The notes below the pieces were generated by a model. That model saw nothing but the letters and a program-made list of their open reading frames with translations, had not been told where the DNA came from and did not search any database. Shown here piece after piece: positions 1 to 61,909 of a stretch of 61,909 nucleotides of DNA. Made by a program: the position numbers and the translations under genes. The DNA comes from an uncultured Candidatus Saccharibacteria bacterium (GTDB lineage Bacteria; Patescibacteriota; Minisyncoccia; 2-02-FULL-40-12; GWA2-44-9): positions 564-62,472 of the forward strand of contig CAZZGH010000001.1 of the NCBI GenBank assembly GCA_964653875.1. Direction: 5' to 3'. Within the stretch, counting starts at the first letter, position 1; the number at the start of each line of letters is the position of its first letter.

Positions 1-55
1 ATATTGCCATATTCCGAGCTTACTCGGAAACCGCCATATGTGTGTACACATTACC
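1..55. repeat. 55-bp direct repeat, copy 1 (may extend beyond the window start)
   Basis: Identical 55/55 to 927-981. Contains the hairpin CCGAG-CTTA-CTCGG and the 10-bp palindrome TGTGTACACA. Ends 8 nt before TTGACT. Confidence 0.9.
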
Positions 56-63
56 ACATAAGC

Positions 64-92
64 TTGACTTTCTGAGTGAAAAGGCGTATAAT
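64..92 (+). promoter_or_regulatory. sigma70-like promoter: TTGACT, 17-nt spacer, TATAAT
   Basis: -35 at 64-69, 17-nt spacer, consensus -10 at 87-92. Lies about 75 nt upstream of the ATG at 169. Confidence 0.6.
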
Positions 93-168
93 TAACATGT
101 ACGTTGAAAAGGTGAGCTCGGGGCTCTGCAATTCTGTGGAGTGAGAGGCGAACCAAGGAGAAGAGAGA

Positions 169-792
169 ATGGCGAAAAGTAAGTCGTCGCTCGGAAGCGC
201 GCTCGGGTTTGTCACGCTGGTCGTCACGAAAGTGATGGCTGCGATCAAGGAGCATGGCGAGGAGATCCTCCTTGGCCTCTCCGAGGACAAGCTCGGTCCG
301 GTCATTGACCGGTTCGTTGCTGAACTTGTTGCTCTTGCCAAAGCGGCGAGCAACATTTTCTCCATTAACATCGGTGGCAACCGGACGACCGAACAGGTTG
401 TGGCGGATGGCAACTATCAGTACGTCAATTCCTGGATCAACGGCAAGAACTTTCCGTGGCGACGTCGCCAGGGAAAGCGGACGGTTGAGTTGGTGGACAT
501 GGCCGAACATGGGTTCACGAAAGGCTACTCATTCGCAGACTCACTGGCTGTTATCCAGAAACTAGGTCTCGACAGGCCTGTCTATGAGGACGGCTTGCTC
601 TTCGGGGAACAGCATTCCGAGAAGCAGCGGGAGCGATCAATCATGTTTCCGCATGAGCCGGTTCTTGTCGCCCGCGGCGGCCCGGGCGTGGTCTGTCTCT
701 GGGGCGATGCCGGCCACCGCATGCTGCGCTTGGACTGGTCGAGCGACGTGTGGTACTCGCGCACGCTCGTGGCTGGTGTCCGCAAGTCGTAG
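169..792 (+). CDS. hypothetical protein (207 aa), G+C-rich orphan of foreign composition
   Basis: ATG at 169 is preceded by AAGGAG (155-160). G+C is 36/60 in row 181-240 and 46/60 in row 661-720, versus 18/60 to 28/60 in neighbouring rows. Followed by a terminator hairpin. No family recognised by eye. Confidence 0.6.
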   Translation: MAKSKSSLGSALGFVTLVVTKVMAAIKEHGEEILLGLSEDKLGPVIDRFVAELVALAKAASNIFSINIGGNRTTEQVVADGNYQYVNSWINGKNFPWRRRQGKRTVELVDMAEHGFTKGYSFADSLAVIQKLGLDRPVYEDGLLFGEQHSEKQRERSIMFPHEPVLVARGGPGVVCLWGDAGHRMLRLDWSSDVWYSRTLVAGVRKS

Positions 793-816
793 CGTTTTGG
801 CTCTTTTTGAGTCTTT

Positions 817-854
817 GGGGCTGGGGATCTTTGATCCTTGGCCCCTTTGTTTTT
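817..854 (+). terminator. rho-independent terminator after the G+C-rich ORF
   Basis: GGGGC-tgg-GGATC ttt GATCC-ttg-GCCCC, followed by TTTGTTTTT. Confidence 0.6.
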
Positions 855-878
855 GTCAAAATTTTAAAAATTTTGTAT

Positions 879-918
879 GAGGAGCGCCCACCTTAACCGC
901 TCTTCTTTGATTGTTTTA
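879..918 (+). terminator. second hairpin plus T-rich tail
   Basis: GAGGAGCG (879-886) pairs with CGCTCTTC (898-905), with one G-U pair and an 11-nt loop. Followed by TTTGATTGTTTTA. Confidence 0.35.
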
Positions 919-926
919 GCTATACA

Positions 927-981
927 TATTGCCATATTCCGAGCTTACTCGGAAACCGCCATATGTGTGTACACATTACCG
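927..981. repeat. 55-bp direct repeat, copy 2
   Basis: Identical to 1-55. Followed after 8 nt by TTGACT (990-995). Confidence 0.9.
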
Positions 982-989
982 ACTGTGTT

Positions 990-1018
990 TGACTTAATTA
1001 AAAAAATTAAGTATACCT
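990..1018 (+). promoter_or_regulatory. putative promoter: TTGACT, 17-nt spacer, TATACC
   Basis: Same geometry relative to the 55-bp repeat as promoter 64-92. The -10 is weaker. Confidence 0.4.
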
Positions 1019-1049
1019 TTTATAGTTTATTTACAAAAATAGGATAAGA

Positions 1050-2744
1050 ATGATCATACTGGGAACCTTGACCTATTCACACGACACTTCAGCGGCGATT
1101 ATTAAAGACGGCCGGTTGCTTTATGCTGCCGAAGAAGAAAGATTTAACAGAAAAAAACACACCACCGACTTTCCGCATAACGCAATCAGGGCCTGTCTTG
1201 ACTTTGCAAAAATCAAAATGAAAGATATTGATGTCATTTGTGTACCCACTGACCCGGTTAGTCATATCCGCCTTAGGTTTATACGGCATTGGTTTAATTA
1301 CTACCCGCAGGTCGCCCCAAGAATGCTTGAAGAGTTTAAGTGGATAAGCAGAATAATTGATATTGAAAAAGATATAAGAGAAAATTTAGACTTTACGGAA
1401 AAAATATTTTTCTGCCGCCATCATGTTGCTCACATGGCAAGCGCTTATTATCTTTCAGGGTTTTCTCACAGCGCACTATTGAGTATTGACGGGGTTGGTG
1501 AAATTGAAAGCTTAATGACAGGCCAAGCTAAAGATAATCTCATTCGGACATTTGAAAGAAATAATGTTGATTGGCCAAATTCTCTAGGGGTACTTTATAC
1601 GTGTATTACCGAGTGGTTAGGATTTAAACGCCACTGTGACGAGGGCAAGGTGATGGGTTTGGCTCCCTATGGCAACGTAGAGACCTATCAAGAGATTTTT
1701 GAAGACATGGTCACCCTTCTGCCAAACGGCATGTTTGCGTTTGATTTTAGCTATTTTGATTATCCGTTCATTCAAGGATCTACAATGTCAGCCAAGTTTA
1801 CCGAACTTTGCGGTCCACCACGAAAGCCAACCGAGGATATCACCCAAAGGCACCGAGATATTGCTGCTGCCGTTCAATATATAACCGAAAGAGTTATGCT
1901 TCATAGTGCCAACCACCTGTACCGACAAACTAAAGAAAAAAACATATGTTTAGCCGGCGGAGTTGCCTTAAATTGTGTTGCTAATGGAAAAATATTAACC
2001 GAAACGCCTTTTGAAAAAATATTTATCCAACCAGCAGCTAATGATGCCGGCATCGGATTAGGTGCAGCTCTTTATTACCATTATCTCAAAAACCCGCAAG
2101 GTGAACGACAAAAAATGATAAATGCTTATCTTGGAAATGGCTATTCCGATCAGGAGATTGAAAAACTTCTAGATAGGGCTGGGCTGAAGTATGAGAAAGT
2201 AGAAAATATTTTTCCAAGAGTGGCAAGTCTATTAGAACAACAAAAAATTGTCGCTTGGTTTAGTGGACGTTCAGAATTCGGACCTCGCGCTTTAGGAAAC
2301 CGCTCAATTCTTACCGCTCCCTTCCCCGCTGAAATGAAAGATGTCTTAAACTCAAGGGTTAAGCACCGTGAGAGTTTCAGGCCATTTGCTCCGGTCGTCT
2401 TAGAAGAACGTTGCGGCGAATATTTTGACAATACGCACGAATCTCCCTACATGCTCCTGACTTATGGCGTAAAAGAAGACAAAAGAAACAAAGTGCCGGC
2501 CATTACTCACATCGACGGAACAGCTAGAGTCCAAACAGTGAACAGAGAACAAAACAATGAACTTTATTGGCTAATTCATGAATTTGGAAAATTAACCGGC
2601 GTTCATGTTGTTTTGAATACATCATTCAATGTCATGGGCCAGCCAATCGTGAACACTCCGGATGAAGCTATCGACTGTTTCTTGGGAACAGATATCGACT
2701 ATCTTGTCCTAAACGCTAAATATCTTTTGTCTAAAAGATCATAA
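1050..2744 (+). CDS. carbamoyltransferase (NodU/CmcH/TobZ family)
   Basis: 564 aa. The N-terminus ILGTLTYSHDTSAAIIKDGRLLYAAEEERFNRKKH and the C-terminal ...THIDGTARVQTV...NTSFN are typical of Carbam_trans_N/C proteins. Confidence 0.85.
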   Translation: MIILGTLTYSHDTSAAIIKDGRLLYAAEEERFNRKKHTTDFPHNAIRACLDFAKIKMKDIDVICVPTDPVSHIRLRFIRHWFNYYPQVAPRMLEEFKWISRIIDIEKDIRENLDFTEKIFFCRHHVAHMASAYYLSGFSHSALLSIDGVGEIESLMTGQAKDNLIRTFERNNVDWPNSLGVLYTCITEWLGFKRHCDEGKVMGLAPYGNVETYQEIFEDMVTLLPNGMFAFDFSYFDYPFIQGSTMSAKFTELCGPPRKPTEDITQRHRDIAAAVQYITERVMLHSANHLYRQTKEKNICLAGGVALNCVANGKILTETPFEKIFIQPAANDAGIGLGAALYYHYLKNPQGERQKMINAYLGNGYSDQEIEKLLDRAGLKYEKVENIFPRVASLLEQQKIVAWFSGRSEFGPRALGNRSILTAPFPAEMKDVLNSRVKHRESFRPFAPVVLEERCGEYFDNTHESPYMLLTYGVKEDKRNKVPAITHIDGTARVQTVNREQNNELYWLIHEFGKLTGVHVVLNTSFNVMGQPIVNTPDEAIDCFLGTDIDYLVLNAKYLLSKRS

Positions 2745-2748
2745 CCTT

Positions 2749-2772
2749 AACTGCCCTTTTCGGCAGTTTTTT
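2749..2772 (+). terminator. rho-independent terminator
   Basis: CTGCC-cttttc-GGCAG followed by TTTTTT. Confidence 0.65.
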
Positions 2773-2808
2773 ATCCCTCACCATTCAGAAAGGTGAGGGA
2801 TTTTATTT
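2773..2808 (+). terminator. second tandem terminator hairpin
   Basis: 10-bp stem ATCCCTCACC/GGTGAGGGAT, 9-nt loop, T-rich tail. Confidence 0.6.
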
Positions 2809-2835
2809 GACTAGCACATAAAAATTTTGTATACA
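2807..2835 (+). promoter_or_regulatory. promoter: TTGACT, 17-nt spacer, TATACA
   Basis: -35 at 2807-2812. -10 at 2830-2835, or alternatively TACAAT at 2832-2837. Confidence 0.5.
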
Positions 2836-2869
2836 ATACGCAAAGAACCTTAATAACTAGGGAGGCTGA

Positions 2870-4054
2870 ATGAGCACCACAAGTCCTAAATATCCTCTGG
2901 CCGGTGACACAATTGACCATCAAGATATTGAAAATGTAATTACCTGGTTAAGAACTTCGCCAAGATTAACAATGGATGAAATGACTAAGCAGTATGAAAA
3001 TAAATGGACGGAATGGTTGGGAAGAAAGTTTGCTCTTTTCTGTAATTCCGGATCCTCGGCCAATCTTCTTATGTACTATGCCCTTCTTTGCTCCAGTAAA
3101 TTAATGAATAAAAAGGTTATTGTTCCAAGTGTAGGTTGGGTAACAACGATTGCTCCGGCTATTCAATTTGGTTTTGAAGCTATCATGTGCGAAGCAGATC
3201 CGGAAACATTCGGATTGGACCTGAACCACCTAGAAGAATTGCTTAAAAAGCACCATCCTGCCACGGTAATGCTTGTCCAAGTTCTTGGAATACCTCATAA
3301 AATGGATGAGGTTTTAGCCCTGAAAAATAAATACGGATTTATTCTATTGGAAGATGCTTGCGCTTCTGTGGGTTCAAGTTACAAAGACCAAAAGGTCGGA
3401 ACATTCGGAGATATGTCCAGTTTTTCTACTTATTACGGCCACCAGTCCCCGACCGTTGAGGGAGGACTTGTCTTTACTGACGACCAAGAGTTCCATAACA
3501 TTTTGGTAATGATCAGAAGCCATGGCTGGGGCCAGCATTTGGACTCCGAGACCTACAACAGAATCTTCAACAAGTACAATATTGATACCGCCCATCGGCC
3601 ATTTGCTTTCTTCTACCCGGGATTTAATGTCCGGCCCACTGATATACAAGCGTTCATCGGCTTAGGACAATTAGACAAGCTGGGGTGGACAATCAGGCGA
3701 AGGGCAGAAAATCATGAACTTTACCGACAGTTGCTAAGCAGCCATTTTTACACTCAAAATTACGACAAGAACTCCATGGTCTCAAGTATCCATTTCGCCA
3801 TCTTAGCCAAGGATTCAACCGAAAGAGACAAGATTGCCAATGCCCTGACGGAGAACAGCATAGAAACAAGATTATACTCCGCCGGCAATCTTGGCCTCCA
3901 TCCTTTCTGGTATGACAATTATGGCAAATTTACCGCACCCATGGCTACCAGAATTTATAATTGCGGACTTTTTCTTCCTAATAATCCGTCCCTTAATCAG
4001 GGGGATATAAAATTTATATCGGACGTAGTTTTAGCAAGTGTGGAGGCGAATTAA
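2870..4054 (+). CDS. PMP-dependent NDP-4-keto-6-deoxyhexose 3-dehydratase (ColD/E1 (RfbH/DdhC)-like, DegT fold)
   Basis: YPLAGDT..., SGSSANLL, VPSVGWVTT, LLEDACASVG and PGFNVRP match the ColD/E1 pattern. The active-site motif is FSTYYGHQSPTVEGG, with His where aminotransferases carry the Schiff-base Lys. Confidence 0.8.
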   Translation: MSTTSPKYPLAGDTIDHQDIENVITWLRTSPRLTMDEMTKQYENKWTEWLGRKFALFCNSGSSANLLMYYALLCSSKLMNKKVIVPSVGWVTTIAPAIQFGFEAIMCEADPETFGLDLNHLEELLKKHHPATVMLVQVLGIPHKMDEVLALKNKYGFILLEDACASVGSSYKDQKVGTFGDMSSFSTYYGHQSPTVEGGLVFTDDQEFHNILVMIRSHGWGQHLDSETYNRIFNKYNIDTAHRPFAFFYPGFNVRPTDIQAFIGLGQLDKLGWTIRRRAENHELYRQLLSSHFYTQNYDKNSMVSSIHFAILAKDSTERDKIANALTENSIETRLYSAGNLGLHPFWYDNYGKFTAPMATRIYNCGLFLPNNPSLNQGDIKFISDVVLASVEAN

Positions 4055-4076
4055 TTAACAAAAAAATTTATCTGAT

Positions 4077-4106
4077 TATCGGCCGTATCCTCGGTCGATT
4101 TTTATT
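4077..4106 (+). terminator. rho-independent terminator
   Basis: ATCGGCCG-tatcct-CGGTCGAT (one G-U pair), followed by TTTTATTT. Confidence 0.55.
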
Positions 4107-4113
4107 TCAACAA

Positions 4114-4142
4114 GTTGACAAAGCTCTTTTTATAACATATGT
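4114..4142 (+). promoter_or_regulatory. promoter: TTGACA, 17-nt spacer, TATGTT
   Basis: Consensus -35 at 4114-4119, 17-nt spacer. Confidence 0.5.
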
Positions 4143-4180
4143 TTTTAGACGATTGAACCTTTACAATTACAGAGGAAAAA

Positions 4181-6028
4181 ATGAAACAGAGAGTCAGCGA
4201 TTATATCCTTGATTTTTTGGCAGATCATGACATTAAAGAAGTGTTTGAGGTTTATGGAGCAGCTAATGCAAATCTCATCGATGCTTTTACCCGTACTGAA
4301 AGGATCCGATATATCGCTACGATGCATGAGCAGGCTGCAGGCTTCGCTGCCGAAGGGTATGCAAAAGTAAGTCACAAGCCGGGCGTAGTTATTGCCACAA
4401 GCGGTCCTGGTGCACAAAATTTGCTCACACCTATCGGTAACTGCTTTTACGACTCCGTCCCCTGTCTTTTTTTGGTAGGCCAGATCAAATCACAATTCAT
4501 ACGCCCTGACCCGTCCGTAAGACAGGTTGGTTTTCAGGAAACTCCCATTGTTGAAATTGTTTCCTCAATAACTAAATATGCCAAACAGGTCCGCAACGCT
4601 AAAGATATTAAGTATGAACTTGAAAAAGCATGGTTCCTCTGCCAAGAAGGCAGACCCGGACCAGTTCTGCTCGATATGCCGATTGATGTTCAAAAAGAAG
4701 AAATCGATCTTAATGAGCTTCATGGTTTTGATCCGGAAATAAAAAAAACCGCATATGACACGCATTTGATTAATAGCCAAATAGATAACTTCCTCGAAGA
4801 CATAAGAAAAAGCAAGCGGCCAGTTATATTGGTTGGCGGAGGAGTGTGGATAGCCAACGCCGTCCAAGAACTTCTGGCAGCAGCAAAGGAACTAAAAATT
4901 CCCTGCCTGCCAACATTTAACGCTCTCGATGTGGTAACATCCGATTTCGAGTTCTATGGCGGACGGATCGGCACAAACGGTAGCCGAGCCGGCAATTTTG
5001 CTCTCCAAAATTCAGATCTTCTCCTTGCTATTGGTTGCCGTATTTCAGGAAGAATCACCGGAGGCAACCTTCATTCTTTTGCCAGAGAAGCAAAAAAATA
5101 TGTAGTAGATGTTGATCCGGCACTCCTTCAAAGAAAACTTCAGCAGATTCCGTTTGACGTTAACATCCGCTGTGATGCCAAAATATTTTTACAAACCTTG
5201 CTTGTAAAATTGCAAAGAGAATATTTTGCCTTAAGATACCGAAATAGTGATCACCCTCACAGCTGGTGGATGGATAAGGTTAATAAATGGAAACAAATGT
5301 ACCATCCGACCAAAGAAGAGCTCTTTTGCCGAAAAACAGATACGGTCAACCCATTTGTTTTCATGAAAAAGTTATCTGATCAGATGAAACCAGATGACAT
5401 TTTTGTTTACGACTGCGGAGGTAACGTTATTATTACGAATGCGATATTTGAAACCAAGCAGGGCCAGAGATTTATCACCAACAACGGCAATTCGCCAATG
5501 GGTTTTTCTTTTGCCGGAGCTATGGGGGCATGGTTTGCTTCTGATAAGAAAAAACAAAATGTGGTCTGCGTTATTGGTGACGGCGGATTTAACATGAATA
5601 TTCAGGAAATCCAAACTTGTATTAATTATGGTATCGGAATAAAAGTTTTTATTCTGAATAACCACATCTACGGCATTACCAAGTCTTTCCAGATAACTAA
5701 TTTCGGAGGCCGAATGGAAGCTTGTGGTCCAAAGGGCTATAGTCCGCCAGATTTTAGAAAGGTAATTGGACTCGGTTATGAAGCACCGCTGGAAGTAGTA
5801 GACAACGACGAAGAGGTTGAAGAAAAGATAAAAAAGGTCCTTAATTCAGACGGACTTATTTTCTGCGATATAAACTGCCACGAATGGCATTCGTATGGCC
5901 CTAAAATCATCGGCTGGAACACTCCGATTGAAGATATGTTTCCCTACCTGCCGAGAGATGAATTTAAAGAACAAATGATGATTGACCTTGTGCCCGGCTG
6001 GGAAAACCCGTTCACTTCAGTTGAATAA
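4181..6028 (+). CDS. thiamine-diphosphate-dependent enzyme, acetolactate-synthase-large-subunit/YerE-like
   Basis: 615 aa. N-terminal TPP_enzyme_N pattern (HEQAAGFAAEGYAK...SGPGAQNL) and ThDP-binding motif GDGGFNMNIQE...NN. Confidence 0.8.
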   Translation: MKQRVSDYILDFLADHDIKEVFEVYGAANANLIDAFTRTERIRYIATMHEQAAGFAAEGYAKVSHKPGVVIATSGPGAQNLLTPIGNCFYDSVPCLFLVGQIKSQFIRPDPSVRQVGFQETPIVEIVSSITKYAKQVRNAKDIKYELEKAWFLCQEGRPGPVLLDMPIDVQKEEIDLNELHGFDPEIKKTAYDTHLINSQIDNFLEDIRKSKRPVILVGGGVWIANAVQELLAAAKELKIPCLPTFNALDVVTSDFEFYGGRIGTNGSRAGNFALQNSDLLLAIGCRISGRITGGNLHSFAREAKKYVVDVDPALLQRKLQQIPFDVNIRCDAKIFLQTLLVKLQREYFALRYRNSDHPHSWWMDKVNKWKQMYHPTKEELFCRKTDTVNPFVFMKKLSDQMKPDDIFVYDCGGNVIITNAIFETKQGQRFITNNGNSPMGFSFAGAMGAWFASDKKKQNVVCVIGDGGFNMNIQEIQTCINYGIGIKVFILNNHIYGITKSFQITNFGGRMEACGPKGYSPPDFRKVIGLGYEAPLEVVDNDEEVEEKIKKVLNSDGLIFCDINCHEWHSYGPKIIGWNTPIEDMFPYLPRDEFKEQMMIDLVPGWENPFTSVE

Positions 6029-6032
6029 AATT

Positions 6033-6054
6033 AAACCCCGATTCGGGGTTTTTA
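6033..6054 (+). terminator. rho-independent terminator
   Basis: AAACCCCG-att-CGGGGTTT followed by a T-run. Confidence 0.65.
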
Positions 6055-6057
6055 TTA

Positions 6058-6086
6058 TTGACTAAGACTAACACAATAAGTATATT
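6058..6086 (+). promoter_or_regulatory. promoter: TTGACT, 17-nt spacer, TATATT
   Basis: -35 at 6058-6063 and -10 at 6081-6086. Confidence 0.5.
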
Positions 6087-6127
6087 GAGCCTAATCTGTT
6101 ATTTAAAACAAGGATCCAGAAGATTCC

Positions 6128-8200
6128 ATGAGACGAAAAGTAACGGTCGGTTTGTGCCAAATAAATGCCGGCTTTTCCGGCGCCAATTATCTTCCATATT
6201 CAGCAGGAATCTTGGAGGTATTTGCTCAAAAGAATATTCCGAATATCGATGACTTTCATTTTCTGCCCTATATATTTACTCGCGAATCAGTAGATTCGGC
6301 TGTGAAAAAACTTTTACCCGCAGATGTTGCGTGTTTTAGCCTTTATGTTTGGAATGACCAATTAGCCCGCAGAATAGCCAAAGAACTGAAAAAAATAAAA
6401 CCTGAAATCATTATCGTTGTCGGCGGTCCTCATGTGCCAGATAAATACAAATCTCATATTCAGAATAAACAAGCCACGCTTAAATGGGAAAATCCGAAGA
6501 AAACCGGTCAAGATATAATTGACCCCGCACTAGAAAGAACACAAACCTATTTAAGGGAAAATAATTATATTGACATCGCTGTCCATGGTGAAGGAGAAAG
6601 GCCTTTTTCAATTCTGCTCCAAAATCTATACGGCGACTGGAAAGAAATTCCTTCAATAAGTTTTTTAGATCGAGATGGCTTTATTGTCCAGACCGAAAGA
6701 ATCCCACGCTTAAAAGATCTTGACGAGGTACCTTCTCCATATCTTGAAGGAACTTTTGATTCTATTATCAAAGCATATCCGGACATGGAATGGATTACGG
6801 TTTGGGAGACAAATCGCGGATGTCCGTTTTCCTGTACATTTTGCGACTGGGGTTCAGCTATAGCGTCCAAAATAAATAAGTGGAAAATTGAAAGAGTTTA
6901 TCAAGAAATAGATTGGTTTGCAAAACATAACGTCCAGTTTATTTTTCTCGCTGACGCAAACTTCGGGATTTTGCCTCGTGATATAGAAATAGCCAAATAC
7001 TGCGCCGAAGTGAAAAGAAAGACCGGCCGTCCCAATACGATCACGGTTTCGAATACCAAAAATGCCACCGATCGGTCTTATCAGGTTCAAAAAATATTTG
7101 CCGACGCCGGCCTTGCTGCCGGAGCATCGCTATCAATGCAATCTTTAGATCCTCAAACCCTGAAAGATATAAAAAGAGATAATATCAACCTTGACTCATA
7201 CAGGGAAATTCAACGGCGAATGAAGGAGGATGGTATTTCAGCTTTTACTGATATTGTTCTTGGCTTGCCCGGAGAAACATATGACTCGTTCGCTAATGGT
7301 ATCGATGAACTTATTAGAAGTGGTCTTCATGATCGGGTTCTCTTCTATAATCTTACGATCCTGCCCAATGCCGAGATGGCCGACCCAAGTTATCAAAAAT
7401 TACATGGAATGGAGACAGTAAAAATGAGAAGTGTAAACATTCACGGCAGCAGAAAAGAAATAGAAGGAGACGTTCCTGAAGTGCAGGAGGTGGTAATCGC
7501 GACCAAAACAATGCCCAAAGAGGACTGGGTCCGGGTCTGTGTTTTTAGATGGACTTCAGCATTTCTACACTTTGATAAAATACTTCAGATTCCCCTTGTT
7601 CTCACGCATGAAATTACCGGAGCAAGTTATCGCGAATTGATAGAACTGTTTTCTGAAGACAATATTAAGAAAGCTGAAGAATTTCCCATACTAAACAGGG
7701 TGAGACAATTCTTCGTTGCTAAAGCGCAATCAATTCAGCGCGGAGAAGAAGAATTTTGTCATTCGCCAAAATATATTGATGTACGATGGCCATCTGATGA
7801 ATACATGCTCATTGATTTAGCCATTAACGGCGATCTTCCAGCATTCTATCAAGAAGCATACAGAACCTTGGAATCATTATCGGTTAAATATGGCAAAAGT
7901 GAGAATTTAGACGCAATAAAAGAAGCAGTGCAGCTTAACCAGGATATGTTAAAATTGCCATTCCGTGCCGATAGTCAGGATCTGTTGCTTTCATATAACA
8001 TTTGGGAATTCTATCACGCAGCAATTCGAGGTAAACCCATTCCCTTAGAAAAACACCGTGCTGTCATCACTATAGATTATGAGAGCGAGAAATGGAATTC
8101 ATGGGAAGATTGGTGCCGACAAGTTGTCTGGTACGGCAGTAAGCGCAGTGCTTATCTTTATGGAAACAAAGCTGTCGTTCAAATTGCGGGACATTTCTAA
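6128..8200 (+). CDS. cobalamin (B12)-binding radical SAM enzyme, long form (690 aa), paralog A
   Basis: N-terminal B12-binding Rossmann-like region (FSLYVWN...IIIVVGGPHVPD), the CX3CX2C cluster motif GCPFSCTFCDW, and a ~300-aa C-terminal extension ending AYLYGNK..QIAGHF. Confidence 0.8.
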   Translation: MRRKVTVGLCQINAGFSGANYLPYSAGILEVFAQKNIPNIDDFHFLPYIFTRESVDSAVKKLLPADVACFSLYVWNDQLARRIAKELKKIKPEIIIVVGGPHVPDKYKSHIQNKQATLKWENPKKTGQDIIDPALERTQTYLRENNYIDIAVHGEGERPFSILLQNLYGDWKEIPSISFLDRDGFIVQTERIPRLKDLDEVPSPYLEGTFDSIIKAYPDMEWITVWETNRGCPFSCTFCDWGSAIASKINKWKIERVYQEIDWFAKHNVQFIFLADANFGILPRDIEIAKYCAEVKRKTGRPNTITVSNTKNATDRSYQVQKIFADAGLAAGASLSMQSLDPQTLKDIKRDNINLDSYREIQRRMKEDGISAFTDIVLGLPGETYDSFANGIDELIRSGLHDRVLFYNLTILPNAEMADPSYQKLHGMETVKMRSVNIHGSRKEIEGDVPEVQEVVIATKTMPKEDWVRVCVFRWTSAFLHFDKILQIPLVLTHEITGASYRELIELFSEDNIKKAEEFPILNRVRQFFVAKAQSIQRGEEEFCHSPKYIDVRWPSDEYMLIDLAINGDLPAFYQEAYRTLESLSVKYGKSENLDAIKEAVQLNQDMLKLPFRADSQDLLLSYNIWEFYHAAIRGKPIPLEKHRAVITIDYESEKWNSWEDWCRQVVWYGSKRSAYLYGNKAVVQIAGHF

Positions 8201-8222
8201 AGACGCTTAAGCGTCTTTTTTG
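8199..8222 (+). terminator. rho-independent terminator
   Basis: AGACGC-ttaa-GCGTCT followed by TTTTTT. Confidence 0.7.
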
Positions 8223-8233
8223 TTCCCTTTTAG

Positions 8234-8262
8234 TTGACCAAAGAAAAATTTAACCGTATAGT
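8234..8262 (+). promoter_or_regulatory. promoter: TTGACC, 17-nt spacer, TATAGT
   Basis: -35 at 8234-8239 and -10 at 8257-8262. Confidence 0.5.
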
Positions 8263-8295
8263 TTCCAAATTGCGTTCATTAAAAATAAGGGAAAA

Positions 8296-9114
8296 ATGAC
8301 AGATATCAGTTACTTGACTCGACAAGCAAAAACAGCCAGGAAGCTGATATTGGATATGATATTTAAAGCCAAGTCGTCCCATCTTGGCTGCGCACTTTCT
8401 GTTACCGATATATTAACAGCATTATATTTTGGAGACATCCTTAAAATTGACCCCGAAAATCCAAATTGGGAAAACAGGGACAGATTCATATTGAGCAAAG
8501 GCCACGCCTGCGTAGCTCTATATGTCACTTTGGCGTTAAGGGGCTATTTCCCGTTTGAGAAACTAAAGGAATATGGCACCAACGGTACCCTGATTAGCGA
8601 CCATAATACCCTTGGATCTTTGCCAGGAATTGAAACGACCAATGGCTCCTTAGGTCATGGTCTGCCGCTTGGTATAGGAATGGCATTAGCCGAAAAAAAC
8701 GCAAGAAGGCCATCAAGAATATTTGTTTTGGTCGGAGACGGCGAGCTTCAGGAGGGTTCAAACTGGGAAGCATTAATGTTCGCTGGATTCCATAGATTAA
8801 ACAATTTAATCCTCATTATTGATAACAATAATCTTGAGACACTCGGACCAACCGACAAAATCCTTAGCCTCGCTACTATTCATAAGAAGTTGGAAAGCTT
8901 TGGATGGGATGCAGAAAATATTTCGGGGCATTGTTTTGCTGAAATTATCGGCCGGTTAAATATAAAACACGAAAAACCTTTTGCTCTGAATTGCCACACA
9001 ACAAAAAGCAAAGGCATTTCTTTTATGGAGGGCGACTACATCTGGCATGGCAAATGTCCGACCAAAGAAGAATATGAGAGGGCCAAAAAAGAATTGAGCG
9101 GAGAATTGCAATGA
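8296..9114 (+). CDS. transketolase, N-terminal (ThDP-binding) subunit
   Basis: SKGHACVALY, GSLGHGLPLGIGMA, VLVGDGELQEGSNWEA. The ATGA overlap with the next gene indicates a split TktA/TktB-type arrangement. Confidence 0.85.
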   Translation: MTDISYLTRQAKTARKLILDMIFKAKSSHLGCALSVTDILTALYFGDILKIDPENPNWENRDRFILSKGHACVALYVTLALRGYFPFEKLKEYGTNGTLISDHNTLGSLPGIETTNGSLGHGLPLGIGMALAEKNARRPSRIFVLVGDGELQEGSNWEALMFAGFHRLNNLILIIDNNNLETLGPTDKILSLATIHKKLESFGWDAENISGHCFAEIIGRLNIKHEKPFALNCHTTKSKGISFMEGDYIWHGKCPTKEEYERAKKELSGELQ

Positions 9115-10037
9115 GATTTGAAGTCATTAAGACGATTTATAAAGCCGCGTTAGCCGACCCTAAGGTGGTTTTTCTAACCGGTGATCTGGGCCATGCCCAC
9201 TTAGATGATTTCAAAGAAAATTTACCCGGCCAATATTTTAATGTTGGTATTGCCGAACAAAACATGATAGGCATTGCTGCCGGACTTGCTCTTTCAGGAC
9301 ATAGGGTATTTGCTTATTCAATTGCTCCATTTGTAACCTTGCGGTGTCTTGAACAAATTAAGGTGGATATTTGTTATCAGAATGTCGGGGTTGTAGTTAT
9401 CGGAGTGGCTGCTGGTTATGCTTATTCTACATGCGGATGCACTCACCACGCAATTGAAGATATTGCGGCCATGAAAGCATTGCCGAATATGCAAATATAT
9501 TCGCCATCTAATCCGTTTGAGGGGCGCTTAATTACAGAGTATTTAATAAAAGCATCTCATCCTGCATACCTTCGCATTGGCAAAGGCGGGGAACCAAATG
9601 CCAAAAAAGAATACGATTTGAAAATTGGAAAAGGATTAGTTGTTAAGCCCGGCAAAGACATAACCATATTTGCCACCGGCACAGTTGTAAATGAGGCTGT
9701 TGCCGCAAGCAATATTTTGGAGCAACACGGAATCAGTACAGAGGTGATAAATATACACACCATAAAACCTTTGGATAAAGAACTTATTGAAAAAACGGCC
9801 CGAACAAAAGACGCGATATTTGTCTTAGAAGAACACAACATCATCGGCGGGCTTGGAGAAAGTGTGGCAAGAGTCATTTGCGAATGTGGCGGAAACAAGA
9901 AACCGATTTTCCGATGTCTAGGTATTCCCGATGAATATAATCATCGTGTCGGATGCCATCAATATATGTTAAGCTGTTACGATCTAAACGCAGAAGCAGT
10001 TGCTAGAAAAGTTATGAATCTATATCAAGCCCCCTAA
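9111..10037 (+). CDS. transketolase, C-terminal (pyrimidine-binding) subunit
   Basis: FNVGIAEQNMIGIAAGLA, plus a C-terminal domain with IHTIKPLD. Translationally coupled to 8296-9114. Confidence 0.85.
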   Translation: MRFEVIKTIYKAALADPKVVFLTGDLGHAHLDDFKENLPGQYFNVGIAEQNMIGIAAGLALSGHRVFAYSIAPFVTLRCLEQIKVDICYQNVGVVVIGVAAGYAYSTCGCTHHAIEDIAAMKALPNMQIYSPSNPFEGRLITEYLIKASHPAYLRIGKGGEPNAKKEYDLKIGKGLVVKPGKDITIFATGTVVNEAVAASNILEQHGISTEVINIHTIKPLDKELIEKTARTKDAIFVLEEHNIIGGLGESVARVICECGGNKKPIFRCLGIPDEYNHRVGCHQYMLSCYDLNAEAVARKVMNLYQAP

Positions 10038-10050
10038 CGGGGCTTTTTTG
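10028..10050 (+). terminator. rho-independent terminator overlapping the stop codon
   Basis: AGCCCC-ctaac-GGGGCT followed by TTTTT. Confidence 0.6.
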
Positions 10051-10079
10051 TTGACAGAAACCGCAAAAAAATACATAAT
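10051..10079 (+). promoter_or_regulatory. promoter: TTGACA, 17-nt spacer, CATAAT
   Basis: Lies immediately after the terminator. Consensus -35. Confidence 0.55.
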
Positions 10080-10114
10080 ACACGCCAAGAACTTTGAAAT
10101 TGGGGTAAAAAAAT

Positions 10115-10915
10115 ATGGACCTCAACCTTAGAGGAAAAACCGCACTTATTACCGGTTCAAGTCAGGGTATAGGCAAAGCATGCGCTATCGCTTTAGCCAA
10201 AGAGGGATGCAATGTCCTTTTATGTGCACAGAATGCTTCTAAGTTAAGAAGGGTTTATGTGAAAATTGAGGAAATGTATTCCAACATTAATGGAAACTGG
10301 GCAACAGTTGATGCGACTTCTCAAGAGAGTGTTAAGAACCTTTTGAGCCAGATTCATTGTCTTGATATCCTTGTAAATAATGTCGGCGGCGGAACTGGTA
10401 AACCCCTCGGTCTTTTTGAAATAAAGGAGGATGAATGGTTGAAAATATATCAACTGAATGTTTTAAGTATGATCTGGTTTACCAAGTACGCCCTGCCCTT
10501 ACTGGAAGCATCATCGCAAGCAAGAATTATCAACATTAGCAGCGCCACCTCTCATCAGCCGGGATTATACAATCCTCATTATGGAGCGGCAAAATCTGCT
10601 ATGGATTTTCTGACAAAGCGCATGGCTAACGAGCTTGCACCGAAAAGAATTTGCGTCAACGCAATCGGTCCCCATGCCGTTCTTTGTGAGAATTGGGAAA
10701 GAGATGTCCGGGATCGCGCAGAAACCTGCAAAATATCGCTAGAGGAGGCACGGACAATAATGACCGAAGAGGTTAATGCCAAAATACCGATGAACAGGCA
10801 AGGAACATCTGAAGATGTTGCCAATTTGGTGGTCTATTTAGCTTCCGCTCAAGCCAACTTTATTACCGGCACCTACATTCCGGTGGACGGCGGCACCCTA
10901 AAGGCGCGGCCATGA
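10115..10915 (+). CDS. short-chain dehydrogenase/reductase (SDR)
   Basis: TGSSQGIGKA glycine-rich loop, NNVG, and the catalytic S...YGAAK motif. Confidence 0.8.
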   Translation: MDLNLRGKTALITGSSQGIGKACAIALAKEGCNVLLCAQNASKLRRVYVKIEEMYSNINGNWATVDATSQESVKNLLSQIHCLDILVNNVGGGTGKPLGLFEIKEDEWLKIYQLNVLSMIWFTKYALPLLEASSQARIINISSATSHQPGLYNPHYGAAKSAMDFLTKRMANELAPKRICVNAIGPHAVLCENWERDVRDRAETCKISLEEARTIMTEEVNAKIPMNRQGTSEDVANLVVYLASAQANFITGTYIPVDGGTLKARP

Positions 10916-11913
10916 AATACAGACCGCTGGGAACTTCTGGAATTATGGTATCGGAAATAGGATTTGGCGGATGGGGTATCGGCGGAGCGACAGAAGGCGC
11001 CACCTCATATGGACCAACTGATGATAACGAATCAATAAGGGCTCTGGAAACAGCCTTTGATCAAGGAATAAATTTCTACGATACTGCGGGTGTCTACGGC
11101 AAAAGTGAAGAGTTAATAGGTAGGGTTTTTAAACACCGGCGAGGCCAAGTGGTTATTGGAACCAAAGTGGGATTTCTGGAGCATCATACCCCGCAAGATT
11201 TTTCTAGAAGAAATATTATCGCCACGCTCCAAAGAAGTTTAAAAAACCTGGACACGGATTATATTGATCTTCATCAACTCCACAACCCAGACATTCAAAA
11301 ATTACCCATGGCTGAAATCATAGACGCCTTAAAAGAATTGAAAACTCAAGGACTGGTTAGGGCGTTAGGTATTTCAGTCAAACACCCCGACCACGGTTTA
11401 GTGGCACTAGGATACGAAGAGTTTGATTCTATTCAAGTCAATCTAAGTATGATTGACCAACGAGCCGTTGATAATAAACTCTTGGTATTAGCCGAGAGAT
11501 TAGGCACAGGAATTATCGCGCGTACGCCTCTGAATTTCGGTTTCCTTACCGATAATGGAAAGACAATGGATCTGAATTTCGGCCCACAGGATCATAGGTC
11601 GGTTTGGCCCATCAAACAGAGAGAAGCATGGCAAAAAGCCGCTCGATTGTTAGCAGAAGTCCACACAGAAGATTCTTTAGCTATTTTGGCTCTTCGTTAT
11701 TGTTTAAGCGTTAAAGGGGTAAGTACTGTCATTCCTGGCATGCTTACCGTAAATGATGTTTTGGCGAATACTGCCGCAAAAGGACTGACAGCCTTGAGCC
11801 ATGAAACAATGAATAGAATTAAACGGGTATATAATGAGAATGGTCAGTTTTTTGTTAGACCGGGCCAAAGCAATAGCCAGGAGTTGTTTTATCCGGCTAA
11901 TGATATGGCCTAA
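10912..11913 (+). CDS. aldo/keto reductase
   Basis: GFGGWGIGG, INFYDTAGVYG, YIDLHQLHNPD and a C-terminal VIPGM motif. ATGA overlap with the SDR gene. Confidence 0.8.
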   Translation: MKYRPLGTSGIMVSEIGFGGWGIGGATEGATSYGPTDDNESIRALETAFDQGINFYDTAGVYGKSEELIGRVFKHRRGQVVIGTKVGFLEHHTPQDFSRRNIIATLQRSLKNLDTDYIDLHQLHNPDIQKLPMAEIIDALKELKTQGLVRALGISVKHPDHGLVALGYEEFDSIQVNLSMIDQRAVDNKLLVLAERLGTGIIARTPLNFGFLTDNGKTMDLNFGPQDHRSVWPIKQREAWQKAARLLAEVHTEDSLAILALRYCLSVKGVSTVIPGMLTVNDVLANTAAKGLTALSHETMNRIKRVYNENGQFFVRPGQSNSQELFYPANDMA

Positions 11914-11930
11914 AGCACTAAAATAAATTA

Positions 11931-11960
11931 AAAACCTCCAATTACTATGGGAGGTTTTTT
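11931..11960 (+). terminator. rho-independent terminator
   Basis: AAACCTCC...GGAGGTTT hairpin followed by TTTTTT. Confidence 0.6.
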
Positions 11961-11968
11961 GATTATTA

Positions 11969-11997
11969 TTGTCAAAAGACACATTTTGATGTATAAC
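11969..11997 (+). promoter_or_regulatory. promoter: TTGTCA, 17-nt spacer, TATAAC
   Basis: -35 at 11969-11974 and -10 at 11992-11997. Confidence 0.45.
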
Positions 11998-12031
11998 TAC
12001 CCCTAAGAACCTTAATAATTAAGGGGTGCAT

Positions 12032-14179
12032 ATGAGTTCAAAAATAATTCCCCTTACGATAAGAGCCGAAAGTCCTCCACCGACTTCAATTGTTTTAAAA
12101 CCAAAAAACAAGTTAAAAATAGGGCTTGTCCAGCTTAATAACAGCTTTTCCGATCAGAATTATTTTCCCCAGTCTGTGGGAATGATTCAAGCCTATGCTC
12201 AAAAATACCTGACCCATGCTGAAGACTATGACTTTCTTTTGCCACTTTTTACTTTTATGCCGATTGACGAGGCAATAGATAAGTTAAGCGATGCCCATGT
12301 TCTGGCCATTAGTCTTTATGTTTGGAATTTTGAAAATTCTATGGCCATAGCCAAAGAATTTAAGAGACGATACCCAGAACGGTTAGTCATCGTTGGTGGA
12401 CCTCATGTACCTGATAGCAAAAAACAATTTGCCAGAATAAAAAAAAGCGACCCCAAACCGGATGATCTTAAGCGTAAAAGAATGGGCATGACTGAAAAAT
12501 TTCATCAGGATAATCCTTATATTGATACTGCTGTTCATGGCGAGGGCGAAAGAGTGTTCAAAATGATTTTAGAGCAGGTGCCGGACAGCCTTGCCAATAA
12601 AAGCCGGATTCCCTCAATAAGTTATCTCGATTCGAATGGAACTTTTCATCATAATCCCAAACTTGAACGTATGCATGATTTGTCTGAAGTTCCTTCTCCA
12701 TATTTAGACGGGGTATTTGATACTCTTATGGCAGCTCATCCAGACCAAAAATGGATTGCGATGTGGGAAACTGATCGCGGCTGTCCTTATCAATGTACAT
12801 ATTGCGATTGGGGCGGTGCTATTGAAGATAAGATAAGCCTTTTTCCGCTTGATCGCATCACAAAAGAAACTTGGTGGTTCGCAGAAAGAAAAGTCCCCTA
12901 CATCTTTATCGCTAACGCCAACTTCGGACTTCCTAAACAGGATGTGCAAATTGCAAGAGTCCTGGCTGAAGTTAAAAAGGCTACTGGATATCCCGAAGGC
13001 GTATCTGTACAGAATGCAAAGAACCCCAAACCCCACACGTTAGAAGCTCTGAAAATTCTTCAAGAAGCCGGACTGAACAAGGCAACCGTAATGTCCATCC
13101 AGTCAAAAAATCGCGAAACCCTTGAAGCTGTTCGCCGACAAAACATGAAACCGGAAGAATATCAAATAATCCAAAAAGAACTAAGGGCTCAGGGTGTTTA
13201 CACAATGACTGATTACATCATTCCGATGCCCATGGAAACATACCAAAGCGTATTAGAAGGTGTTTCAAAAATTATTGAAGATGGACAACATGACAGAATT
13301 CAGTTTAATAATCTTTCCATATTGCCTAACGCAGAAATGGGCGATCCGGAATATCAAGAAGAATATGGAATGGAAATGGTTAGGACGCCAATAACGAACA
13401 TCCATGGCAAGAAAAATGCATCCATTAGCAGCATTGAAGAATACCAAGAACTTGTCATCGCAACCAGCACCATGTCTCGAGAAGAATGGATTAAAACTCG
13501 CTCATTCTGCTATGTGGTAGGGCTTATTTATTTCAACAAGCTCCTACAGATACCAATAATGATCCTGCATGAAGTTTATGGAATACCCTATCAAAAAATA
13601 TTTGAAGTATTTATGGAAACCCCAAGACGATCTAACAAATTTCCTGTTTTCGCCGAGTTGCTAGACTTCTTTGAGGAATTCTCTCGAGGCATTCAAAATG
13701 GTACAAACGAAGAGTTTTACCATTCTAAGGAGTGTCTCAATATTCTATGGCCTCCGGACGAATATGCATTTATAAAGATATGCAGAGAAGGAAAATTTGG
13801 TCAATTTTACGAAGAGGCATTGGCGATGATGACGAACCTCGTAAGTTCAAACCAATCTGCTGAACCGCTACTAGATGCGGTGAAGCTTAACAAATCCTTG
13901 ATAAAACTGCCGTTTCAAACTACTGATTTAGAAATGGCCTTATCTTATAATATTTGGGAGGTTTATAAGGCCGCACTTATTGAACAAGAGTTGGAACTTA
14001 AAAAAGGCATACATAATTATTCTGTTGACAGAACGACAAAATCAGATTCTGCAAACACTAACGCGAGATGGGACTCATGGGAAGAATGGTATGAAAAAAT
14101 GGTCTGGTGGTGCAACCGCCGAGGAGCATATCTCTATGGAAATAAAAATCCGCACACAGAGATTGCCGGTCATCACTAA
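12032..14179 (+). CDS. cobalamin (B12)-binding radical SAM enzyme, long form (~715 aa), paralog B
   Basis: Collinear with 6128-8200 (ISLYVWN...LVIVGGPHVPD, GCPYQCTYCDW, C-terminal AYLYGNK..EIAGHH). ATG at 12032 is preferred: AAGGGG lies 5 nt upstream, whereas the ORF track starts at GTG 12026. Confidence 0.8.
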   Translation: MSSKIIPLTIRAESPPPTSIVLKPKNKLKIGLVQLNNSFSDQNYFPQSVGMIQAYAQKYLTHAEDYDFLLPLFTFMPIDEAIDKLSDAHVLAISLYVWNFENSMAIAKEFKRRYPERLVIVGGPHVPDSKKQFARIKKSDPKPDDLKRKRMGMTEKFHQDNPYIDTAVHGEGERVFKMILEQVPDSLANKSRIPSISYLDSNGTFHHNPKLERMHDLSEVPSPYLDGVFDTLMAAHPDQKWIAMWETDRGCPYQCTYCDWGGAIEDKISLFPLDRITKETWWFAERKVPYIFIANANFGLPKQDVQIARVLAEVKKATGYPEGVSVQNAKNPKPHTLEALKILQEAGLNKATVMSIQSKNRETLEAVRRQNMKPEEYQIIQKELRAQGVYTMTDYIIPMPMETYQSVLEGVSKIIEDGQHDRIQFNNLSILPNAEMGDPEYQEEYGMEMVRTPITNIHGKKNASISSIEEYQELVIATSTMSREEWIKTRSFCYVVGLIYFNKLLQIPIMILHEVYGIPYQKIFEVFMETPRRSNKFPVFAELLDFFEEFSRGIQNGTNEEFYHSKECLNILWPPDEYAFIKICREGKFGQFYEEALAMMTNLVSSNQSAEPLLDAVKLNKSLIKLPFQTTDLEMALSYNIWEVYKAALIEQELELKKGIHNYSVDRTTKSDSANTNARWDSWEEWYEKMVWWCNRRGAYLYGNKNPHTEIAGHH

Positions 14180-14186
14180 AATTATA

Positions 14187-14214
14187 AATCTGAGATAAAT
14201 TCTCAGATTTTTTA
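14187..14214 (+). terminator. rho-independent terminator
   Basis: 9-bp stem AATCTGAGA/TCTCAGATT, 5-nt loop, T-run. Confidence 0.7.
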
Positions 14215-14300
14215 TTGGATACTTACGCTTGTACAAAGGTAAAATTTATGGTAAAAACTTAAACAATCTCGTTCCTTAAAACAGAAAAGAGGGTGCAACG

Positions 14301-15275
14301 TTGAAAGCATTAATCACGGGAATTGCCGGTTCCGGAGCCAGCTATTTGGCCGAATACATCATTGCCAATAAGCCTTCGGTTGAATTACACGGCACAATCC
14401 GCTGGCATAGCACTGTTTCCCAAAAAAATATTGAGGCAATTCATGGAAAAGCAATCATCCACGACTGCGATCTAAACGATCCGATGGCCGTTTGCCGTTT
14501 AATAAATGGAATAAAACCAGACACGATTTTCCATCTCGCATCTTACGCCAACGTAAGAAAGGCCTGGGACAATCCGGTTGGCGTTTTGCAAAATAATATC
14601 ATGAGTACGATATATCTTTTAGAAGCCGTCCGGTTAACTGGAATTAAACCCACAATTCAAATGTGCAGTACACCGGAAGTATATGGACAAGTTGACCCAA
14701 AAAATATTCCTATCGATGAAAACTGCCCGATTAACCCCAACAATCCCTACGCTGTTTCAAAGTACGCCCAGGAGTCGCTGGGATATTCTTATTTTAAAGG
14801 TCATAGTTTACCGATAATCATAACCAGAATGTCTACTTACATAAACCCGCGCCGAGAGGATCTATTTGCCACATCTTTTGCCATGCAAGTGGCCAGAATA
14901 GAAGCCGGCCTGCAAAAAGAATTGCTTCATGGTAATTTGGATTCTACAAGAACAATCCTCGACGCTAGAGATTGCGCTAGTGCTTACTGGGTAGCTATGG
15001 AAAAAGGTGAGCCCGGAGAGGCCTATAATATCGGCGGTAATAAAGTTGTAACCGTTGGAGAGTTTTTGGAAATCCTGAAAAAGAAAACCCGCTGTTCCAT
15101 TCCCTCCAAAGTGGACGAAGGACTGCTCCGTCCCGTGGATGCCACTTTGCAAATAATTAATACAGAAAAATTCTTTAAACAGACCGGCTGGCAACCCGTA
15201 TATGACTTTGAAGAAAGCATAGGATTTCTTCTTGAACATTGCCGTAAAAAAATTAGCCACGAAACCCCGCGATAA
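14301..15275 (+). CDS. NAD(P)-dependent sugar dehydratase/reductase of the Gmd/Rmd branch of extended SDRs
   Basis: TTG start. N-terminus ITGIAGSGASYLAEYII resembles the Gmd [12 protein letters not shown] motif. Also has NPYAVSK (YxxxK) and a degenerate INPRRED in place of NHESPRRGE. Confidence 0.65.
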   Translation: MKALITGIAGSGASYLAEYIIANKPSVELHGTIRWHSTVSQKNIEAIHGKAIIHDCDLNDPMAVCRLINGIKPDTIFHLASYANVRKAWDNPVGVLQNNIMSTIYLLEAVRLTGIKPTIQMCSTPEVYGQVDPKNIPIDENCPINPNNPYAVSKYAQESLGYSYFKGHSLPIIITRMSTYINPRREDLFATSFAMQVARIEAGLQKELLHGNLDSTRTILDARDCASAYWVAMEKGEPGEAYNIGGNKVVTVGEFLEILKKKTRCSIPSKVDEGLLRPVDATLQIINTEKFFKQTGWQPVYDFEESIGFLLEHCRKKISHETPR

Positions 15276-15290
15276 ACGGGGCTTTTATTT
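15264..15290 (+). terminator. rho-independent terminator overlapping the stop codon
   Basis: CCCCG-cgataaa-CGGGG followed by CTTTTATTT. Confidence 0.55.
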
Positions 15291-15313
15291 ATATCGGGGT
15301 TATGATAGTTTTT

Positions 15314-15370
15314 AGGGTAGCAGGATTAGAAAAATTATAAAATAGATAACTTTATTAATCCTACTACCCT
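15314..15370. repeat. 15-bp inverted repeat (14/15 paired) with a 27-nt AT-rich loop, ending 3 nt before the ATG at 15374
   Basis: AGGGTAGCAGGATTA (15314-15328) against TAATCCTACTACCCT (15356-15370). Confidence 0.8.
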
Positions 15371-15373
15371 TTT

Positions 15374-16459
15374 ATGCAAAATGTTGCCATATATTTAAGA
15401 ACTCGCGACCGATCTGATTTTGTTATCCGCCAACTGCAATATTACGCTTCCGTCAATTGTCCTCACCCGATTTATATTGGCGATGCCAGCAACGAAGAAC
15501 ATAGCGCCCGGATTAAGAATGCAATTAAATCCTTAGAAAATAAAATCGCAGTAACTTATAAGTTATATCAAGAAACTGAAAAATTCACCCAAGAAGATTC
15601 TCACGATGATCTTTTGTCCATAATCAAGGAAAAATACGGCGCTTGTGTCGGAGACGATGATTATTTTGTACCAAATTCTCTGACCAAATGCGCACAGTTC
15701 CTAGAAGAACATCCGGATTATGTCACGGCCAGCGGTTATGCGGTAAGTTTTCGTCTCAAGAATAATGGAATTTACGGTGAATTAAACTACATCGCAGATT
15801 ATCCCAGAAAACAGGTTGAGCATGAAAGGGCATCAGAAAGAGCCATCAAATTTTTTCAAGAATATTATACGCCGATGTTTTATGTTCACCGCATGGATTC
15901 AATGCGTAAATTTTGGCGCGCATCTAAAACCATACCCGATGTTCCTTTTGCCACTGAAATCCTTCCGTCCGTCTTATTGGTTGTCGAAGGCAAGTCTAAA
16001 GTAGTTGATTGTTTAAGTCTGGTCAGGCAAATTCACAACAGGCATTATGCCCTGCCCGGTTTTATCGACCGGATAACCGGCTCTGATTGGGGTAAGTCTT
16101 ATAAAATGTTCGAGGATGCAATGGCCAAAAATATCTCTGAAAAAGATAACATAACACGCGAGGAAGCCATACTGATTACAAGACAAGCTTTTTTGACCTA
16201 TCTAAAAAAGTACATAACAAAAGAATGTGGCGAGTATGATCAGGGTCCAAAAAGTAATTATATTAACAAAAACATTATGAAACCTCTTCGTTCTAAAATT
16301 ACCAGAACATTTCCTTTTCTTAAACATATCTACCGAACACAAGTAAAGCCGAGATTAACCGGAAAAAAGGAACTTCATTATGAAGTGCTCAAAGCCGGGT
16401 CTAAGTATCACAAAGACTTTAAGCCGATAATGGACTCGTTCACCGGCTTTATCAAATAA
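15374..16459 (+). CDS. hypothetical protein, possibly a GT-A-fold glycosyltransferase-like domain
   Basis: The N-terminus VAIYLRTRDRSDFVIRQLQYYAS...IYIGDASNEEH resembles the beta-alpha-beta plus D-x-S start of GT2-like domains seen in O-antigen loci. The call is weak. Confidence 0.4.
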   Translation: MQNVAIYLRTRDRSDFVIRQLQYYASVNCPHPIYIGDASNEEHSARIKNAIKSLENKIAVTYKLYQETEKFTQEDSHDDLLSIIKEKYGACVGDDDYFVPNSLTKCAQFLEEHPDYVTASGYAVSFRLKNNGIYGELNYIADYPRKQVEHERASERAIKFFQEYYTPMFYVHRMDSMRKFWRASKTIPDVPFATEILPSVLLVVEGKSKVVDCLSLVRQIHNRHYALPGFIDRITGSDWGKSYKMFEDAMAKNISEKDNITREEAILITRQAFLTYLKKYITKECGEYDQGPKSNYINKNIMKPLRSKITRTFPFLKHIYRTQVKPRLTGKKELHYEVLKAGSKYHKDFKPIMDSFTGFIK

Positions 16460-16489
16460 ATCGTCTCGGAAAATGCCTCGCTGGTCAAA

Positions 16490-17482
16490 TTAAAAGCTAT
16501 TAGCGGGATTATTATAAATTATTTGACTCCCTGAACTTTCAAATTTGAACGGAACATTAAGAAGATGTTGAAGAGCTTTTTTAACCAGCCGTTGTTTTTG
16601 GGGTTCTACAAACAAAAGCATAAATCCACCCCCGCCGGCTCCCAAAAGTTTTCCTCCAATGGCTCCGGCCGATCTTGCCCGATTATAGGCAAGGTCAATA
16701 GAATTATTGGACACATTTTCAGAAAGTGATCTTTTAAGAAGCCATGATTCGTGAAGCATCTCGCCAAATTTATTAAGATTCCCGTCTTTTAATACTTTAA
16801 CTGCCGGTTCAACCATAGAATACATTTTTGCGAGTTCATTTTTTCTGCTTTTAAAATTTCTAATTTTTTTCTTTTCAATATCCGATGATTTTCTTATTAT
16901 ACCAGTGAAAAATAATAAAAGATGGTCTTCGAATTGTTTCAAACGTTCGGAAGGTAGAGATACCGGCGTAACAATTATTCTATCATCAGGCAAAAAATCA
17001 ATCTTATTCAATCCGCCGAAAGCGACCGCTGTTTGGTCTTGCGAGCCAACGGCGTCTTTTATCATATTTTGTTCTATGTGGATAGCTTTTAGAGCAAGGT
17101 CATGTTTTTCCATTTTTTCTCCTTGTAAAGTGCGCAAAGCATGCAAAAGACCGACAGTAAAGGATGAGCTTGTGCCCATACCCGACCAAGCTGGCAGATC
17201 ACCTTGGTGATAAATTTCAATGCCCTTTTCAATGCCGGTGTGTTTAAGACAATTTCTGACCACGGGATGAAAAATCTGGTTGATCCTATTCGGCATTTCT
17301 ATTTTTGAATAAACGATCCTATGCTTATGATTAAAAAAGGGGGGAAGATAACGGCAAGTGACATAGCAGTACTTATTGACAGTCGTGCTTAAAACACTTC
17401 CGCCGTATTTGCGGTACCAAGCTGGCAGATCAGTGCCTCCTCCGAAAAAAGATATTCTATAAGGTGTCTGGGTTATAATCAT
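16490..17482 (-). CDS. GHMP-family sugar kinase (HddA/fucokinase-like, COG2605 type)
   Basis: N-terminus TPYRISFFGGGTDLPAWY, GHMP motif PAWSGMGTSSSF, and C-terminal GGKLLGAGGGGF. Confidence 0.8.
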   Translation of the reverse strand: MIITQTPYRISFFGGGTDLPAWYRKYGGSVLSTTVNKYCYVTCRYLPPFFNHKHRIVYSKIEMPNRINQIFHPVVRNCLKHTGIEKGIEIYHQGDLPAWSGMGTSSSFTVGLLHALRTLQGEKMEKHDLALKAIHIEQNMIKDAVGSQDQTAVAFGGLNKIDFLPDDRIIVTPVSLPSERLKQFEDHLLLFFTGIIRKSSDIEKKKIRNFKSRKNELAKMYSMVEPAVKVLKDGNLNKFGEMLHESWLLKRSLSENVSNNSIDLAYNRARSAGAIGGKLLGAGGGGFMLLFVEPQKQRLVKKALQHLLNVPFKFESSGSQIIYNNPANSF

Positions 17483-19471
17483 CTAGGAACTAAAAAACGG
17501 TTTTAAATTGCTTGAATGTATTAACCAGGCATAACCGCGCCACAGGTCTTTTTTTGTAATTTCGTGGAGAATTAAGTCCCTAAAACTTGTTACCTCTCCT
17601 TCGTGTACCCAGATTCTGCTCGTCCCGTATGTTTTAAATTTAACAGTAGCTATTTTTTCTATTTCTTTTGTCTCCAAAAGCCTATTTAGCACAGGGTCCA
17701 CGGTATAATCACCATTGGCTATAGCTTCTTTTTCGGATTCCATGCTTATTGATTTACTGCTAGTTCCGGGTATGGCTATCCAACCATCGGCAACATCAGC
17801 AATGCTTTTTATGTATACCACTTCAAACGGCGCAGAAATATTTTTATCAGGCATAAAATCAGAAACCGCAATACCGGGAACTCCTTCAACAAAACATTTA
17901 TTAAAATTGGTTTTATAAGTATATAGTCTTTTTATTTTTAGAGAATCAATCTTTTCCATCAGATTAACAATCGTCATTCTTGATGGAAAAACATCGGATA
18001 AAAATATTTTACCGCTTGTAACCGCGGCAACACCTAGAATAAAAAGTAAAATAAAGAAATAGTAATCGCTAATATGCGTCAACAGAGAAAAAGAATAACC
18101 CACAAAGAGTATGGTGCCGACAAAGCCAGGAGAATAAGTTCTGACTACCTGTGGAGCTCCGGTGAGCTCTGCCCACAAAATTGGAGATAGAGAAAGAAAA
18201 AGAATTATTGCTCCGTTAATTGCCACATCAAGGTTTTTTAATACAATAATCTGGAAAATAAAAAATGCCAGTCCGACCATAAAAACAACTGTATAAACGG
18301 GCGCCATACGGAAGAAAATTTTCGGAAGCCATCGCATCCCCGCACCACGGTATTCTCTAGTGACGGTAATTCCTCTTTCGGCAAAAAAGTCTATATAAAG
18401 TTTAAAACGATGCTTGTTCAAAATCTGGGTATTTTTCAAATAGTCATAGTAATGACCAAATGACTCTCCGATATTGGGAAGATTGAGTGCAAAAAACACG
18501 ATAGCAAAGCCGATAACAATAGACGCCGTCCATAATAATCCCAGTAGGTTTATCAAAAATACAAAAAAGACAAATATAAAAACAGAAAATGGGACAATTT
18601 GTTTAAGTTTCCTTTTTGCATGTTCTAAGTAGTGGTCAAGATCAAATTTTTCTCTACTCACAATTATCTGATTCAAAAAAGGCAAAGCCTGGTTTTTGTA
18701 AATTAAAATTACTATTTTTTTGTATAAAAGCTTGACTACAATAAAAGATAGGACGGCTAAAACGACCAAAAATAAACTAAGCAAAAAATGGTCATTTGTT
18801 TTAATAAGCAAATTTAATCCTAAGAAGCCGTTTTTGCCGTTAGATATCAGATTATATTTTTCATAAACGACAGCGCCCCAAAATAACGGCAAATATTTGA
18901 AGGAGGAGGCCGATGAAAATAGAGTCAAACACAAAACTCCTCCGGCAGTCATCAACCAAAAAAACTGGCCTCCCACAAGATCGCTAGCGCCCGCTTGATG
19001 CACAAAAAAAATAGAGAGAAGCGAAACGGCCATAGCAACATTAGTGTGTCCGCCATAGAGAGCCGTTTGCCAAGGCCATAAAGATAAAAGCAGTAAAAAC
19101 CCCATAAAAAGTCCGATGGTCGGAGTCCAATAATTACTGCCTATTAAAAAAATTAAAACAGCTGATACGGCCACCATTGTCCCGCTCAAAGTTGTGTAAG
19201 TGTGGTCTGATGTTTTGTCTCTTAAAATCTTTTGAAACACAGATATCAATATCACCGTAAATTCTTTCATTCCCATTTTAAACGGGCTAAGACTGTATTT
19301 GTGAAGATCGGATAACCAGCGCCATTTATAGGACTGGGCAGCAGCATGCACCATCAATTCATTATCTGTATTTGGTCCGTTAAACAAAATATGACGAGTG
19401 GCTATGGAAAACAAAACAGCAAACAAGGATGAGCTAAATATAATTATTTCCAAGCCGAGATTATATGACAT
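17483..19471 (-). CDS. polytopic membrane protein with a C-terminal ~170-aa soluble domain (function unknown)
   Basis: 662 aa with more than 12 hydrophobic segments. Its stop abuts the kinase start. No catalytic motif recognised. Confidence 0.5.
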   Translation of the reverse strand: MSYNLGLEIIIFSSSLFAVLFSIATRHILFNGPNTDNELMVHAAAQSYKWRWLSDLHKYSLSPFKMGMKEFTVILISVFQKILRDKTSDHTYTTLSGTMVAVSAVLIFLIGSNYWTPTIGLFMGFLLLLSLWPWQTALYGGHTNVAMAVSLLSIFFVHQAGASDLVGGQFFWLMTAGGVLCLTLFSSASSFKYLPLFWGAVVYEKYNLISNGKNGFLGLNLLIKTNDHFLLSLFLVVLAVLSFIVVKLLYKKIVILIYKNQALPFLNQIIVSREKFDLDHYLEHAKRKLKQIVPFSVFIFVFFVFLINLLGLLWTASIVIGFAIVFFALNLPNIGESFGHYYDYLKNTQILNKHRFKLYIDFFAERGITVTREYRGAGMRWLPKIFFRMAPVYTVVFMVGLAFFIFQIIVLKNLDVAINGAIILFLSLSPILWAELTGAPQVVRTYSPGFVGTILFVGYSFSLLTHISDYYFFILLFILGVAAVTSGKIFLSDVFPSRMTIVNLMEKIDSLKIKRLYTYKTNFNKCFVEGVPGIAVSDFMPDKNISAPFEVVYIKSIADVADGWIAIPGTSSKSISMESEKEAIANGDYTVDPVLNRLLETKEIEKIATVKFKTYGTSRIWVHEGEVTSFRDLILHEITKKDLWRGYAWLIHSSNLKPFFSS

Positions 19472-19477
19472 ATCAAT

Positions 19478-19723
19478 TTACCAAGTCTTAATTTTACGTT
19501 TAACTTTCTTCTTCAAACGCTGATATGTTTCAACAGCCTTTTTTTCTATACGGGGAGACACAATCCTCAAAAGCTCTTTACCTAAAACACGATAATGCCC
19601 ACCAACTTTATTAGCTTGAATAAGTTTATTTTTCAAAAGCCGCTTCACGGTACTTTTGCTGATCTTTAAAAGAGACTGGACTTCCGACGTTGTATAAACT
19701 TCATTTGGATTAATTTCACTCAT
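19478..19723 (-). CDS. excisionase/MerR-superfamily helix-turn-helix DNA-binding protein (81 aa)
   Basis: YTTSEVQSLLKISKSTVKRLLKNKLIQANKVGGHYRV matches the HTH_17/excisionase pattern. Confidence 0.7.
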   Translation of the reverse strand: MSEINPNEVYTTSEVQSLLKISKSTVKRLLKNKLIQANKVGGHYRVLGKELLRIVSPRIEKKAVETYQRLKKKVKRKIKTW

Positions 19724-19741
19724 ATATGGTCAAACTCAACG

Positions 19742-19768
19742 GTATCAAAACGTATCAAAAGGTGTCAA
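19742..19768 (-). promoter_or_regulatory. three 10-bp-phased direct repeats (GTATCAAAA, GTATCAAAA, GTGTCAA) upstream of the HTH gene; the third overlaps a TTGACA -35 on the minus strand
   Basis: Read directly at 19742-50, 19752-60 and 19762-68. They lie 19-45 nt upstream of the start at 19723. Confidence 0.4.
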
Positions 19769-19799
19769 CCCCCAAAAGTGGATATCCGACTAAAAAATT

Positions 19800-20786
19800 T
19801 TAATTTTTCTTTCCGATCAAATAGAAATTTTGAGGCAAATGGCTTATCTCATAATTAGTCCAGTCATACTCCGAATTGTTTTTCATATATTCTTGAAAAT
19901 ATTTCACATTGTCTATCGTCTCAAAATTTGCCTGATAAGCCACGAGCACATACTTGGGTTTGCCTATTCTTTTGAAAAATTCATTCCGCAATTCGATTGG
20001 CGATTCACTTAAAGACCAAGTGGCTATAAAAATATCAGGATTAGGATCACCCAGTTTTTCTGTTTGATTGATAAAATTAAAATTGCCTTCTGCGTTGCTT
20101 GAGCGCAGGTAATATTTTTGAAGGGCCAAGAGTTCCGGTATATCGAAAATTATATATTTTCCCTTGAATCCCAAATTATTCACGAGATTAGCCATGCAAC
20201 CATATCCGCCGCCAAATTCTATTATTTTGCCGGCTTGTTTTACATCAAATTTATAGTGGTCAACCAGCCGAGAAAGGTTATAGGCAGTATTAATAAAATT
20301 ACCGCTGCTTTTTTGATAGTATTTATATTTTGGCGGATTGCCGACCCACGTTTCTTTTATTGCCGCTGACCATTTGCCCCAGTTATTATTTGCCAAATAG
20401 TCGTATTCGGGTCTCCGAGCCCCCGCAGACATTGTTTCAACAATGGGTTCCCATCTTAAAAAATTTCTTGGATCTTTCTTTAATATACACAACCTTACAT
20501 GCTTTCTATATTTGTCCCACAAACTCGTACATTCGGCTGTTTGGCTATCAATATCTGTTATGGAGCCGACCAACTCAATTCTATTCATTCTCTCGCTCGG
20601 GGTTTCGTTTTTTAATCTTACTTTCAGTTCTTCCAGATTATTTTTTATTATCTTTATTATCTTTATCTTGCGGCTAATGCTGATTGATTTATTTTTTGTT
20701 TTATTTGCCAGATTTATTGCCCGCTTCGGCAGCATTTTTCTGCAAAATTCTTTAAAACAAACCGAAAAAGAAGGTATGCGTGCCAT
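19800..20786 (-). CDS. class I SAM-dependent methyltransferase, putative sugar O-methyltransferase
   Basis: IIEFGGGYGCMA glycine-rich SAM motif followed by IIFDIPE. The context is glycan genes. Confidence 0.5.
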   Translation of the reverse strand: MARIPSFSVCFKEFCRKMLPKRAINLANKTKNKSISISRKIKIIKIIKNNLEELKVRLKNETPSERMNRIELVGSITDIDSQTAECTSLWDKYRKHVRLCILKKDPRNFLRWEPIVETMSAGARRPEYDYLANNNWGKWSAAIKETWVGNPPKYKYYQKSSGNFINTAYNLSRLVDHYKFDVKQAGKIIEFGGGYGCMANLVNNLGFKGKYIIFDIPELLALQKYYLRSSNAEGNFNFINQTEKLGDPNPDIFIATWSLSESPIELRNEFFKRIGKPKYVLVAYQANFETIDNVKYFQEYMKNNSEYDWTNYEISHLPQNFYLIGKKN

Positions 20787-20790
20787 TGGT

Positions 20791-22620
20791 TTATGAAATT
20801 TCCCCGTCTTTAATGTGATAGCTCTTATATAAATAAGAATCCTGGTTTTTTATCAATTCAGCCGGAGGGCCAGATTCAATTAACGTCCCATTGTCTATGG
20901 CCATAATTCTGTCTGAACTTATTACAGTAGACAGACGATGGGCAATTACCAAGACCGTAACTTTGCCTTTCAGGTTATTTATCGCTGTTTGGATTAAAGC
21001 TTCTGATTCGTTATCTATGGAACTAGTCGCCTCGTCAAGAACCAAAATGGGGCATTTTTTAGCTAAAACTCTGGCTAAAGCTACGCGCTGTCTTTGGCCA
21101 CCAGATAATTTAACACCCCGTTCCCCTACCTGTGTTTCAAATTTATTCGACAATCCTTGGATAAAATCATAAATATTTGCCATCTTGGAAGCGTTCACTA
21201 TATTTTCATGGGAAATATCTTTATCGTAGAAACGTATATTTGCCTCAACGGTATCATTCAACAGGAAAACCTCTTGCGATACATATCCTATATTTTTTCG
21301 CCAATCTGTCAAAAAAACAGAGTCAATATCAATTCCATCGATCTTGATAACTCCTCTCTGGGGTTTTAATAATCTCAAAAAAATATCCACTAAAGTTGTC
21401 TTACCAGCACCCGAAGGTCCGATTATGCCGATCATCTCACCTTTTTGAATTGAAAAATCAATATCTGACAACGTATTTGATTTGATGTTCGGATAAGAAA
21501 AACCGATACCCTGAATATTTATTTCTTTTTCAAATTTAAATGGTTTTGCGCCAGACACTTCTTCTTTATACTGTTGGACATCTTTTTGGTAATTAAGCAT
21601 TGTCTCCAGATAAGTAAACGAGGAATTTATGCCGTCCAATTTTCCTTGGATTCCTTGAATAAAGGAGTACATTTTTTGAATAAGATAAATTATTACCGCA
21701 AAAGAAGCGATGTTAAAATCTGGGGATTTAAAAGAATAAGCAAATATCACGGAAATAAAAAGGAGGGAGACCGGTTCAAATAATGAACCCTGGAAACTGC
21801 TTATTAAGGATGTTTTAAGGCGGGCTTTTCTTAGTTCTTCAAAATACAAGGAGCCCTTTCTGATTACCGGCGATTCAACGGCAAAAGCTTTCAAGGTTTT
21901 AACTCCTATCAAGCTCTCGTTGATAAGATGGCTTAATTGTTTGCCGGTAATATTTACATGCCTGGCAAGTTTTCTTGATCTAAAGAAAAGGGGTTTTAAA
22001 ACCACAAGAATAAGCACGCCCCCAACCAAAGACATAACGGTTATAGAAACGGATAATTTAAGTGCAATTGAGGCATATGTTATTAAACTCGCGATTCGAA
22101 GCATCAATTCGCTGATAGCTTTCAATATATTTGCCCCGGCGCCAACATCGCTAAAAATAACTCTGTCAAGATATCCGACTTTCTGATTCATTAGAAAGGT
22201 CCAGTCCGCTTCAAGGGTCTTTTTGAATAACATGGAACTGGTATCACGTTCATATTGCGCGGAGATTTTATCACTAATGTGGATAGTGAAGATCGTTATG
22301 ACGGCTTTGCCGATAAAAAACGAGACCATCAAAGCCAGAAGAACCGGCAAGTTGTATCCCAGATGAAGAATGGAGAAAACTTTTGCAATAAGATTATAAA
22401 AAGTAGTGGAAGGGCCGGTACTATTTTGCTGAGTAACAAAAGCAAAAAGAGGAATAAGCATGCCGATACCCAAACCTCCCATAAGACTGCTGACAAATCC
22501 CAATAAAGTCGTAACTAAAATCCGCCACCTATATTGCCAGTAGGCATGTTTGAAAATTATAAATACCTTATAAATTTTTCTGATATTTTGGAAATGCGTC
22601 TCAATAAATTCCTTGAGCAT
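20791..22620 (-). CDS. ABC exporter, fused permease-ATPase (MsbA/PglK type)
   Basis: Six-TM N-terminal half, Walker A GPSGAGKTT, signature LSGGQRQR, Walker B ILVLDEATS. Confidence 0.9.
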   Translation of the reverse strand: MLKEFIETHFQNIRKIYKVFIIFKHAYWQYRWRILVTTLLGFVSSLMGGLGIGMLIPLFAFVTQQNSTGPSTTFYNLIAKVFSILHLGYNLPVLLALMVSFFIGKAVITIFTIHISDKISAQYERDTSSMLFKKTLEADWTFLMNQKVGYLDRVIFSDVGAGANILKAISELMLRIASLITYASIALKLSVSITVMSLVGGVLILVVLKPLFFRSRKLARHVNITGKQLSHLINESLIGVKTLKAFAVESPVIRKGSLYFEELRKARLKTSLISSFQGSLFEPVSLLFISVIFAYSFKSPDFNIASFAVIIYLIQKMYSFIQGIQGKLDGINSSFTYLETMLNYQKDVQQYKEEVSGAKPFKFEKEINIQGIGFSYPNIKSNTLSDIDFSIQKGEMIGIIGPSGAGKTTLVDIFLRLLKPQRGVIKIDGIDIDSVFLTDWRKNIGYVSQEVFLLNDTVEANIRFYDKDISHENIVNASKMANIYDFIQGLSNKFETQVGERGVKLSGGQRQRVALARVLAKKCPILVLDEATSSIDNESEALIQTAINNLKGKVTVLVIAHRLSTVISSDRIMAIDNGTLIESGPPAELIKNQDSYLYKSYHIKDGEIS

Positions 22621-22704
22621 ATCTTTTAAGCTTTGCCATCAAAAGATACCAACTTTTTCTAAATTTTGCAACAAGGAGTGTCAAAAAGAGTCAAAAAGGC
22701 TTAT

Positions 22705-22741
22705 TTAAAGATAAAATTAAAACCGCTTTAAGCGGTTTTTT
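22705..22741 (-). terminator. rho-independent terminator for fcl (stop codon lies in the loop)
   Basis: ACCGC-tttaa-GCGGT flanked by A- and T-runs. On the minus strand it is followed by UUUUAAUUUUAU. Confidence 0.6.
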
Positions 22742-23684
22742 GTACTCGGGACAAATACCAGTCAATTGTTTTTCTTAACCCTTCGTCAAAATCCGTCTTC
22801 GCCTTAAAGCCGAATTCTCTTTCAGCCCTTGAAACATCGAGGCATCTTCGCGGCTGGCCATCCGGTTTTGTATGATCCCACATTATCGAACCATTGAAAT
22901 CCATGAGTTTACAAATTTTGTATGCCAGCTCTCTTATGGTAATCTCAAATCCGGCACCGATATTTACAGGCTCTGCTCCTTCGTAATTTTCGGCCGCAAG
23001 AACTATCGCTTCAGCTGCATCTTCCACATACAAAAACTCTCTTGATGCATTACCCGTACCCCACAATTTGAGATAATGCTGATTAAATTTCTGGGCATCT
23101 GCCACTTTTTTGATTAGCGCCGGAATGACATGGCTTCTTTCCGGTTCAAAATGGTCTCCAGGACCATATAAATTAACCAGCAGAAGATATATCGAATTAA
23201 ACCCATACTGTCGTCGATACGCCTGACCTTGGACTAAAAGCATTTTCTTTGCCAAGCCATAAGGTGCATTTGTTTCTTCCGGATATCCATCCCATAAATT
23301 TTTTTCATTAAAAGGAACCGGAGTAAATTTAGGATAAGCACATATCGTACTTATGGTGACGAATTTTCCCACTCCTGCTTGACGTGCCGCCTCCATCAGT
23401 TGGCAACCCATCGTTATATTGTCATACACAAGCTCTCCTGGCTTTTCTTGGTTATATCCTATGCCGCCAACATTTCCTGCAAGATGAATTACAATATCAG
23501 GTTTCTTCGATTTGAGTAGAACTTCACAGTTTTCCTTTTTTCTTAGGTCGAAAAATTTGGATCTGGGAACATAAATTTGATACGGTTTTATCCCAAAATC
23601 AAGAAGTCTTTTTATAACATGCCTGCCAAGAAATCCCGAGCCACCGGTAATTAAAAAAGGTTTGTCGGTAAATTTTTGATCCAT
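22728..23684 (-). CDS. fcl: GDP-L-fucose synthase (GDP-4-keto-6-deoxy-D-mannose 3,5-epimerase/4-reductase)
   Basis: Collinear with E. coli Fcl motifs: [75 protein letters not shown]. Confidence 0.85.
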
Positions 23685-23763
23685 TGAACCTGCCTTTTGT
23701 GAATGTGCTAATTATCTTAATTATTTACTACATTTACTATTTAATGTAAAGTATGCCGTAGGG

Positions 23764-24972
23764 ATGAATATACTCCAAATAAACACAACCGATATTCGCG
23801 GCGGAGCAGCTAAGGTGGCCTACTCAATCAAACAAGAGCTTGAAAAAAATGGCCATACAACCAGTATGTTTGTCGGTCAGAAATATTCGTCTGACCCAAA
23901 TGTTCATATCTTAAATGACAAAAAATCGCTTTCCGGAAAAATTAGAAGAAAACTGGCTTATTGGCTTGCTAATGACATTGATGTTTTTTCTTCCGACCAC
24001 ATCCTCAACACTCAAGAATTTAAAAAAGCAGATATAGTTCACTGTCACAATCTACATTCAAGTTATTTTAATCTTGGAACCTTAGAAAAAATTTCGGCCT
24101 TAAAACCTGTTATCTGGACTCTCCACGATATGTGGCCTATAACCGCCCACTGCGCCCACTCTTTTGACGGCGCATTAAAAAGCAATAATTTTTTTACCTG
24201 TCCCAGTTTGGATATTTATCCTCCGATAGCTTGGCATAATGAAAAATATTTAGAAAAGAAGAAAAGCCGTATTTACAAAAATTCCAAATTCCATATTGTG
24301 ACGCCCTCAAAATGGCTAGCCGATAAAGTCAGGCAAAGCGTTCTCAAAGACAAGCCGTTATCGATAATATATAACGGCATTGATGATTCTGTTTTTAAGC
24401 CTCGCGATAAACAAGAATGCCGCTGGTCGTTAAATCTTCCACTCGATAAGCATATTGCCCTCATCGTGGCAAAAAGGGGTCAATCTAATCCATGGAAAGG
24501 AGGCAATTATGCCCAAGACGTCATAAAAGCTTTTCAAGATAATTCTTCCGTTTTTTTTGTTGATCTAGGAGGCGACAACAATAAAAACAACGATAAAGTT
24601 AAAATTGTAAGCTACACAAGCGACCGGACAACATTATCAAAATATTACTCTGCTGCCGATATTCTTCTATATCCTTCCGTAGCTGACAATTGTCCCCTTG
24701 TGGTGCTTGAAGCCATGGCCTGCGGCTTGCCGATTGTCAGTTTTGAAACTGGGGGCATACCTGAACTTATTGAACACAAGGTCAATGGTTATATTGCCGA
24801 ATATAAAAATACTGATGACCTGAAAAGAGGGATGGAGCATTTGCTAAACCTCTCCACCCAAGAATTAGAAAAAATAAGTCAGTGCTCCATCAATAAAATA
24901 CATGTTAATTTTAATATTGAAAAAATGACCGATCAATATACGAATCTGTATCATAAAATACTGAACAGATAA
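23764..24972 (+). CDS. glycosyltransferase, GT-B fold (GT4-like)
   Basis: N-terminus GGAAKVA, and C-terminus LLYPSVADNCPLVVLEAMACGLPIVSFETGGIPE (E-x7-E region). Confidence 0.8.
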   Translation: MNILQINTTDIRGGAAKVAYSIKQELEKNGHTTSMFVGQKYSSDPNVHILNDKKSLSGKIRRKLAYWLANDIDVFSSDHILNTQEFKKADIVHCHNLHSSYFNLGTLEKISALKPVIWTLHDMWPITAHCAHSFDGALKSNNFFTCPSLDIYPPIAWHNEKYLEKKKSRIYKNSKFHIVTPSKWLADKVRQSVLKDKPLSIIYNGIDDSVFKPRDKQECRWSLNLPLDKHIALIVAKRGQSNPWKGGNYAQDVIKAFQDNSSVFFVDLGGDNNKNNDKVKIVSYTSDRTTLSKYYSAADILLYPSVADNCPLVVLEAMACGLPIVSFETGGIPELIEHKVNGYIAEYKNTDDLKRGMEHLLNLSTQELEKISQCSINKIHVNFNIEKMTDQYTNLYHKILNR

Positions 24973-24984
24973 CTCTCGCCAAAT

Positions 24985-25012
24985 AAAAAACCCTTCTTTT
25001 AAAGAAGGGTGG
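24985..25012. terminator. hairpin between convergent genes, best as a minus-strand terminator
   Basis: CCCTTCTT/AAGAAGGG stem. The T-run is on the minus-strand side (AAAAAA at 24985-90). Confidence 0.55.
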
Positions 25013-25017
25013 GGGGT

Positions 25018-26598
25018 TTATCCCATCGGCGTAGGCGCCATAGAGCGGATTATCGCAATTCGCTCCGGTTTATTAATAAACTCCCAAGCTTTTCTGGAAA
25101 CAAATTCTATATATTTAGGATCCATAAATGTTTTTATGGATGGGTGCACCCAATCCAGATCCGCTACATCAATGCCTGGAAGCAACAGATCGTTTTGGAT
25201 AACATAATCATAGAGGGCTGTTCCCGGAAAAGGAGTTACGATAGTAAAATTCACATATTCAGAACCCGCATCCATGTGTCTTTTGGAAACTAAGATTGTT
25301 TGGAGTAATTCTTCATATGTCTCATCGGGATAACCGATAAGATAACAGCTTGAAACGGTAATACCTAACGCATTGGCTCTTTTAATCAATGCAGATATAT
25401 CATATGTTTCGTGGCTAATCTTACCGGAAGCCCATTTATCGATTATCCTTTGGGAACCCGATTCAACAGGAAACGAGAGCCGTTTAAAACCGGCTTCCGC
25501 CATTGCTTCCAGCATTTCATCATCAATTATTATTCGGCCGCTACCATCGTTCTTATGCAAGTGAGATAAATTAATACCATTTACATCACCCAGTCTAAAA
25601 CCAAATTGAATCATCATCTTGAAGATGTTCAACGCTCTTTTCTTATTTGCCAAGAGAGAATCATCTTCAATATAAATATCTTCTGCTCCAAGTTTCTTGA
25701 TAGAAAACATCTCTCTTTCTACCCGTTCTACAGATTGAAACCTGAACTTGCCTATATAACCGGTTTCGGAACCTTTTTGTTCTCCGGAAATATGACAAAA
25801 AGCGCATTTTTTATAAGGACAACCCCTGGAAGTCATAACTGATACATACGGCAAGGGCTTATCAAGCTGACCGACGGTAAGAACACCGCCGTGCGGCCGG
25901 GCGATTTTCCAAATGCGTTCAAGGGGCAGTAGATCTCTGGCCGGAAAGGGTAGTAGATCTAGATTATCCTCGACAAACACCATCGGGTTGATTTGCATTC
26001 TTTCATCATACATAAAAGCAATCCCAGATAAATCGAAAAAATCCCGACTTCCCTTTCTAAGAATATGGCCAATTTCAACTATTGTCCTCTCCGCCTCTGA
26101 AAGACAAATAAGATGAGCACCGGCTTTAAAAAATCTGCTCATTTGAGTGCGAGCATTGATGCCACCCATTATAATTAACTTCTCCGGATAAGCTTGTGAA
26201 ATTAGTCTTACCGTTTCTTCAACTGTATATGTCTGGGGAGTAAAAATTGAACTTATACCGACAACGTCATACTCCGCTACTTCCTGTAAAATGTCTTCCG
26301 GAGCCATACCGATTCTTACCTTGCCATTTGGTAATGGTGTTTGGCGATAAAAACTTTGTTCAAGTGAATATCTGTCATTACCCAAACAACAATCTAAGAC
26401 ATTGACATCAAATCCCTTGTCTCGAAGAGCTCCGGCAAGATATAGATTACCCAAAGACGCTTCCGGTTTTACCGCACCGAAACGCAGGTCAAAACGCTGG
26501 GGCGCATACATCAGCAAGAATTTTGGTTCTTTGGTATTTGCGGCTAAATTAGGAGCTGCTCTTATTCCTTTTATCTGTATCCCTGTCTGTACTTCCAT
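25018..26598 (-). CDS. cobalamin-binding radical SAM enzyme with atypical cluster spacing
   Basis: B12-domain pattern (GISSIFTPQ...LIIMGG). The cluster motif is RGCPYKKCAFCHI, which is CX4CX2C. ATG at 26598 is preferred; the ORF track starts at TTG 26604. Confidence 0.8.
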   Translation of the reverse strand: MEVQTGIQIKGIRAAPNLAANTKEPKFLLMYAPQRFDLRFGAVKPEASLGNLYLAGALRDKGFDVNVLDCCLGNDRYSLEQSFYRQTPLPNGKVRIGMAPEDILQEVAEYDVVGISSIFTPQTYTVEETVRLISQAYPEKLIIMGGINARTQMSRFFKAGAHLICLSEAERTIVEIGHILRKGSRDFFDLSGIAFMYDERMQINPMVFVEDNLDLLPFPARDLLPLERIWKIARPHGGVLTVGQLDKPLPYVSVMTSRGCPYKKCAFCHISGEQKGSETGYIGKFRFQSVERVEREMFSIKKLGAEDIYIEDDSLLANKKRALNIFKMMIQFGFRLGDVNGINLSHLHKNDGSGRIIIDDEMLEAMAEAGFKRLSFPVESGSQRIIDKWASGKISHETYDISALIKRANALGITVSSCYLIGYPDETYEELLQTILVSKRHMDAGSEYVNFTIVTPFPGTALYDYVIQNDLLLPGIDVADLDWVHPSIKTFMDPKYIEFVSRKAWEFINKPERIAIIRSMAPTPMG

Positions 26599-26664
26599 TG
26601 TCAAAGTGCCTCGGACAATTTATCTTCAAATTAGAGTACCAAAAAAATATTCCGAAAACAACCC

Positions 26665-27720
26665 TCAAATAGTTTCTATTCTGTCCAACAAATCTTGAGC
26701 TAAAATACGAGATTTTAATTTATCTTGATACAATAGATAACCGTTTTCAGCTACTTTTTCTGCGGTTGAATAATTATCTTTGATCCACAATATTTTCTCG
26801 GTTAACGATTGAGTGTCGGCAGGATTGCAGACCAAACAGGTTTTATTTGGAGTTAGGAGCTCGAGTATGCCGCTGTTAGCGGCCGTCAAATACGGCAATT
26901 TCATGGCTAAACTTTCATAGGCCTTATGTGGTATTGTCCGGCTAAGCCGATTATGGTCAGAAAGTTGGCCAAGCGATAAATGACATTTCTGCATTATATT
27001 TCTTAATTTTTCATAAGGCACATAATCTTTTATATATTCCATGTTTTTAGGATTTAATTCATTAATTAATTCCTTTATCCTTCCGGAAAGAATACCTCCT
27101 CCAATCATAATAAACCTAATATCTTTATCTTCTAACGATTTGGCTGCTCTTACAACATACTTTGCACCGGCTTCAGGCATTAACGCACCCCTAAAAAAAA
27201 CAGTAAAAGCGTCAAATTTTTGCCGCGATTGATCGCAGAAGAAATTACTTTCATCAACTCCTATCCAATTCCTGCATATTTTCTTTTCAGAAATTCTGAA
27301 CATTTTTTTAAAAAAATTTAATTGGTGATTGGTTTCAACGGTAGTCAAATCCGCCAAATGAACCGCTGCAAGATCGAGTAGCCAATAATAAACCGCTTTT
27401 AAGGAAAAACGGGGAGCTAATTTCCTCGATATTATCATCCTCTCGTATTCAGAGAGCACTGCATTAAAAACTATTTTCTTTCGACAAAAAAAACGGAAAA
27501 AAATGACCAGAGCCGGACTATTATAACCGATCATCACTAAATCCGTGTCTTTTGAATTATTCCGATAAAAAGAGAGGGCCTTGGCTAAGCCCCGAATACC
27601 TTTATCTTGAACATGAAAATCCAAGACATTTATGCCGTTTTCCCTTAAACCTTTTATGCGGACGACATTAAGAGAATATTCCGGACGCGTATATGTTATA
27701 TAGATAATATTCTTGATCAT
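26665..27720 (-). CDS. glycosyltransferase, GT-B fold
   Basis: The C-terminal IPHKAYESLAMKLPYLTA is GT1/GT4-like, and the N-terminus is similar to 43227-44333. ATG at 27720 is preferred over TTG 27726. Confidence 0.65.
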   Translation of the reverse strand: MIKNIIYITYTRPEYSLNVVRIKGLRENGINVLDFHVQDKGIRGLAKALSFYRNNSKDTDLVMIGYNSPALVIFFRFFCRKKIVFNAVLSEYERMIISRKLAPRFSLKAVYYWLLDLAAVHLADLTTVETNHQLNFFKKMFRISEKKICRNWIGVDESNFFCDQSRQKFDAFTVFFRGALMPEAGAKYVVRAAKSLEDKDIRFIMIGGGILSGRIKELINELNPKNMEYIKDYVPYEKLRNIMQKCHLSLGQLSDHNRLSRTIPHKAYESLAMKLPYLTAANSGILELLTPNKTCLVCNPADTQSLTEKILWIKDNYSTAEKVAENGYLLYQDKLKSRILAQDLLDRIETI

Positions 27721-27726
27721 TTTCAA

Positions 27727-28482
27727 TTATAACGAGTTGAGCAACTCTAATTCTTTTTTCCAATTATATTTCCAGTGAGAACAATTTTCTTTTAGCATCT
27801 CGTCCTCAAAACCGGGATGACAGCCAAGCTCAACTATTTGATCAGGATTATTGTAACTAATTTTTTCTGCTTTTAATATATCCCCACGGGTTAAATTGCC
27901 GGCATTGATAAAACCGACAAAATAATCATTATGCAAAAGTCCGGCTTTCTTAATTTTCGGTTTGGCAAGTTTTGACAAAAAATTCAAAAACAATAGCTGG
28001 ACATTCCTGGCCACCTTCCTTGTGCCAAAAGAAGTGGATTCATTAATCACTCTAACATACGGAATGCCGTATTTTTTTGCCAGCCCTATCATAATATCCA
28101 TTATGCCAGGCAAGAGATGGAGATGCTGATTGCCGTTTATAAAAGAGGGTTTTATTCCGGCTTGAATGCATTTTCTGATTTGTGCTTCCGCTTCTTCCTT
28201 AATATATTCCTTTTTTACCAAGCCCAATAAATATTTAAAAAAGAAAATCCTGTGATTTTTTGGCATTAACTTGCCTGATATTAGCGATCTTTCCTCCACA
28301 AAATTTATGTGAATCCCGATATTGGCACTAGGCACGCTTTTCAGTCTGGTTATCGCATCATCAAATGCGTTAGCATTAGTCATCAAAGACGCTCCTTCAA
28401 TTTTACCAGTTTTCAACAAAAAAATTATTCCGTCGTTAACGGATGTATGGAGGCCCAGATCATCAGCAATAATTCTCAACAT
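27727..28482 (-). CDS. YdjC/ChbG-family carbohydrate deacetylase
   Basis: The N-terminus RIIADDLGLHTSVNDGI is the YdjC signature (D-D-x-G), and HLHL occurs mid-protein. Confidence 0.8.
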   Translation of the reverse strand: MLRIIADDLGLHTSVNDGIIFLLKTGKIEGASLMTNANAFDDAITRLKSVPSANIGIHINFVEERSLISGKLMPKNHRIFFFKYLLGLVKKEYIKEEAEAQIRKCIQAGIKPSFINGNQHLHLLPGIMDIMIGLAKKYGIPYVRVINESTSFGTRKVARNVQLLFLNFLSKLAKPKIKKAGLLHNDYFVGFINAGNLTRGDILKAEKISYNNPDQIVELGCHPGFEDEMLKENCSHWKYNWKKELELLNSL

Positions 28483-28518
28483 TCAAAATTTAGAAATTAG
28501 TAATTAGAAATTAGAAAC

Positions 28519-29502
28519 TTATAACACATGTATTCCATACAGGCTTTTTTCTATCTTTTCTTTATCTACGTTGCAAGTATCGCTTACAATATAGAGGGGC
28601 CTGCCTTTCACTTCATGAAACATTTTATAGAGATACTCTCCGACGACTCCCAATACTATCATCTGCAAGCTTCCCAAGAATAAAATCAGTATAACAATGG
28701 TGGAATTGCCCTTATTAAGCGGGTCGGGGTTGGTGTAATGATCCCAAAAAACATAGCCAGAAAAGATAATGCTGAACATGAACACAATTAAACCAACACC
28801 AAACGCCAGTCTTAGGGGAAAGGCAGAAAACGAAGTTATTCCATTAATAACAAAACCAAACAGCAATCTTTTAAATGAATATTTTGATTGTCCGTGTTTT
28901 CTGGCCTCCGCCGTATAGGGTAAATATTTTTTATTAAAACCGACCCACTGAACCATTCCCCGCAAAAATCTTTCTTTCTCCGGCAACCGCTTAATGACTT
29001 TCAAAACCGGCCTTTTGTATAATGTAAAGTCTGAAACATTTTTGAATTCAAGATCGGTAACATAACTCAAAAATTTATAAAATACCTTGCCCACATTCTC
29101 TCTGATAAAAGAATTTTGTTCGTTTGTGATTCGTTCTCCAATAACAATATCCGATCCGCCTTCGGCGTGTTTTATAAATTCTGGAATAATTCTGGGCGGA
29201 TGCTGCAAATCGCTGTCCATAGTTATAATAAGATCGCCCGCGGCAACATCCATACCGGCACTCAGAGCCGCTTGATGGCCGAAATTACGGGAAAAGCGCA
29301 ATACTTTTATTCGAGGGTCTTTGGAAGCGAATTGACTTAAAATTTCCGGGGTTTTGTCGTAAGAATTATCATCCACAAAAATTATTTCATAATTCTTATT
29401 TAGAGAGTCGCAAACAGAATAAAGCTCCCCCACCAATACCGGGAGAGTCTCCTCTTCATTAAAAACCGGTAAAACCAAAGATAAATCTATGTTTTTCGAC
29501 AT
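28519..29502 (-). CDS. polyprenyl-phosphate glycosyltransferase, GT2 (ArnC/GtrB/DPM1-like) with two C-terminal TM helices
   Basis: LSLVLPVFNEE, VDDNSYDKT, MDSDLQHPP, and C-terminal hydrophobic helices. ATG at 29502 is preferred over TTG 29505. Confidence 0.85.
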   Translation of the reverse strand: MSKNIDLSLVLPVFNEEETLPVLVGELYSVCDSLNKNYEIIFVDDNSYDKTPEILSQFASKDPRIKVLRFSRNFGHQAALSAGMDVAAGDLIITMDSDLQHPPRIIPEFIKHAEGGSDIVIGERITNEQNSFIRENVGKVFYKFLSYVTDLEFKNVSDFTLYKRPVLKVIKRLPEKERFLRGMVQWVGFNKKYLPYTAEARKHGQSKYSFKRLLFGFVINGITSFSAFPLRLAFGVGLIVFMFSIIFSGYVFWDHYTNPDPLNKGNSTIVILILFLGSLQMIVLGVVGEYLYKMFHEVKGRPLYIVSDTCNVDKEKIEKSLYGIHVL

Positions 29503-29534
29503 CAAAGTATATTACCATAAAAATACAGTTTTGT

Positions 29535-31187
29535 CTATATTCTTGAACAATCAAATACATAGGATTCTATTTTCTTATCTTGGAATTTTTTCAACAAAGA
29601 GCATCGGGTTATCAACGGCCAGTATCGGTCATTTTTATCAATAGCCGGAAAATCCACTATCATGTAGTGTCCCTTAAAAGTTGCCATCTTTTTCGTATAA
29701 TCTCTTTCCGGAGCCGTATAAAATCTGGATCCGTATTTACCGCTTTTTTTGAGATCATATGGCGCAATATCGTTATAGGTTATGACTTTTGTTATCGACG
29801 GCTCATTCAAAACATAGTTTAGCGTCTGACGAACTACTCTGTCCGGACTGCCATACAGGTCGCCACGCAAAAGCTCGTTTGCAAAAATAATATTATAGCC
29901 AAAACCGAATACTACAAATAGCGCAAAAATATAAGTGTTATATCTAGTTTGTCTTATTAATAAATAGCCCCCCAAAAGCGCGGCCGCGACAACCCACGAC
30001 CACAAAATAAACTGCGCCGAGAAATAAAACCCTATCGGCCCCGACCCGCTTGAAAAAGGAATTAAAAAATCAAAATTTAATTCTTTGACGTGATTAATGT
30101 AAGCGATTTTCGGATTTAACGGCAAAACGTCGTTAACTCTCAAAAGTATAATAAAAGCAAAGGCCAAGAAGACGCCAAGACCGACAACAAGTCCCCTAAA
30201 CAGGTGTTTCAAATTTTTCTTTTTATAAAAATAATACAACACATCACCGGTTATAATAACTGCAGGGACTATCAAAAACATGAAATAGCGTTCTATTGTT
30301 AATTTGGCAAAATCAATTAGCACCAGATAAAAAAGCAAATTAATAAAAACATAAAGATACCAAAATCTTTGCCTGTCTCTAATTTCTTTTATAAACAAGC
30401 CAACGAGCGCGGGCAGAGTTAACAAGGGGGACAACCAGACAAATGATTTGATAACCTTGAAAACAAGGTCAAGATAGGCCCTAGAGGCAAAATCAAAAGA
30501 CTTAAAATTCATCGCGTAATCTATTACCGCATGAAGGCGGGAATAATAAAAATAAAACAGCACAACCATCAACGCCAATATCGGTATACTCATTTTCAAA
30601 GCCCGCTTTATTACATTCAAAAAATTGTCCTTATGCTCATCACGCAAAACGAATACATAGTCCAACATCAACGCCGCCAGAAATAAGACAAAACTTGTCT
30701 TGGTAAATAATCCCCCGACGACGGCAACGCCTAACAAAAAAAGAGAACGTTTTTGGTGTTCTTTTTTGATAAAATTAGAGTACCCATAATAGCCTAGGAG
30801 AATGAAGAAGGGTAATATTGCCCCATCCATATCGACTTGAAGTCCGGCAACCAAGCCATAAACATTAACGGTAAAAAGAGTAATTGCGGTTAAAGCCGCT
30901 TTTTTATTCCCGGAAATATTTTTGACTACCAGATATATCAACCATAGATTAAGGAAACTGAAGAACACGGACAAAATTCTAAGATTATTAAAACCGACAA
31001 TGGCTCCGGTTAATTTCATCAGAATTAACGTCAAAGGCGGATGAGGAACATCTTCTCGCACTGTTTCGTCAGCCAATTGCACCCACCTGTGCTCATCCTG
31101 ATGGTAAACGAAATCAACACCCGAAAATCGCGTCACCAAGAAAATAATAATTACAACCAGAAAAGCCGCCTTATACTTTTTGCTCAT
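29535..31187 (-). CDS. GT-C-fold membrane glycosyltransferase (ArnT/PMT, GT39/83-like)
   Basis: 550 aa and polytopic. The first-loop acidic motif YHQDEHRW...VPHPPLTLILMKL resembles the DE...HPPL of ArnT/PMT_2. Confidence 0.65.
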   Translation of the reverse strand: MSKKYKAAFLVVIIIFLVTRFSGVDFVYHQDEHRWVQLADETVREDVPHPPLTLILMKLTGAIVGFNNLRILSVFFSFLNLWLIYLVVKNISGNKKAALTAITLFTVNVYGLVAGLQVDMDGAILPFFILLGYYGYSNFIKKEHQKRSLFLLGVAVVGGLFTKTSFVLFLAALMLDYVFVLRDEHKDNFLNVIKRALKMSIPILALMVVLFYFYYSRLHAVIDYAMNFKSFDFASRAYLDLVFKVIKSFVWLSPLLTLPALVGLFIKEIRDRQRFWYLYVFINLLFYLVLIDFAKLTIERYFMFLIVPAVIITGDVLYYFYKKKNLKHLFRGLVVGLGVFLAFAFIILLRVNDVLPLNPKIAYINHVKELNFDFLIPFSSGSGPIGFYFSAQFILWSWVVAAALLGGYLLIRQTRYNTYIFALFVVFGFGYNIIFANELLRGDLYGSPDRVVRQTLNYVLNEPSITKVITYNDIAPYDLKKSGKYGSRFYTAPERDYTKKMATFKGHYMIVDFPAIDKNDRYWPLITRCSLLKKFQDKKIESYVFDCSRI

Positions 31188-31926
31188 AATCAGATTCGGT
31201 TTTTTCTAAAATAGCCAATATTGAAACCCCAAACGGAAAATTAACAAATTTTAATAAATATGTCTCAAGATTAAATAAAAAGTAAAACAAAGCGCTTAAT
31301 ACCCGATTATCAATTTCAAAATCCGATTCTCTCTTTTTTAAATTTAACCACCTAGATAAAACTCTAACGATAGCAATCGGCGCAAATAAGAATGTATTGA
31401 AATGTGTCTTGCGGATAATTTTAAAATTACCAACCCGTTTAATTATGCCCGTCAGACCAGGCATTGTATATCTCCTGAAATGGTGGGCAATCTCGTCCTG
31501 AACGCCCCACATCCATTGATATGCCGGAACAGTAATAATGGCTATTCCCCCTGGTTTTAAGGCCCTTTTTAGGGCTTTAATGGCCTCAAGGTCGTCTTTT
31601 GTATGCTCAATGACGTCTAAGGCCAAAATCAGGTCAAATCCCCCTTCCGGAAAAGAAATCCCGCCCTCATGGGCTACTGATAAATTACGTATGCCATTAG
31701 CTAAACCAAACTCGATAGCTTCAGCCGAAACATCGGCTCCAGATGCATTATACCCAATTTTTTGCAATTCCCCCACCAAATATCCCGATCCGCACCCAAA
31801 ATCAAAAACTTTGGAACCAGGTTTAGCATATTTTTTCACAAAGAAAGTCAGTATTTTTTTCCTAACCCGAAAAAACCAGTGCTTCCTTTCCAGGATAAAA
31901 TAATTTTTATAATAACTCTTTTCCAC
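31171..31926 (-). CDS. class I SAM-dependent methyltransferase
   Basis: VFDFGCGSGYL, LILALDVIEH, LKPGGIAIITVP. GTG start. Overlaps both neighbouring genes. Confidence 0.8.
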   Translation of the reverse strand: MEKSYYKNYFILERKHWFFRVRKKILTFFVKKYAKPGSKVFDFGCGSGYLVGELQKIGYNASGADVSAEAIEFGLANGIRNLSVAHEGGISFPEGGFDLILALDVIEHTKDDLEAIKALKRALKPGGIAIITVPAYQWMWGVQDEIAHHFRRYTMPGLTGIIKRVGNFKIIRKTHFNTFLFAPIAIVRVLSRWLNLKKRESDFEIDNRVLSALFYFLFNLETYLLKFVNFPFGVSILAILEKTESDYEQKV

Positions 31927-32803
31927 TTAAATATGAGGCTATGTCTGACAGGGCCTCTGGTAATATAAGACCCAGTGATAACGCCTTGTTCACATTAAGC
32001 CACATTTCTTTCGGTCGCTCTGCTACTTGATTTTCACTGTCCATGCTAATTAAGTCAAGATTACCAGAATAATTAGGAAAAAACTTTTTAACCTCCAAAC
32101 CTACGTCAGCTTTTGAGACTACGTCACGACTGCCCAAATGGATAATTCCGCCATCAAGTAGGGGTGTAGCTTTTGAAATCATTGTAGATAAAGTGGTTAT
32201 CGTTAAGGGATTTATCATGGCATCGGTAAAGAGGTTGATATTTCGATTGTTTTTAAAAGAATCAACAAGCCACTCCAAAAAACTTGCCGGTTTTCTCCTT
32301 GCAGAATGAAGACCAATCGGAACGGTTCTAACAACTAATCCCTTCTTGTATTCAAGAACATGGTTTTCTCCTTGGACTTTAGAAAAATTATAATAATTTA
32401 TCGGATTTGTTTTATCCGACTCTTCGTAATTTCCTTTCTTGCCGTCAAAAACAGACGGGGTAGAGATATAGAAAAGTTTCGATTTCGTATGGCAAGCAAG
32501 TTCGCAAATATTTTTGGTTCCATCAATATTTACCGCCTTGCATAATTCTTTATTTTTCTCGCATAGATCAACATTAGTGATGGCCGCGCAATGCACAATC
32601 AGGGATGGAAATTTAATGTGATCTTTTAAAGACAGGGTGGCCTTTCTACTGGAAATATCGCATTTGATTTTGGTTACATCTGTTGTGATCAACTCCGGAT
32701 TTTGGTTAAAGACAGCCAACACTTCATGGCCTTGGTCTTTAAATGTTTGCGCAAGTTGAGAACCTAAAAGTCCGCTTGCACCGATAACTATGGTTTGAAC
32801 CAT
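31907..32803 (-). CDS. NAD(P)-dependent sugar reductase (RmlD/CapF N-domain-like SDR)
   Basis: IVIGASGLLGSQL Rossmann start, 298 aa, directly downstream of the CapE-like gene. Confidence 0.7.
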   Translation of the reverse strand: MVQTIVIGASGLLGSQLAQTFKDQGHEVLAVFNQNPELITTDVTKIKCDISSRKATLSLKDHIKFPSLIVHCAAITNVDLCEKNKELCKAVNIDGTKNICELACHTKSKLFYISTPSVFDGKKGNYEESDKTNPINYYNFSKVQGENHVLEYKKGLVVRTVPIGLHSARRKPASFLEWLVDSFKNNRNINLFTDAMINPLTITTLSTMISKATPLLDGGIIHLGSRDVVSKADVGLEVKKFFPNYSGNLDLISMDSENQVAERPKEMWLNVNKALSLGLILPEALSDIASYLSGKELL

Positions 32804-32804
32804 A

Positions 32805-33860
32805 TTATTTATAAAAGTTACCCTTTCTAAGAAGACTTAGCTCTTTTTTGATTTCCGGCAGAGACAACAGAAGTTTCTTAACTCCTTGAACGGTTAATCT
32901 AACAGTATTGGCGGAAGTGTATCCTTCAACTGGAATGTCGAGCCTGTTTTCGCCTTTGAAAAAATACTCTCTCGGATCAATATTTGGCAGTTCGGGTAAA
33001 ATCTTATAGTAATTCCCCATATCACTAGTCCGTCTAAGTTCTTCTGATGAAATAAGCGTCTCATGGGTTTTTTCTCCGGGTCTAATTCCTATATACTTAA
33101 TTCCTTTTTTATATTTAAACAGCTCCACTAAGGCCTGGGCAATATCGCCTACCGTGGCTGCGGGAGATTTGCGTACATAAATTTCCCCGTTTTTTCCATT
33201 GACAAGGGCAAAGAGAACCAAATCCACCGAATCATCCAGGGACATCATAAATCTCGTCATGTCCTTATTTGTCACCGAGAGGGGTTGTCTTGCTTTCATT
33301 TGGTTTACAAAGAACGGGATTACTGATCCGCGTGTGTATATTACATTGCCATAACGAGTACCGGACAAGGTCGTTTTGCCCCTTTCTTGGCGAGAAGCGG
33401 CAATCATGGTTCTTTCGGCCAGCGCTTTGGACATTCCCATCACGCTTACTGGGTAAACGGCTTTGTCTGTGCTCAATAAAACTAAATTCTTTACTCCATT
33501 ATCAATAGCGGCATTGATTACGTTGAATGAGCCGAGAATATTGGTTTGTACTGCCTCTGTCGGGAAAAATTCACAATTTGGAACTTGTTTCAATGCGGCC
33601 GCGTGAAAAACCATATCCACTCCATGCAAAGCATGTTCTATTGATTGCCTGTGGCGAACATCCCCAATGATAAACCTAAGGCGGTCATTGTTAAACTTAT
33701 TATTCATGTCAAATTGTTTTTTCTCGTCCCGACTAAAAACAACCACCCTCTTGGGGTTATAACTTAATAGTTTATTAACAACTTCCTCGCCAAAAGAGCC
33801 GGTTCCACCGGTAACCAAAACTGTCTTGTCTCTTAAAACTCGCTTGAGATCTGTTACCAT
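32805..33860 (-). CDS. capE: UDP-N-acetylglucosamine 4,6-dehydratase/5-epimerase (CapE/FnlA/WbjB family)
   Basis: Near-collinear with S. aureus CapE: TGGTGSFG, FSRDEKKQ, FHAAALKQVPNCEFFP, SVMGMSK (Met-Lys in place of Tyr-Lys), GTRYGNV..RGSVIPFF, MTRFMMSLDDSVDLV. Confidence 0.85.
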   Translation of the reverse strand: MVTDLKRVLRDKTVLVTGGTGSFGEEVVNKLLSYNPKRVVVFSRDEKKQFDMNNKFNNDRLRFIIGDVRHRQSIEHALHGVDMVFHAAALKQVPNCEFFPTEAVQTNILGSFNVINAAIDNGVKNLVLLSTDKAVYPVSVMGMSKALAERTMIAASRQERGKTTLSGTRYGNVIYTRGSVIPFFVNQMKARQPLSVTNKDMTRFMMSLDDSVDLVLFALVNGKNGEIYVRKSPAATVGDIAQALVELFKYKKGIKYIGIRPGEKTHETLISSEELRRTSDMGNYYKILPELPNIDPREYFFKGENRLDIPVEGYTSANTVRLTVQGVKKLLLSLPEIKKELSLLRKGNFYK

Positions 33861-33883
33861 AGGTCAAAATAATACAATATTTA

Positions 33884-34900
33884 TCAGGTTTTTACAAGGC
33901 CGGCTATTTTTATTATTTCTCCAATTCTTTTGATGTAGGTGTGGTCTTTCTTGGCTCTGTTAAATCCTGCTTCGGCAATTTTTAATCTTTCCTCTTCGTG
34001 ATTTAAATAATATTCCACCTTTTGGCGCACATCATCAACCCCAGAAAAAGAAATAAATTCTTTCCCATCCTCGAAAATATTAAAAATATCCTTTCTGTCA
34101 TCACGATTTAGTAGCATAGCTCCTGCCGATGTGGCCTCAAATGTCCTTAAATTTACCCCCGTTCCCAATACTTCTCTTGAAATATCGGCATTAATTACAA
34201 TTTTACTGTTCCTATAAATATTTTGGATATCTCCGGTTCTTACTCGCCCTTTATAATAATTTTTCAAGGAGGTGTTCAGCCAGGCCTCATTCCCCCAAAG
34301 ACACAAGCCCAGGTCTTTGATTTCGTTTAAAATATGTTCGCGTTCGCCATATAACTTCTGGTCATAAGTTCCAATAAAAGAAATCTCATAAAGATATTTT
34401 TCAGGTCTCGCCCATTGGTCATTTTCGTTTAAATCAGCCGAGAACGGAACATACAAGGCATTTTTAAATCCTTCTTTTTTCATCATTTCTACCACATAAG
34501 GGTCATAGTTAACAAAATAATCATAGCATGGTGCGATTTTTTTAATTAAATCCCACTGATCCATTGTCTCCGGGTAGTAATTAATTGCGGGACAGATCTT
34601 TCTTAAAAAACTTAAAGTTTCAGGATAAAGATTGGGAGCTTTTACAGCAAAGACACAATCGGGTTTAACCTTTATAGCTTGGCCGAGTATTTTTTTATTT
34701 ATTTTTTGTTTGGCATATTTTTTAAAACGGCCATACATTGGCAAAGTTTTTGCCAAACGGTGAATTATGCTATCAGGATTAGTGGTAAAGTTGCCACGAT
34801 AGTCAATTGTAAATACGTTAAATCCATGAAATTCAAACGCACTGCGTAACGGGGCATACATGGTCGAAGAAACCGGCGCAATTAATAGTATTTTGTTCAT
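33884..34900 (-). CDS. CgeB-like/DUF3880-type glycosyltransferase
   Basis: C-terminal NLRTFEATSAGAMLLN...FISFSGVDDVRQKVEYYLNHEEERLKIAEAG is typical of the CgeB-family Glyco_trans_1_2 domain. Confidence 0.55.
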   Translation of the reverse strand: MNKILLIAPVSSTMYAPLRSAFEFHGFNVFTIDYRGNFTTNPDSIIHRLAKTLPMYGRFKKYAKQKINKKILGQAIKVKPDCVFAVKAPNLYPETLSFLRKICPAINYYPETMDQWDLIKKIAPCYDYFVNYDPYVVEMMKKEGFKNALYVPFSADLNENDQWARPEKYLYEISFIGTYDQKLYGEREHILNEIKDLGLCLWGNEAWLNTSLKNYYKGRVRTGDIQNIYRNSKIVINADISREVLGTGVNLRTFEATSAGAMLLNRDDRKDIFNIFEDGKEFISFSGVDDVRQKVEYYLNHEEERLKIAEAGFNRAKKDHTYIKRIGEIIKIAGLVKT

Positions 34901-36000
34901 GGCCTATTTATTTTTGGTTTATAAAAATCGGCAATTTTATTGCAGATAAATTTAATATCTGAGTCTTTGAGAAAAGATGATGATGGCAACCATAAACCAT
35001 GCTGTCCGGCATAAGTCGCCATAGGAAAACTTCCCCGAACACGTTTAAAGATTGGCTGACTGTGAAGCGCCGGATAAAAAATCCTCGAACCGATGTTACT
35101 GTCTTTTAAATGCTTCTGCAGCGCCAACGGATCGGGGACAATAACATCGATAAACCACGGGGAAACATCATTTAGATCCGTCCCGATAAGCTTAACCTCA
35201 TTCACGCCAGTCAAATATTTTTTATAAAGCAAATAAATGTCTTTTTTTAATTTAGTTCTTTGAGGTAGCTTTTTCATTTGTTCTATTCCAAAAACAGCCT
35301 GTAAGTCGGTAAACTTAAAGTTCCAGCCGATATCGTCATGCCAGTCAATTCCGGCTCCAACTCTGCCGAAATCTTTTAGTTTTTCTATTTTGTCATAGAC
35401 ATCCTTATTATCAGTAACAAGAGCCCCGCCCTGACCGGTGGTAATAATCTTGGGAACACTGAAAGAAAAACTCCCAATAACGCCGTGCCTGCCCAAATGT
35501 TTGTTGTTGTAAAACGACCCCAGTGATTGAGCTGCATCCTCCACTAAATATATTTCTTTATCTTTACATAACTTTTTGAGTTTATTTAAGTCCCCAGCTC
35601 GACCATTAATTGATACATGGATTACGGCTTTTGTTTTGGCGGTTATGGCTTTTTTTACAAGTTCCGTATTTAAACACAAAGAATCATTAACATCCACAAA
35701 AACTGGTTTCGCGCCCGCCATTACTACCGAATTTGGCGTAGCGATCATGGTATAATCGGGCACAATAACTTCATCGCCCGCTTTAATTCCAAGGGCTTTT
35801 AAGGCCAGGAACAAACTGACTGTCCCGTTCGATACGACACTGCAATATTTTGCCCCAGTATAGTCGCAAATCATTTTTTCGAACTCTTCAGTTTTTTTAA
35901 ATTCCATCAACCATCCGCCCGAATTTAAATAATCGAGAATTGCCTTCTTTTCTTCCTTACCATACCATGGCTCCATTTGATTTATATTTTTAACTTTCAT
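34897..36000 (-). CDS. DegT/DnrJ/EryC1/StrS-family PLP-dependent sugar aminotransferase
   Basis: SNGTVSLFLALKALGI, VEDAAQSLGS and SFSVPKIITTGQGGAL, with the Schiff-base Lys retained. Confidence 0.85.
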   Translation of the reverse strand: MKVKNINQMEPWYGKEEKKAILDYLNSGGWLMEFKKTEEFEKMICDYTGAKYCSVVSNGTVSLFLALKALGIKAGDEVIVPDYTMIATPNSVVMAGAKPVFVDVNDSLCLNTELVKKAITAKTKAVIHVSINGRAGDLNKLKKLCKDKEIYLVEDAAQSLGSFYNNKHLGRHGVIGSFSFSVPKIITTGQGGALVTDNKDVYDKIEKLKDFGRVGAGIDWHDDIGWNFKFTDLQAVFGIEQMKKLPQRTKLKKDIYLLYKKYLTGVNEVKLIGTDLNDVSPWFIDVIVPDPLALQKHLKDSNIGSRIFYPALHSQPIFKRVRGSFPMATYAGQHGLWLPSSSFLKDSDIKFICNKIADFYKPKINRP

Positions 36001-36563
36001 GCTTTTTTAGCTTCTAAATTCAAGCTGATTAAAATACCGTTCTTTTTGTCAAGGTGAGGAATATATGCCTGTGAATGATCGTCATAATTCTTATGAATCG
36101 TTTTCTCCCAATCGTATCTTCGAATATTCTTAAATCCGGCCATTTGCAGCATTTTTTTCAAGGATTTAAAATCATAAACTGTCTTGTGATAAATTACCCT
36201 GCTTTCTTTGTCTTTTTCCTTAATGATCATGCGGCCGAAAAGAGGTCCTAAAATACCTTTGTGTTCAATGTCTTTTCTGTATTTTAAATAAACGTGGGTT
36301 ATTGCTTCAAAATCAGGAACGGCAATTCTTAGAATGCCTCCGGGCTTTAAAACGCGATGCCATTCTTTCAAAACCTTCTCTCCTTCCTGTCTGTCGAAAT
36401 ATTCAAAACTATGGGAAGTGTAAATTAAATCCACCGATTTGTCGGAAAACATCGGCAAGTCAGCTATATTGTGCTTGTAAGCCAGGTGTGGATAGTCATC
36501 CAGGTCAATATGAATAAAACCCGGAATAAATCTTTTTCCAGACCCTAAATAAAGTTTAATCAT
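35997..36563 (-). CDS. SAM-dependent methyltransferase (Methyltransf_11-like)
   Basis: LYLGSGKRFIPGFIHIDL, LKPGGILRIAVPD. Confidence 0.7.
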   Translation of the reverse strand: MIKLYLGSGKRFIPGFIHIDLDDYPHLAYKHNIADLPMFSDKSVDLIYTSHSFEYFDRQEGEKVLKEWHRVLKPGGILRIAVPDFEAITHVYLKYRKDIEHKGILGPLFGRMIIKEKDKESRVIYHKTVYDFKSLKKMLQMAGFKNIRRYDWEKTIHKNYDDHSQAYIPHLDKKNGILISLNLEAKKA

Positions 36564-36940
36564 AGTAAGATCTTGTCTTCAATAAATGGACCGTTTTTTA
36601 GCTCTATTATTTCTGCGTCTTCCAAGATATGGATGCCAAGGCCGGCGTTTATTAGAATAAGGAGATCTCCTGTCTTCATGATTAATTTCTTGAACATTTT
36701 CTTATCGGGACCGTATAAATCAATTTTGATCTTTCCTTTTTTAACAATTAGACACTCCTGCATTTTTTCGGTCTGTCTTTTGGTGGGTTTGTGAGTATGA
36801 GCCACCAGGTATTTACCCTTTGAATGTTTCAGGGTTACCAGCTGAAGCGGTTCTTTGCCGTCAGTCTGAGGAATACTGCCACGAGGAAAACGGCCAAGAA
36901 AAATAGCTACTAATTTATTTTTATATTTTATTTCAGCCAT
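36560..36940 (-). CDS. small cupin-fold protein (WbuC/CapF C-domain-like)
   Basis: 126 aa with H-T-H...E..L-x-G beta-barrel motifs (VAHTHKP, CLIVKKGKIKIDL). Sits in an L-FucNAc-type gene context. Confidence 0.45.
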   Translation of the reverse strand: MAEIKYKNKLVAIFLGRFPRGSIPQTDGKEPLQLVTLKHSKGKYLVAHTHKPTKRQTEKMQECLIVKKGKIKIDLYGPDKKMFKKLIMKTGDLLILINAGLGIHILEDAEIIELKNGPFIEDKILL

Positions 36941-36941
36941 A

Positions 36942-39188
36942 TTATATTCGGTTAACTTTAACTTTTCGATTGCTTGTGTTTTTTACATTATCAAAATCAT
37001 GTTCGGTCATTAATTGAGCCAGTTTTTTAAAGGTAACTTTTGGCTTCCATCCCAAAATTTTTTTTGCTTTTGAAGCATCACCTATCAACAGATCCACTTC
37101 CGAAGGCCTGAACAGAACCTTATCCACACAGACCAAGAGCTTGCCTGTTTTTTTATCGTAACCCCTCTCATCAACGCCTTTTCCTCGCCATACGATATTG
37201 TATCCGAGATTCTTGCCGACTTCTTCAACAAATTCTCTGACTGTGTGGGTTTCACCGGTAGCAATTAAAAAATCGTCCGGTTCTTTGTGCTGTAAGATCC
37301 TCCATATCGCTTCCACATAGTCCTTGGCATAACCCCAATCTCTTTTTGCATCTAAATTCCCCAAAGAAAGCACATCTTGAAGACCCAGTTTAACCCGCGC
37401 CAAACCTATGGTAATTTTTCTGGTAACAAACGTCTCGCCCCGACGCGGCGAATTGTGAACATAACATTTACCAATGCCGCAATGAAATGTTCCCGACATT
37501 GTTTCTAAATCATAGAACCAACCGGCGTATTCCGGCAAATCTATTATTTTCTTAACTTCAAGAGGATCTTTTTTTAAGTGATGAATAACGCACGCAGTAC
37601 CGCCGTTTTGTATTTTTCTTATAAAAGTTCTCGAAATTGACGTCAATCTGTTCATTTCTCTCTGGGATATGTTTTTCAACATCAGTTTTTTTATTTCTCC
37701 CTCTTTTGTGAAGTTGTTTTGAGTGGTGAGAATATTAAGAGAATAAAATATTCTCCCGTCATCCTTCATTTCTAAGGTGAGATTTATATCCTGACCGGTT
37801 GTTTTGTCTATCAAATACCATAAACCCATTGCCAGTGTCGCAGAGTTTGTTTTAAAGTTTCTAAATTCGTAAGTACAGAGGTTTTCTTTTAACCCATCCG
37901 TTAAATTGTAACCTTTTAAAAAAGCCAGCATAATGTTTGAAGAAGAATTTAAAATTATCGCAGGTACTTTTTTTGTCTTATCTTTGTTATAAATATCTAA
38001 ACTTCTTAGCCAATTGTTTCCGCCCACTAACCTTAATTGCCCGACTATCTTCTTGGGATTAAAACCAGATTTTGACGGGTAAAATGCCGTATGGCCGCCA
38101 GTGACTTTTCGCCAAAGAAAATCAAAATAACTCCTCAATTCTTCGGATGAATTGGTGAATTTTCCGTTTAAACCAACGCCATTTTTTGCGCGAGTAACTG
38201 ATCCGTCTCCAACCATCATTCCCATCAGCTCTGCTTCAGTTTCCGATATAGTATTCCGCAAGTTTTTTATAAGAGGTAGTTCTATCGAGGATAAACGATG
38301 GCCAACTTGCAGGTCTTTTACCTTTTTTTCTATTCCATCCGACATAAACGCGACATGACTCGATGTTGCCATAAAAGCGCCCGATCTTGAGTTTACGAAT
38401 CGTGGGAATTTATTATCCTTTTTTATATTATGGGGGTATGCTGACGCAAAAGTGACATTAACCCACCCTTTCTTGTCCCAAACTTGAATTCCCGAGACTT
38501 TTTTTGACTGATAGCTCTTTTTAGATTCGTCAAATTCTACTATTTCACAAACTGGTTTTATGTCTAAATATTCTTCATCAGATTTTTTATAAAACATTGG
38601 CATAAATGAAGCTATCGTTTCGTGGTTAAATAAAATTCCGTTTGAAGCGAAAAGGCCATATGCATTTCGATGAACTTTGGTCATCCAGTAGGCAAGCGCT
38701 TTAGAGACACCATAGGGTGATTGCGGATTAAACGGCGTGGTTTCTTTTTGGGGTACTTCAAGAACCTTGCCGAACATTTCACTGGATGAAGCCTGATAGT
38801 ATTTAGTCTTAATGCCTGAATCTTTTATCGCGTCCAGAAGCCGCAACGCCCCCAGCCCGGTAACATTAGCCGTATATTCTGGAATATGAAAACTGACGCC
38901 GACGTGGCTCTGTGCTCCCAAATTGTAAATTTCATCAGGTTTAATTTTTTCCAGTAACCGGCTCAAATTTGAACCGTCGGATAAGTCTCCATAAACTGTC
39001 GTAAAATTAGGATACTTTGGATTGTCGTACAGATGATCAATCCTAGCCGTATTGAAAGTGCTGGTCCGGCGCTGAAGGCCGTAGACCCTGTATCCTTTTT
39101 CAAGCAAAAATTCGGCTAAATAAGATCCGTCCTGGCCGGTAACACCCGTAATCAAAGCCGTTTTGAGGGATTGTTTAGACCTTTTCAT
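36942..39188 (-). CDS. gmd: GDP-mannose 4,6-dehydratase interrupted by a 389-aa intein
   Basis: The exteins (190 + 169 aa) match Gmd: [47 protein letters not shown]|...|[14 protein letters not shown]. The joined length of 359 aa is normal for Gmd. Confidence 0.9.
37452..38618 (-). mobile_element. intein with a LAGLIDADG homing-endonuclease domain, inserted in gmd (aa 191-579)
   Basis: Block B TSSH (ATSSHVAF). LAGLIDADG motifs [12 protein letters not shown] and [12 protein letters not shown]. Blocks [23 protein letters not shown], followed by the +1 Ser. The first residue is Thr (ACG, 38618-38616). Confidence 0.85.
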
Positions 39189-39236
39189 GTTTACGTAATT
39201 TATAATAATATAAACCTTGTTTCAAGAGCCAATAAC

Positions 39237-40418
39237 CTAAAAGAATCCTATAATCTTTTCCGCCCTTTTGGCCCAAGTATATTCTTGAACATCTTCTAGG
39301 GCTTTCCTGGCTATTCTTTCTACTAATTCCTTATTATTGTCATCAAAAACCCAAGCTATCTTTTCAGCCAAATCTTTAGCGTCACCCGCTTTAGCAAGAA
39401 CCGAATTATTCTCATTTAAGACCTCTCTAAAGGATGGCAGATCTTGTGCCACAATCGGACAACCGGAAGCCATATATTCAAACATCTTGAGAGGAGAAGT
39501 ATATCTTGCTGAAATAGTTTCCGTCTCTTTTCCGGTTAAAATAGCACAATCGGCAGCTACTAAAATCTTGGCTATGTCTTTATGCGGCAACCTGCCATAA
39601 AACGGCACAATATTTGGGTGCATACCTCTCTTCAAGTTTTCAACATCTTTATCGGCACCGCCAACAATCCAAATAAGGAAATTAGGGTTATGTTGTTTTA
39701 AATATTCTGCAACACTTATTAAAATATCGGCTCCTTTCCAAGTATAGAGGTTACCTATATAAACTGCTATCTTTTTACGTCTATAGGAGTCAAAGTGATT
39801 AGTAAAAAGTTTTTCTCTTAGTTCTTTTTGCTTTTTTTCTCGTTCTTCTCTTTTAATTAGTTGGAATTCTCCAAGATCCACACCATCTGAAGCTACTAAA
39901 ATATTCTCCGGCTTAAAGCCTGTTTTTGTAAAATCTTCTCTAAGGTATTTTGTAATAACTACTAACTTTATGTTTCTTTTTTTAAATCTCCTATAGAATA
40001 TTTTTCGTGATTTAGATAAATTATGAGCCTCAAATATTAAATTTCTCTTGAAAAAACTTAACAAAAAGAGAGGTAATTCGTCCCGAGAATAAATAATATC
40101 TGATTTTTTAAATAGAGCATAAGCGCTCAAAAAAATCGCCGATATAAGACTTTTTATTAGAACCGATGCGATGTCTAACTTGCCTGGAAAATAGAAATCA
40201 GGAGCCCAGATCCTTTTGGCCTCAAAATTATTTTTGACTGATTGAACCGAATAGTAATCAAAAATATTTTCTTTGATATTCGGATTATTTCTCTTTGGAT
40301 AAAGCAGTGTAATCCCCAACCCGGAATCCGCAAACGCCTCGCACGTTTTGGCGATTTGGATGCCATAGGCCTTCTCGGTCGGTAATCTTAAATTTGCTAT
40401 ATATAATAAACTTCGCAC
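39237..40418 (-). CDS. glycosyltransferase, GT-B fold (GT4)
   Basis: LYIANLRLPTEKAYGIQI is a typical GT4 N-terminus, and the C-terminus has FEYMASGCPIVA. GTG 40418 is preferred. The ORF-track start at 40481 is TTG and would bury the TTGACC-17-TATAGT promoter inside the CDS. Confidence 0.75.
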   Translation of the reverse strand: MRSLLYIANLRLPTEKAYGIQIAKTCEAFADSGLGITLLYPKRNNPNIKENIFDYYSVQSVKNNFEAKRIWAPDFYFPGKLDIASVLIKSLISAIFLSAYALFKKSDIIYSRDELPLFLLSFFKRNLIFEAHNLSKSRKIFYRRFKKRNIKLVVITKYLREDFTKTGFKPENILVASDGVDLGEFQLIKREEREKKQKELREKLFTNHFDSYRRKKIAVYIGNLYTWKGADILISVAEYLKQHNPNFLIWIVGGADKDVENLKRGMHPNIVPFYGRLPHKDIAKILVAADCAILTGKETETISARYTSPLKMFEYMASGCPIVAQDLPSFREVLNENNSVLAKAGDAKDLAEKIAWVFDDNNKELVERIARKALEDVQEYTWAKRAEKIIGFF

Positions 40419-40424
40419 TAAAAA

Positions 40425-40453
40425 ACTATAGAACAAAAAATATACAGGGTCAA
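40425..40453 (-). promoter_or_regulatory. promoter: TTGACC, 17-nt spacer, TATAGT. The -10 ends 6 nt before GTG 40418 (leaderless geometry)
   Basis: Minus-strand -35 is at 40453-40448 and -10 at 40430-40425. Confidence 0.45.
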
Positions 40454-40455
40454 TA

Positions 40456-40484
40456 TTGAAAACAAACAAATATTGTTCCAAAAT
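40456..40484 (+). promoter_or_regulatory. divergent promoter: TTGAAA, 17-nt spacer, CAAAAT, for the radical SAM gene
   Basis: -35 at 40456-61 and -10 at 40479-84. AAGGAGG lies at 40507-14 before the ATG at 40520. Confidence 0.4.
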
Positions 40485-40519
40485 AATCGAAATTCAAGTT
40501 CGTTTAAAAGGAGGTCGGA

Positions 40520-42025
40520 ATGAAAATTTGCCTGATAATCCCTCCGTCTATTTTCCTTTTAGACGAACGGGTTTTTATGACACTGGGCATATTAAAAGTT
40601 GCGGCTGTTTTGGAAAATTCTGGCCGGAAAGTTGATGTAATAGATCTGTCTGGAATATCTAACTATGAAAAGGTGATCGAGGACTATTGTCGTGAAAACA
40701 CAATCACAATCTTCGGGCTAACAGCTACCACGCCTCAATTACCGGCAACGATCAAAGTTCTTGAAACGATAAGAGTTTACAAACCGGAAGCCAAGATAAT
40801 TCTGGGAGGCCCCCATATCACACTGGTAAACGCCGCTTACAAGAGAGAGAGAAAGTTAAACATTAACGGACGGGCAACTACGGCATTTGACCAGTTGAGC
40901 CATGATTTTGACGTTTTAGTGGCCGGCGATGGAGAAGAAGCGATCTTTGAGGCGCTTAAAGAAAAAGCTCCCAAACTAATAGACGCAGACATTCCATCCA
41001 AGCCAACTGACACGAGCATTAAACCGGTTCTTTTTTTAACCAACAAACGTTTAAACGAATTGCCCTTTCCCGCTCGACACCTGGTAGACGTAGATAGCTA
41101 TAACTACACAATAGATAATATCCGGGCACTAAGTATGATCGCCCAACTGGGATGTCCGTTTAACTGCGGATTTTGCGGAGGCCGGGAGTCCGCTATGCTT
41201 CGCCGGATACGGATGCGGACAAGCGACAATATCGTAGCTGAAATGAGCCACATATTTCAAACATACGGCATTAGGGGTTTCATGATGTATGACGATGAGT
41301 TGAATGTAAATACAAAAATCGTTGAGCTGATGAAATTGATTGCCCAGACCCAAAAGACACTGGGTACAGAATTCCGTCTCCGGGGTTTTATCAAGTCGGA
41401 ACTTTTTACCGAAGAGCAGGCCGAGGTGATGTACGAGGCCGGTTTCCGCTGGATATTGGTCGGATTTGAATCCGGCTCTCCGAGAATTCTTGAGAACATA
41501 AACAAAAAAGCTTCTCGTGAAGACAACACCCGCTGTCTCAAAATTGCTAGAAAGCATGGTCTTAAGGTTAAAGCTCTAATGTCCATAGGCCACCCGGGCG
41601 AGTCCAAAGAAACAGTCATGGACACCCGTGATTGGCTCCTTCAGGTTAAGCCGGATGACTTTGATGTTACTATTATTACCACTTATCCCGGAACGCCATA
41701 TTATGACCATGCAGTCCCCCATGAAACTGAATCCGGAATTTGGGTTTATACTTACGAAAAAACCGGCGATAAGCTATACAGCAAAGAAGTTGATTACAGA
41801 ACTACCGCCGATTACTACAAAGGCGACCCCGAAGGCGGGTATCAATCATTTGTCTATACTGACTTTTTGAGTCCCGAACAACTCGTCGAACTAAGAGACT
41901 TTGTCGAAAAAGATGTTCGGGCTAAATTAGATATTCCCTTCAACCCAAGTGCTCCGGCTATTCGCTACGAGCATTCCATGGGACAGACAAATATTCCAAA
42001 CCACATTTTGAGATCAACATCCTAA
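40520..42025 (+). CDS. cobalamin-binding radical SAM enzyme
   Basis: The N-terminal B12 domain (FGLTATTPQ...IILGGPH), the QLGCPFNCGFCGG motif (CX3CX2C), and GFESGSPRIL. Confidence 0.8.
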   Translation: MKICLIIPPSIFLLDERVFMTLGILKVAAVLENSGRKVDVIDLSGISNYEKVIEDYCRENTITIFGLTATTPQLPATIKVLETIRVYKPEAKIILGGPHITLVNAAYKRERKLNINGRATTAFDQLSHDFDVLVAGDGEEAIFEALKEKAPKLIDADIPSKPTDTSIKPVLFLTNKRLNELPFPARHLVDVDSYNYTIDNIRALSMIAQLGCPFNCGFCGGRESAMLRRIRMRTSDNIVAEMSHIFQTYGIRGFMMYDDELNVNTKIVELMKLIAQTQKTLGTEFRLRGFIKSELFTEEQAEVMYEAGFRWILVGFESGSPRILENINKKASREDNTRCLKIARKHGLKVKALMSIGHPGESKETVMDTRDWLLQVKPDDFDVTIITTYPGTPYYDHAVPHETESGIWVYTYEKTGDKLYSKEVDYRTTADYYKGDPEGGYQSFVYTDFLSPEQLVELRDFVEKDVRAKLDIPFNPSAPAIRYEHSMGQTNIPNHILRSTS

Positions 42026-42048
42026 AATCCCGCATTGGGATTTTTTTA
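42025..42048. terminator. bidirectional-looking terminator between convergent genes
   Basis: AAATCCC-gcatt-GGGATTT followed by TTTT. Confidence 0.6.
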
Positions 42049-42060
42049 ATTAAGAAGTTT

Positions 42061-43230
42061 TTAATTATCTGACATGCTATGGAAAAATTTTTCAAATTTG
42101 GCAGCAACGACATCATGGCCAAAACTTTCAATCATGAATATTCTGGCTTCCTTGCCTAACCTTTTTCTTAATTCTTCATCAGAACCAAGTTTTATCATAG
42201 CTTCTTTTAGTTCGTCCAAATTATCGGGTGCAACCAAAAGACCTGTTTTATTATCTATCACAACCTCATCAAGAGAGCCGGAATTGGTGGTAATAACGGG
42301 CAATTCCATTAATGATGCTTCCATGGTTGAGTATCCCAACTGGTCAGCCCATCCTTTATAAGGCAAACTGGGGTAAACAAAAACGTTAGAAATTGAGAGC
42401 AATTCCCTCATTTCTTCATGGTTTATCCAAGGAGCTCTGAAAATATACTGGGTCATTCCTGTTTCTTTTATAACTTTGTCTATCTCTTCTTCATACTCCC
42501 CGCTTCCGGCAATAAAAAGAACTGCATTTGGTATTTTCTCAATAACATCCTTCAATGCCTTGACTATTAAATGGATGCCCTTACGATAGCTTATCGAACC
42601 AACAAAAGAATAGACAACTTTTCCCTTAAAATCATGCCCTCTGAATTTTTTATCCAGTTCAAGGTGTTTAAAGAAGTCTTTATCTACCCCGCTCATGGGG
42701 ATAACTGGGGTAGGTTTTTTTGTATACTCTTTCATTATCGCTGCCGCCTTTTGGTTCCCGCAAATAATGGCATCGCTCAAAAACATATTGAGTTTTATGA
42801 CTGTTCTTTTAAAAAGCAGGTTCAATCCGTGAAATTTGTTTTGGTAAGGTATATTTTCCCATGTAAAAAGAACATGCTTGATTCCAAATATTTTGGCCCA
42901 AATGCTTTGATAAAGAGCCGTCAAAAGAGACGGTTCGGTGGCGCTGAATAATATTTCAAATTTCTTTTTTCTATACCGGAGCAAAAAAAACGGCAGCCAA
43001 GGCATCCAACCCTTTAATAATCCACCTAGTAGCGGGTATTGGGAGTGATGAAAAAAAGTCTCGGTCGTAAAAATATTTTCTTCCACGGGCGGCCGATAAA
43101 CAACTTTACCGCCTTTTATTTTCCATGTTTTCGGCAATAGAAAGTAGATACTATCGTTTCCACGGTAATATTTGAAAACATCCAAATAATTTTTCCTTAC
43201 GAAAGCGTAGCCGGTAATTAGAATATTCAT
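42061..43230 (-). CDS. glycosyltransferase, GT-B fold (GT4)
   Basis: C-terminal VFVYPSLPYKGWADQLGYSTMEASLMELPVITTNSGSLDEVV. Confidence 0.8.
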   Translation of the reverse strand: MNILITGYAFVRKNYLDVFKYYRGNDSIYFLLPKTWKIKGGKVVYRPPVEENIFTTETFFHHSQYPLLGGLLKGWMPWLPFFLLRYRKKKFEILFSATEPSLLTALYQSIWAKIFGIKHVLFTWENIPYQNKFHGLNLLFKRTVIKLNMFLSDAIICGNQKAAAIMKEYTKKPTPVIPMSGVDKDFFKHLELDKKFRGHDFKGKVVYSFVGSISYRKGIHLIVKALKDVIEKIPNAVLFIAGSGEYEEEIDKVIKETGMTQYIFRAPWINHEEMRELLSISNVFVYPSLPYKGWADQLGYSTMEASLMELPVITTNSGSLDEVVIDNKTGLLVAPDNLDELKEAMIKLGSDEELRKRLGKEARIFMIESFGHDVVAAKFEKFFHSMSDN

Positions 43231-44333
43231 AATTTATAGCCCTTTTCTCTTAGGGTGTTTATTAAATCTTTGGCTATTTCTTTTTTACTAAATTTAGCCG
43301 TAAATAATTCATAACTATTTTTTGTTATTTTATTCATAAGTACGGTATCATTTTTCAGTTTTAATATTGCTTCAGCTAAACTATCGGGGTCTGCTTTCCG
43401 GCAAAATATTATGTTTTCTCCGTCTTTAAATATTTCTCTCACGGCTTCGGTATCGGCCGTGATAATGGCCTTTCCCATAGCGATAACCTCAAAAATTTTA
43501 TTCGGTATGACCGTTTCTGTTTTGGTTGTGTCTCCAAATATCCCCAAACAGACATCGGCTTTATTTATAAAAGGAGGTAAGTTTTCATAAGGCACACGGC
43601 CGATCCAAATAATATTTTTAAGCCCAAAATTATCTGCCATTTTCCGGCTTGCATCATAATCATGCCCCTTTCCGACAATCTGGAATTTAATATTTTCATT
43701 CTTTAATATATTTGCCGCCTGAACAATATATGGAACCCCATGAAGAGGCATAAAATTGCCATGAAAATTAACCAAAAAACTATGCGGTTCATTTATTTCA
43801 CGCTCATCCACTAATGTAGGATCAGGTTTTTTTAAAAGATCATCATCTGCTCCGTTAAAAACCGTGATCATTTTTTTCGCGGGAATTCCTAATTCATCGG
43901 TCAAAAATTTACCGCCTAAAGCACAGTTAACAATAGCAAAATTAGCCAACCTAACGGCAGTTCTGTCGAGCCATTTGTACCATTTTGCATGAAGACTTTG
44001 AGGAGAATACTTCTTTCGGTCTAGTATATATCCTTCGTAATGAGAAGTAAGCATGTCAACTATAACTGGAATGCGCTGAAACAGGCGCATGAAAGACAAT
44101 ATGGGAGCCATTGCCACCATTGTCTCTTGCGGCGGAAATGCCACTATGACAAAGTCAAAACGTTTATCGGAAATTTTAAAATATTCGGCCACTAATCTCC
44201 AAAATTTTCTAACCCCTCCCGTACTACCGCCATTGCAACAGATTACTTCTGCCCCATTTTCAATCATTCCTTTGACAAGGATGCGGTTCCTGGCATATCC
44301 GGGATCATAATTGCCTAAAAATAAAGTTCTCAT
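43227..44333 (-). CDS. glycosyltransferase, GT-B fold
   Basis: The N-terminus LFLGNYDPGYARNRILVKGMIENGAEV is related to 26665-27720. The C-terminus has IPNKIFEVIAMGKAIITADT. Confidence 0.7.
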   Translation of the reverse strand: MRTLFLGNYDPGYARNRILVKGMIENGAEVICCNGGSTGGVRKFWRLVAEYFKISDKRFDFVIVAFPPQETMVAMAPILSFMRLFQRIPVIVDMLTSHYEGYILDRKKYSPQSLHAKWYKWLDRTAVRLANFAIVNCALGGKFLTDELGIPAKKMITVFNGADDDLLKKPDPTLVDEREINEPHSFLVNFHGNFMPLHGVPYIVQAANILKNENIKFQIVGKGHDYDASRKMADNFGLKNIIWIGRVPYENLPPFINKADVCLGIFGDTTKTETVIPNKIFEVIAMGKAIITADTEAVREIFKDGENIIFCRKADPDSLAEAILKLKNDTVLMNKITKNSYELFTAKFSKKEIAKDLINTLREKGYKL

Positions 44334-45388
44334 ATCAATGAAGCAATTTGGTTAATTAGTTTGCCCAACGAATGGTGTTTGGCAACTGATTCTACCATAA
44401 AATCACTTATACCTTTTTTAATTTCCGGAGAAAGCTTGCTTAAACCGATTATTTTTTCAGCTAAATCTTTAGCGTTTTTGTGGCCAAAAATCGGTATATA
44501 ATCGGACATTTGGGAATCAGATGTCAAATATTTTCTATTTACTTCGTTAGATGTAAGGATCAAGCATCCCGAAGCCATGCCTTCCAAAATTGTTTTATCT
44601 AGCCCCCCCTTGGGTGTCAAACCGATAACAATGTCTGATTTTTTATAATAGTCGGCAATATAATTGTGAGGCACAAATCCAGTAAATTGAACGACATCAC
44701 TCAAGCCCAGTTTTTCATTCAATGATTTTAATGATTCAAAATAAGAAAAATCGGGCGGCATAATCGGCCGGCCGATTATTTCTATTTTAAAATTGATTTT
44801 ATTTTCTTTGAGGATTTGGGCCGCATAAAGTAGGGTCTCATAATCTTTTATTTTGGATATTCTCCCCACGCTTAAAATTTTGACCGCTTCATCTGTCCAA
44901 TTTCTGTCTGTTTTAAACCTGTCCACACTGATTCCATGGCCTGTTTCTATTATTTTCTTGCTTTCAAGGGCCAAGCTTTCTTTATCTGCGGTAACAATTT
45001 TATAGCACAGCTTTTCGGCTATTTTGAGTTTTGTGTCTATTGAGCGATGCAAGTACCATAAAATTATCTTTTTCCTAAAAATCAAGGCTAATGGCCAGGA
45101 TGCTATAACATACCTTGCCGATGTGTGAGCAAAAATTCCATTTGATCTTGGCGCTAGTTTAAATAAGTATTTATAAAAATTAAACGCCATGGCAACTTTT
45201 GAATTGCCCTTTTCTTTGCCCAAAGAATAAACAGAAACATTCTCGGGTAAGTGATATTTCCCCTCTGCAAGTGCTATGATAAATACTCGGTCAAAATGTT
45301 TCGCAAATTCTTTTATCCATTCAATAAAAAACCCGAGTAGATCATCTTCTTCATTGACTTCTCGGGTAATTATAAGTAGATTTCGCAT
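44330..45388 (-). CDS. glycosyltransferase, GT-B fold (GT4-like)
   Basis: C-terminal GLDKTILEGMASGCLILTSN. Overlaps the neighbouring GT genes. Confidence 0.7.
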   Translation of the reverse strand: MRNLLIITREVNEEDDLLGFFIEWIKEFAKHFDRVFIIALAEGKYHLPENVSVYSLGKEKGNSKVAMAFNFYKYLFKLAPRSNGIFAHTSARYVIASWPLALIFRKKIILWYLHRSIDTKLKIAEKLCYKIVTADKESLALESKKIIETGHGISVDRFKTDRNWTDEAVKILSVGRISKIKDYETLLYAAQILKENKINFKIEIIGRPIMPPDFSYFESLKSLNEKLGLSDVVQFTGFVPHNYIADYYKKSDIVIGLTPKGGLDKTILEGMASGCLILTSNEVNRKYLTSDSQMSDYIPIFGHKNAKDLAEKIIGLSKLSPEIKKGISDFMVESVAKHHSLGKLINQIASLI

Positions 45389-45426
45389 TGATTAATACTA
45401 AAATAAAGGAGACGTAAAATCAACAT

Positions 45427-45466
45427 AAAAACACCCAGCCCCACTGGTGGGGCTGGGTGTTTTTTG
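45427..45466. terminator. strong bidirectional terminator
   Basis: 12-bp stem ACACCCAGCCCC/GGGGCTGGGTGT flanked by AAAA and TTTTT. Confidence 0.8.
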
Positions 45467-45484
45467 TCAGATTGCCAGATACTA

Positions 45485-46477
45485 CTACTTTGCTCTCACA
45501 TATGACGGGATCTGATTTACTGATGTATAAGGAGTGCCTTGTTTATACCAGTTGAACTCATTACTATTGATGCAAAATACTTTTTTGAAAAAGTTAGGAT
45601 CGTCGGCAACCGCTTGATCTCCAGTCGTATTAACCCAATGCAGAATACCCGTATCTTCGCCGGTGGTTTCTACCCCATATACTTTTTTGTCATTCGTTTC
45701 ACAATTTCTGAAAAGACCGGAAGTAACAAGGGTGTCTCTTGTCGGAACAACTATGGTTTTAACTTTAGAAAATCCGCCAAGATGGCCGTAGAATTTAAAT
45801 ATCGCAGGATTTAAGAACAATCTCTTGTAGCCCCAGACGTTAACAATGTATACATCCGGATCGCTTGAGCCAGCGGCACTAATCACGTCACCTTCTTTTA
45901 ACTTTAAGGCAGACAGATTGGTGAACCCTTTTGAAGCTGGCGTCGGTCCTGCACCCATAGGAGAAGATACCGGTGTTAAAACGGGGGTTGTAGCGGGAGT
46001 TGGTGTCGGTGTAGCAGTTGGAGTTGGAGTTGGAGTTGGGGTCAAGGTTGGGCCTCCGCCACCGCCGCCATATGATACAACCGTAGAGCCTCCAACACTA
46101 GTAGAACCACAGGTAGTTGAACTGGGCGTTATTACTACTGTTGTTGTGACTGTTGCAGTAATAGTAAGCGATGATTTGTCTTCAGAGCATGAGGTCGCAT
46201 AAGATCCGTCGTTGTCCAACAATTTTCGGTCGGCTGATTGAAAGATAAAAGTTTGGCCGGAAGAAACTACAACAGTTACTTTGGCATTGGTTGTTGTTAC
46301 TGAATCCGCATCAGAACCACCCGCTATCACAAAGTTGCCCATATCAAGAGCAACCGTAGTGTCTTGAGGGAAATAAGCATCACCGACAGCTTTTGCCTGA
46401 TTAACTCCGATCAAAATTACTCCGCTAACCAAAAGGCTTATAATAAATAAATCAAATTTATTTTTTATTTGTTTCAT
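45485..46477 (-). CDS. secreted or wall-associated protein with a Gly5 plus Thr/Pro-rich linker
   Basis: ATG at 46477 (MKQIKNKFDLFIISLLVSGVILIGVNQAKA is signal-peptide-like). Linker GGGGGGPTLTPTPTPTPTATPTPTPATTPVLTPVSSP lies at about 45932-46069. A C-terminal globular domain follows. Confidence 0.7.
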   Translation of the reverse strand: MKQIKNKFDLFIISLLVSGVILIGVNQAKAVGDAYFPQDTTVALDMGNFVIAGGSDADSVTTTNAKVTVVVSSGQTFIFQSADRKLLDNDGSYATSCSEDKSSLTITATVTTTVVITPSSTTCGSTSVGGSTVVSYGGGGGGPTLTPTPTPTPTATPTPTPATTPVLTPVSSPMGAGPTPASKGFTNLSALKLKEGDVISAAGSSDPDVYIVNVWGYKRLFLNPAIFKFYGHLGGFSKVKTIVVPTRDTLVTSGLFRNCETNDKKVYGVETTGEDTGILHWVNTTGDQAVADDPNFFKKVFCINSNEFNWYKQGTPYTSVNQIPSYVRAK

Positions 46478-46478
46478 T

Positions 46479-46892
46479 TTATTTTGTTTGAGATTGTGCG
46501 CCCCGAATAGTATTAACAACCGGGGAATCGGTTTTTAAGTTTTCCCAGAATAAAACTTGATCTTGATTTATTATCATTTCGTCTTTTGGCCCATGAGGTT
46601 CATTCACACCAAGTTTGACAAGCTGGCCAGCTCCGTTTTCGTTTACTTTGACATAATAAACATCTGACAGAATCAAATAATCGGGACTTATGCTATTTAA
46701 ATGCCCAAAATATATCTGATCGTTTGTTAAAAATATAGCTTGATATGAATTAGGATCAATAAATTGATTTTTATCATATCGGCCGTATTTAGCTGAATCT
46801 ATCAGGGGCAATAGACTTAGAAATCCTACCACCACAGCCAGAATCGCAACGCTTACCGCCGTAATAATTGGAATGTGCTTGCTGGTAATCAT
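46479..46892 (-). CDS. small N-terminally membrane-anchored protein (137 aa)
   Basis: Single TM segment IPIITAVSVAILAVVVGFLSLL. The stop lies 1 nt from the next start. Confidence 0.55.
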   Translation of the reverse strand: MITSKHIPIITAVSVAILAVVVGFLSLLPLIDSAKYGRYDKNQFIDPNSYQAIFLTNDQIYFGHLNSISPDYLILSDVYYVKVNENGAGQLVKLGVNEPHGPKDEMIINQDQVLFWENLKTDSPVVNTIRGAQSQTK

Positions 46893-46910
46893 GAATTATA
46901 TTCCAATTAA

Positions 46911-47873
46911 TTACTGATGGCACTTTATATTATTAATAGTAAATTCCGTACCTCCGGCTAGGACACGTGCATAAACCCATGTTCCTCCGGCATCTTTAAA
47001 CTGAAAACATGTACCTTTGGTTGAAGCGGCGCTTCCGCCAAATAAAACACTTACTGTAGCAGTATTGGTACCCCCGCCAAATTCAGCCGAATAAATAGTA
47101 CTGGAACTGGCGACATTATGACCAACAACAAGATCAGTTTTGAAAAATCCTTGTGATGCCGAAACATAACCTACTGCTTCAAAATCGCTACCCACCGAAG
47201 CGGTACCATCAAAGAAAGACTTACCATCAACCTCTAAAGCGCCCGATATAAGCACATCATTTGAAGCATTTATATCTACGGTATGACCAGCAGTGCCGGT
47301 TCCAAATCTTGACCAGGTAACCGATGCGGTAGCACCAGGCGCACCAGCCACCTGAATCCCGTTTTGGGTGAAGAAGAAAGATGCCGATGCCGTACCTTGA
47401 ACTTCAAAAGTCGTTGAAGGTCCAGTACCACCAATTCCAACCTTGGCATCAAAGAAAACATTGTCATCAAATTCTACCAAGCCCGAAACTAAGATATCAT
47501 CTGCCGCAGCTAATGAGTGGCCCGTTGTCCCCGTTCCAAATCTTGAATAAGCTACCGATGCAGTAGCGCCAGGTACACCGGCTATTTGAATTGTATTTTG
47601 AGTAAAGAAATAAGATGCCGATGCCGTACCTTGCACTTCAAAAGTCGTTGAAGCGGCGGCGCCGACACCGACCCTTATTTTGGCAGTATCAACAGCAAGC
47701 ACGGTAATTGTACCAGCTGCATCTTGGAACAATGCCGCAGTAGCAGAACCAACCGTCTGTGTAAAAGTACCCGTAGTACTCATGTTAGTTCCAATAATAC
47801 TTGATGCATTAGCCATTCCAGTTAATGCCAAAGACAGAACGACCAAAAGAGAGATGACAAAATATTTTTTCAT
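46911..47873 (-). CDS. secreted Gly/Thr/Ala/Ser-rich protein with a tandem 78-aa repeat and a C-terminal Cys pair
   Basis: Signal peptide MKKYFVISLLVVLSLALTGMANA. Repeats STTFEVQGTASAS(Y/F)FFTQN..., and Cys289/Cys318. Confidence 0.7.
   Translation of the reverse strand: MKKYFVISLLVVLSLALTGMANASSIIGTNMSTTGTFTQTVGSATAALFQDAAGTITVLAVDTAKIRVGVGAAASTTFEVQGTASASYFFTQNTIQIAGVPGATASVAYSRFGTGTTGHSLAAADDILVSGLVEFDDNVFFDAKVGIGGTGPSTTFEVQGTASASFFFTQNGIQVAGAPGATASVTWSRFGTGTAGHTVDINASNDVLISGALEVDGKSFFDGTASVGSDFEAVGYVSASQGFFKTDLVVGHNVASSSTIYSAEFGGGTNTATVSVLFGGSAASTKGTCFQFKDAGGTWVYARVLAGGTEFTINNIKCHQ
47190..47651 (-). repeat. intragenic tandem duplication, period 234 bp (78 aa)
   Basis: AGATGCCGATGCCGTACCTTG(A/C)ACTTCAAAAGTCGTTGAAG occurs at 47379 and at 47613. 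Confidence 0.85.
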
Positions 47874-47880
47874 ATTCTTA

Positions 47881-47908
47881 ATTATAAACTAGGATTTAGA
47901 GGATACAA
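47881..47908 (-). promoter_or_regulatory. promoter: TTGTAT, 16-nt spacer, TATAAT. The -10 ends 7 nt before the ATG at 47873 (leaderless geometry)
   Basis: Minus-strand -10 is at 47886-47881. No Shine-Dalgarno sequence lies between it and the ATG. Confidence 0.45.
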
Positions 47909-47928
47909 TAGATAAAATGTGGATAACT

Positions 47929-49044
47929 TTATCCGAGAATTTCTTTTAGTTTTTCCGCATAATTCTTAATTGCCGCTTTTTTCTCAAATTGTCTTGCAAT
48001 TTCCAAACCAGCCGTTGCCATGCTGTCTCTTTCGTCCTCATTGCCCAAAAGATCTTTGATCTTTTGGGCAATATCTTCGGCATTCCAGTCAATTATTTTA
48101 ACCGCATTTTTATCGGCAAAATCAGGTATCAAACCAACCTTGGTAGCCAGAACCGGCACCCCGCAAGCCATTGCTTCCACAACCACTCTCGGACCGCCCT
48201 CGTTGTATGATGGCATCAGCAATACCCGAGACTCATTCATAAGCCCCGCTACATCTTTACTGTTTTCAACACCAGGACTAAAAGACACATTAGAAAGCCT
48301 GTCGATGTAATCTTTAACAATTTTATTAAGAGAACCATCACCAACGATTTTAAATTTTAGATCCGGAAGAAGTTTAATTACCTGGAGTAACAGATCGATT
48401 CCTTTATTTGTTTCCAGACGACCGACAAAAATTACATCATATTTTTTAAACACACTCATTGGTTTAAATACTTCCGAATCTATATACATGGATGGTATAT
48501 AAATTATTTTCTTCTCGGGTACTCCGGCTTTCTTTAAAAATTCCGGCGTTTGTTTTGGATTTACCACTCTAATTTTCAATGCTTTTGAGCCAATAAATAT
48601 TCTGTGAATCTTCCATAGCCATAAATTTGAGTATATTTTCTCTTTCAAATTCGCAGCTTTTGGATAACCAGGAATGTGATGAATCTCTAAAACATAAGGC
48701 ACCCTAGTAAATACGGAGGCAATAAGTCCCCCAATACCGTTATAAAAAGGTGGATAATCTTGAACTGTCATCAAGTTAAATTTAATATCTCTAAAAAAAC
48801 GGAGGCTTAATATTTTAAAAAAGAAGAAAATTGGGTAAAAAAGTAGAGGCAATGGCGAAGAATGAATAAAAACATTACCAAAAATAATATTTTTTTTCGG
48901 ACTACCGATTCGGGGAGCTATAATATCAATTCTGTCCCAATACTCATGAAATTCCTCCAAAGTATTATAAAACGCCCCGTATCTGCCAGAGGCCAGGTCC
49001 TTAGCACTGCCAATTCCAGTTATCATTAAGAGATTTTTGGCCAT
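47929..49044 (-). CDS. glycosyltransferase, GT-B fold (GT4)
   Basis: C-terminal LLMPSYNEGGPRVVVEAMACGVPVLATKVGLIPD. Confidence 0.8.
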   Translation of the reverse strand: MAKNLLMITGIGSAKDLASGRYGAFYNTLEEFHEYWDRIDIIAPRIGSPKKNIIFGNVFIHSSPLPLLFYPIFFFFKILSLRFFRDIKFNLMTVQDYPPFYNGIGGLIASVFTRVPYVLEIHHIPGYPKAANLKEKIYSNLWLWKIHRIFIGSKALKIRVVNPKQTPEFLKKAGVPEKKIIYIPSMYIDSEVFKPMSVFKKYDVIFVGRLETNKGIDLLLQVIKLLPDLKFKIVGDGSLNKIVKDYIDRLSNVSFSPGVENSKDVAGLMNESRVLLMPSYNEGGPRVVVEAMACGVPVLATKVGLIPDFADKNAVKIIDWNAEDIAQKIKDLLGNEDERDSMATAGLEIARQFEKKAAIKNYAEKLKEILG

Positions 49045-49045
49045 A

Positions 49046-50218
49046 TTATTTTGTCAGAATTTTAACCGTTTCTTCAATCATTTTTTCGGAGCTAAAGTGT
49101 TCGGCTGTTTTTTTGCCTTCTTTTTTAAATTCTTCCTGCAGTTCTGGATTTTGCCAAAGAGATTTAATCGCCTCTACGAGATTGAACTCGTCCTGATATT
49201 TAATCATAAAACCATTTTCTCCTTGCCTGATAACTTCTTTGTTTCCTCCCACGGCTGTCGTAATGACAGGCACGCCAGCCGTCATGACTTCCAGTATTTG
49301 ATGCGAAAAACCTTCATAACCGCTATCGAGAACAAACATGTCCGCCGCCGCCAGATAAATTGCCAGCTCTTCCTGCGATTTTCTGCCGACTAGATAAACT
49401 TTTCTCTCCAAACCAAGATTTTTAATCATTGATTCAAGCATTTTTTGGTCAGGCCCATCACCGACTATAACCAAGCGAAAAAGCTGACTTACTTCCGAAA
49501 GTCGAGGCATAATCTTGATCAGCATGCGAAAACCTTTCCAAGGAACCAGGCGCCCTGCAGATAGTATAATGTCTCCATAAATTCCTATTTTTTTCTTGGC
49601 TTCCTCTCTACTAATGTCTGCGCCTTTAAATTCAACTCCGTTATAAACGACCTTGATCTTGCTTGCCGAAATGCCCCAGCCATGGACAATACTTGCCAGA
49701 TATTTCGAAGGCACGATAATCTCATCGGCTCTCTTGCAAGCCCATGTTTGGATCTTGTGCAAAAACCAAATCCAGCCTGTTTTTTTAATTTTTTGAAAAT
49801 CATCTATCAGTAATGGCGTTTTATTTTTTTCTACTGCAACTTGCCAAGCATAATCACCGGCAATTCTAATATAAAACTTCTTTTTAAAAAATCCCGCTCC
49901 GATCAAAGACGGAATTGCTCCGCTTAAAGAGCTCAGCGAATATACAATGTCGCTGTTTTTGCAGGCACAAAAAACTTTTGACGCATATAAAGCATGTCTT
50001 AAAAACCAGGGTATTTTCTTCCAAACCCGTTTTGTTTTAAATGGATAATTTTTGTCTTGTTCATATTTTTTTACTGATGAATACGTAATAATTTTAACTT
50101 CGTAATCTTTTGATAGTCTTTGAGCCAAAATTCTGGCATACGAAGCCGGACCACCTATGTCGGGAGGAAATATACCAGTTACAATTAAAAAATTTTTATT
50201 TAATTTTTCATTTTTCAT
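49046..50218 (-). CDS. glycosyltransferase, GT-B fold (GT4)
   Basis: N-terminal PPDIGGPASY, and C-terminal MFVLDSGYEGFSHQILEVMTAGVPVITTAVGGNKE. Confidence 0.8.
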   Translation of the reverse strand: MKNEKLNKNFLIVTGIFPPDIGGPASYARILAQRLSKDYEVKIITYSSVKKYEQDKNYPFKTKRVWKKIPWFLRHALYASKVFCACKNSDIVYSLSSLSGAIPSLIGAGFFKKKFYIRIAGDYAWQVAVEKNKTPLLIDDFQKIKKTGWIWFLHKIQTWACKRADEIIVPSKYLASIVHGWGISASKIKVVYNGVEFKGADISREEAKKKIGIYGDIILSAGRLVPWKGFRMLIKIMPRLSEVSQLFRLVIVGDGPDQKMLESMIKNLGLERKVYLVGRKSQEELAIYLAAADMFVLDSGYEGFSHQILEVMTAGVPVITTAVGGNKEVIRQGENGFMIKYQDEFNLVEAIKSLWQNPELQEEFKKEGKKTAEHFSSEKMIEETVKILTK

Positions 50219-50244
50219 TTTTATTTTTTAATTTAAGATTCAAT

Positions 50245-50988
50245 CTACTTACGAGTAAATAGGTTGAATCTGATGATGTGCCAAATCGCGGCCAATCCGT
50301 CTTTCCAGTTAATTTTTTTGCCCTCTTTGTACGTGCGCCCCGAGTAAGAAATCGGCACTTCTGTAATTCTTAAATTAAATTTCCCCACCCAAGCCGTAAG
50401 TTCAGGATCAATGCCAAATCTTTTAGATATAAGATGGGGGTAGATTTGATTTATTGAGTCCCTGGAAAAAACCTTATAACAAGTGTACATATCGGTTAAC
50501 CTAACTCCGCTGAAAACATTGGACATCCAATTCAAGACCCTGCTAAATAAGTAGCCGTGCTTATAAACGATAGTGTTATTGCGCCCCAACTCAAGAAAAC
50601 GAGAACCATAAACAACATCTGCCACACCATCCATAATCGACCTAATCAGAGCAGGATAATCCTGAGGGTCATATTCCAAATCAGCATCTTGGATTAAAAC
50701 AATGTTTCCCGTCGCCTCCTGAAATCCCCTTTTTACGGCCGCTCCCTTGCCAGAGTTCTTATCCAAAAAAACCACCTTATACCCCACCTGTGGATTAACG
50801 ACACTGAATGTCGTTATATTAAAACTGTGGATAACTTCTCGGGAACCATCCGTAGAGCAGTCATCAACAAGAATTATCTCTTTTTCAAGCGGTAGCTCTA
50901 CGCTTTTCACGGCAGAAATAAGCCGGGTCAGCGTTTTTTCTTCATTAAAAACCGGTATAATTATGCTTAACTTTTTATATTCCATCAT
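50245..50988 (-). CDS. glycosyltransferase family 2 (soluble, DPM1/GtrB-like catalytic domain)
   Basis: LSIIIPVFNEEKTL, VDDCSTDGS, QDADLEYDP. Confidence 0.85.
   Translation of the reverse strand: MMEYKKLSIIIPVFNEEKTLTRLISAVKSVELPLEKEIILVDDCSTDGSREVIHSFNITTFSVVNPQVGYKVVFLDKNSGKGAAVKRGFQEATGNIVLIQDADLEYDPQDYPALIRSIMDGVADVVYGSRFLELGRNNTIVYKHGYLFSRVLNWMSNVFSGVRLTDMYTCYKVFSRDSINQIYPHLISKRFGIDPELTAWVGKFNLRITEVPISYSGRTYKEGKKINWKDGLAAIWHIIRFNLFTRK
50795..50840. repeat. near-palindrome TTAACGACACTGAATGTCGTTA plus TGTGGATAACT (DnaA-box-containing 11-mer)
   Basis: Related at the DNA level to 61845-61900 but lying in a different reading frame. Confidence 0.75.
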
Positions 50989-52192
50989 ATATTTTCCTAA
51001 ATTCTACCGCTATTTTATCCCAGTTGTATTTTTCTTGAACCAATTTTCTGCCGTTATTTATTAATTTTATTCTTAACTCACTGTCAGTCAAAAGTATCTT
51101 TATTTTTTCGGCTAAGTCTTGCGGATCGCCGACATTGCAAAAAAGACCCGTTTCGCCATCTTTGAGAAAGTCGGGGATCCCGCCTACTGGGGTACCGATA
51201 ACCGGCAGTCCCGCTGCCATCGCTTCCAGAAATGCCGTGCCAAGACCTTCCGAAAGCGAAGGTCTGACAAAAATATCCGCCATGGATAAATATTTCAAGG
51301 TTAATTCATTTGAAATTTCTCCCAAAAATTCAATATTACTTTCCAACTTTAAATTTTTAACTTTTAACTTTAACTTTTTTTCCAACGAGCCGCCTCCAAC
51401 TATCAACAGCTTCGGATTTTCCATTTTCCAGTTCCCATTTGTCGTTGATTTATCATTTACCAAGATGGTCATCGCCTCGATTAAATCTTCTATGCCGTTT
51501 TTCTCAACCAATCTCGAGACCGTAATAATGACTTTTCCGTGATTCATGATTCGTGATTCACGATTCGTGAATTTTTCCAAGTCCACTCCATTTGGTATCA
51601 CGCTCACAGGTAATTTTTGATTTTGAGACTCAACATATCGAGCAAGATAATTGCTGATTGCTGTAGCTTGATCCGCTTTCTTGAAAATGAGGTATCGAAA
51701 AAATTTCATCAGCCATGGCTGTTGGTTCAAATCTTTTCCTTCCTGAATAGTAATAATAAACGGGATAGCGGGATACCTCCATTTTAGCAACCATCCTCCG
51801 CCGGCAGCCTGTGAAGCTTGATAGGCATGAATTATATTGTATGGACCGAATTTGCGCATTAATTGGCATGTTTTAAAAAAAACGGCCACTGGGAAAAAAC
51901 TTTTAGGCAACAAAAAATTGAGGCGGCTGAACGAGTTGCCAACACGATATATATTTACATTACCCGCCTGTTCGTATTCGGAAACATTTTTAGAGAAGCG
52001 AGAGGTAATTAAATCAAAGTGAATTCCAGGCAATCTGTCTGTTGTATTTTTTATAGCAAGTTCAGAACCGCCTATTTGAGGCAAATATGCCGTCGTAAGT
52101 ATTAGAACTCTTTTCGGAGTGGTCTCCTGGCGGTGCTTTAGCCCGCCAAGGAACTCTGTAGATTTTTGAGTCATTTTGTGGTATTTTGGCAT
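50975..52192 (-). CDS. glycosyltransferase, GT-B fold (GT4)
   Basis: VLILTTAYLPQIGGSE, and C-terminal IFVRPSLSEGLGTAFLEAMAAGLPVIGTPVGGIPD. The start could instead be the second ATG at 52174. Confidence 0.8.
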   Translation of the reverse strand: MPKYHKMTQKSTEFLGGLKHRQETTPKRVLILTTAYLPQIGGSELAIKNTTDRLPGIHFDLITSRFSKNVSEYEQAGNVNIYRVGNSFSRLNFLLPKSFFPVAVFFKTCQLMRKFGPYNIIHAYQASQAAGGGWLLKWRYPAIPFIITIQEGKDLNQQPWLMKFFRYLIFKKADQATAISNYLARYVESQNQKLPVSVIPNGVDLEKFTNRESRIMNHGKVIITVSRLVEKNGIEDLIEAMTILVNDKSTTNGNWKMENPKLLIVGGGSLEKKLKLKVKNLKLESNIEFLGEISNELTLKYLSMADIFVRPSLSEGLGTAFLEAMAAGLPVIGTPVGGIPDFLKDGETGLFCNVGDPQDLAEKIKILLTDSELRIKLINNGRKLVQEKYNWDKIAVEFRKIYDGI

Positions 52193-52211
52193 AAAATACC
52201 AATGGAATCAA

Positions 52212-52276
52212 CCCCGTAGTAGATTTTCCGATTGCGACAAAGTCGCTCAAGAAACCTCGGAAAATTCACTACGGGG
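52212..52276. promoter_or_regulatory. nested inverted repeat in a divergent intergenic region
   Basis: 19-nt arms at 52212-52230 and 52258-52276 (17 Watson-Crick pairs, 1 G-U, 1 mismatch) enclose an inner hairpin GCGAC-aaa-GTCGC (52234-52246). The right arm overlaps the -35 region of TTCACT-18-TATAAT (52265-52294). Confidence 0.7.
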
Positions 52277-52298
52277 TCAAACCCAACATATAATCACC

Positions 52299-53495
52299 AT
52301 GCAAAACGAAACCACCCCATACATAACTAGTACAGGAGACCTCAAAAAGAGGATTTTATTCGTAATTACACTATCAGAATTAGGGGGAGCCCAAAGATTC
52401 TTATCCAACCTCATTTCTCATCTAAACAGAGATGTTTACGAATTCCTGGTGGCAGTTGGTTCAAGCGGAAACGGAGATTTTTTGAGAGTTTTAAGAGCCG
52501 AGGGCATCCCCCATCAAACACTTAGATTTCTAGAACGTGAACCGACATTAAGCGACATCAAAGCCGTTTTTGAAATCCGCAATTTAATCAAAAACTATCG
52601 TCCCGATGTTTTATTTTTAAATAGTTCTAAGGCCGGATTTATCGGTTCTTTAGCGGTAAAATTCCCGACAAGAATAAATGCTCTAAAAGTTATTTATAGA
52701 ATAGGCGGCTGGTCATTCAATGATCCGTGGCCAAGGTGGAAAAACTGGCTTTGGATAACCCTGGAACGGTTAAGCGCAAAATGGAAAGACATTATAATCG
52801 TAAATAATCAGCACGATCTGGATCAGGCAAAAAAACTTAAAATAAGACCCCGAATGCAAATGGTTCTGGTTCATAACGGCATTGAGGTGTATAAGTTAGA
52901 TCTTTTGCAGCCGGGAGAAGCGCGGACAAAGTTGCTTGAAAAGGCCGCGAAATATTATGGTACAAACATTCCAGCCAAAAACATTATAGGCACAATCGCC
53001 AATTTTTACCCAACCAAGGGGTTGGAGTATCTTATCGGGGCTGCTGATTATTTTAACAACAATGACGACGTTGTTTTCTTTATTATTGGAGACGGGGAAT
53101 TAAGACCGGAACTGGAAAAAATGATACAAGAAAAAGGATTGGGAGAGAAAGTTTTTCTTTTGGGTCGGATTCCGGACGCATACCGATTTCTGCCGGCCTT
53201 TGATGTTTTCGTTCTCCCGTCGGTAAAGGAAGGTTTCCCTTGGGCTTTAATTGAGGCAATGTCGGCCAAATTGCCAGTTATTGCTACTGATGTCGGAGCA
53301 GTACCGGAAATAATTGATGACCACAAAAATGGTATGCTTGTCAAACCCAAAGACCCGGCTGGTTTAGCGCATAAAATTAAAGAAATTCTTGCAAACGACC
53401 GGATAAAAAACGAGCTGGGAATACAGGCTCATCAGACAGTACTTTTTAAGTTCGAGCTTGATAAAATGGTAAAAAAGATTGAGGAACTACTCTAA
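52299..53495 (+). CDS. glycosyltransferase, GT-B fold (GT4)
   Basis: ATG at 52299 (MQNETTPY...KRILFVITLSELGGAQ) is preferred over the ORF-track start at 52176, which would read through the structured intergenic region. C-terminus VFVLPSVKEGFPWALIEAMSAKLPVIATDVGAVPE. Confidence 0.8.
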   Translation: MQNETTPYITSTGDLKKRILFVITLSELGGAQRFLSNLISHLNRDVYEFLVAVGSSGNGDFLRVLRAEGIPHQTLRFLEREPTLSDIKAVFEIRNLIKNYRPDVLFLNSSKAGFIGSLAVKFPTRINALKVIYRIGGWSFNDPWPRWKNWLWITLERLSAKWKDIIIVNNQHDLDQAKKLKIRPRMQMVLVHNGIEVYKLDLLQPGEARTKLLEKAAKYYGTNIPAKNIIGTIANFYPTKGLEYLIGAADYFNNNDDVVFFIIGDGELRPELEKMIQEKGLGEKVFLLGRIPDAYRFLPAFDVFVLPSVKEGFPWALIEAMSAKLPVIATDVGAVPEIIDDHKNGMLVKPKDPAGLAHKIKEILANDRIKNELGIQAHQTVLFKFELDKMVKKIEELL

Positions 53496-55765
53496 AGGTT
53501 TCTGCCGAGACTCCTTAAGAAAACTCTGGCATCAGCCTCAAAAGATGGATCAACCTGAACCGCCTTGCGAGCCATTGCCACAGCTTCGTCTATCCTACCC
53601 AAATTAACATAAGCAGTTGCCAACGATGCATAATATTGAGGATTTTTGGGGTTCAGCGGAATAATTCTCTCAAAAGCATTTGCAATTTTAGCAAAATCGT
53701 TGGTTTTAAGATAAAAATTTATTAATCTTAAATAATCTTGTTCATTCGGACTGTATCTGTTTTCACCAGTCAATGCTCTCTCCATATCTTTGATCCCGCC
53801 CATGTCACCACTTTCCAACTTAGCCGCTCCAAGATACCAATAAGATAAGCCCGTTTTAGGATTAAGATCCACGGCTTTTTGGAAAAACTCAATAGCTTTG
53901 GGGAAATCCTTTTTGTTAAGGTAAGCTTGGGCTATCTCATAATAAGTTCTCACAAAAGTCGGCGAAAGTTCCAACGCCTTCATCGAATAATATAAGGCCT
54001 TGTCATTATGCGGCGACCTCGGATCATCTTTGCCAAGTACGACATTTAATCGCGAAGCATAAAGATACGGAAGATTATCAATGGAATTTTCTTTGATATT
54101 TTTATCGACTTCCAATAAAGCAAGTTCATAAGCATCTCTCACCACTTTTTCTTTCACACTCGGACCGCCTGCGCCAATAAGATATTGGGCAAATCTGTGC
54201 CTATATTCATACTTGCCTGGCACACTATAAGACAAAGCTTCTTTGTATTTTGCTAAAGCACCATCAAAATCACTAGCCCATCCGCGAACAATCGCCCTGG
54301 TAGTTGCGTAATTGGCCTTAGCCGGTAAAATGTTTGTTTTATATATCAGTATAGATACTAAAACAATCAAAATCATGGCTACTAAATTTGTAAATGACCC
54401 GCTTGTTGTAACCGTTGGCCGAGCAACTTGAGTCTCTTTTTTAATATCGAAATTAAGAAAGGAGACAAAACCAGTAATTGTAAAAAATGTAATAAAATTG
54501 GCCGAGGTGTCGAAAATAAAGGAATTGTGAATTATATATGCAATAATTGCCGGTATAAGACCTATGCCGTAAATGGCAAAATCATTATTTTTTAACATCT
54601 TGCGTAAAAAAGCAAATAAAGACGCAAAAATATTTATATAAGCCAGAAGTCCGACGATCCCCATGGTAACAAGAATCTCCACGAACATATTATGAGCTCT
54701 GTCAAAAAGCGTTTCTGCACCTGAACCGACAAAAAAATTTGGATTAAAATGTTTTGAAAAAGGAATATTAAAGTTTTCCGGCCCCCAACCGAGAAGAATA
54801 GCCTTGGGGCTTTCAATCCAACCCTTAAGTCCGGCTTGCCATGCCCAAAAACGAGTTTGAACAGTAATCGAAGTAATCGAAAGATCCGTTATCCTGCTCA
54901 AATACTTGGATCCCTTAATAAAAGAAGAATCGCCAAACAAAGACGCGAACACAATAAATAAAATTATCAAACCAATCAAGGTATTGAAAACTGATTTTCC
55001 AATACGAGATTTGGTATATCTCATCCACAGAAAAGCAAAGACCGTAAGCCCCACCACATAACCCAAAACTGAACCTCTTACTGCAGTTGTCAAAACAGCG
55101 ATAGAGGTGGCAACGAAAGCAAATAGATAAAACACCTTGCTTGAAGGCTGATAAAAACTTAGTTTTTGAGTATTTTTAAGATTCAAATACATTAGCAGGG
55201 ACAGGAATACGACAAGTAGCTGGTAGCCGGCAAATAAGGCCGGATTGCCGATAGTGCCAAATATTCTTTCTCTGCCCCCGGAACCGACAAAAAACTGAAT
55301 ATCTGTTTTCTGGCCAAATCCGTAAAACGCCGATAAAACCCCCGCAAAAATAGTCAAATCCAACAATCTTTTCCAGTGTTCTCTTTTTGTAAGCACAGAA
55401 GTTGAAATTATGAAAAATATAAAATAATGCCAAAATGTCCAAAGTCCGCCCATTCTCTCAAGCGTACCCCAAAAACTTGGATATTTTAAAACACTAGTTA
55501 AAGTAGCCAAAGTAAACGCCAAAACAAAAAACAGGAAAGCCCAAAATATTCTATCCCGACGAGGCAGATAGGAACGTTCTTTGAGAATTAAGATTAAATA
55601 AGCTCCCCCCAAAATCTCAATTAAACTCCTAAAAACTATAACCTTCCCAAAATGAAATGGGGAAATAAAATCTTTCCAAATAACAAGGGAGATAAACGCC
55701 GTCAGATAAATCCCAAAGCGAATAAATTTTGCCAAATTTGACTCCCGTGAGTCTTGTTTTTGCAT
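53492..55765 (-). CDS. O-antigen-ligase-like (Wzy_C) polytopic membrane protein fused to C-terminal TPR repeats
   Basis: RIFGTIGNPALFAGY and DRAHNMFVEILVTMGIVGL match the Wzy_C signature. The last ~270 aa are TPR (AQAYLNKKDFPKAIEFFQKAVDLNP, among others). Confidence 0.8.
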   Translation of the reverse strand: MQKQDSRESNLAKFIRFGIYLTAFISLVIWKDFISPFHFGKVIVFRSLIEILGGAYLILILKERSYLPRRDRIFWAFLFFVLAFTLATLTSVLKYPSFWGTLERMGGLWTFWHYFIFFIISTSVLTKREHWKRLLDLTIFAGVLSAFYGFGQKTDIQFFVGSGGRERIFGTIGNPALFAGYQLLVVFLSLLMYLNLKNTQKLSFYQPSSKVFYLFAFVATSIAVLTTAVRGSVLGYVVGLTVFAFLWMRYTKSRIGKSVFNTLIGLIILFIVFASLFGDSSFIKGSKYLSRITDLSITSITVQTRFWAWQAGLKGWIESPKAILLGWGPENFNIPFSKHFNPNFFVGSGAETLFDRAHNMFVEILVTMGIVGLLAYINIFASLFAFLRKMLKNNDFAIYGIGLIPAIIAYIIHNSFIFDTSANFITFFTITGFVSFLNFDIKKETQVARPTVTTSGSFTNLVAMILIVLVSILIYKTNILPAKANYATTRAIVRGWASDFDGALAKYKEALSYSVPGKYEYRHRFAQYLIGAGGPSVKEKVVRDAYELALLEVDKNIKENSIDNLPYLYASRLNVVLGKDDPRSPHNDKALYYSMKALELSPTFVRTYYEIAQAYLNKKDFPKAIEFFQKAVDLNPKTGLSYWYLGAAKLESGDMGGIKDMERALTGENRYSPNEQDYLRLINFYLKTNDFAKIANAFERIIPLNPKNPQYYASLATAYVNLGRIDEAVAMARKAVQVDPSFEADARVFLRSLGRNL

Positions 55766-55797
55766 GATTAATACAATAGCACCAATCTAGATGTCTT

Positions 55798-57141
55798 TCA
55801 ATTAGTTCTTGTGCTGTTTGGAGTTACCCTATATATCATTCCAGCAGAATCATCTGACACATAAAGTGCTCCGTCCGAGCCGAATTTCAAATCAACCGGC
55901 CGGCCTGATATTTTGCCATCTGCCCCCAGCCATCCCGATATAAAATCCTCTGGCTTTTGAGATAGAACCTTGCCGTTGACATCTAAATCGTACCTTACTA
56001 TTTTGTACCCGACAGGAACACTCGAATTCCAAGACCCATGAAACGCCACCAAAAGGTCCCCTGCCCATTCTTTTGGCCATCCATTGCCGGATGGAATAAA
56101 CGCCAAGCCCAAAGGAGCTGAATGGGCTTGCACTTGTATGATTGACGGCTCTGTCTGTGTGCAATCGGAAGACAGATCCTTCCTTTCTATTTTTTCGGGA
56201 TTAAATGTTTTATCTCTCACTTGGTTGCCGTAACAAAATGGCCAACCATATTTTTTGGCAGTGAACTTATCTTCCGATCCTGCAACTTTAATAATGTTTA
56301 TTTCGTCCGGCGGCAGATTATCCCCCAAATTATCGCGCCCCATTTCGGTTGCCCAAATTTCTTTGGTTTTCGGATGAAAAGTAAAAAATACGGAGTTTCT
56401 TAATCCACCGGCGAATTCGGCCGTAAATGTTTTTCCCTCAGGGTCAGTTTCTAACATTGCCGCCCTTTTCCAGGTAGTAGTTTCAACACAAACGTCGCAA
56501 GACGAACCGACGCTTATATATAACTTGACTTCAGAAAGAGTGGTATCGCCTTTTTTCCCCGGAAGTAGGGAAGTTTTTCTAAAATTAGGGCCGAATAATA
56601 TCGTTCTTGTGAAATGTCTCCCATCAGCGGGAAAATTGGTAATATTCTGACCTTTATCGGACATTACTGTTCCACTTTTAATATCATATGCATAACGAGC
56701 CACCTGCTGTGTCTCCGCTACATACAAATAAATAGTTTCCCCGGACTTATAAAATGCCAAGCCATGGGGTTTGTTCAATCCGCTTAGTATGGTCGTTTTT
56801 GCTTCAGCGATGCCGTCCTTATCTTTATCTTTTAAGAAAACCACTTTTCCGGATTTAGTTTCACTGACAAACGTTCTCCCCAACGAATCAAAAGTTATAA
56901 CTCTCGGATCTTCCAGATCTTTCGCAAAAGTATTAATTTTAAACCCCTCCGGAAGTTTAAGGTATGAAAGCGATGAGTCGCTGGTTTGGGATACGATGGG
57001 TTTTTTAAACTGAGGAAGATCGTATCCAGCCAATTTTTTTAATAAGTAAAAATCGGTAAAAAATAAGTAAGCCAAAAAGACCAAAATTACAATAAAAAAA
57101 GCCTTTAACTTAAAACTAGAAGTTAAAAATTTAAAATTCAT
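55798..57141 (-). CDS. membrane-anchored PQQ-dependent sugar (glucose/sorbosone) dehydrogenase-like beta-propeller
   Basis: N-terminal TM segment, PHGLAF, and GRDNLGDNLPPDEINII, which are typical of the GSDH family. Confidence 0.75.
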   Translation of the reverse strand: MNFKFLTSSFKLKAFFIVILVFLAYLFFTDFYLLKKLAGYDLPQFKKPIVSQTSDSSLSYLKLPEGFKINTFAKDLEDPRVITFDSLGRTFVSETKSGKVVFLKDKDKDGIAEAKTTILSGLNKPHGLAFYKSGETIYLYVAETQQVARYAYDIKSGTVMSDKGQNITNFPADGRHFTRTILFGPNFRKTSLLPGKKGDTTLSEVKLYISVGSSCDVCVETTTWKRAAMLETDPEGKTFTAEFAGGLRNSVFFTFHPKTKEIWATEMGRDNLGDNLPPDEINIIKVAGSEDKFTAKKYGWPFCYGNQVRDKTFNPEKIERKDLSSDCTQTEPSIIQVQAHSAPLGLAFIPSGNGWPKEWAGDLLVAFHGSWNSSVPVGYKIVRYDLDVNGKVLSQKPEDFISGWLGADGKISGRPVDLKFGSDGALYVSDDSAGMIYRVTPNSTRTN

Positions 57142-58705
57142 ATACCAAAAATGTGTACCCTATTCTATCAATGGGTTGATATAAAGATAACCAGTCTAAA
57201 TTTTTATCCTTTGATTTTTGACTTAACTCTCTTAGCCTGACCAGGAAATGGATATTCACGGCATATTTTCCAGACGGATTTAAAAACGATTTTTCTACAG
57301 AAGGTATAATGTTTTTAATCCCGTAATATCCCGGATCAAAAAATATATTAAAATCAGAATTTACTACCTTCATTCCGGGGTGGTTTTTTTGATATTCCGC
57401 AAGACGTTTCAAATCATGCTTCCACTCCAAGTTTGAGTCATCCAAATATTTATAACCGTTAACCGGTCCCCCAATAAATTCATTGAAATAAGCCAGATAA
57501 TCAGGGTGGATACTCACGGCAGAAAAAATATACCACAACCCTAAAACAATGACAACAACCGAAATTGACACAGATTTGACGCCGTCCCATTTTATTCTAA
57601 TCACCCGAACCAATCCTCCCGCAAAAAGAATTAGAAAGGGGAAAGCCGGCAATAAATAACGAATACTAAGATTATGAGCTTTTAAGCTTGTGACAATCGA
57701 GAAAAAAATCATAGGCAGAAATATAAACAACTTGTCACGATTATTGATATGTAACTTCCTATAGAAAACAAGGGCAGCTGTAAAAGCAATAAGCGCGGGA
57801 ATGGGGGTCTTTATCAAAAATGCCTCCAAAAAATAATACCACCAGCCGTTTTTTGAAAACTGGCCGTTCAAATAGAAATTGTAAGAACTATTTGCATCTG
57901 CATAAATTGTATTCACACCCCTTAAGTAAAACCCCAGGTCTGTCGGCAGAAGGTAAGAAAAATATACAACAATAGCGGCCGGAAAAATTATTATGGCTGT
58001 TATTTTGACAGATCGGCGCATGATTTGATAAAAATCATTTTGCTTAGATTTAATGTTAATAAAAATTAAAAATAAAATTACCGGTAGAAACAGGACAGCC
58101 GAGAATTTAGAGCTTAATGCCAAACCAAGAAACAGTCCGGAATAAATTAAATATCTGTTAAAATTGGTTCTAACAAACTTCCATAAATAATAGAGAGCGG
58201 CAAACGAGAAAGAAGATAAAGCCAAATCGGTGGTTACAAATTGAGCGTGGGCAATAACATTCGGCATAAAGGCGTAAAGAAACAAGGACAGAGCACCTGC
58301 TTGGGGACTGAATATTTCGGAAGTCCATCGATAAACATAAAACCCCAATAAAACAGACAAGAGCATAACGGGCAATCTCCCCCAAAACAGCAATTTGTCA
58401 ACGTCATTAGAAAGCAGAAATTTTTTGCCGAATATCCACTCATTTTTAAAAGGACCAGATAAATCAGGGTCTTGGCTGTCAAACTTTAAATCCATAAACA
58501 GCAAAGGAAAGGAAGAGATTAATTTAACAAAAGGCGGGTGTTGAGGATTTAAAGTAATTTGTCCCATTTTCCAATAAGAGTAGCCACTTGGAAGATGGGT
58601 TATTTCGTCGTTTGCTGGACTAAAATTTTGTGCGCTAAAAAACGGCAGTAGAAATGTAATCGCCAACAAAATTGATACTATAATCTTTATTTTCACGCCA
58701 TTCAT
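57131..58705 (-). CDS. GT-C-fold glycosyltransferase (PMT_2/ArnT, GT39-like)
   Basis: NDEITHLPSGYSYW...NPQHPPFVKL first-loop motif. Polytopic, 524 aa. Confidence 0.75.
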   Translation of the reverse strand: MNGVKIKIIVSILLAITFLLPFFSAQNFSPANDEITHLPSGYSYWKMGQITLNPQHPPFVKLISSFPLLFMDLKFDSQDPDLSGPFKNEWIFGKKFLLSNDVDKLLFWGRLPVMLLSVLLGFYVYRWTSEIFSPQAGALSLFLYAFMPNVIAHAQFVTTDLALSSFSFAALYYLWKFVRTNFNRYLIYSGLFLGLALSSKFSAVLFLPVILFLIFINIKSKQNDFYQIMRRSVKITAIIIFPAAIVVYFSYLLPTDLGFYLRGVNTIYADANSSYNFYLNGQFSKNGWWYYFLEAFLIKTPIPALIAFTAALVFYRKLHINNRDKLFIFLPMIFFSIVTSLKAHNLSIRYLLPAFPFLILFAGGLVRVIRIKWDGVKSVSISVVVIVLGLWYIFSAVSIHPDYLAYFNEFIGGPVNGYKYLDDSNLEWKHDLKRLAEYQKNHPGMKVVNSDFNIFFDPGYYGIKNIIPSVEKSFLNPSGKYAVNIHFLVRLRELSQKSKDKNLDWLSLYQPIDRIGYTFLVYEF

Positions 58706-60516
58706 AGGTCTCTAATTTTTTTCTCCGCTATTTTTATCATCTCTTCTATCCCCGAGGCTTTATTTCCGAAAGTCTGCGCATTTTTCAGGTAAACTAATGC
58801 CTGCTCGTAATCTTTTTTAACAAAATAGGCAGTCCCGACTACCGCACTCACATCGGGGTGGCTGAAATTGGAACTAAAGTATTTATTTATCATATCTAAC
58901 GCTTTATCCGGTTTATTCAAGGCAATTTGTATGTAAGAGTATCTGACCACGTATTCAGTCGTGGAATAAAAATTAATAACCGTGAGAAAGTTTTCCCCGG
59001 CTTCCTGGAGCCGTCCCTGATTTAGATATAGCTCCGCTAAATTTATGGACGTATCTGTTGCATTTGGATTCAGTTCCAAAGATTTTTTAAATTTTTCTTC
59101 AGCTAAGACATAGTTCCCTTCATGATCGGCAACAACTCCAAATAGGTTTTGCAGATGGGAATTGTTCTCATATACTCTTCGGGCTATTTCAAGTTGTTCT
59201 TTTGCCAAGTCCCACTCATCCGCTCTTATATACACGCCGGCTAGTGCCGTTCTGGTTATTAAGCTATTCGGCGACTCTTTAACTGTCGCGTTAAATAATG
59301 TTCTACTGTCATGCCAGTCCTTATTTCTAATAAAAGTTCTTACTCCATAGAAAACCACAAGAAAAACCAATAAAGAGAAGCCGACAATTTTATAAAACCT
59401 CCTCTTGTTTAAAAATTTATCTATAACCAAGGCCGAAACAACCGCAAATCCGAGAGAGGGAAAATACATAAGCCGCTCCCCCATTATTGTCCCAATCGGA
59501 ACCATAAGATTCGATATCATCAAATATGGAAATAAAAACATGGCAGCCGCGAAACTGAAACCAATACGAGTTTTACATAAAATCAAAACAACAAGGCCGG
59601 CCAATAAAATTAAGCCCGTGATTGACGGCCACGAAGTAAATATGTTTTTAACGACAGGAATAGCATTGTAAGAATAATCCGCGGACAAATGAACGGGCCA
59701 AATAAGTTTTCCGGCATACAAAACAAGCACCTTTAGCGCCGTAAAAATTCTTTCCGGCAAAGAGACAAATATCAGTATATTCGAGACGATAGTTGTATTA
59801 ATTTCCCCGGCAAAATACCGGCCAAGAGCCATATATCTCAAAAATCCATATAAGGCGAGAGGGGCAATAAAGAATAGGTTATCAGTTACGGCTTTCCACC
59901 AATTTTTTTTAGAAAACAGTATGTCTATATAGAAAACAATCGGCAGAACCATTAGAGCTACCTCTTTGCTCATCATAGCAAAGAGGAAAGCCACCGCGGC
60001 TAATATCTTGTCATTCTTTGAAAGTAGATAAATCGTTGCCAGAGACCAAAAGAAAGCCAATAATTCTGCCCTACCCACAATTGAAGTTACGGCTTCGGTG
60101 TGGATTGGGTGAAGCAGGAATAAAAGAGAAGAAATATAAGCGACAGGCCGGGATTTTAAAAACCAAATAACCAGCCAAAAAACAAGAAACGAGTTCAGGG
60201 CGTGAATAAGAATATTTACCGCATGAAAACCGACAGGGGAAGAGCCAAAAATATTATGATTTAAAGAATACGTGGCCATCGTAAACGGACGATAAAGACC
60301 TGATTTGGGGGTATTTTGATGATAAGGAGAAACAAACAAATTAAAAAAATTACCGGGATCTCTTAGGTCGCCCCTGTTTTGAACCACCGTTACATCATCA
60401 AAAACAAACTCGCCGGAAATACCATTCCCGAAAACCAAAAAAGACAAAATAACCGAAATTAAAAAAACCAAAAACATCTCATGTCTTTTTTGAAAATTGA
60501 TAAATTTAAAATTCAT
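58702..60516 (-). CDS. TMTC-like GT-C O-glycosyltransferase (DUF1736-type) with C-terminal TPR repeats
   Basis: FVFDDVTVV and LYRPFTMATYSLNHNIFGSSPVGFHAVNILIHALNS match the TMTC/PMT2 loop pattern. The last ~200 aa are TPR. Confidence 0.75.
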   Translation of the reverse strand: MNFKFINFQKRHEMFLVFLISVILSFLVFGNGISGEFVFDDVTVVQNRGDLRDPGNFFNLFVSPYHQNTPKSGLYRPFTMATYSLNHNIFGSSPVGFHAVNILIHALNSFLVFWLVIWFLKSRPVAYISSLLFLLHPIHTEAVTSIVGRAELLAFFWSLATIYLLSKNDKILAAVAFLFAMMSKEVALMVLPIVFYIDILFSKKNWWKAVTDNLFFIAPLALYGFLRYMALGRYFAGEINTTIVSNILIFVSLPERIFTALKVLVLYAGKLIWPVHLSADYSYNAIPVVKNIFTSWPSITGLILLAGLVVLILCKTRIGFSFAAAMFLFPYLMISNLMVPIGTIMGERLMYFPSLGFAVVSALVIDKFLNKRRFYKIVGFSLLVFLVVFYGVRTFIRNKDWHDSRTLFNATVKESPNSLITRTALAGVYIRADEWDLAKEQLEIARRVYENNSHLQNLFGVVADHEGNYVLAEEKFKKSLELNPNATDTSINLAELYLNQGRLQEAGENFLTVINFYSTTEYVVRYSYIQIALNKPDKALDMINKYFSSNFSHPDVSAVVGTAYFVKKDYEQALVYLKNAQTFGNKASGIEEMIKIAEKKIRDL

Positions 60517-60543
60517 CGAAAATTTTAAATCGAAAATTAAAAA

Positions 60544-61909
60544 TTATTTCCTAATCTGTTCGATAAGATTCCTCATCAACTCGCCAGTTTGAGGATCCAG
60601 TTCGGCATATTTTAATCCTTCTTGCAAATCTTTCAATGCCTGCTTTTTATTATTTAGAGCAACATAAACTAGCGCCGAGTTATAATAAACACGGGGATTA
60701 TTCGAGAGAAGGATTTTAAGCTTCTCTATATTCTCAATGGCTTTGGCCAAATTGCCTTGCTGGGCATAAATAACGGAAAGATTTTGATAAGGATAGTAAA
60801 AATTAGGATTTATTTCTATTGCTTTTTCGTATAATTTAATGGCTCCATAGATATCTCCTCTGGATTGCAAAATAGTTCCTAGATTAAAATGGGGTTCTGC
60901 AAATATATCTTTTTGAGAGGCGGCTATCTTATAATATTTCTCGGCATTTCCCATGTCATTCATGTTGTAATAAATATTCCCTACATTATTATTTATCCTG
61001 GAACTGTCCGGTTCATATTTTAGGATATCAAGATAAAAAGCAAGCTGGTTGCCCCACAGAAGATTGCGTTGAATAGACTGATAAGCAAAGAATGAGAGAT
61101 ATGCAACCAATGCAGCGATTACCAAGGTTCGACAGAGTTCCCAAGGAGTGGGATTCCCACTCCGAGAACCTTGAATCTTCAAAAAGGTCGAACCTTTAAA
61201 ATCCAAAAGTTTCACAAGATAAAAAGAAACTATGAGCCAAAAACCGACCATCGGCAAATAGAGCCAGTGTTCATATATCAATGCATTTATAGGAGTGATG
61301 CCGGAAACAGGACCAAGGGGAACAAAAAACAAAGCCACGCCTAAAAACCATACTCGATATCTTGATATTTCGAAATTTCTAAACAAGACACCGTTGACCC
61401 TTTCTTTTTTGTATAAATGCCTAAGCCATGCCAGCAGAGTAACCAATGCGACTCCGACTATCCAAACCGGCCACTGAAACAGCGAGGTATAGACAATGGC
61501 GCTTCGTTCCATATGAAGCCCGGCGGGAATTATCAAAAGTTTTAGATATTCCCAAAGTATAGGCAGAAAGGTAAATACTCTGACATATAGATTTTCAGAA
61601 TAAATATTGGGTTCAGCGTAAAAATTAAGAGTATTCTGAAAATTTAAAACCGTAAGCCGCAAGATGCCGTAGGAAATAATTACCGTAAAATACGGCCAAG
61701 TTTTTATGATACCCCGTTTGATGGATTTCAAAAATCGTTCTTTTGAAACAGTAGAGACATAAAAAGCGAGAGCTAAAAATGGAAAGATTATGGCAGTTTC
61801 CCGGCTTAAAAGAGCAAATATCAGAAAAACACAAGAAAGCACTTTTAACGACATTGAATGTCGTTGTGGATAACTCTCTCTAACGACATTCAATGTCGTT
61901 AATTCTGAT
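60544..61909 (-). CDS. membrane protein with C-terminal TPR repeats (TMTC-like paralog), 5' end probably outside the window
   Basis: The reading frame stays open to the window edge (the ORF-track start at 61893 is TTG). TM region followed by TPR (NLGTILQSRGDIYGAIKLYEKAIEINP). Confidence 0.65.
   Translation of the reverse strand, partial: SELTTLNVVRESYPQRHSMSLKVLSCVFLIFALLSRETAIIFPFLALAFYVSTVSKERFLKSIKRGIIKTWPYFTVIISYGILRLTVLNFQNTLNFYAEPNIYSENLYVRVFTFLPILWEYLKLLIIPAGLHMERSAIVYTSLFQWPVWIVGVALVTLLAWLRHLYKKERVNGVLFRNFEISRYRVWFLGVALFFVPLGPVSGITPINALIYEHWLYLPMVGFWLIVSFYLVKLLDFKGSTFLKIQGSRSGNPTPWELCRTLVIAALVAYLSFFAYQSIQRNLLWGNQLAFYLDILKYEPDSSRINNNVGNIYYNMNDMGNAEKYYKIAASQKDIFAEPHFNLGTILQSRGDIYGAIKLYEKAIEINPNFYYPYQNLSVIYAQQGNLAKAIENIEKLKILLSNNPRVYYNSALVYVALNNKKQALKDLQEGLKYAELDPQTGELMRNLIEQIRK
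61845..61900. repeat. two inverted copies of the 21-bp near-palindrome TTAACGACATTGAATGTCGTT flanking GTGGATAACTCTCTC
   Basis: Copies at 61845-61865 and 61881-61900. They differ only at the central base. TGTGGATAA (61865-61873) is a consensus DnaA box. Confidence 0.85.

Follow-up and report, generated by a model that had tools for sequence, protein, structure and literature searches.

A mosaic gene set predicted to tailor a branched nucleotide sugar in a surface-glycan locus of an uncultured Saccharibacteria bacterium

What sugar, if it is a single sugar, could be made by ten neighbouring genes of an uncultured Candidatus Saccharibacteria bacterium that bring together a 3-dehydratase, two kinds of ThDP enzyme, a pair of radical SAM enzymes, reductases and a carbamoyltransferase? 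The genes occupy positions 1050-15275 of the window, the whole 61,909-nucleotide stretch of DNA that was analysed. All ten open reading frames lie on the + strand, and the coordinates and families given in a preliminary description were verified by Pfam, NCBIfam and PDB searches. The block is surrounded by about 15 glycosyltransferases, Wzy_C/TPR and PMT-like proteins, and an ABC exporter, and judging by sequence it is most likely a nucleotide-sugar tailoring set within a locus for cell-surface glycan that exceeds 60 kb. The pathway first read into these genes stands at the family level for most enzymes; the combination is not singular to this genome, however, methylation is a better call than rearrangement for the radical SAM enzymes, and the sugar may not be a hexose.

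The enzyme encoded at 2870-4054 (+) has a DegT fold and is assigned as a ColD-type PMP-dependent NDP-4-keto-6-deoxy-sugar 3-dehydratase. ColD (2gms) is its top PDB match (3e-57, with E1 at 2e-36), and His191 replaces the Schiff-base lysine. This residue falls in the column of ColD His188, fixed by the mutant entries 3b8x and 2r0t (H188N, H188K), with the YYGHQ motif aligned to S-H188-H of ColD. The ColD-type histidine is kept in 76 of 76 His-type homologues from related loci, and a motif check of the protein found no E1-type Cys cluster (CxC Fe-S), all of which upholds the original 3-dehydratase call. The gene at 4181-6028 (+) encodes three ThDP-enzyme domains and is assigned as a YerE/JanthE-like ThDP carboligase, a putative donor of an acyl branch to a keto sugar. 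The analogy with YerE was sustained: JanthE (8rph, 5e-86, the alignment reaching the C-terminal extension) and PpYerE (5ahk, 4e-76) outrank the AHAS enzymes of plants, yeast and E. coli (1e-67 to 1e-56). Against the biosynthetic AHAS model the protein reaches 395 bits, short of the required 538, and it stays under the cut-off of all 51 NCBIfam ThDP models, every AHAS model included. Members of the family in Nitrospira, CPR, DPANN and SAR11 show 55-65% identity and are linked to ColD-like genes: in 55 of 80 related genome loci, the ThDP gene has such a gene no more than 8 kb away; across phyla, an extended SDR (64/80), a GHMP kinase (48/80) and a nucleotidyltransferase (44/80) are also found near it. 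YerE-like enzymes branch 3,6-dideoxy-4-keto sugars, with a reductase acting next (PMC9306805, PMC12247030).

A split transketolase-like enzyme is encoded by two half genes that overlap by 4 nt, one for the ThDP-binding (PP) subunit (8296-9114, +; Pfam Transketolase_N; split transketolase 6yak in the PDB, 5e-63) and one for the Pyr and C-terminal subunit (9111-10037, +; PDB 6yaj, 4.5e-57). Its acceptor loop is non-canonical, with VAAGYAYSTCGCTHH in place of THAGLTVGEDGASHQ and Lys for the phosphate-binding Arg, and the second subunit is without the His and the GEDG acceptor motif, GEDG being absent in 148 of its 149 nearest family representatives. The altered loop, the Arg-to-Lys change and synteny with the radical SAM genes in five contigs bear out the view that this is not a housekeeping transketolase. 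For split transketolases, hydroxyacetylation of keto sugars has been put forward as a role (PMC12247030).

Two paralogous B12-dependent radical SAM enzymes flank the transketolase and reductase genes: rSAM1 (6128-8200, +; C232-x3-C236-x2-C239), assigned as a C-methyltransferase of the TokK/CysS/KedN5 family, and rSAM2 (12026-14179, +; CxxxCxxC at 253-260), assigned as a second TokK/CysS-family methyltransferase. They are 41% identical and share the B12-binding domain and CxxxCxxC; rSAM1 matches TokK (7kdx, 1.8e-91) and CysS (9n1b, 8e-61) in the PDB, the NCBIfam KedN5 family scores 258 bits with rSAM1 (below threshold) and 233 bits with rSAM2, and rSAM2 orthologues in the related contigs L084, L165 and L166 are 50-70% identical. 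Although they had been called giant, ~700 aa is the usual size in this family (TokK has 681 aa). Between the two activities proposed for them, C-methylation is preferred and rearrangement is the poorer call, because both proteins fall in the TokK/CysS iterative-methylase clade; TokK and ThnK carry out C6 methylation and then further alkylations, and CysS methylates iteratively (PMC9358933, PMC12846815). The gene for a classical SDR ketoreductase (10115-10915, +; Pfam adh_short; TGSSQGIG and YGAAK motifs), which comes after the transketolase genes in L083, L084 and L166 as well, overlaps that of an aldo-keto reductase (AKR; 10912-11913, +; Pfam Aldo_ket_red 1e-60; D57/Y62/K84/H tetrad). In 42-50 of 82 metagenome loci, an AKR orthologue (42-54% identity) directly follows a TokK-like gene downstream, which makes the AKR a habitual partner of this radical SAM family. 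The first gene of the block (1050-2744, +) encodes an O-carbamoyltransferase of the NodU/TobZ/GdmN type (Pfam Carbam_trans_N 1e-64, Carbam_trans_C 1e-71), for which 7xb6 (3e-104), GdmN (1e-100) and TobZ (2e-78) are the top PDB matches, NovN is among the best, and orthologues in the syntenic loci L084 and L165 are 72% and 69% identical.

The last gene (14301-15275, +) encodes GmdL, a GDP-sugar extended SDR that retains STPE and YxxxK and would be a 4,6-dehydratase or a 4-ketoreductase. It belongs to the GDP-sugar dehydratase/reductase group, but the dehydratase role proposed for it is not established, because GDP-D-glycero-D-manno-heptose 4,6-dehydratase (7us5, 1.6e-45) and the 4-reductase Rmd (2pk3, 5e-45) matched equally well; GmdL could be a reductase instead. 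A GDP-mannose 4,6-dehydratase gene, gmd (36942-39188, -), matches GDP_Man_Dehyd (Pfam, 2.8e-139) in two stretches separated by an intein-like insert of ~389 aa between FNHE and SPRRG. LAGLIDADG-like motifs, TSSH and a VHN/S end agree with the intein originally suggested, but the insert begins with Thr and has only a weak, sub-threshold Pfam match (LAGLIDADG_3); given the Thr start, it might not splice. An HddA/fucokinase-like GHMP anomeric sugar kinase (16490-17482, -; Pfam GHMP_kinases_N/C; NCBIfam HddA 1e-49, below threshold) and an Fcl-like SDR (22728-23684) are also present; no nucleotidyltransferase, GmhA or GmhB was found in the 62-kb window, and ManC/HddC-like nucleotidyltransferases are present in sister clusters. 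Since the ColD-type enzyme, GmdL, the Fcl-like SDR, the HddA-like kinase, gmd and these sister-cluster nucleotidyltransferases share a GDP theme, the nucleotide is probably GDP. The preliminary description proposed an NDP-4-keto-6-deoxyhexose; judging by the HddA-like kinase and the 7us5 match, a heptose could stand in place of the hexose.

The genes do not form a tight operon, and their functional unit does not end at 15275. In every 77-126 nt gap of the block, a hairpin resembling a terminator precedes a TTGAC-17-TATAAT-like promoter, and because these signals separate the genes co-transcription is not evident. Beyond 15275, the functional unit takes in a glycosyltransferase together with minus-strand genes for the GHMP kinase, a GT-C-like protein, an O-methyltransferase-like protein and an ABC exporter, all of which remain linked to the block in relatives. 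The glycosyltransferase (15374-16459, +; NCBIfam TIGR04440 7.7e-44, above cut-off) has homologues (29-34% identity) adjoining the radical SAM-AKR module in 5 loci and is the probable transferase for the pathway product. The polytopic membrane protein (17483-19471, -) had no match in any sequence family searched; its predicted structure (pLDDT 85.8, pTM 0.87) is GT-C-like, the top Foldseek matches all being GT-C enzymes, and its gene adjoins the GHMP kinase gene in L083, L165 and L166 also.

The wider distribution of these genes resolves into two modules. Module A (ColD, YerE-like enzyme and GHMP kinase) is found in Nitrospira, CPR, DPANN archaea and SAR11, and module B (TokK-like radical SAM enzyme, AKR, GHMP kinase and guanylyltransferase) has at least 570 metagenome matches. 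The GHMP kinase is common to both, with orthologues (50-55% identity) in 56 of 82 ThDP-anchored and 32 of 82 radical SAM-anchored loci, and ColD-like genes at 60-85% identity also occur in both contexts. The modules are usually found apart: TokK-like radical SAM, AKR, transketolase and carbamoyltransferase genes lie near the ThDP gene in only 0-4 of 82 loci, and none of 80 metagenome loci anchored on the radical SAM family has a YerE-like gene nearby. Rather than an invention of one genome, the combination is a mosaic of two biochemically uncharacterised modules that are very widespread, notably among uncultured microbes. We read the set as a patchwork of cassettes that move independently, every one equipped with a promoter and a terminator. 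The co-occurrence in relatives that had been proposed as a check was found for rSAM1, the transketolase, SDR, AKR and rSAM2, whose order (rSAM1-TKN-TKC-SDR-AKR-rSAM2) recurs as a syntenic block, with 40-88% identity, in five related contigs. None of the five has an intact YerE-like gene; a PDH-E1-type pair (E1 alpha/beta) takes its place in L083, L084 and L165, and the close relative L166 keeps the block intact with only fragments of the YerE-like gene (a pseudogene), so the block is independent of the YerE-like enzyme. The ThDP branching enzyme is a replaceable component of the gene set. In the 82 radical SAM metagenome loci, the radical SAM-AKR pair is usually accompanied by genes for sugar activation and for a ThDP branching enzyme, with E1 beta occurring in 19, E1 alpha in 15 and a split transketolase in 8-11.

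The reading towards which we lean, with modest confidence, is that these mosaic cassettes would encode a GDP-linked 3,6-dideoxy-4-C-branched sugar that is C-methylated, reduced and O-carbamoylated; here we infer that the ten enzymes share a single sugar. A GDP-hexose or GDP-heptose would be 4,6-dehydrated by the intein-bearing Gmd or by GmdL, and the 3-OH would be lost through the PMP chemistry of the ColD-type enzyme, without an E3 reductase, to give a GDP-3,6-dideoxy-4-keto sugar. The YerE/JanthE-like enzyme would then decarboxylate a 2-oxo acid and add the acyl anion to the C4 ketone, leaving a tertiary alcohol that bears an acyl side chain. The radical SAM pair could methylate unactivated carbons at least once, with a longer side chain as the most plausible outcome; the AKR and SDR would reduce ring or side-chain ketones in a YerF-like manner, and the split transketolase-like enzyme may make a second two-carbon (hydroxyacetyl-type) transfer. 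A hydroxyl would be capped by the carbamoyltransferase, and the sugar installed by the neighbouring glycosyltransferase, GT-C-like membrane protein and ABC exporter. If true, this would be an unusual carbon-branched, methylated and carbamoylated surface sugar, made by a variant of ThDP-branched 3,6-dideoxysugar biosynthesis.

The cassettes might instead serve two or more different sugars of the same heteropolysaccharide, which we regard as possible but doubtful. One would be a branched 3,6-dideoxysugar from ColD and the YerE-like enzyme, the other would come from the TokK-like radical SAM enzyme, AKR, GHMP kinase and GmdL, and the transketolase-like enzyme and SDR could belong to either route. 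The independence of the modules in most genomes, the terminator and promoter of each gene, the broken YerE-like gene beside the L166 block and a complement of more than 15 glycosyltransferases in the window, sufficient for a complex repeat unit, all favour this division. Yet the five syntenic relatives, like many metagenome loci, have some ThDP branching enzyme (E1 pair, split transketolase or YerE-like) alongside the radical SAM module, ColD-like genes occur in both contexts, and the genes here are interleaved, not sorted by module.

It is unlikely that the split transketolase-like enzyme, SDR, AKR and one or both radical SAM enzymes prepare a functionalised 2-oxo acid, or some other donor, rather than tailoring the sugar, for attachment by the YerE-like enzyme in one step, as in erwiniose, caryophyllose and gastriose. 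ErwE and MyGE do take C4-C8 hydroxylated 2-oxo acids from cluster-encoded enzymes (PMC9306805), an Asp-aminotransferase-like gene of Nitrospira-type clusters could yield such a donor, aspartokinase/homoserine dehydrogenase and ASA dehydrogenase genes adjoin the L001 cluster, and the transketolase-like enzyme has lost its sugar-phosphate acceptor residues. Against this, no aldolase or aminotransferase for donor synthesis was found in the window, the radical SAM-AKR pair is widespread without a YerE-like enzyme, and known TokK-family substrates are larger scaffolds, not small free acids (PMC9358933). That housekeeping IlvB and Tkt simply lie beside glycan genes is very improbable, for all the strong Pfam/NCBIfam similarity to AHAS large subunits and transketolase: the ThDP enzyme falls short of every AHAS equivalog cut-off and is nearer to JanthE and PpYerE, its family sits within sugar clusters of 80 genomes, ilvN, ilvC and ilvD were not found among its neighbours, and the transketolase-like genes have altered acceptor residues and conserved radical SAM synteny.

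The closest logic to the favoured single-sugar pathway is that of yersiniose A (Yersinia pseudotuberculosis DdhA-D, YerE, YerF) and of erwiniose, caryophyllose and gastriose. In yersiniose biosynthesis, a 4,6-dehydratase, a PMP 3-dehydratase, ThDP acyl addition at the C4 ketone and NAD(P)H reduction follow one another, and the product is, like the one proposed here, a cell-surface glycan component (PMC9306805, PMC12247030). The 3-dehydratase here is, however, ColD-type (GDP, without Fe-S cluster or E3 reductase) rather than E1/E3 (CDP), the ThDP enzyme is a member of a separate clade, tightly conserved and nearest JanthE, and the cluster adds the two radical SAM enzymes, the split transketolase-like enzyme, the AKR and the carbamoyltransferase. 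We know of no described branched-sugar pathway with any of these additions. The GDP-L-colitose pathway (Gmd, ColD, ColC) likewise combines Gmd with a His-type 3-dehydratase acting on GDP-4-keto-6-deoxymannose, and supplies the top solved homologue of the 2870-4054 protein, but a ColC-type terminal epimerase/reductase step is not evident beside the dehydratase here, and in the proposed route the ThDP carboligase takes up the 4-keto product instead.

TokK and ThnK (carbapenem C6 alkylation) and CysS (cystobactamid alkoxy extension) share family, size, B12-binding domain and CxxxCxxC with the radical SAM enzymes here, which differ in lying amid nucleotide-sugar and polysaccharide genes, not antibiotic clusters, as two AKR-paired paralogues. 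The split transketolases of miharamycin and amipurimycin, and the acetyl-branching E1 alpha/beta pairs AviB1/B2 and KbDH, are sugar-cluster ThDP enzymes with a presumed keto-sugar acceptor (PMC12247030). The reported split transketolases, with a predicted role, all belong to Streptomyces secondary metabolism, whereas the one here comes from a glycan locus of a CPR bacterium, occurs alongside a YerE-like enzyme and is marked by a distinct loop signature, STCGCTHH. In GDP-6-deoxy-heptose biosynthesis (Campylobacter jejuni, Yersinia; HddA, HddC, GmhA/B, DmhA, DmhB), heptose pathways are without ThDP or radical SAM enzymes and the window is without GmhA, GmhB and HddC; the kinase here is nonetheless nearest HddA and the terminal SDR nearest GDP-D-glycero-D-manno-heptose 4,6-dehydratase, with scores far below equivalog cut-offs, and HddC/ManC-like guanylyltransferases occur in sister clusters, as does a GmhB-like HAD phosphatase.

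The window, with a GC content of 36-46% throughout and neither tRNA genes nor Rfam elements detected within it, is occupied by a single long glycan-biosynthesis locus. Eleven genes run in one direction on the forward strand from 1050 to 16459, comprising those for a carbamoyltransferase (1050-2744), a DegT-fold enzyme (2870-4054), a thiamine diphosphate (ThDP) enzyme (4181-6028), a cobalamin-binding radical SAM protein (rSAM1, 6128-8200), the two parts of a split transketolase (TK)-like enzyme (TKN, 8296-9114, and TKC, 9111-10037), a classical SDR (10115-10915), an AKR (10912-11913), a second radical SAM protein (rSAM2, 12026-14179), and an extended SDR (GmdL, 14301-15275). The eleventh, a TIGR04440 glycosyltransferase gene ending at 16459, lies past the 15275 limit set in the preliminary description, whose assignment of the genes between 1050 and 15275 to families was borne out by Pfam, NCBIfam, and PDB sequence searches. 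The TKN and TKC genes share 4 nt, and the classical SDR gene overlaps that of the AKR. The rest of the window encodes approximately 15 GT4/GT2 glycosyltransferases, a DegT aminotransferase, FnlA/RmlD-like and Fcl-like SDRs, methyltransferases, Wzy_C-TPR and PMT-like membrane proteins, and an ABC exporter.

Enzymes that remove the C3 hydroxyl of nucleotide sugars are of two subtypes, E1, which has a [2Fe-2S] cluster and an E3 reductase partner, and ColD, which has neither. The best PDB match of the DegT-fold enzyme is ColD (3e-57, versus 2e-36 for E1), and its His191 falls in the column of ColD His188, in place of the PLP-binding lysine; the column is certain, as the PDB entries H188N and H188K differ at no other position. 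The histidine is kept in all 76 homologues of the His type found among 160 related loci, in agreement with the His-for-Lys 3-dehydratase proposed earlier. No CxC Fe-S motif is present in the protein, which has only five scattered cysteines, and no ferredoxin-reductase-type gene that could represent E3 appears in the window annotation. The higher ColD score, His191, and the lack of an Fe-S cysteine motif identify a ColD-type, reductase-independent 3-dehydratase, predicted to deoxygenate C3 of an NDP-4-keto-6-deoxy sugar. The carbamoyltransferase, of the NodU/TobZ/GdmN type, has both Pfam domains (Kae1-like N-terminal and YrdC-like C-terminal) at full length and PDB matches of 3e-104 to 1e-77, and scores 195 bits against the NodU equivalog model (cut-off 1000).

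Directly downstream of the ColD-like gene lies that of the ThDP enzyme, a three-domain member of the decarboxylase superfamily that is nearer to YerE-like enzymes than to acetohydroxyacid synthase (AHAS). Its bit scores are 292 for JanthE and 260 for PpYerE, versus 229, 206, and 196 for plant AHAS, yeast AHAS, and E. coli AHAS I, respectively, and the JanthE alignment takes in the C-terminal extension, to residue 601. JanthE (8rph; PMC12188165) and PpYerE (5ahk) are the two YerE-like ketone-accepting carboligases with known structure, and no residue signature for ketone acceptance has been established (PMC12247030). The enzyme reaches 395 bits against the AHAS model TIGR00118 (cut-off 538) and likewise falls below the cut-offs of the other AHAS models, and no ilv neighbours (ilvN/ilvC context) were seen among the annotated window genes. 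The analogy with YerE drawn in the preliminary description thus holds, and the protein is probably a YerE-like carboligase, for which use of a keto-sugar acceptor is predicted.

The two TK parts resemble the split TK of Carboxydothermus, and the ThDP-binding half looks intact. Canonical TKs carry acceptor- and phosphate-binding residues in the Pyr domain (E. coli His461, Asp469, and Arg520), and here the corresponding motifs are replaced (THAG by VAAG, GEDG by STCG, and RLGRS by RIGKG); the acceptor/phosphate loop reads VAAGYAYSTCGCTHH where the canonical form is THAGLTVGEDGASHQ, with the phosphate-binding arginine changed to lysine. The same acceptor residues are lost from 10 of 10 cluster-associated split TKs in related loci and from 148 of the 149 nearest family representatives, and by sequence the enzyme belongs to a large non-canonical TK-like family rather than to Tkt. 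That the two ThDP systems are simply housekeeping IlvB and Tkt was therefore rejected, given the missed AHAS cut-offs, the greater closeness of JanthE and PpYerE, and the lost TK acceptor residues. It is similarly unlikely that the TK supplies sedoheptulose-7-phosphate to a heptose route, since it lacks the phosphate-binding and acceptor residues and GmhA is absent. Addition of a hydroxyacetyl unit by a split TK has been proposed for miharamycin, and the TK-like enzyme may likewise transfer such a unit onto a ketone (PMC12247030).

A further alternative concerns the GHMP kinase encoded beside the cluster (16490-17482, reverse strand). Together with a nucleotidyltransferase and an aminotransferase, as are found in related loci, such a kinase could be read as part of a PduX/CobD-like CDP-amino-alcohol route; this was rejected, since the nearest relatives of the kinase are HddA and fucokinase, both anomeric sugar kinases, and those of the transferases are ManC and HddC. 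A sugar-1-phosphate nucleotidyltransferase gene is present in sister loci though absent from the window, where no Pfam NTP_transferase was found among the annotated ORFs and tblastn with the sister-cluster enzymes was empty. An Asp-aminotransferase and an E1 alpha gene were also looked for in the window and not found. GmdL has equal matches to a GDP-D-glycero-D-manno-heptose 4,6-dehydratase (7us5) and to the 4-reductase Rmd (2pk3), contains STPE and YAVSK motifs, and lies below all NCBIfam cut-offs; it may be a reductase rather than a dehydratase. Elsewhere in the window, a gmd gene, for GDP-mannose 4,6-dehydratase (36942-39188, reverse strand), is interrupted by a 389-aa insert between FNHE and SPRRG. 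This insert contains a TSSH block as well as LAGLIDADG-like motifs, ends in VHN|S at its C terminus, begins with Thr rather than Cys or Ser, and matches only LAGLIDADG_3 in Pfam, below threshold (E 2.8e-4); it thus appears to carry the hallmarks of an intein, though Thr-initiated.

The radical SAM proteins rSAM1 (approximately 690 aa) and rSAM2 (717 aa) are paralogues with 41% identity, both having Pfam B12-binding and Radical_SAM domains and the CxxxCxxC motif, although the B12-binding domain of rSAM2 scores 26.9 bits, below the cut-off of 32.1. Their best matches are TokK (1.8e-91) and CysS (8e-61), and scores of 258 and 233 bits against the KedN5 NCBIfam model (cut-off 700) place them in a distinct subgroup. 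Members of the TokK/CysS clade perform sequential C-methylations, and by family alone rSAM1 and rSAM2 are predicted to methylate an unactivated carbon, often iteratively (PMC9358933, PMC12846815). In the open-access literature searched, nothing relevant was found on cobalamin radical SAM enzymes acting on nucleotide or polysaccharide sugars. Two more B12-binding radical SAM genes, for proteins of approximately 500-530 aa, lie amid the glycosyltransferase genes (25018-26604, reverse strand, and 40520-42025, forward strand); their products are PhpK/HpnJ/Sden_1168-like, with every score below threshold. The glycan locus therefore has four cobalamin radical SAM genes in total. To our knowledge, cobalamin synthesis is generally thought to be absent from the CPR lineage.

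The ThDP enzyme family is tightly conserved, and its members, with 55-65% identity, are found in Nitrospira (including Ca. N. defluvii), Patescibacteria, DPANN archaea, Pelagibacteraceae, a Prochlorococcus single-cell genome, and Rhodospirillales; the YerE-like/ColD module is standard in Nitrospira and occurs also in CPR, DPANN, SAR11, and Prochlorococcus single-cell genomes. Within 8 kb of the ThDP gene in 80 genome loci, extended SDRs were found in 64, ColD-like genes in 55, Asp-aminotransferase-like genes in 53, B12 radical SAM genes of approximately 540 aa in 51, HddA-like GHMP kinases (the orthologue of the window kinase) in 48, and ManC/HddC-like nucleotidyltransferases in 44. Rare companions were TokK-like radical SAM proteins (4/82), AKRs (2/82), carbamoyltransferases (1/82), and split TKs (0/82). 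An Asp-aminotransferase-like gene accompanies the YerE-like gene in two such loci (L001 16977-20397 and L002 7282-8484), the former also having genes for aspartokinase/homoserine dehydrogenase and aspartate-semialdehyde dehydrogenase, which hints that sister clusters draw a 2-oxo acid donor from amino-acid transamination, for example of homoserine to 4-hydroxy-2-oxobutanoate, a known ErwE donor. Immediately 3' of the YerE-like gene, L002 (11906-18274) and Nitrospira loci encode a giant multidomain protein (1,750-2,180 aa) that combines methyltransferase domains with glycosyltransferase domains, and Nitrospira clusters also encode GT9 (heptosyltransferase-family) proteins; together these suggest that in Nitrospira the LPS core is where the sugar is attached.

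The TokK-like radical SAM family has at least 570 confirmed metagenome matches, and a module of radical SAM, AKR, kinase, and guanylyltransferase genes is encountered very often in metagenomes from soil, groundwater, and marine sources. Neighbours were counted in 82 loci, namely the best 80 of these at least 570 matches plus two related contigs (L083 and L084). Among them, an AKR gene lies immediately downstream of the radical SAM gene in 42-50, extended SDRs are nearby in 33, a GHMP kinase of the type seen in the ThDP loci in 27-32, a nucleotidyltransferase in 23, a GmdL-type SDR in 18-25, PDH-E1 beta-like and alpha-like genes in 19 and 15, respectively, a ColD/DegT gene in 10-15, a split TK in 8-11, and a YerE-like gene in none. 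The pairing of radical SAM protein and AKR suggests that methylation is followed by reduction.

Co-occurrence of the genes in related genomes was found for part of the set described earlier. The block of rSAM1, TKN, TKC, SDR, AKR, and rSAM2 is kept in all five of the closest contigs, with rSAM1 57-80% identical, and it is the YerE-like gene that is exchanged or fragmented. Two contigs (L084 and L165) add a carbamoyltransferase (72% and 69%) and a ColD-like gene (85% and 68%), and have a PDH-E1 alpha/beta pair in place of the YerE-like gene; L083 likewise has an E1 pair, together with a further split TK, and L167 has two split TKs with a kinase, a nucleotidyltransferase, and a GmhB-like phosphatase. 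In the fifth contig (L166, Logan SRR27458548), four tblastn fragments at 11323-12382, in different frames and immediately 5' of the split TK genes, are 66-80% identical to residues 124-572 of the window ThDP enzyme; they reflect decay of the branching-enzyme gene, in a cluster that is otherwise intact, or an assembly error. In clusters that are otherwise syntenic, YerE-like, E1-type, and TK-type enzymes are interchangeable, an argument for one shared role, C-C branching of a keto sugar.

A few pathogens are known to make ThDP-branched 3,6-dideoxysugars, and approximately 200 further clusters have been predicted in silico. Their biosynthesis is an established kind of pathway that has already been mined; we know of no such cluster, known or predicted, with cobalamin radical SAM chemistry. 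In the open-access literature searched, no description was found of such a pathway with TokK-type B12 methylases, a non-canonical split TK, and a carbamoyltransferase added. The pathway as a whole is one that we infer from the enzyme families and from the linkage of their genes. The sugar enzymes consistently point to GDP, and this, with the presence of a ColD-type protein alongside a YerE-like one, would fit the dehydratase-then-ThDP logic of yersiniose-type branched sugars (PMC9306805), here moved to a GDP-3,6-dideoxy-4-keto sugar that may derive from a hexose or a heptose. The most economical proposal for the remaining steps is that the ThDP-installed acyl branch would be extended by iterative radical SAM methylation, after which a YerF-like reduction would follow. 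It is conceivable, if rather doubtful, that this applies generally: TokK-family enzymes would iteratively methylate a ThDP-installed acyl side chain on a nucleotide sugar and the partner AKR would then fix the product by reduction, giving a hitherto unseen class of branched deoxysugars with ethyl, isopropyl, or tert-butyl-type alkyl extensions on the surfaces of numerous uncultured bacteria and archaea, with the branching catalyst freely exchangeable among YerE-like, PDH-E1-like, and TK-like enzymes and with the cell surface of B12-auxotrophic CPR bacteria linked to cobalamin that the cells scavenge from their community. Though found widely, the modules are uncharacterised. If they make C-methylated branched sugars, B12 and ThDP underlie a large, unrecognised share of cell-surface chemistry in the environment, and the modules would provide a new substrate class for TokK-type methylases and new ketone-accepting carboligases for tertiary-alcohol biocatalysis. 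Strikingly, a bacterium with a small genome, probably a member of the CPR, devotes more than 60 kb and four B12 radical SAM genes to this locus.

The intergenic gaps between 2745 and 15373, of 77-126 nt each, have a GC-rich hairpin and T-run directly after the stop codon, followed by a TTGACx-17-TATAAT-like promoter and a ribosome-binding site. Terminator-like sites number 31, versus 18.1 +/- 4.9 in shuffled sequences, with one per gene boundary. Each gene or overlapping gene pair thus looks like a self-contained transcription unit, a predicted cassette; the presence of hairpin and promoter-like site in every gap weakens the argument for an operon and agrees with the mosaic distribution of the genes. 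A search for a regulatory element shared among the intergenic regions turned up only a 35-nt similarity (74%; 2828-2862 and 11990-12024) and a 70-nt direct repeat (91% identical; 1-70 and 926-995). The repeat contains the perfect palindrome TTCCGAGCTTACTCGGAA, which occurs twice in the window (0.04 expected), and terminates in a -35-like TTGACT. Its two copies lie ahead of an orphan 207-aa ORF (169-792) and of the carbamoyltransferase gene, respectively, and it may serve as an operator common to both; an HTH_17 gene is located at 19478-19723.

Between this gene and that of the GHMP kinase, a 662-aa polytopic membrane protein is encoded (17483-19471, reverse strand) that matches nothing in Pfam, NCBIfam, or PDB sequence searches. 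Among 5.8 billion proteins its family numbers only 32, the only named members being from Ca. Yanofskybacteria (64% identity) and Ca. Taylorbacteria. On the basis of this lineage-restricted family, the window probably belongs to the Parcubacteria. The top Foldseek matches of its AlphaFold model (pLDDT 85.8, pTM 0.87) are all GT-C glycosyltransferases (AglB, Pmt4, STT3, ArnT, and ALG12/9), with E values of 7e-4 to 1e-2 and TM scores of 0.3-0.55, and in its lineage the gene always adjoins the GHMP kinase.

Follow-up and report, generated by a model that had tools for sequence, protein, structure and literature searches.

Work on ABC-dependent slg clusters reports Wzy_C followed by C-terminal TPR repeats as the build of two membrane transferases, the S-layer O-oligosaccharyltransferase WsfB and PglL (PMC2943079). 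O-glycosylation by GT2 and GT-C enzymes is established in streptococci for S/T-rich extracytoplasmic regions (PMC12041528), and NaxD, of the YdjC family, deacetylates Und-P-GalNAc ahead of a GT-C-type transfer (PMC11279074). For Parcubacteria, LPS is not expected, and one published whole genome encodes 20 glycosyltransferases altogether (PMC5220378).

The window described here, i.e. the whole stretch of 61,909 nucleotides that was analysed (genes lie on the minus strand unless marked +), comes from an ultra-small groundwater bacterium of the Patescibacteria and consists almost entirely of a single conserved island for making unusual sugars and attaching them to the cell surface. The set of machinery is unusually rich, but each kind is known, and no new principle is implied. 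Glycosyltransferases make up about 20 of its about 50 genes, a density that far exceeds chance. To our knowledge, no glycan or glycoprotein of a CPR organism has been characterised yet; all donors and acceptors, the sequence of steps and what the radical-SAM enzymes do are inferred from the genes, while the analysis shows directly what the genes encode, their folds and catalytic motifs, the synteny and the taxon.

Gene content and the proposed routes

Scanning 49 main ORFs with Pfam and NCBIfam reproduced almost exactly the counts of an earlier note on this DNA. Its count of 11 GT-B enzymes was reproduced, its two to three GT-A enzymes correspond to two GT2 and one TIGR04440 glycosyltransferase (three GT-A-like), and its four cobalamin (B12) radical-SAM enzymes, its O-antigen-ligase-like protein (here Wzy_C+TPR) and its MsbA/PglK-type ABC exporter (MsbA/PglK/HepA-type) were found again. 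The carbamoyltransferase and the sugar kinase that it named are a NodU/CmcH-type enzyme and a GHMP kinase, one of each, and both its nucleotide-sugar branches are present, namely a GDP-mannose branch (Gmd, Fcl-like, ColD-like, Gmd/Rmd-like) and a UDP-GlcNAc branch (CapE-like). It was right as to the presence of GT-C enzymes but not as to their number, four having been claimed and five counted from Pfam, homologues or fold (the end of the window truncates one of them); conventional SAM methyltransferases are three and not at least four. All NCBIfam equivalog-level scores are under the curated cut-offs, save that of Gmd.

Bac_transf, Glycos_transf_4, Polysacc_synt, Wzz and NTP_transferase had zero matches in the window at E<=1e-3, nor did tblastn and phmmer find anything there with a PGT, two Wzx and one Wzm of relatives as queries, bearing out the claim that the window has no PGT, Wzx, Wzz or nucleotidyltransferase. 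This holds for the window and cannot be claimed for the genome, since the contig (62,472 bp) ends just beyond it. To call the machine complete was an overstatement, for the island encodes neither an initiating transferase nor a nucleotidyltransferase.

The reading that we favour, with slightly better than even confidence, is that two known routes stand side by side, en-bloc ligation of a glycan and decoration with polyprenyl-phosphate monosaccharides, in what would be the main envelope-glycosylation locus of a Patescibacteria (Parcubacteria/Yanofskybacteria-like) lineage. In the first route, an oligo- or polysaccharide would grow on a polyprenyl-diphosphate carrier at the cytoplasmic side through the action of soluble GT4 and GT-A enzymes, once started by a phosphoglycosyltransferase that is presumably encoded outside the window; as donors, the island would supply sugars derived from GDP-Man and UDP-GlcNAc in deoxy, amino, branched, methylated and carbamoylated forms. 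The ABC half-transporter would export the lipid-linked glycan, and the WsfB/PglL-like Wzy_C+TPR protein would move it en bloc onto an acceptor outside the membrane. In the second route, two GT2 enzymes would produce polyprenyl-monophosphate sugars, one of which the YdjC enzyme may deacetylate, and the five GT-C-fold enzymes (two from lineage-specific families, the others PMT-like or TMTC-like with TPR) would act outside the membrane, adding single sugars to proteins or to the glycan of the first route. Against the two-route reading, neither route is complete within the window, which has no initiating PGT, nucleotidyltransferase, GtrA-type flippase or LCP ligase.

Proposed lipid-linked glycan, its export and its ligation

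A GHMP sugar kinase (16490..17482; Pfam GHMP N and C) resembles fucokinases and the heptose-7-phosphate kinase HddA (170 bits, below cut-off) and has a 55% orthologue in locus L006 of Yanofskybacteria, where a SIS_2 gene is nearby. An 81-aa HTH protein (19478..19723), a candidate local regulator, has at the same position in L006 an 81-aa counterpart of the PF12728 HTH_17 family. The NanM-like putative sugar O-methyltransferase (19800..20786; TIGR04371, 45.6 bits, above the cut-off of 44) has a 75% orthologue adjoining the ABC gene in L006. The ABC exporter itself (20791..22620; ABC_membrane and ABC_tran), a half-transporter with fused TMD and NBD and an 82% orthologue in L006, scores 309 bits with HepA, 297 with MsbA and 225 with PglK, each below cut-off; its best matches are thus exporters of polysaccharide, lipid A and LLO.

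Among the nucleotide-sugar enzymes, the Fcl-like (GDP-L-fucose synthase-like) epimerase/reductase (22728..23684; NF047922, 275 bits, below the cut-off of 500) has 66-68% orthologues in L006, L017 and L018. [quoted passage not shown] A SAM methyltransferase (31171-31926), an RmlD-like reductase (31907-32803) and an FnlA/CapE/PseB-like UDP-GlcNAc 4,6-dehydratase (32805-33860), all assigned by Pfam/NCBIfam, lie together upstream of a GT-C gene also in L001 (78-85% identity) and L004. They are followed by a Glyco_trans_1_2 GT-B enzyme (33884-34900), a DegT aminotransferase which keeps its catalytic Lys (SFSVPK; 34897-36000), a methyltransferase (35997-36563) and a WbuC-like cupin (36560-36940), with 74-85% orthologues in unchanged order in L008. 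Beyond Gmd, a GT4 (39237-40481), a B12 radical-SAM enzyme (40520-42025, +) and three GT4 (42061-43230, 43227-44333, 44330-45388) have 58-88% orthologues, order again unchanged, in L008 and L016. Two further GT4 assigned by Pfam (23764..24972, +, 70-73% orthologues in L001 and L006; 26665..27726, 63-65% orthologues) enclose a B12 radical-SAM enzyme (25018..26604) which weakly matches the Sden_1168, HpnJ and ApyD families and whose orthologues (77% in L001, 61% in L041) each stand beside a GT-C cassette. All these GT4 are GT-B enzymes.

Farther right, three GT4 (47929-49044, 49046-50218, 50975-52192) and a divergent one (52176-53495, +), likewise GT-B, belong to a run of genes (47929..53495) with 51-85% orthologues in unchanged order in L010-L016 and L019. 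The adjoining Wzy_C (WaaL/PglL-type) membrane transferase with C-terminal TPR (53492..55765; Wzy_C E 6.6e-15) is a candidate en-bloc glycan ligase or O-oligosaccharyltransferase. It has 771 homologues, the best 120 of which are 55-78% identical, and the WaaL/PglL His motif, FDRAHN-x9-G-xx-G, is invariant; as modelled by AF2 (pLDDT 84.3), its membrane part resembles WaaL in fold (7tpg; TM 0.60 on the target). Between the catalytic loop and the TPR there are four TM helices, and the loops rich in K/R fall on alternate sides, so that helix count and the positive-inside rule predict the TPR outside the membrane. In more distant relatives, the orthologous gene adjoins a PGT of the Bac_transf family together with two Wzx flippases (L040) or Wzm/Wzt (L018), which ties the family to ordinary lipid-PP-linked donors with interchangeable export modules; that the lack of classical initiation genes, stressed in the earlier note, sets the island apart is therefore not supported.

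Membrane transferases and their candidate acceptors

The PgfS/ArnC/GtrB-type polyprenyl-phosphate GT2 (28519..29505; full-length PgfS 261 and ArnC 164 bits, both below cut-off) bears C-terminal TM helices (residues 223-290). Beside it lies an NaxD/HpnK-like carbohydrate deacetylase of the YdjC family (27727..28482; YdjC E 2.9e-48; HpnK 117 bits, below cut-off), an arrangement found also in L001, L004 and L008. The second GT2 (50245-50988; 247 aa, AglJ/ArnC/PpgS-like) is a candidate for another polyprenyl-P sugar synthase.

All five GT-C-fold proteins carry an acidic motif in loop 1, following TM1. The GT39/PMT_2-like one (29535..31187; 550 aa, ~12-14 TM segments) is recognised by its 168 homologues, which carry PMT_2, many of them with PF13231 or PF02366 and named GT39; Y28, H29, D31, E32 and W35 are invariant. 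A 662-aa protein with a C-terminal soluble domain of ~150 aa (17483..19471) has no Pfam, NCBIfam or PDB sequence match and is assigned by predicted fold; its AF2 model (pLDDT 87.5) matches only GT-C structures in Foldseek, foremost Pmt4, AglB, Stt3, ArnT and DPY19. Its D36 after TM1 is near-invariant among 32 homologues, the few named ones being Patescibacteria MAGs. At the right end follow a PMT_2 GT-C (57131..58705; PMT_2 E 4.6e-15, 'NDE' after TM1, 71-73% orthologues), a TMTC-like GT-C with C-terminal TPR (58702..60516; TMTC_DUF1736 26.9 bits, cut-off 27; 'FDD' after TM1) and a second TMTC-like GT-C with TPR (60544..61909). The frame of the latter is open through the last base, its 5' end being cut by the window edge with ~190 aa missing; the L010 homologue has 637 aa and 'FWDDENW'. 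A membrane-anchored GSDH/TrAA12-type beta-propeller (55798..57141; family match) has 68-78% orthologues, invariably flanked by the GT-C genes on one side and the Wzy_C gene on the other.

The same enzymes might instead serve a non-protein acceptor and yield a lipoglycan or a cell-wall-linked polysaccharide (LM/LAM-like or secondary cell-wall polymer-like). GT4s would then start from a membrane lipid or a polyprenyl carrier, the ABC protein would flip the product, GT-Cs would lengthen and decorate it on the outside, and Wzy_C+TPR would join it to lipid or peptidoglycan. The assembly of LM/LAM in actinobacteria is distinguished by several GT-C enzymes that draw on polyprenyl-P-sugars, and Emb and AftD are among the fold matches of the 17483..19471 model. 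Glycolipids are moved by MsbA-like exporters, LPG_synthase_TM genes lie nearby in L004 and L040, and several GT4s weakly match glycolipid families (diacylglycerol glucosyltransferases, the LTA-anchor enzymes IagA/BgsA, GlcN-PG synthase), yet these matches are far under the cut-offs. TMTC/PMT-like GT-Cs and Wzy_C+TPR proteins are, however, best documented with protein acceptors (PMC2943079, PMC12041528), S/T-rich secreted proteins are kept inside the island, and it has neither an LCP ligase nor genes for lipid-anchor synthesis, so that such a product appears somewhat unlikely.

The secreted proteins in question are a trio without family or Pfam matches (45485..47873; 344, 137 and 320 aa), exported or membrane-anchored, with 22% S+T against a window mean of 11%; the 344-aa protein has a Pro/Thr linker (45959-46069), the 320-aa one a signal peptide and two ~80-aa repeats. 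They hold the same position in L010, L011, L012, L014 and L019 and are candidate glycan acceptors or scaffold. Under the two-route reading, the acceptors are probably S/T-rich secreted proteins encoded by the island, this trio being the likeliest example, although it could comprise scaffold or export parts rather than substrates. The earlier note had envisaged ABC-dependent or carrier-lipid delivery to protein-decorating GT-C enzymes: parts for both routes are present, and protein acceptors are plausible in view of the TMTC/PMT-like GT-Cs, the WsfB-like Wzy_C with outward TPR and the S/T-rich proteins.

Gene order in relatives and the variable left block

Related MAGs share the order of the genes at approximately 8.3-10.9 kb and 16.5-61.9 kb, with identities of 50-93%. 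Those at 8.3-10.9 and 16.5-45.4 kb have orthologues in order on the Yanofskybacteria contig MGKK01000012.1, those at 44-61.9 kb in L010-L016 and L019, and three anchor genes lie together on one 306-kb contig. Named homologues of three island proteins all belong to Patescibacteria, Parcubacteria or Yanofskybacteria MAGs, which places the island in Patescibacteria (CPR), near Yanofskybacteria. Judged by this gene order across related Patescibacteria MAGs, the island is one coherent conserved unit, and the chance juxtaposition which the earlier note had proposed to check for does not apply.

The island might instead be a cluster of several independent pathways, co-located only because CPR genomes concentrate envelope genes: an exchangeable cassette for nucleotide sugars (1-16 kb), GT2/YdjC/GT-C decoration (25-34 kb) and conserved protein O-glycosylation (44-62 kb). 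Conservation is indeed uneven (50-85% for the right module across many MAGs, no orthologous unit for the left block in any locus searched), and L016 is without the PMT, one of the TMTC-like genes and the secreted trio. The methyltransferase/GT-C/GT2/YdjC cassette, whose conservation in L001, L004 and L041 (and in L008 without the methyltransferase) favours the second route, stands among other neighbours in L004 and L041. G+C differs too, being ~41-43% on the left of the window vs ~37-39% elsewhere. Yet Yanofskybacteria keep the order of all blocks across at least 35 kb, the Gmd, Fcl and ColD-like genes are scattered over the blocks and must feed shared transferases, and 11 GT-B enzymes share a single exporter and a single ligase-type enzyme. 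Separate pathways are rated as distinctly unlikely.

The left block (1050-16459) is variable among relatives, and as an orthologous unit it was found in none of the relatives' or metagenome loci searched. It begins with the NodU/CmcH-type O-carbamoyltransferase (1050..2744, +; Pfam Carbam_trans_N E 1e-64, Carbam_trans_C E 1e-71; NodU 195 bits), for which no orthologue was found in relatives' loci, and a ColD/E1(RfbH)-like PLP sugar 3-dehydratase of the DegT family (2870..4054, +; best NCBIfam match RfbH) in which the catalytic Lys is His (SSFSTYYGH vs SFSVPK in the aminotransferase at 34897-36000). An acetolactate-synthase-like ThDP enzyme (4181..6028, +; TPP_enzyme_N, M and C; ALS 395 bits, below the cut-off of 538) is a candidate YerE-type two-carbon branching enzyme; a 39% identical copy adjoins the GT2/GT-C cassette in L041. 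A B12-binding radical-SAM enzyme of the KedN5-like C-methyltransferase family (6128..8200, +; Pfam; NF033712 259 bits, below cut-off) recurs with AKR, SDR and a Gmd-like gene in metagenome loci. Its paralogue (12026..14179, +; DNA repeat D2) has a 72% homologue adjoining a TIGR04440 glycosyltransferase in L027. Between them lie, by Pfam, the N and C subunits of a split transketolase (8296-9114 and 9111-10037, both +; 80-85% orthologues in L006, which has three such pairs), an SDR (10115-10915, +; 72% identity to its L006 counterpart) and an aldo/keto reductase (AKR; 10912-11913, +), which accompanies the radical-SAM enzyme in the loci L020 and L030. A Gmd/Rmd-like short-chain dehydratase/reductase (14301..15275, +; GDP_Man_Dehyd E 3.5e-62; gmd model 125 bits, below cut-off) and the TIGR04440 (TIGR00180-family) glycosyltransferase (15374..16459, +; NCBIfam 150 bits, above the cut-off of 70) complete the block.

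KedN5-like radical-SAM, NodU/CmcH-type, ThDP, AKR, SDR and aminotransferase-fold enzymes typify antibiotic sugar tailoring, as by GenK- and TobZ-type enzymes, and the product of the left block might thus be no surface sugar but a small-molecule glycoside or pseudo-oligosaccharide for secretion, a natural product akin to the aminoglycosides. It lacks a scaffold-forming enzyme and a dedicated exporter, however, its ColD/E1-type dehydratase and Gmd-like enzyme depend on the island's GDP-sugar supply, its last gene is a glycosyltransferase, and a YerE-like ThDP enzyme is linked to the GT2/GT-C genes in L041 too; such a product is highly improbable. The chemistry had been called undescribed for such systems, which does not stand for C2 branching of a 3,6-dideoxyhexose (yersiniose type) or for O-carbamoylation, both known elsewhere, and stands only for the B12 radical-SAM steps, for which we know of no characterised surface-glycan precedent.

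To sum up, the two-route reading points to a conserved backbone with swappable sugar-modifying cassettes, which may confer strain-specific surface chemistry. The Wzy_C+TPR architecture, with TPR predicted to face outward, is common to the S-layer O-oligosaccharyltransferase WsfB and the island enzyme. It speaks against the two-route reading that the characterised ABC-dependent O-PS and S-layer systems have a Wzm/Wzt exporter and the ABC exporter of the island is of another type.

Gene order of the island among relatives

All window proteins were matched by tblastn against loci from relatives, and the resulting matrix shows gene order kept over most of the island. Most of the island is therefore a unit, and the fortuitous juxtaposition that the earlier note had named as a refutation of its system-level view fails. 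One such locus, the 173-kb Yanofskybacteria contig MGKK01000012.1 (L006), carries the window genes of 8.3-10.9 and 16.5-45.4 kb with their order kept and at 51-93% identity, the exception being the methyltransferase/RmlD-like/FnlA-like trio (31.2-33.9 kb), which is without orthologues in the shared order. Six further loci from metagenome-assembled genomes (MAGs) hold most or all of the 44-61.9 kb genes in window order, at 50-85% identity, this right-hand module reading TPR GT-C, TMTC-like, PMT, propeller, Wzy_C+TPR, divergent GT4, GT4, GT2, GT4, GT4, secreted trio and GT4. Moreover, one 306-kb Yanofskybacteria contig carries homologues of the Wzy_C+TPR gene and of the genes for the 550-aa and 662-aa GT-C proteins. 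The named homologues of three island proteins all belong to MAGs of Patescibacteria, Parcubacteria or Candidatus Yanofskybacteria, and the samples behind the MAGs with island homologues include groundwater. The contig from which the window comes measures 62,472 bp, nearly all of it inside the window, and look-ups of exact matches to window proteins had no result.

For the left block (1-16 kb), which encodes a carbamoyltransferase, a ColD-like and a ThDP enzyme, two KedN5-like radical-SAM enzymes, an AKR, a Gmd-like enzyme and a TIGR04440 glycosyltransferase, no orthologous unit was found in any relative's locus or in the metagenome scan. Only sub-cassettes recur there, such as radical-SAM + AKR + SDR + Gmd-like + GHMP kinase, and a scan of genome contigs with the carbamoyltransferase as query returned no relative. 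The island is a conserved backbone with exchangeable sugar-tailoring cassettes.

At the left edge, a 70-nt direct repeat (1-70 and 926-995, 91% identical) contains the internal palindromes CCGAGCTTACTCGG and TGTGTACACA; between its copies, directly upstream of the island, lies ORF 169-792 (207 aa, no family, in a region of 46% G+C). Repeats and ORF may represent either a regulatory region that has been duplicated or a mobile cassette of small size. A circular contig was considered, as a 205-208-aa gene adjoins the TPR gene in relatives, and was rejected, ORF 169-792 not being homologous to it. A further direct repeat (35 nt, 74%; 2828-2862 and 11990-12024), immediately upstream of the ColD-like and the second radical-SAM genes, may be a shared upstream element. 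Among the relatives, a segment adjoining the island backbone of L006 (14652-21977) holds three consecutive split transketolase/E1-like gene pairs and two SDRs, along with a SIS_2 gene and a dTDP-sugar isomerase, a number of ThDP enzymes unusual for a sugar locus; in L041 (GCA_004196315.1; 16652-19039), the GT-C cassette is succeeded by a CotH + beta-helix protein and by VTC/DUF4956 genes.

Gene content, initiation and export

The 49 main ORFs of the ORF listing were scanned against Pfam and NCBIfam, and nearly every item inventoried in the earlier note holds. The GT-B glycosyltransferases number 11, as stated there, the two to three GT-A enzymes correspond to two GT2 proteins and one TIGR04440 glycosyltransferase, the O-antigen-ligase-like protein is the single Wzy_C+TPR protein (53492-55765), and there is one MsbA/PglK-type ABC exporter, with fused TMD and NBD. 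Likewise recovered are the four cobalamin radical-SAM enzymes (all B12-binding), the GDP-mannose branch (Gmd, above its curated cut-off, with Fcl-like, ColD/E1-like and Gmd/Rmd-like enzymes), the UDP-GlcNAc branch (a FnlA/CapE-like dehydratase and a RmlD-like reductase) and, as carbamoyltransferase and sugar kinase, a NodU-type and a GHMP enzyme respectively. Two counts shift: GT-C enzymes are indeed present, yet five GT-C-fold proteins stand where four had been claimed, and conventional methyltransferases number three and not at least four.

The last gene (60544-61909) runs off the window edge; the ORF listing gives it 449 aa from a TTG start, its frame is open to the last base, and its homologues measure 573-637 aa. 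The sole sizeable gap, just upstream of the 662-aa GT-C gene, contains an 81-aa helix-turn-helix ORF (19478-19723, - strand), a candidate local regulator; L006 has an 81-aa HTH_17 gene at the matching position. A promoter scan gave results no better than those of shuffles. The ORFs 36560-36940 and 35997-36563 were considered as a split methyltransferase, an option rejected because 36560-36940 encodes a WbuC-like cupin whose orthologue (85%) is equally long.

The initiating PGT, Wzx, Wzz and nucleotidyltransferases that had not been seen at first reading are all missing in the window (Pfam, E<=1e-3). Bac_transf and Glycos_transf_4 had no Pfam match in the 49 window ORFs, nor had Polysacc_synt and Wzz in the window ORFs, which agrees with an ABC-dependent pathway free of Wzx, Wzy polymerase and Wzz; a GtrA/ArnE/F-type small flippase likewise had no Pfam match, and the island holds no unassigned small polytopic ORF. 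The PGT and two Wzx proteins of L040 and the Wzm of L018, two loci from related MAGs, found no match when used as queries against the window.

As a trait of the system, this absence is not borne out, for the Wzy_C+TPR loci of relatives carry PGT/Wzx or Wzm/Wzt genes. The L040 orthologue (56% identical) has on its flanks two Wzx genes (Polysacc_synt) and the gene for a Bac_transf PGT of 453 aa, and that of L018 (51% identical) adjoins Wzm and a Wzt with a Wzt_C domain; thus, the Wzy_C+TPR family works with lipid-PP-linked glycans. It has three export partners, namely Wzx, Wzm/Wzt or, here, an MsbA/PglK/HepA-like half-transporter, an ABC_membrane+ABC_tran protein which is the sole ABC protein in the window and is not of the Wzm/Wzt (ABC-2) type. 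Beyond the last TPR gene, close relatives encode unknown proteins of 205 aa and roughly 1,240 aa, a ComEA-like protein and FKBP, and no PGT. The simplest reading is that PGT and nucleotidyltransferases are encoded elsewhere in the genome; in ABC-dependent O-antigen (O-PS) systems, too, WecA usually lies outside the cluster. To call the machine complete, as had been done, is therefore unjustified for a window without PGT and nucleotidyltransferases.

Transferases, candidate acceptors and sugar chemistry

The Wzy_C+TPR gene is the most conserved of the island, with 771 homologues, the best 120 of these 771 being 55-78% identical. Its Wzy_C match in Pfam has an E value of 6.6e-15, and the family alignment contains an invariant FDRAHN-x9-G-xx-G, including the His (H348), which fits the motif H[NSQ]x9Gxx[GTY] of WaaL-type ligases. 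In an AF2 model (pLDDT 84.3) the membrane part matches WaaL (7tpg; TM 0.60 on target); PDB profile and fold searches were swamped by TPR matches, WaaL appearing at rank 50. Four hydrophobic helices follow the catalytic loop, against three in the WaaL structure, and the loops rich in K/R lie on one side and the other in turn; from this topology, the TPR domain is predicted to face outward and to share its side with the catalytic loop.

The window has no lpx or kds genes, and neither have the loci of its relatives. Parcubacteria have been reported to be without lipid A genes (PMC5220378), and therefore a protein or another non-LPS molecule is the expected acceptor of the Wzy_C+TPR enzyme. Among the island's products are three exported proteins (45485-47873) which are conserved; two of them contain 22% Ser+Thr against a window mean of 11%, and one a PTPTPT linker. 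They are plausible candidate acceptors.

Within this trio, the secreted 320-aa family (46911-47873, - strand) has, directly behind the signal peptide, STIGTNMSTTGTF as an invariant stretch, and it has one to three repeats of roughly 80 aa across relatives and a C-terminal Cys pair, and the gene contains a DNA repeat (47284-47419 and 47518-47653). The ORFs 45485-46519 and 46479-46892 overlap by 41 nt (46479-46519); a start of the downstream gene at its second Met (MKQIKNKF...) would remove the overlap, and the listed start of this gene is probably too far upstream. Two related loci, L011 (559-4308) and L012 (2399-6130), encode a protein with no Pfam domain, roughly 1,240-1,250 aa long, just beyond the TPR GT-C genes, a position past the end of the window's contig; this protein is possibly a large surface (S-layer-like) protein and a glycosylation target.

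Sequence and profile searches with the 550-aa (29535-31187) and 662-aa (17483-19471) membrane proteins against PDB and Pfam were empty, and their GT-C nature is taken from homologue annotations and predicted fold. Many of the 168 homologues of the 550-aa protein have PMT_2 or PMT and are named GT39, a YH-DE-W motif being invariant in the family after TM1. Homologues of the 662-aa protein number only 32, and all lack Pfam domains; the AlphaFold model of this protein, built from the homologue alignment (pLDDT 87.5, pTM 0.87), matches GT-C structures only (Pmt4, AglB, Stt3, ArnT, DPY19 and ALG9). An acidic pair is found just after TM1 in all five GT-C-type proteins (TDNE, QDE, NDE, FDD and WDDE, the last being read in a full-length, 637-aa homologue of the truncated 60544-61909 gene). 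TMTC_DUF1736 reaches 26.9 bits in 58702-60516 (Pfam cut-off 27) and an E value of 0.5 in 60544-61893, and the products of 58702-60516 and 60544-61909 have TPRs together with the FDD/WDDE loop-1 motif.

The 550-aa GT-C is encoded next to a GT2 (28519-29505) which matches PgfS (261 bits) and ArnC (164 bits) over the full length, with scores below the equivalog cut-offs in either case, and which has C-terminal TM helices (residues 223-290); the adjacency is kept in the related loci L001, L004, L008 and L041. The second GT2 (247 aa, 50245-50988) has its nearest matches in AglJ, ArnC, PgfS, PpgS and Dol-P-hexose transferases. A cassette of the form [FnlA-like/RmlD-like]-methyltransferase-GT-C-GT2-YdjC(-GT4-B12 radical-SAM) recurs in L001, L004 and L041, and L008 has GT-C, GT2 and YdjC in cassette order without the methyltransferase. 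A HpnI/HpnJ/HpnK hopanoid module was considered for these genes and rejected: HpnK reaches 117 bits against a cut-off of 233 and HpnJ 91 against 578, the GT2 matches PgfS/ArnC and not Hpn glycosyltransferases, and no squalene-hopene cyclase was found.

As to the sugars, Gmd (36942-39188) scores 504 bits against the curated TIGR01472 cut-off of 415, in a match split by an intein. The ColD/E1-like enzyme (2870-4054), whose best NCBIfam match is RfbH, has His for the PLP-binding Lys of DegT aminotransferases (H versus K in the alignment with 34897-36000), and the ThDP enzyme is ALS-like, below the ALS cut-offs; reductases are also present. Together, these enzymes would suit a route from a GDP-sugar to a branched 3,6-dideoxyhexose of the yersiniose type, and the FnlA-like enzyme with the RmlD-like reductase would fit UDP-6-deoxy-L-HexNAc. 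An alternative role for the transketolase, in a heptose branch, is suggested by the HddA-like kinase, the split transketolase itself and the Yanofskybacteria SIS_2 gene.

The Gmd gene is interrupted by a 389-aa insertion (37452-38618, - strand), situated between ...LFNHE and SPRRGE... and ending ...CYVHN|S. A LAGLIDADG-like motif (LMGMMVGDG) and a weak match to an intein-bearing DnaB model mark it as an intein with a homing-endonuclease domain, whose first residue is apparently Thr, not Cys/Ser; the Yanofskybacteria orthologue, 93% identical, is without it.

Comparison with known systems

CPR/Patescibacteria are described as having many glycosyltransferases, no LPS and an unclear envelope structure (PMC5220378), and their envelope is essentially uncharacterised. 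Literature searches yielded no account of such a locus from CPR; their yield was confined to remarks of a general kind on the glycosyltransferases of CPR and on O-antigen sugar genes borne by phages. The locus concentrates roughly one genome's worth of glycosyltransferases in what we take to be 5-10% of a typical genome of roughly 1 Mb. A conserved backbone with exchangeable cassettes is the pattern expected of a surface layer for host attachment and phage recognition; O-antigen sugar genes, gmd and rmd among them, occur in phages of Patescibacteria (PMC12911398). Candidates for study supplied by the locus are a WsfB/PglL-like transferase with a predicted external TPR, two GT-C families for which Pfam has no dedicated model, probable glycoprotein substrates and four B12 radical-SAM enzymes in a surface-sugar context; no principle of glycan assembly is overturned by it.

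A more ambitious reading, which we regard as rather improbable, would be a Patescibacteria-specific protein O-glycosylation backbone (Wzy_C+TPR, two TMTC-like TPR GT-Cs, the PMT-like GT-C, two more GT-C families so far confined to Patescibacteria-type MAGs, propeller and secreted trio) which covers the cell's few surface proteins with glycans specific to the strain. Cobalamin radical-SAM enzymes would remodel the sugars of these glycans, partly perhaps on the lipid carrier, where the GT2/YdjC/B12-radical-SAM trio, paralleling HpnI/K/J, might yield amino sugars that are C-methylated or ring-contracted (carbocyclic). No such chemistry is known in any surface glycan.

With the slg clusters of Geobacillus stearothermophilus and Paenibacillus alvei the island shares a monoderm-type envelope, nucleotide-sugar genes, many cytoplasmic glycosyltransferases, methyltransferase(s), ABC export, a lipid-linked monosaccharide for side-branching and a Wzy_C-domain O-OTase (WsaB and WsfB), with a C-terminal TPR in WsfB and PglL (PMC2943079). 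Those clusters, in contrast, have their own PHPT initiator (WsaP/WsfP) and Wzm/Wzt, the latter seen here only in a distant relative (L018), whereas the window has no initiator and an MsbA/PglK-type half-transporter as exporter; moreover, they measure 16-25 kb against about 60 kb and include neither a GT-C battery nor radical-SAM enzymes. As judged from sequence, the likeness to the PglL/PilO/WsfB O-oligosaccharyltransferases would lie in the Wzy_C plus C-terminal TPR architecture, with the TPR predicted outward. The Neisseria pgl system likewise relies on a Wzy_C enzyme with the conserved His motif, and its layout (PGT, glycosyltransferases, flippase and Wzy_C O-OTase) is seen in L040, with its Bac_transf PGT and Wzx-type flippases; in the island, however, an ABC exporter replaces the flippase, a PGT is missing from the locus and the glycan-building capacity is much larger.

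Along the carrier-lipid route, the targets that GtrB/PgtC2 and the Pgf system O-glycosylate in streptococci are S/T-rich regions of proteins on the extracytoplasmic side (PMC12041528), and the streptococcal GtrB-PgtC2 and PgfS-PgfM pairs, as well as ArnC-ArnT, resemble the island in the ArnC/PgfS-like GT2 with C-terminal TM helices adjoining a GT-C. As in the FlmF2-NaxD-FlmK system of Francisella, a YdjC deacetylase would act in the island between synthesis and transfer; NaxD, of the YdjC family, deacetylates undecaprenyl-phosphate-GalNAc before transfer (PMC11279074). Unlike these three-component systems, with their one or two GT-C enzymes, the island has five; its cassette also has a conserved methyltransferase and B12 radical-SAM enzyme, no GtrA/ArnEF-type flippase gene was found, and lipid A is reported to be missing in Parcubacteria (PMC5220378). 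Eukaryotic TMTC1-4/PMT O-mannosyltransferases share the GT-C domain, the acidic loop-1 motif, a putative DUF1736-like segment (just below the cut-off) and C-terminal TPRs (58702-60516 and 60544-61909), the PMT likeness being that of 57131-58705, with its PMT_2 domain; the island enzymes are without a MIR domain and their host is bacterial. The yersiniose pathway is paralleled by Gmd, the ColD/E1-type enzyme (Lys-to-His), the ALS-like ThDP enzyme and reductases, yet the nucleotide here would be GDP and not CDP, the island ThDP enzyme, in place of YerE, is only ALS-like and was matched without any YerE model, and nothing in that pathway corresponds to the B12 radical-SAM enzymes, the transketolase or the carbamoyltransferase.

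Every mechanism, then, has a characterised precedent: slg/PglL en-bloc O-glycosylation, ABC export, GT2 plus GT-C, and NaxD-type deacetylation on the carrier. Points of difference are the phylum, the combination in one locus of roughly 60 kb, the five GT-C enzymes (two from families for which Pfam lacks direct models), the MsbA-type exporter, the three TPR-bearing membrane transferases and the four radical-SAM enzymes.

Follow-up and report, generated by a model that had tools for sequence, protein, structure and literature searches.

The question raised by this locus is what two large cobalamin-dependent radical SAM enzymes are doing among the sugar genes of an uncultured Candidatus Saccharibacteria bacterium. 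To our knowledge, work on cobalamin radical SAM methylases has been confined almost entirely to pathways for antibiotics, cofactors and lipids. The window analysed here, a stretch of 61,909 nucleotides, carries on its forward strand rSAM1 (6128..8200; 690 aa) and rSAM2 (12032..14179; 715 aa), an A-type and a B-type TokK-like cobalamin radical SAM enzyme respectively. The open reading frame of rSAM2 starts at 12026 or 12032 (717 or 715 aa), and its database entry (P0124; 715 aa) begins at the ATG at 12032. The two proteins are old paralogs, with 278/701 identities (40%; BLASTP, E = 0, far beyond chance) collinear along residues 2-689, and the nine motifs quoted in the initial annotation all occur in both at corresponding positions. 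That annotation also placed two further B12-radical-SAM genes in the window, and domain searches agree: Radical_SAM (PF04055) and B12-binding (PF02310) domains are found in rSAM1, rSAM2 and the genes at 25018 and 40520 (4/4). PF04055 scores above its cut-off in both members of the pair. PF02310 reaches 37.7 bits in rSAM1 (cut-off 32.1) but 26.9 bits, below the cut-off, in rSAM2, although the whole-chain model of the latter still superposes on TokK.

Predicted structures show rSAM1 and rSAM2 to be three-domain enzymes of the TokK/ThnK/CysS/KedN5 kind. The best PDB matches to the pair are TokK (7kdx; E 1.8e-91, obtained with rSAM1; profile E 7e-132) and CysS (E 8e-61; profile E 2e-86), with core identities for rSAM1 and rSAM2 of 39% and 36% to TokK and 36% and 33% to CysS. 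The AF2 models (pLDDT 85, pTM 0.86) superpose on TokK end to end, at TM 0.78/0.82 over 664 columns for rSAM1 and 0.79/0.85 for rSAM2. For the two models together, the Foldseek span of 664-712 columns (TM 0.78-0.85) takes in the large C-terminal domain of the TokK/ThnK/CysS type, whereas sequence alignment to TokK and CysS covers only its first part, the last ~200 residues being unalignable. In rSAM1 the approximate domains are cobalamin-binding (1-219), radical SAM (220-461) and C-terminal substrate domain (462-690). The models match CysS at TM 0.66-0.76, and TsrM and OxsB at only about 0.45.

TokK (681 aa; PDB 7kdx, 7kdy) and ThnK, which methylate the carbapenem C6 side chain, share the architecture of the pair and are of similar length. 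TokK works in a pantetheinylated carbapenam pathway, whereas rSAM1 and rSAM2 lie in a nucleotide-sugar biosynthesis context. CysS (645 aa; PDB 9n1b-d), the iterative methylase of the cystobactamid alkoxy group, likewise has three domains but a different substrate context. The three-domain build is described for TokK in its preprint and for CysS in the CysS paper. The view in the initial annotation that the size and long C-terminal domain of the pair are unusual, with OxsB as the comparable case, is thus not supported. The OxsB-type four-domain fold, whose extra N-terminal domain is described in the TokK paper, was not recovered (TM 0.43-0.48, 14-15% identity).

The top NCBIfam model for both proteins is NF033712, the KedN5-family methylcobalamin-dependent radical SAM C-methyltransferases (E 1e-76 and 5e-69). 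Their scores of 258.6 and 233 bits, against a cut-off of 700 and over model positions ~106-466 of 624, mark them as relatives of this family outside its membership. Phylogenetic analysis resolves the A and B families as a single clade separate from TokK and CysS (SH-aLRT 97), in which the B-type is monophyletic (SH-aLRT 100). By sequence, this is a clade of its own with two old subfamilies and orthologues in each; the rSAM2 orthologue group extends to 83% identity, with named members in Candidatus Yanofskybacteria. At least 585 species genomes contain relatives. Some carriers are in culture, namely Enhydrobacter aerosaccus ATCC 27094 and strains of Bradyrhizobium, and these give the clade tractable test organisms. 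The literature searched contains no characterised member of the clade and no paper tying it to glycans. The earlier impression of an unusual density of such enzymes thus holds in that the arrangement is undescribed in that literature, but not as a matter of rarity, given how many species carry the cassette.

The residues expected to handle the cofactors are retained in both proteins. CPFSCTFC in rSAM1 (C232/C236/C239) and CPYQCTYC in rSAM2 (C251/C255/C258) form CX3CX2C motifs that align with C206/210/213 of TokK. The initial annotation named a lack of B12-binding residues on proper alignment as evidence against its reading; this does not refute it, as GGPHVPD and HGEGE of the B12 domain align exactly with TokK in both proteins. 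The lower-axial Trp (TokK W76, CysS W75) is kept as W75 in rSAM1 and W98 in rSAM2, and the active-site Trp (TokK W215, CysS W206) as W241 and W260; both are invariant across 44 family members. Among the known methylases compared in the TokK paper, these two Trp are shared only by TokK, ThnK and CysS. Cobalamin binding by rSAM1 and rSAM2 is predicted on the basis of these residues. The residues for the pantetheinylated substrate are not kept: TokK R280, which binds a carboxylate, and CysS W271, which acts as a gate and hydrogen-bonding residue (CysS paper), are replaced by T306 in rSAM1 and S325 in rSAM2. A substrate other than that of TokK or CysS is therefore expected. The position of TokK Y410 is an invariant His throughout the rSAM1/rSAM2 family.

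The genes around the pair point to sugars. Ahead of rSAM1, on the same strand, are a NodU/CmcH-type carbamoyltransferase (1050..2744; PF02543, PF16861), a DegT-family protein of E1/ColD 3-dehydratase type (2870..4054; PF01041; best NCBIfam RfbH) and an acetolactate-synthase-like ThDP enzyme of the YerE/JanthE kind (4181..6028; three TPP_enzyme domains). In the DegT-family protein, SFSTYYGHQSPTVEGG has a His at the position of the PLP-lysine of aminotransferases, a motif that we take to be of the ColD/E1 type. The top PDB match of the ThDP enzyme is 8rph (E 5e-86), the aldehyde-ketone ligase JanthE (PMC12188165), and the enzyme is a candidate installer of an acyl branch; no YerE/JanthE-like enzyme is present in the 57 related loci. 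Between rSAM1 and rSAM2, again on the forward strand, lie a split transketolase-like ThDP enzyme (8296..10037; N part 8296-9114, PF00456; C part 9111-10037, PF02779 and PF02780), a classical short-chain dehydrogenase/reductase (SDR; 10115..10915; PF00106/PF13561) and, directly upstream of rSAM2, an aldo-keto reductase (AKR; 10912..11913; PF00248). An SDR also adjoins the ThDP pair in loci L001, L003, L005 and L087. Beyond rSAM2, domain searches recognise an NDP-sugar 4,6-dehydratase/epimerase-like SDR (14301-15275) and a TIGR04440-domain glycosyltransferase (15374-16459) on the forward strand. They are followed on the reverse strand by a GHMP sugar kinase (16490..17482; PF00288/PF08544) that is closest to the heptose-7-phosphate kinase HddA, with a score of 170 bits against NF049969, under the cut-off.

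The remainder of the window fits the glycan locus proposed in the initial annotation, with transferases of the GT4, GT2 and PMT types, methyltransferases, an ABC exporter, a YdjC-family protein, a Wzy_C/O-antigen-ligase-domain protein and NDP-sugar epimerases/reductases. A GDP-fucose-synthase-like gene also lies in the window. No gene of the window was recognised as a nucleotidyltransferase, the kind of enzyme that would fix the nucleotide carrier of the sugar. The E1-type 3-dehydratase, YerE-type ThDP ligase and reductase of the routes to yersiniose, erwiniose and caryophyllose, all acyl-branched 3,6-dideoxy sugars, have counterparts in the window operon. Those routes proceed without a radical SAM enzyme, and their keto-acid donor sets the branch length (PMC9306805). 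The window operon differs from them in its two TokK-like enzymes, split transketolase and carbamoyltransferase.

A similar neighbourhood is kept across phyla. Pfam-annotated neighbourhoods were compared in Candidatus Saccharibacteria and Yanofskybacteria MAGs, Enhydrobacter aerosaccus ATCC 27094 and MAG/metagenome contigs, and neighbours were counted in 57 related genome loci, each 15 kb or longer. NDP-sugar SDRs (reductases/epimerases) are found in 54/57 of these, a two-subunit ThDP enzyme in 47/57, a GHMP sugar kinase in 38/57 and an NTP-transferase in 34/57. NTP-transferase-HAD and, at some loci, NUDIX genes also accompany the family. The AKR, present in 43 of the 57 loci and directly adjacent to the radical SAM gene on the same strand in 39, is a fixed partner of that gene; the B-type gene of locus L089 likewise has an AKR upstream.

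GenK is a class B methylase acting on an aminoglycoside sugar, and thus a precedent for the methylation of sugar carbons by cobalamin radical SAM enzymes, while Fom3, which acts on a cytidylylated phosphonate, is a precedent for a nucleotide-linked substrate; both belong to natural-product pathways. The reading that we favour, with a probability of roughly 0.65, is that rSAM1 and rSAM2 are class B radical SAM enzymes of TokK/ThnK/CysS architecture, from a large sister clade of nucleotide-sugar pathways, and act as methylcobalamin-dependent C-methylases on a keto-sugar nucleotide. An activated cell-surface sugar, as yet undescribed, would probably gain methyl carbons through the pair. The fold, the homology, the cofactor motifs, the structure of the clade and the conservation of its gene context are demonstrated; the sugar-nucleotide substrate, the position methylated and any iteration are, like methyl transfer itself, proposals. 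Methyl transfer is put forward solely on the grounds that those relatives which have been characterised, few in number, are methylases; the mechanistic steps are modelled on solved relatives and the target on gene context. A first SAM would methylate cob(I)alamin, held base-off above the conserved Trp (W75 in rSAM1, W98 in rSAM2), and a second would be split at the [4Fe-4S] cluster of the CX3CX2C motif to give a 5'-deoxyadenosyl radical. This radical would strip a hydrogen atom from the substrate at an unactivated sp3 carbon, and methylcobalamin would give its methyl group to the resulting substrate radical. The B12 domain and the large C-terminal domain would together form the substrate channel, and where TokK and CysS bind a pantetheine tail, this channel would accommodate the nucleotide portion of an NDP-sugar, probably one linked to GDP. 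In a deoxy-keto-sugar, or in its thiamine-installed acyl branch, the carbon adjoining a keto group would be the target, and the neighbouring AKR would then reduce the ketone. rSAM1 and rSAM2 may perform different methylations or successive ones.

Several points speak against the favoured reading: the low NF033712 scores, the ~200 C-terminal residues that resist sequence alignment, the PF02310 score of rSAM2 under its cut-off, the lack of a recognised nucleotidyltransferase in the window, and a cofactor supply left unexplained by the search of the genome for five cobalamin synthesis/uptake markers, which gave no match. So does the wider repertoire of class B enzymes, which includes thioether formation and cyclisation as well as ring contraction and dehydration. 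It is conceivable, if unlikely, that the pair acts on a sugar other than by methylation, through skeleton rearrangement or ring contraction (as in OxsB), dehydration/deoxygenation or chain-extending C-C coupling. The chemical diversity of class B enzymes noted in reviews and a substrate pocket unlike those of TokK and CysS are consistent with such chemistry, and the several C-C bond-forming ThDP enzymes in the loci suggest skeleton remodelling. However, all characterised members of the nearest clade (TokK, ThnK, CysS and KedN5) are described as methylases, both clade-specific Trp are retained, and the resemblance to OxsB is slight.

It is similarly improbable that the enzymes are methylases of something other than a nucleotide sugar. 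Such a substrate could be a sugar not yet activated, whether free or phosphorylated, a glycan that is lipid-linked or already polymerised, or the alpha-keto acid that serves the ThDP enzyme as donor. In favour of this reading, the GHMP kinase, NTP-transferase-HAD and NUDIX genes that accompany the family imply non-nucleotide intermediates in the pathway, and in known sugars the keto-acid donor sets the length of acyl branches (PMC9306805). The third and fourth B12-radical-SAM genes also sit among transferases rather than precursor enzymes. Yet the tightest linkage is to the AKR and the NDP-sugar SDRs, and the long channel of TokK and CysS, which takes a carrier tail according to their papers, fits a nucleotide handle.

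A RiPP or secondary-metabolite pathway merely lying within a glycan island is close to refuted, despite the natural-product roles of TokK, CysS and KedN5 and weak matches to RiPP methylase models: spacers of 95-121 nt, calculated from the coordinates, leave no space for a precursor-peptide gene beside rSAM1 or rSAM2, the window genes scanned included no recognisable NRPS, PKS or carrier-protein gene, the sugar neighbourhood is kept across phyla, and the RiPP radical SAM C-methyltransferase model TIGR03975 gives 45.8 bits with each protein against a cut-off of 281.85. The initial preference for a sugar-pathway over a peptide substrate, and its remark that no precursor-peptide reading frame adjoins the pair, are thus upheld.

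Under the favoured reading of nucleotide-sugar C-methylation, the link between this phylum-spanning clade and nucleotide-sugar genes would add cell-surface glycans to the reach of cobalamin radical chemistry. Sugars whose unactivated carbons bear methyl groups or larger alkyl branches, missing from current glycan databases, are then predicted. A more speculative extension, which we hold only tentatively, is that the A and B families are iterative C-alkylators of surface sugars. They might, as TokK and CysS do, place one, two or three methyl groups one after another, here beside a keto group, either on the deoxy tail of a GDP-linked 3,6-dideoxy sugar or on its thiamine-installed acyl branch; the AKR would fix the ketone only afterwards. 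The products would be heavily alkyl-branched glycan residues new to structural chemistry, made by six enzymes of a 0.8-Mb, episymbiont-like genome using cobalamin from neighbouring cells.

The 805 kb host genome does encode six B12-type radical SAM enzymes, all within sugar loci, and gave no match to the five cobalamin synthesis/uptake markers searched, suggesting that this surface chemistry may rely on the vitamin from other cells. Two of the six genes lie in a second sugar locus on a different contig. The fourth gene in the window (40520..42025, forward strand; 501 aa) encodes a generic class B enzyme among GT4 genes. The third (25018..26604, reverse strand; 526-528 aa), with a CX4CX2C cluster motif, is only distantly related to rSAM1 and rSAM2 and has a syntenic orthologue in loci L001/L002.

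The open reading frames of rSAM1 (6128-8200, forward strand, 690 aa) and rSAM2 (12026/12032-14179, forward strand, 717/715 aa) encode proteins with 40% identity over an alignment of their full lengths (E = 0), and every motif listed for them in the initial annotation is present in both, at matching positions. They are probably cobalamin radical SAM methylases of a sugar-pathway intermediate, a reading to which we give odds of about two in three. By sequence search, the closest solved proteins are the carbapenem methylase TokK (681 aa, E 1.8e-91) and the cystobactamid methylase CysS (645 aa, E 8e-61); a family profile search retrieves them at E values of 7e-132 and 2e-86, respectively. Among curated families, the KedN5-family methylcobalamin C-methyltransferases give the best match, at 259 and 233 bits, far below the 700-bit cut-off of that family. 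AlphaFold models of both proteins (pLDDT 85, pTM 0.86) superpose on TokK with TM scores of 0.78-0.85 across 664-712 columns and on CysS with scores of 0.66-0.76. The size of the two proteins, initially thought unusual, is normal within the TokK/CysS subgroup, and OxsB, which had been put forward as the comparable enzyme, reaches a TM score of only about 0.45 against either model, as does TsrM.

The long C-terminal domain is indeed shared by the pair, but it is not distinctive: superposition of the models shows that TokK and CysS have it as their third domain. It seemed unassigned because its sequence can be aligned to TokK only as far as approximately residue 479. In TokK and CysS, the third domain and the B12 domain together build the substrate channel (TokK preprint; CysS paper), and rSAM1 and rSAM2 are predicted to share that third domain. 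As a query on its own, the domain retrieves 371 clusters at 50% identity, and it forms the chain end of a 630-720 aa protein wherever the full-length protein is listed. Invariant positions of the domain are K484, Y501, Q537, W554, E558, K609, the AYLYGN tail and H689.

On alignment with TokK, both proteins keep the three cluster cysteines and the B12-domain motifs GGPHVPD and HGEGE; absence of the B12-binding residues was one of the outcomes by which the initial annotation would have been refuted. The tryptophan under the cobalt (TokK W76, CysS W75) is likewise kept, within the SLYVWN motif, as is the active-site tryptophan (TokK W215), which is part of CDWG; both are invariant across 44 family members. 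Of the known methylases compared in the TokK preprint, only TokK, ThnK and CysS conserve these two tryptophans. In TokK, R280 binds the carbapenam carboxylate, and the aligned W271 of CysS acts as a gate (TokK preprint; CysS paper). This position is Thr/Ser in rSAM1/rSAM2, and that of TokK Y410 is an invariant His throughout their family. To judge from these residues, the cofactor machinery is retained and the substrate pocket is changed relative to TokK and CysS. His371 of CysS was considered as a marker separating methylases from enzymes of other chemistry and was dropped, as TokK already lacks it. Between GGPHVPD and HGEGE, TokK and most family members have a loop of 16 residues, which is lengthened to 40-47 residues in the rSAM1 subclade and to 40 in each of the nine B-type (rSAM2-type) proteins checked. 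The enlarged loop covers residues 106-152 of rSAM1 (6443-6583) and 129-168 of rSAM2 (12416-12535); this basic insert is a low-confidence part of the models, with pLDDT below 50.

The pair lies in an operon on the forward strand, which encodes in order a carbamoyltransferase, a DegT-family protein, a YerE/JanthE-like thiamine diphosphate (ThDP) ligase (4181-6028), rSAM1, a split transketolase, a short-chain dehydrogenase/reductase (SDR), an aldo-keto reductase (AKR), rSAM2, an NDP-sugar SDR and a glycosyltransferase. The DegT protein carries a His at the position of the PLP-binding lysine, which we take to be a sign of the E1/ColD type. An HddA-like kinase and a GDP-fucose-synthase-like gene lie close to the operon. 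The remainder of the window encodes numerous glycosyltransferases of the GT4 and GT2 families, a YdjC-family protein, an ABC exporter, NDP-sugar epimerases/reductases, methyltransferases, a protein with a Wzy_C/O-antigen-ligase domain and PMT-type transferases, in agreement with the glycan locus first proposed. The count of four B12-radical-SAM genes also holds, with a B12-binding and a radical SAM domain encoded by rSAM1, rSAM2, a third gene (25018-26604, reverse strand) and a fourth (40520-42025, forward strand). The gene set of the operon and its surroundings resembles that of the yersiniose-type route to acyl-branched 3,6-dideoxy sugars (PMC9306805), but with radical SAM enzymes added.

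A similar setting recurs in 57 related loci of at least 15 kb each. NDP-sugar SDRs are encoded in 54 of these, two-subunit ThDP enzymes (transketolase- or E1-like) in 47, AKRs in 43, GHMP sugar kinases in 38, NTP-transferases in 34 and DegT-family enzymes in 28, and Pfam-annotated neighbourhoods are consistent with these counts. In 39 of the 57 loci, the AKR gene is the next one downstream of the radical SAM gene, at most 300 nt away and in the same orientation. For the B-type gene of the window and that of a Yanofskybacteria contig, the AKR gene is instead the immediate upstream neighbour. The YerE/JanthE-like acetolactate-synthase-type enzyme (4181-6028) is absent from all 57 loci, which have two-subunit ThDP enzymes instead; the window has both kinds.

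By homology with TokK and CysS, SAM would methylate cob(I)alamin, and a second SAM would yield a 5'-deoxyadenosyl radical at the cluster. This radical would take a hydrogen from an sp3 carbon, and methylcobalamin would then give its methyl group to the substrate radical. Gene context points to a keto-sugar nucleotide as the substrate, methylated at a position adjacent to a carbonyl, which would subsequently be reduced by the partner AKR. For rSAM1 and rSAM2, we infer the methyl transfer, its site and any iteration. Modification of a ribosomally synthesized peptide was rejected as the role of the pair on the basis of low RiPP-model scores, the sugar-gene neighbourhood across the 57 loci and the flanking gaps of 95-121 nt, which are too small to hold a precursor-peptide gene; the initial annotation had likewise noted no precursor-like ORF beside the genes.

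In a maximum-likelihood tree, 42 glycan-context sequences form one clade separate from TokK and CysS (SH-aLRT 97), although the exact placement of these two is unsure given that they were represented by core fragments only and have long branches. The B type forms a subclade (SH-aLRT 100) nested within A-type (rSAM1-type) diversity. Recent duplication of rSAM1/rSAM2 was rejected, since the two have separate orthologue groups and the B type is a distinct clade; by these sequence relationships, they are old paralogs. An exact-sequence look-up of rSAM1 gave no match, and homologues were used instead. Orthologues of rSAM1 occur on a JGI contig (80% identity) and in a Candidatus Saccharibacteria MAG (74%), those of rSAM2 reach 83% and include named members from Candidatus Yanofskybacteria, and the A/B pair also occurs together on one contig in relatives (P0005 with P0133; locus L006).

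Relatives are encoded in at least 585 species genomes, including Elusimicrobia, Nitrospirae, Acidobacteria, Planctomycetes, Verrucomicrobia, Alpha-/Betaproteobacteria and cyanobacteria, with Enhydrobacter aerosaccus ATCC 27094 and Bradyrhizobium among the cultured carriers. The family is rare in the window's own phylum (2 of 301 genomes), which fits a patchy, island-borne distribution. Members of about 1000 aa were considered as fusions with another enzyme that might hint at function; this was rejected, as the extra length consists of LAGLIDADG/HINT inteins. In five such proteins from other metagenomes (P0252, P0264, P0266, P0273 and P0314; about 1000-1090 aa), an intein of the LAGLIDADG or HINT/DUF559 kind separates the B12 domain from the radical SAM core. 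Relatives with up to 45% full-length identity also occur on 28 contigs filed as viral in IMG/VR (L091-L118), several of which retain the order rSAM, AKR, epimerase, DegT. While the enzyme type is already known, the clade and its sugar context are without a characterised member or description in the literature searched; no paper found there connects surface glycans or Patescibacteria with this clade or, more broadly, with cobalamin radical SAM enzymes.

Elsewhere in the window, the third radical SAM gene has the cluster motif CPYKKCAFC (CX4CX2C; 25795-25821, reverse strand); its 86%-identical orthologue in the closest related loci (L001/L002) has the canonical CPYDCSFC, and a relative in locus L016 also has a five-residue spacing variant. 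A 662-aa protein (17483-19471, reverse strand) has no Pfam or NCBIfam match and is worth considering as a nucleotidyltransferase, a function recognised for no gene of the window. The adjacent 328-aa protein (19800-20786, reverse strand) weakly matches a sugar O-methyltransferase (NanM-like). Genes of like size and position adjoin a GHMP kinase in L001/L002, where tblastn gave a match from the 662-aa protein only.

The host genome assembly (805 kb, 101 contigs, 92% complete; sampled genomes of the phylum span 0.5-1.2 Mb) contains six radical SAM genes with a B12-binding domain, each within a sugar locus. With Saccharibacteria and Yanofskybacteria as its nearest named relatives, the genome is probably that of a member of the Patescibacteria (CPR). 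Among the cobalamin functions sought in this 92% complete assembly, no cobalamin riboswitch, CobS, CobD/CbiB, or BtuF-type or FecCD-type protein was found. Four of the six genes are those of the window and two belong to a second sugar locus, which encodes an E1 alpha/beta pair, epimerases, a sulfotransferase and ATP sulfurylase. On host contig C6 (locus L088; 10156-12399, reverse strand), a 747-aa protein fuses a pyruvate-kinase barrel, a PUA_2 domain and ATP sulfurylase, and its gene adjoins a sulfotransferase gene and two further B12-radical-SAM genes. The same fusion with an added APS kinase (905 aa) is encoded on the Yanofskybacteria contig (L089; 14795-17512). This architecture may provide ATP-regenerating sulfate activation for a sulfated glycan.
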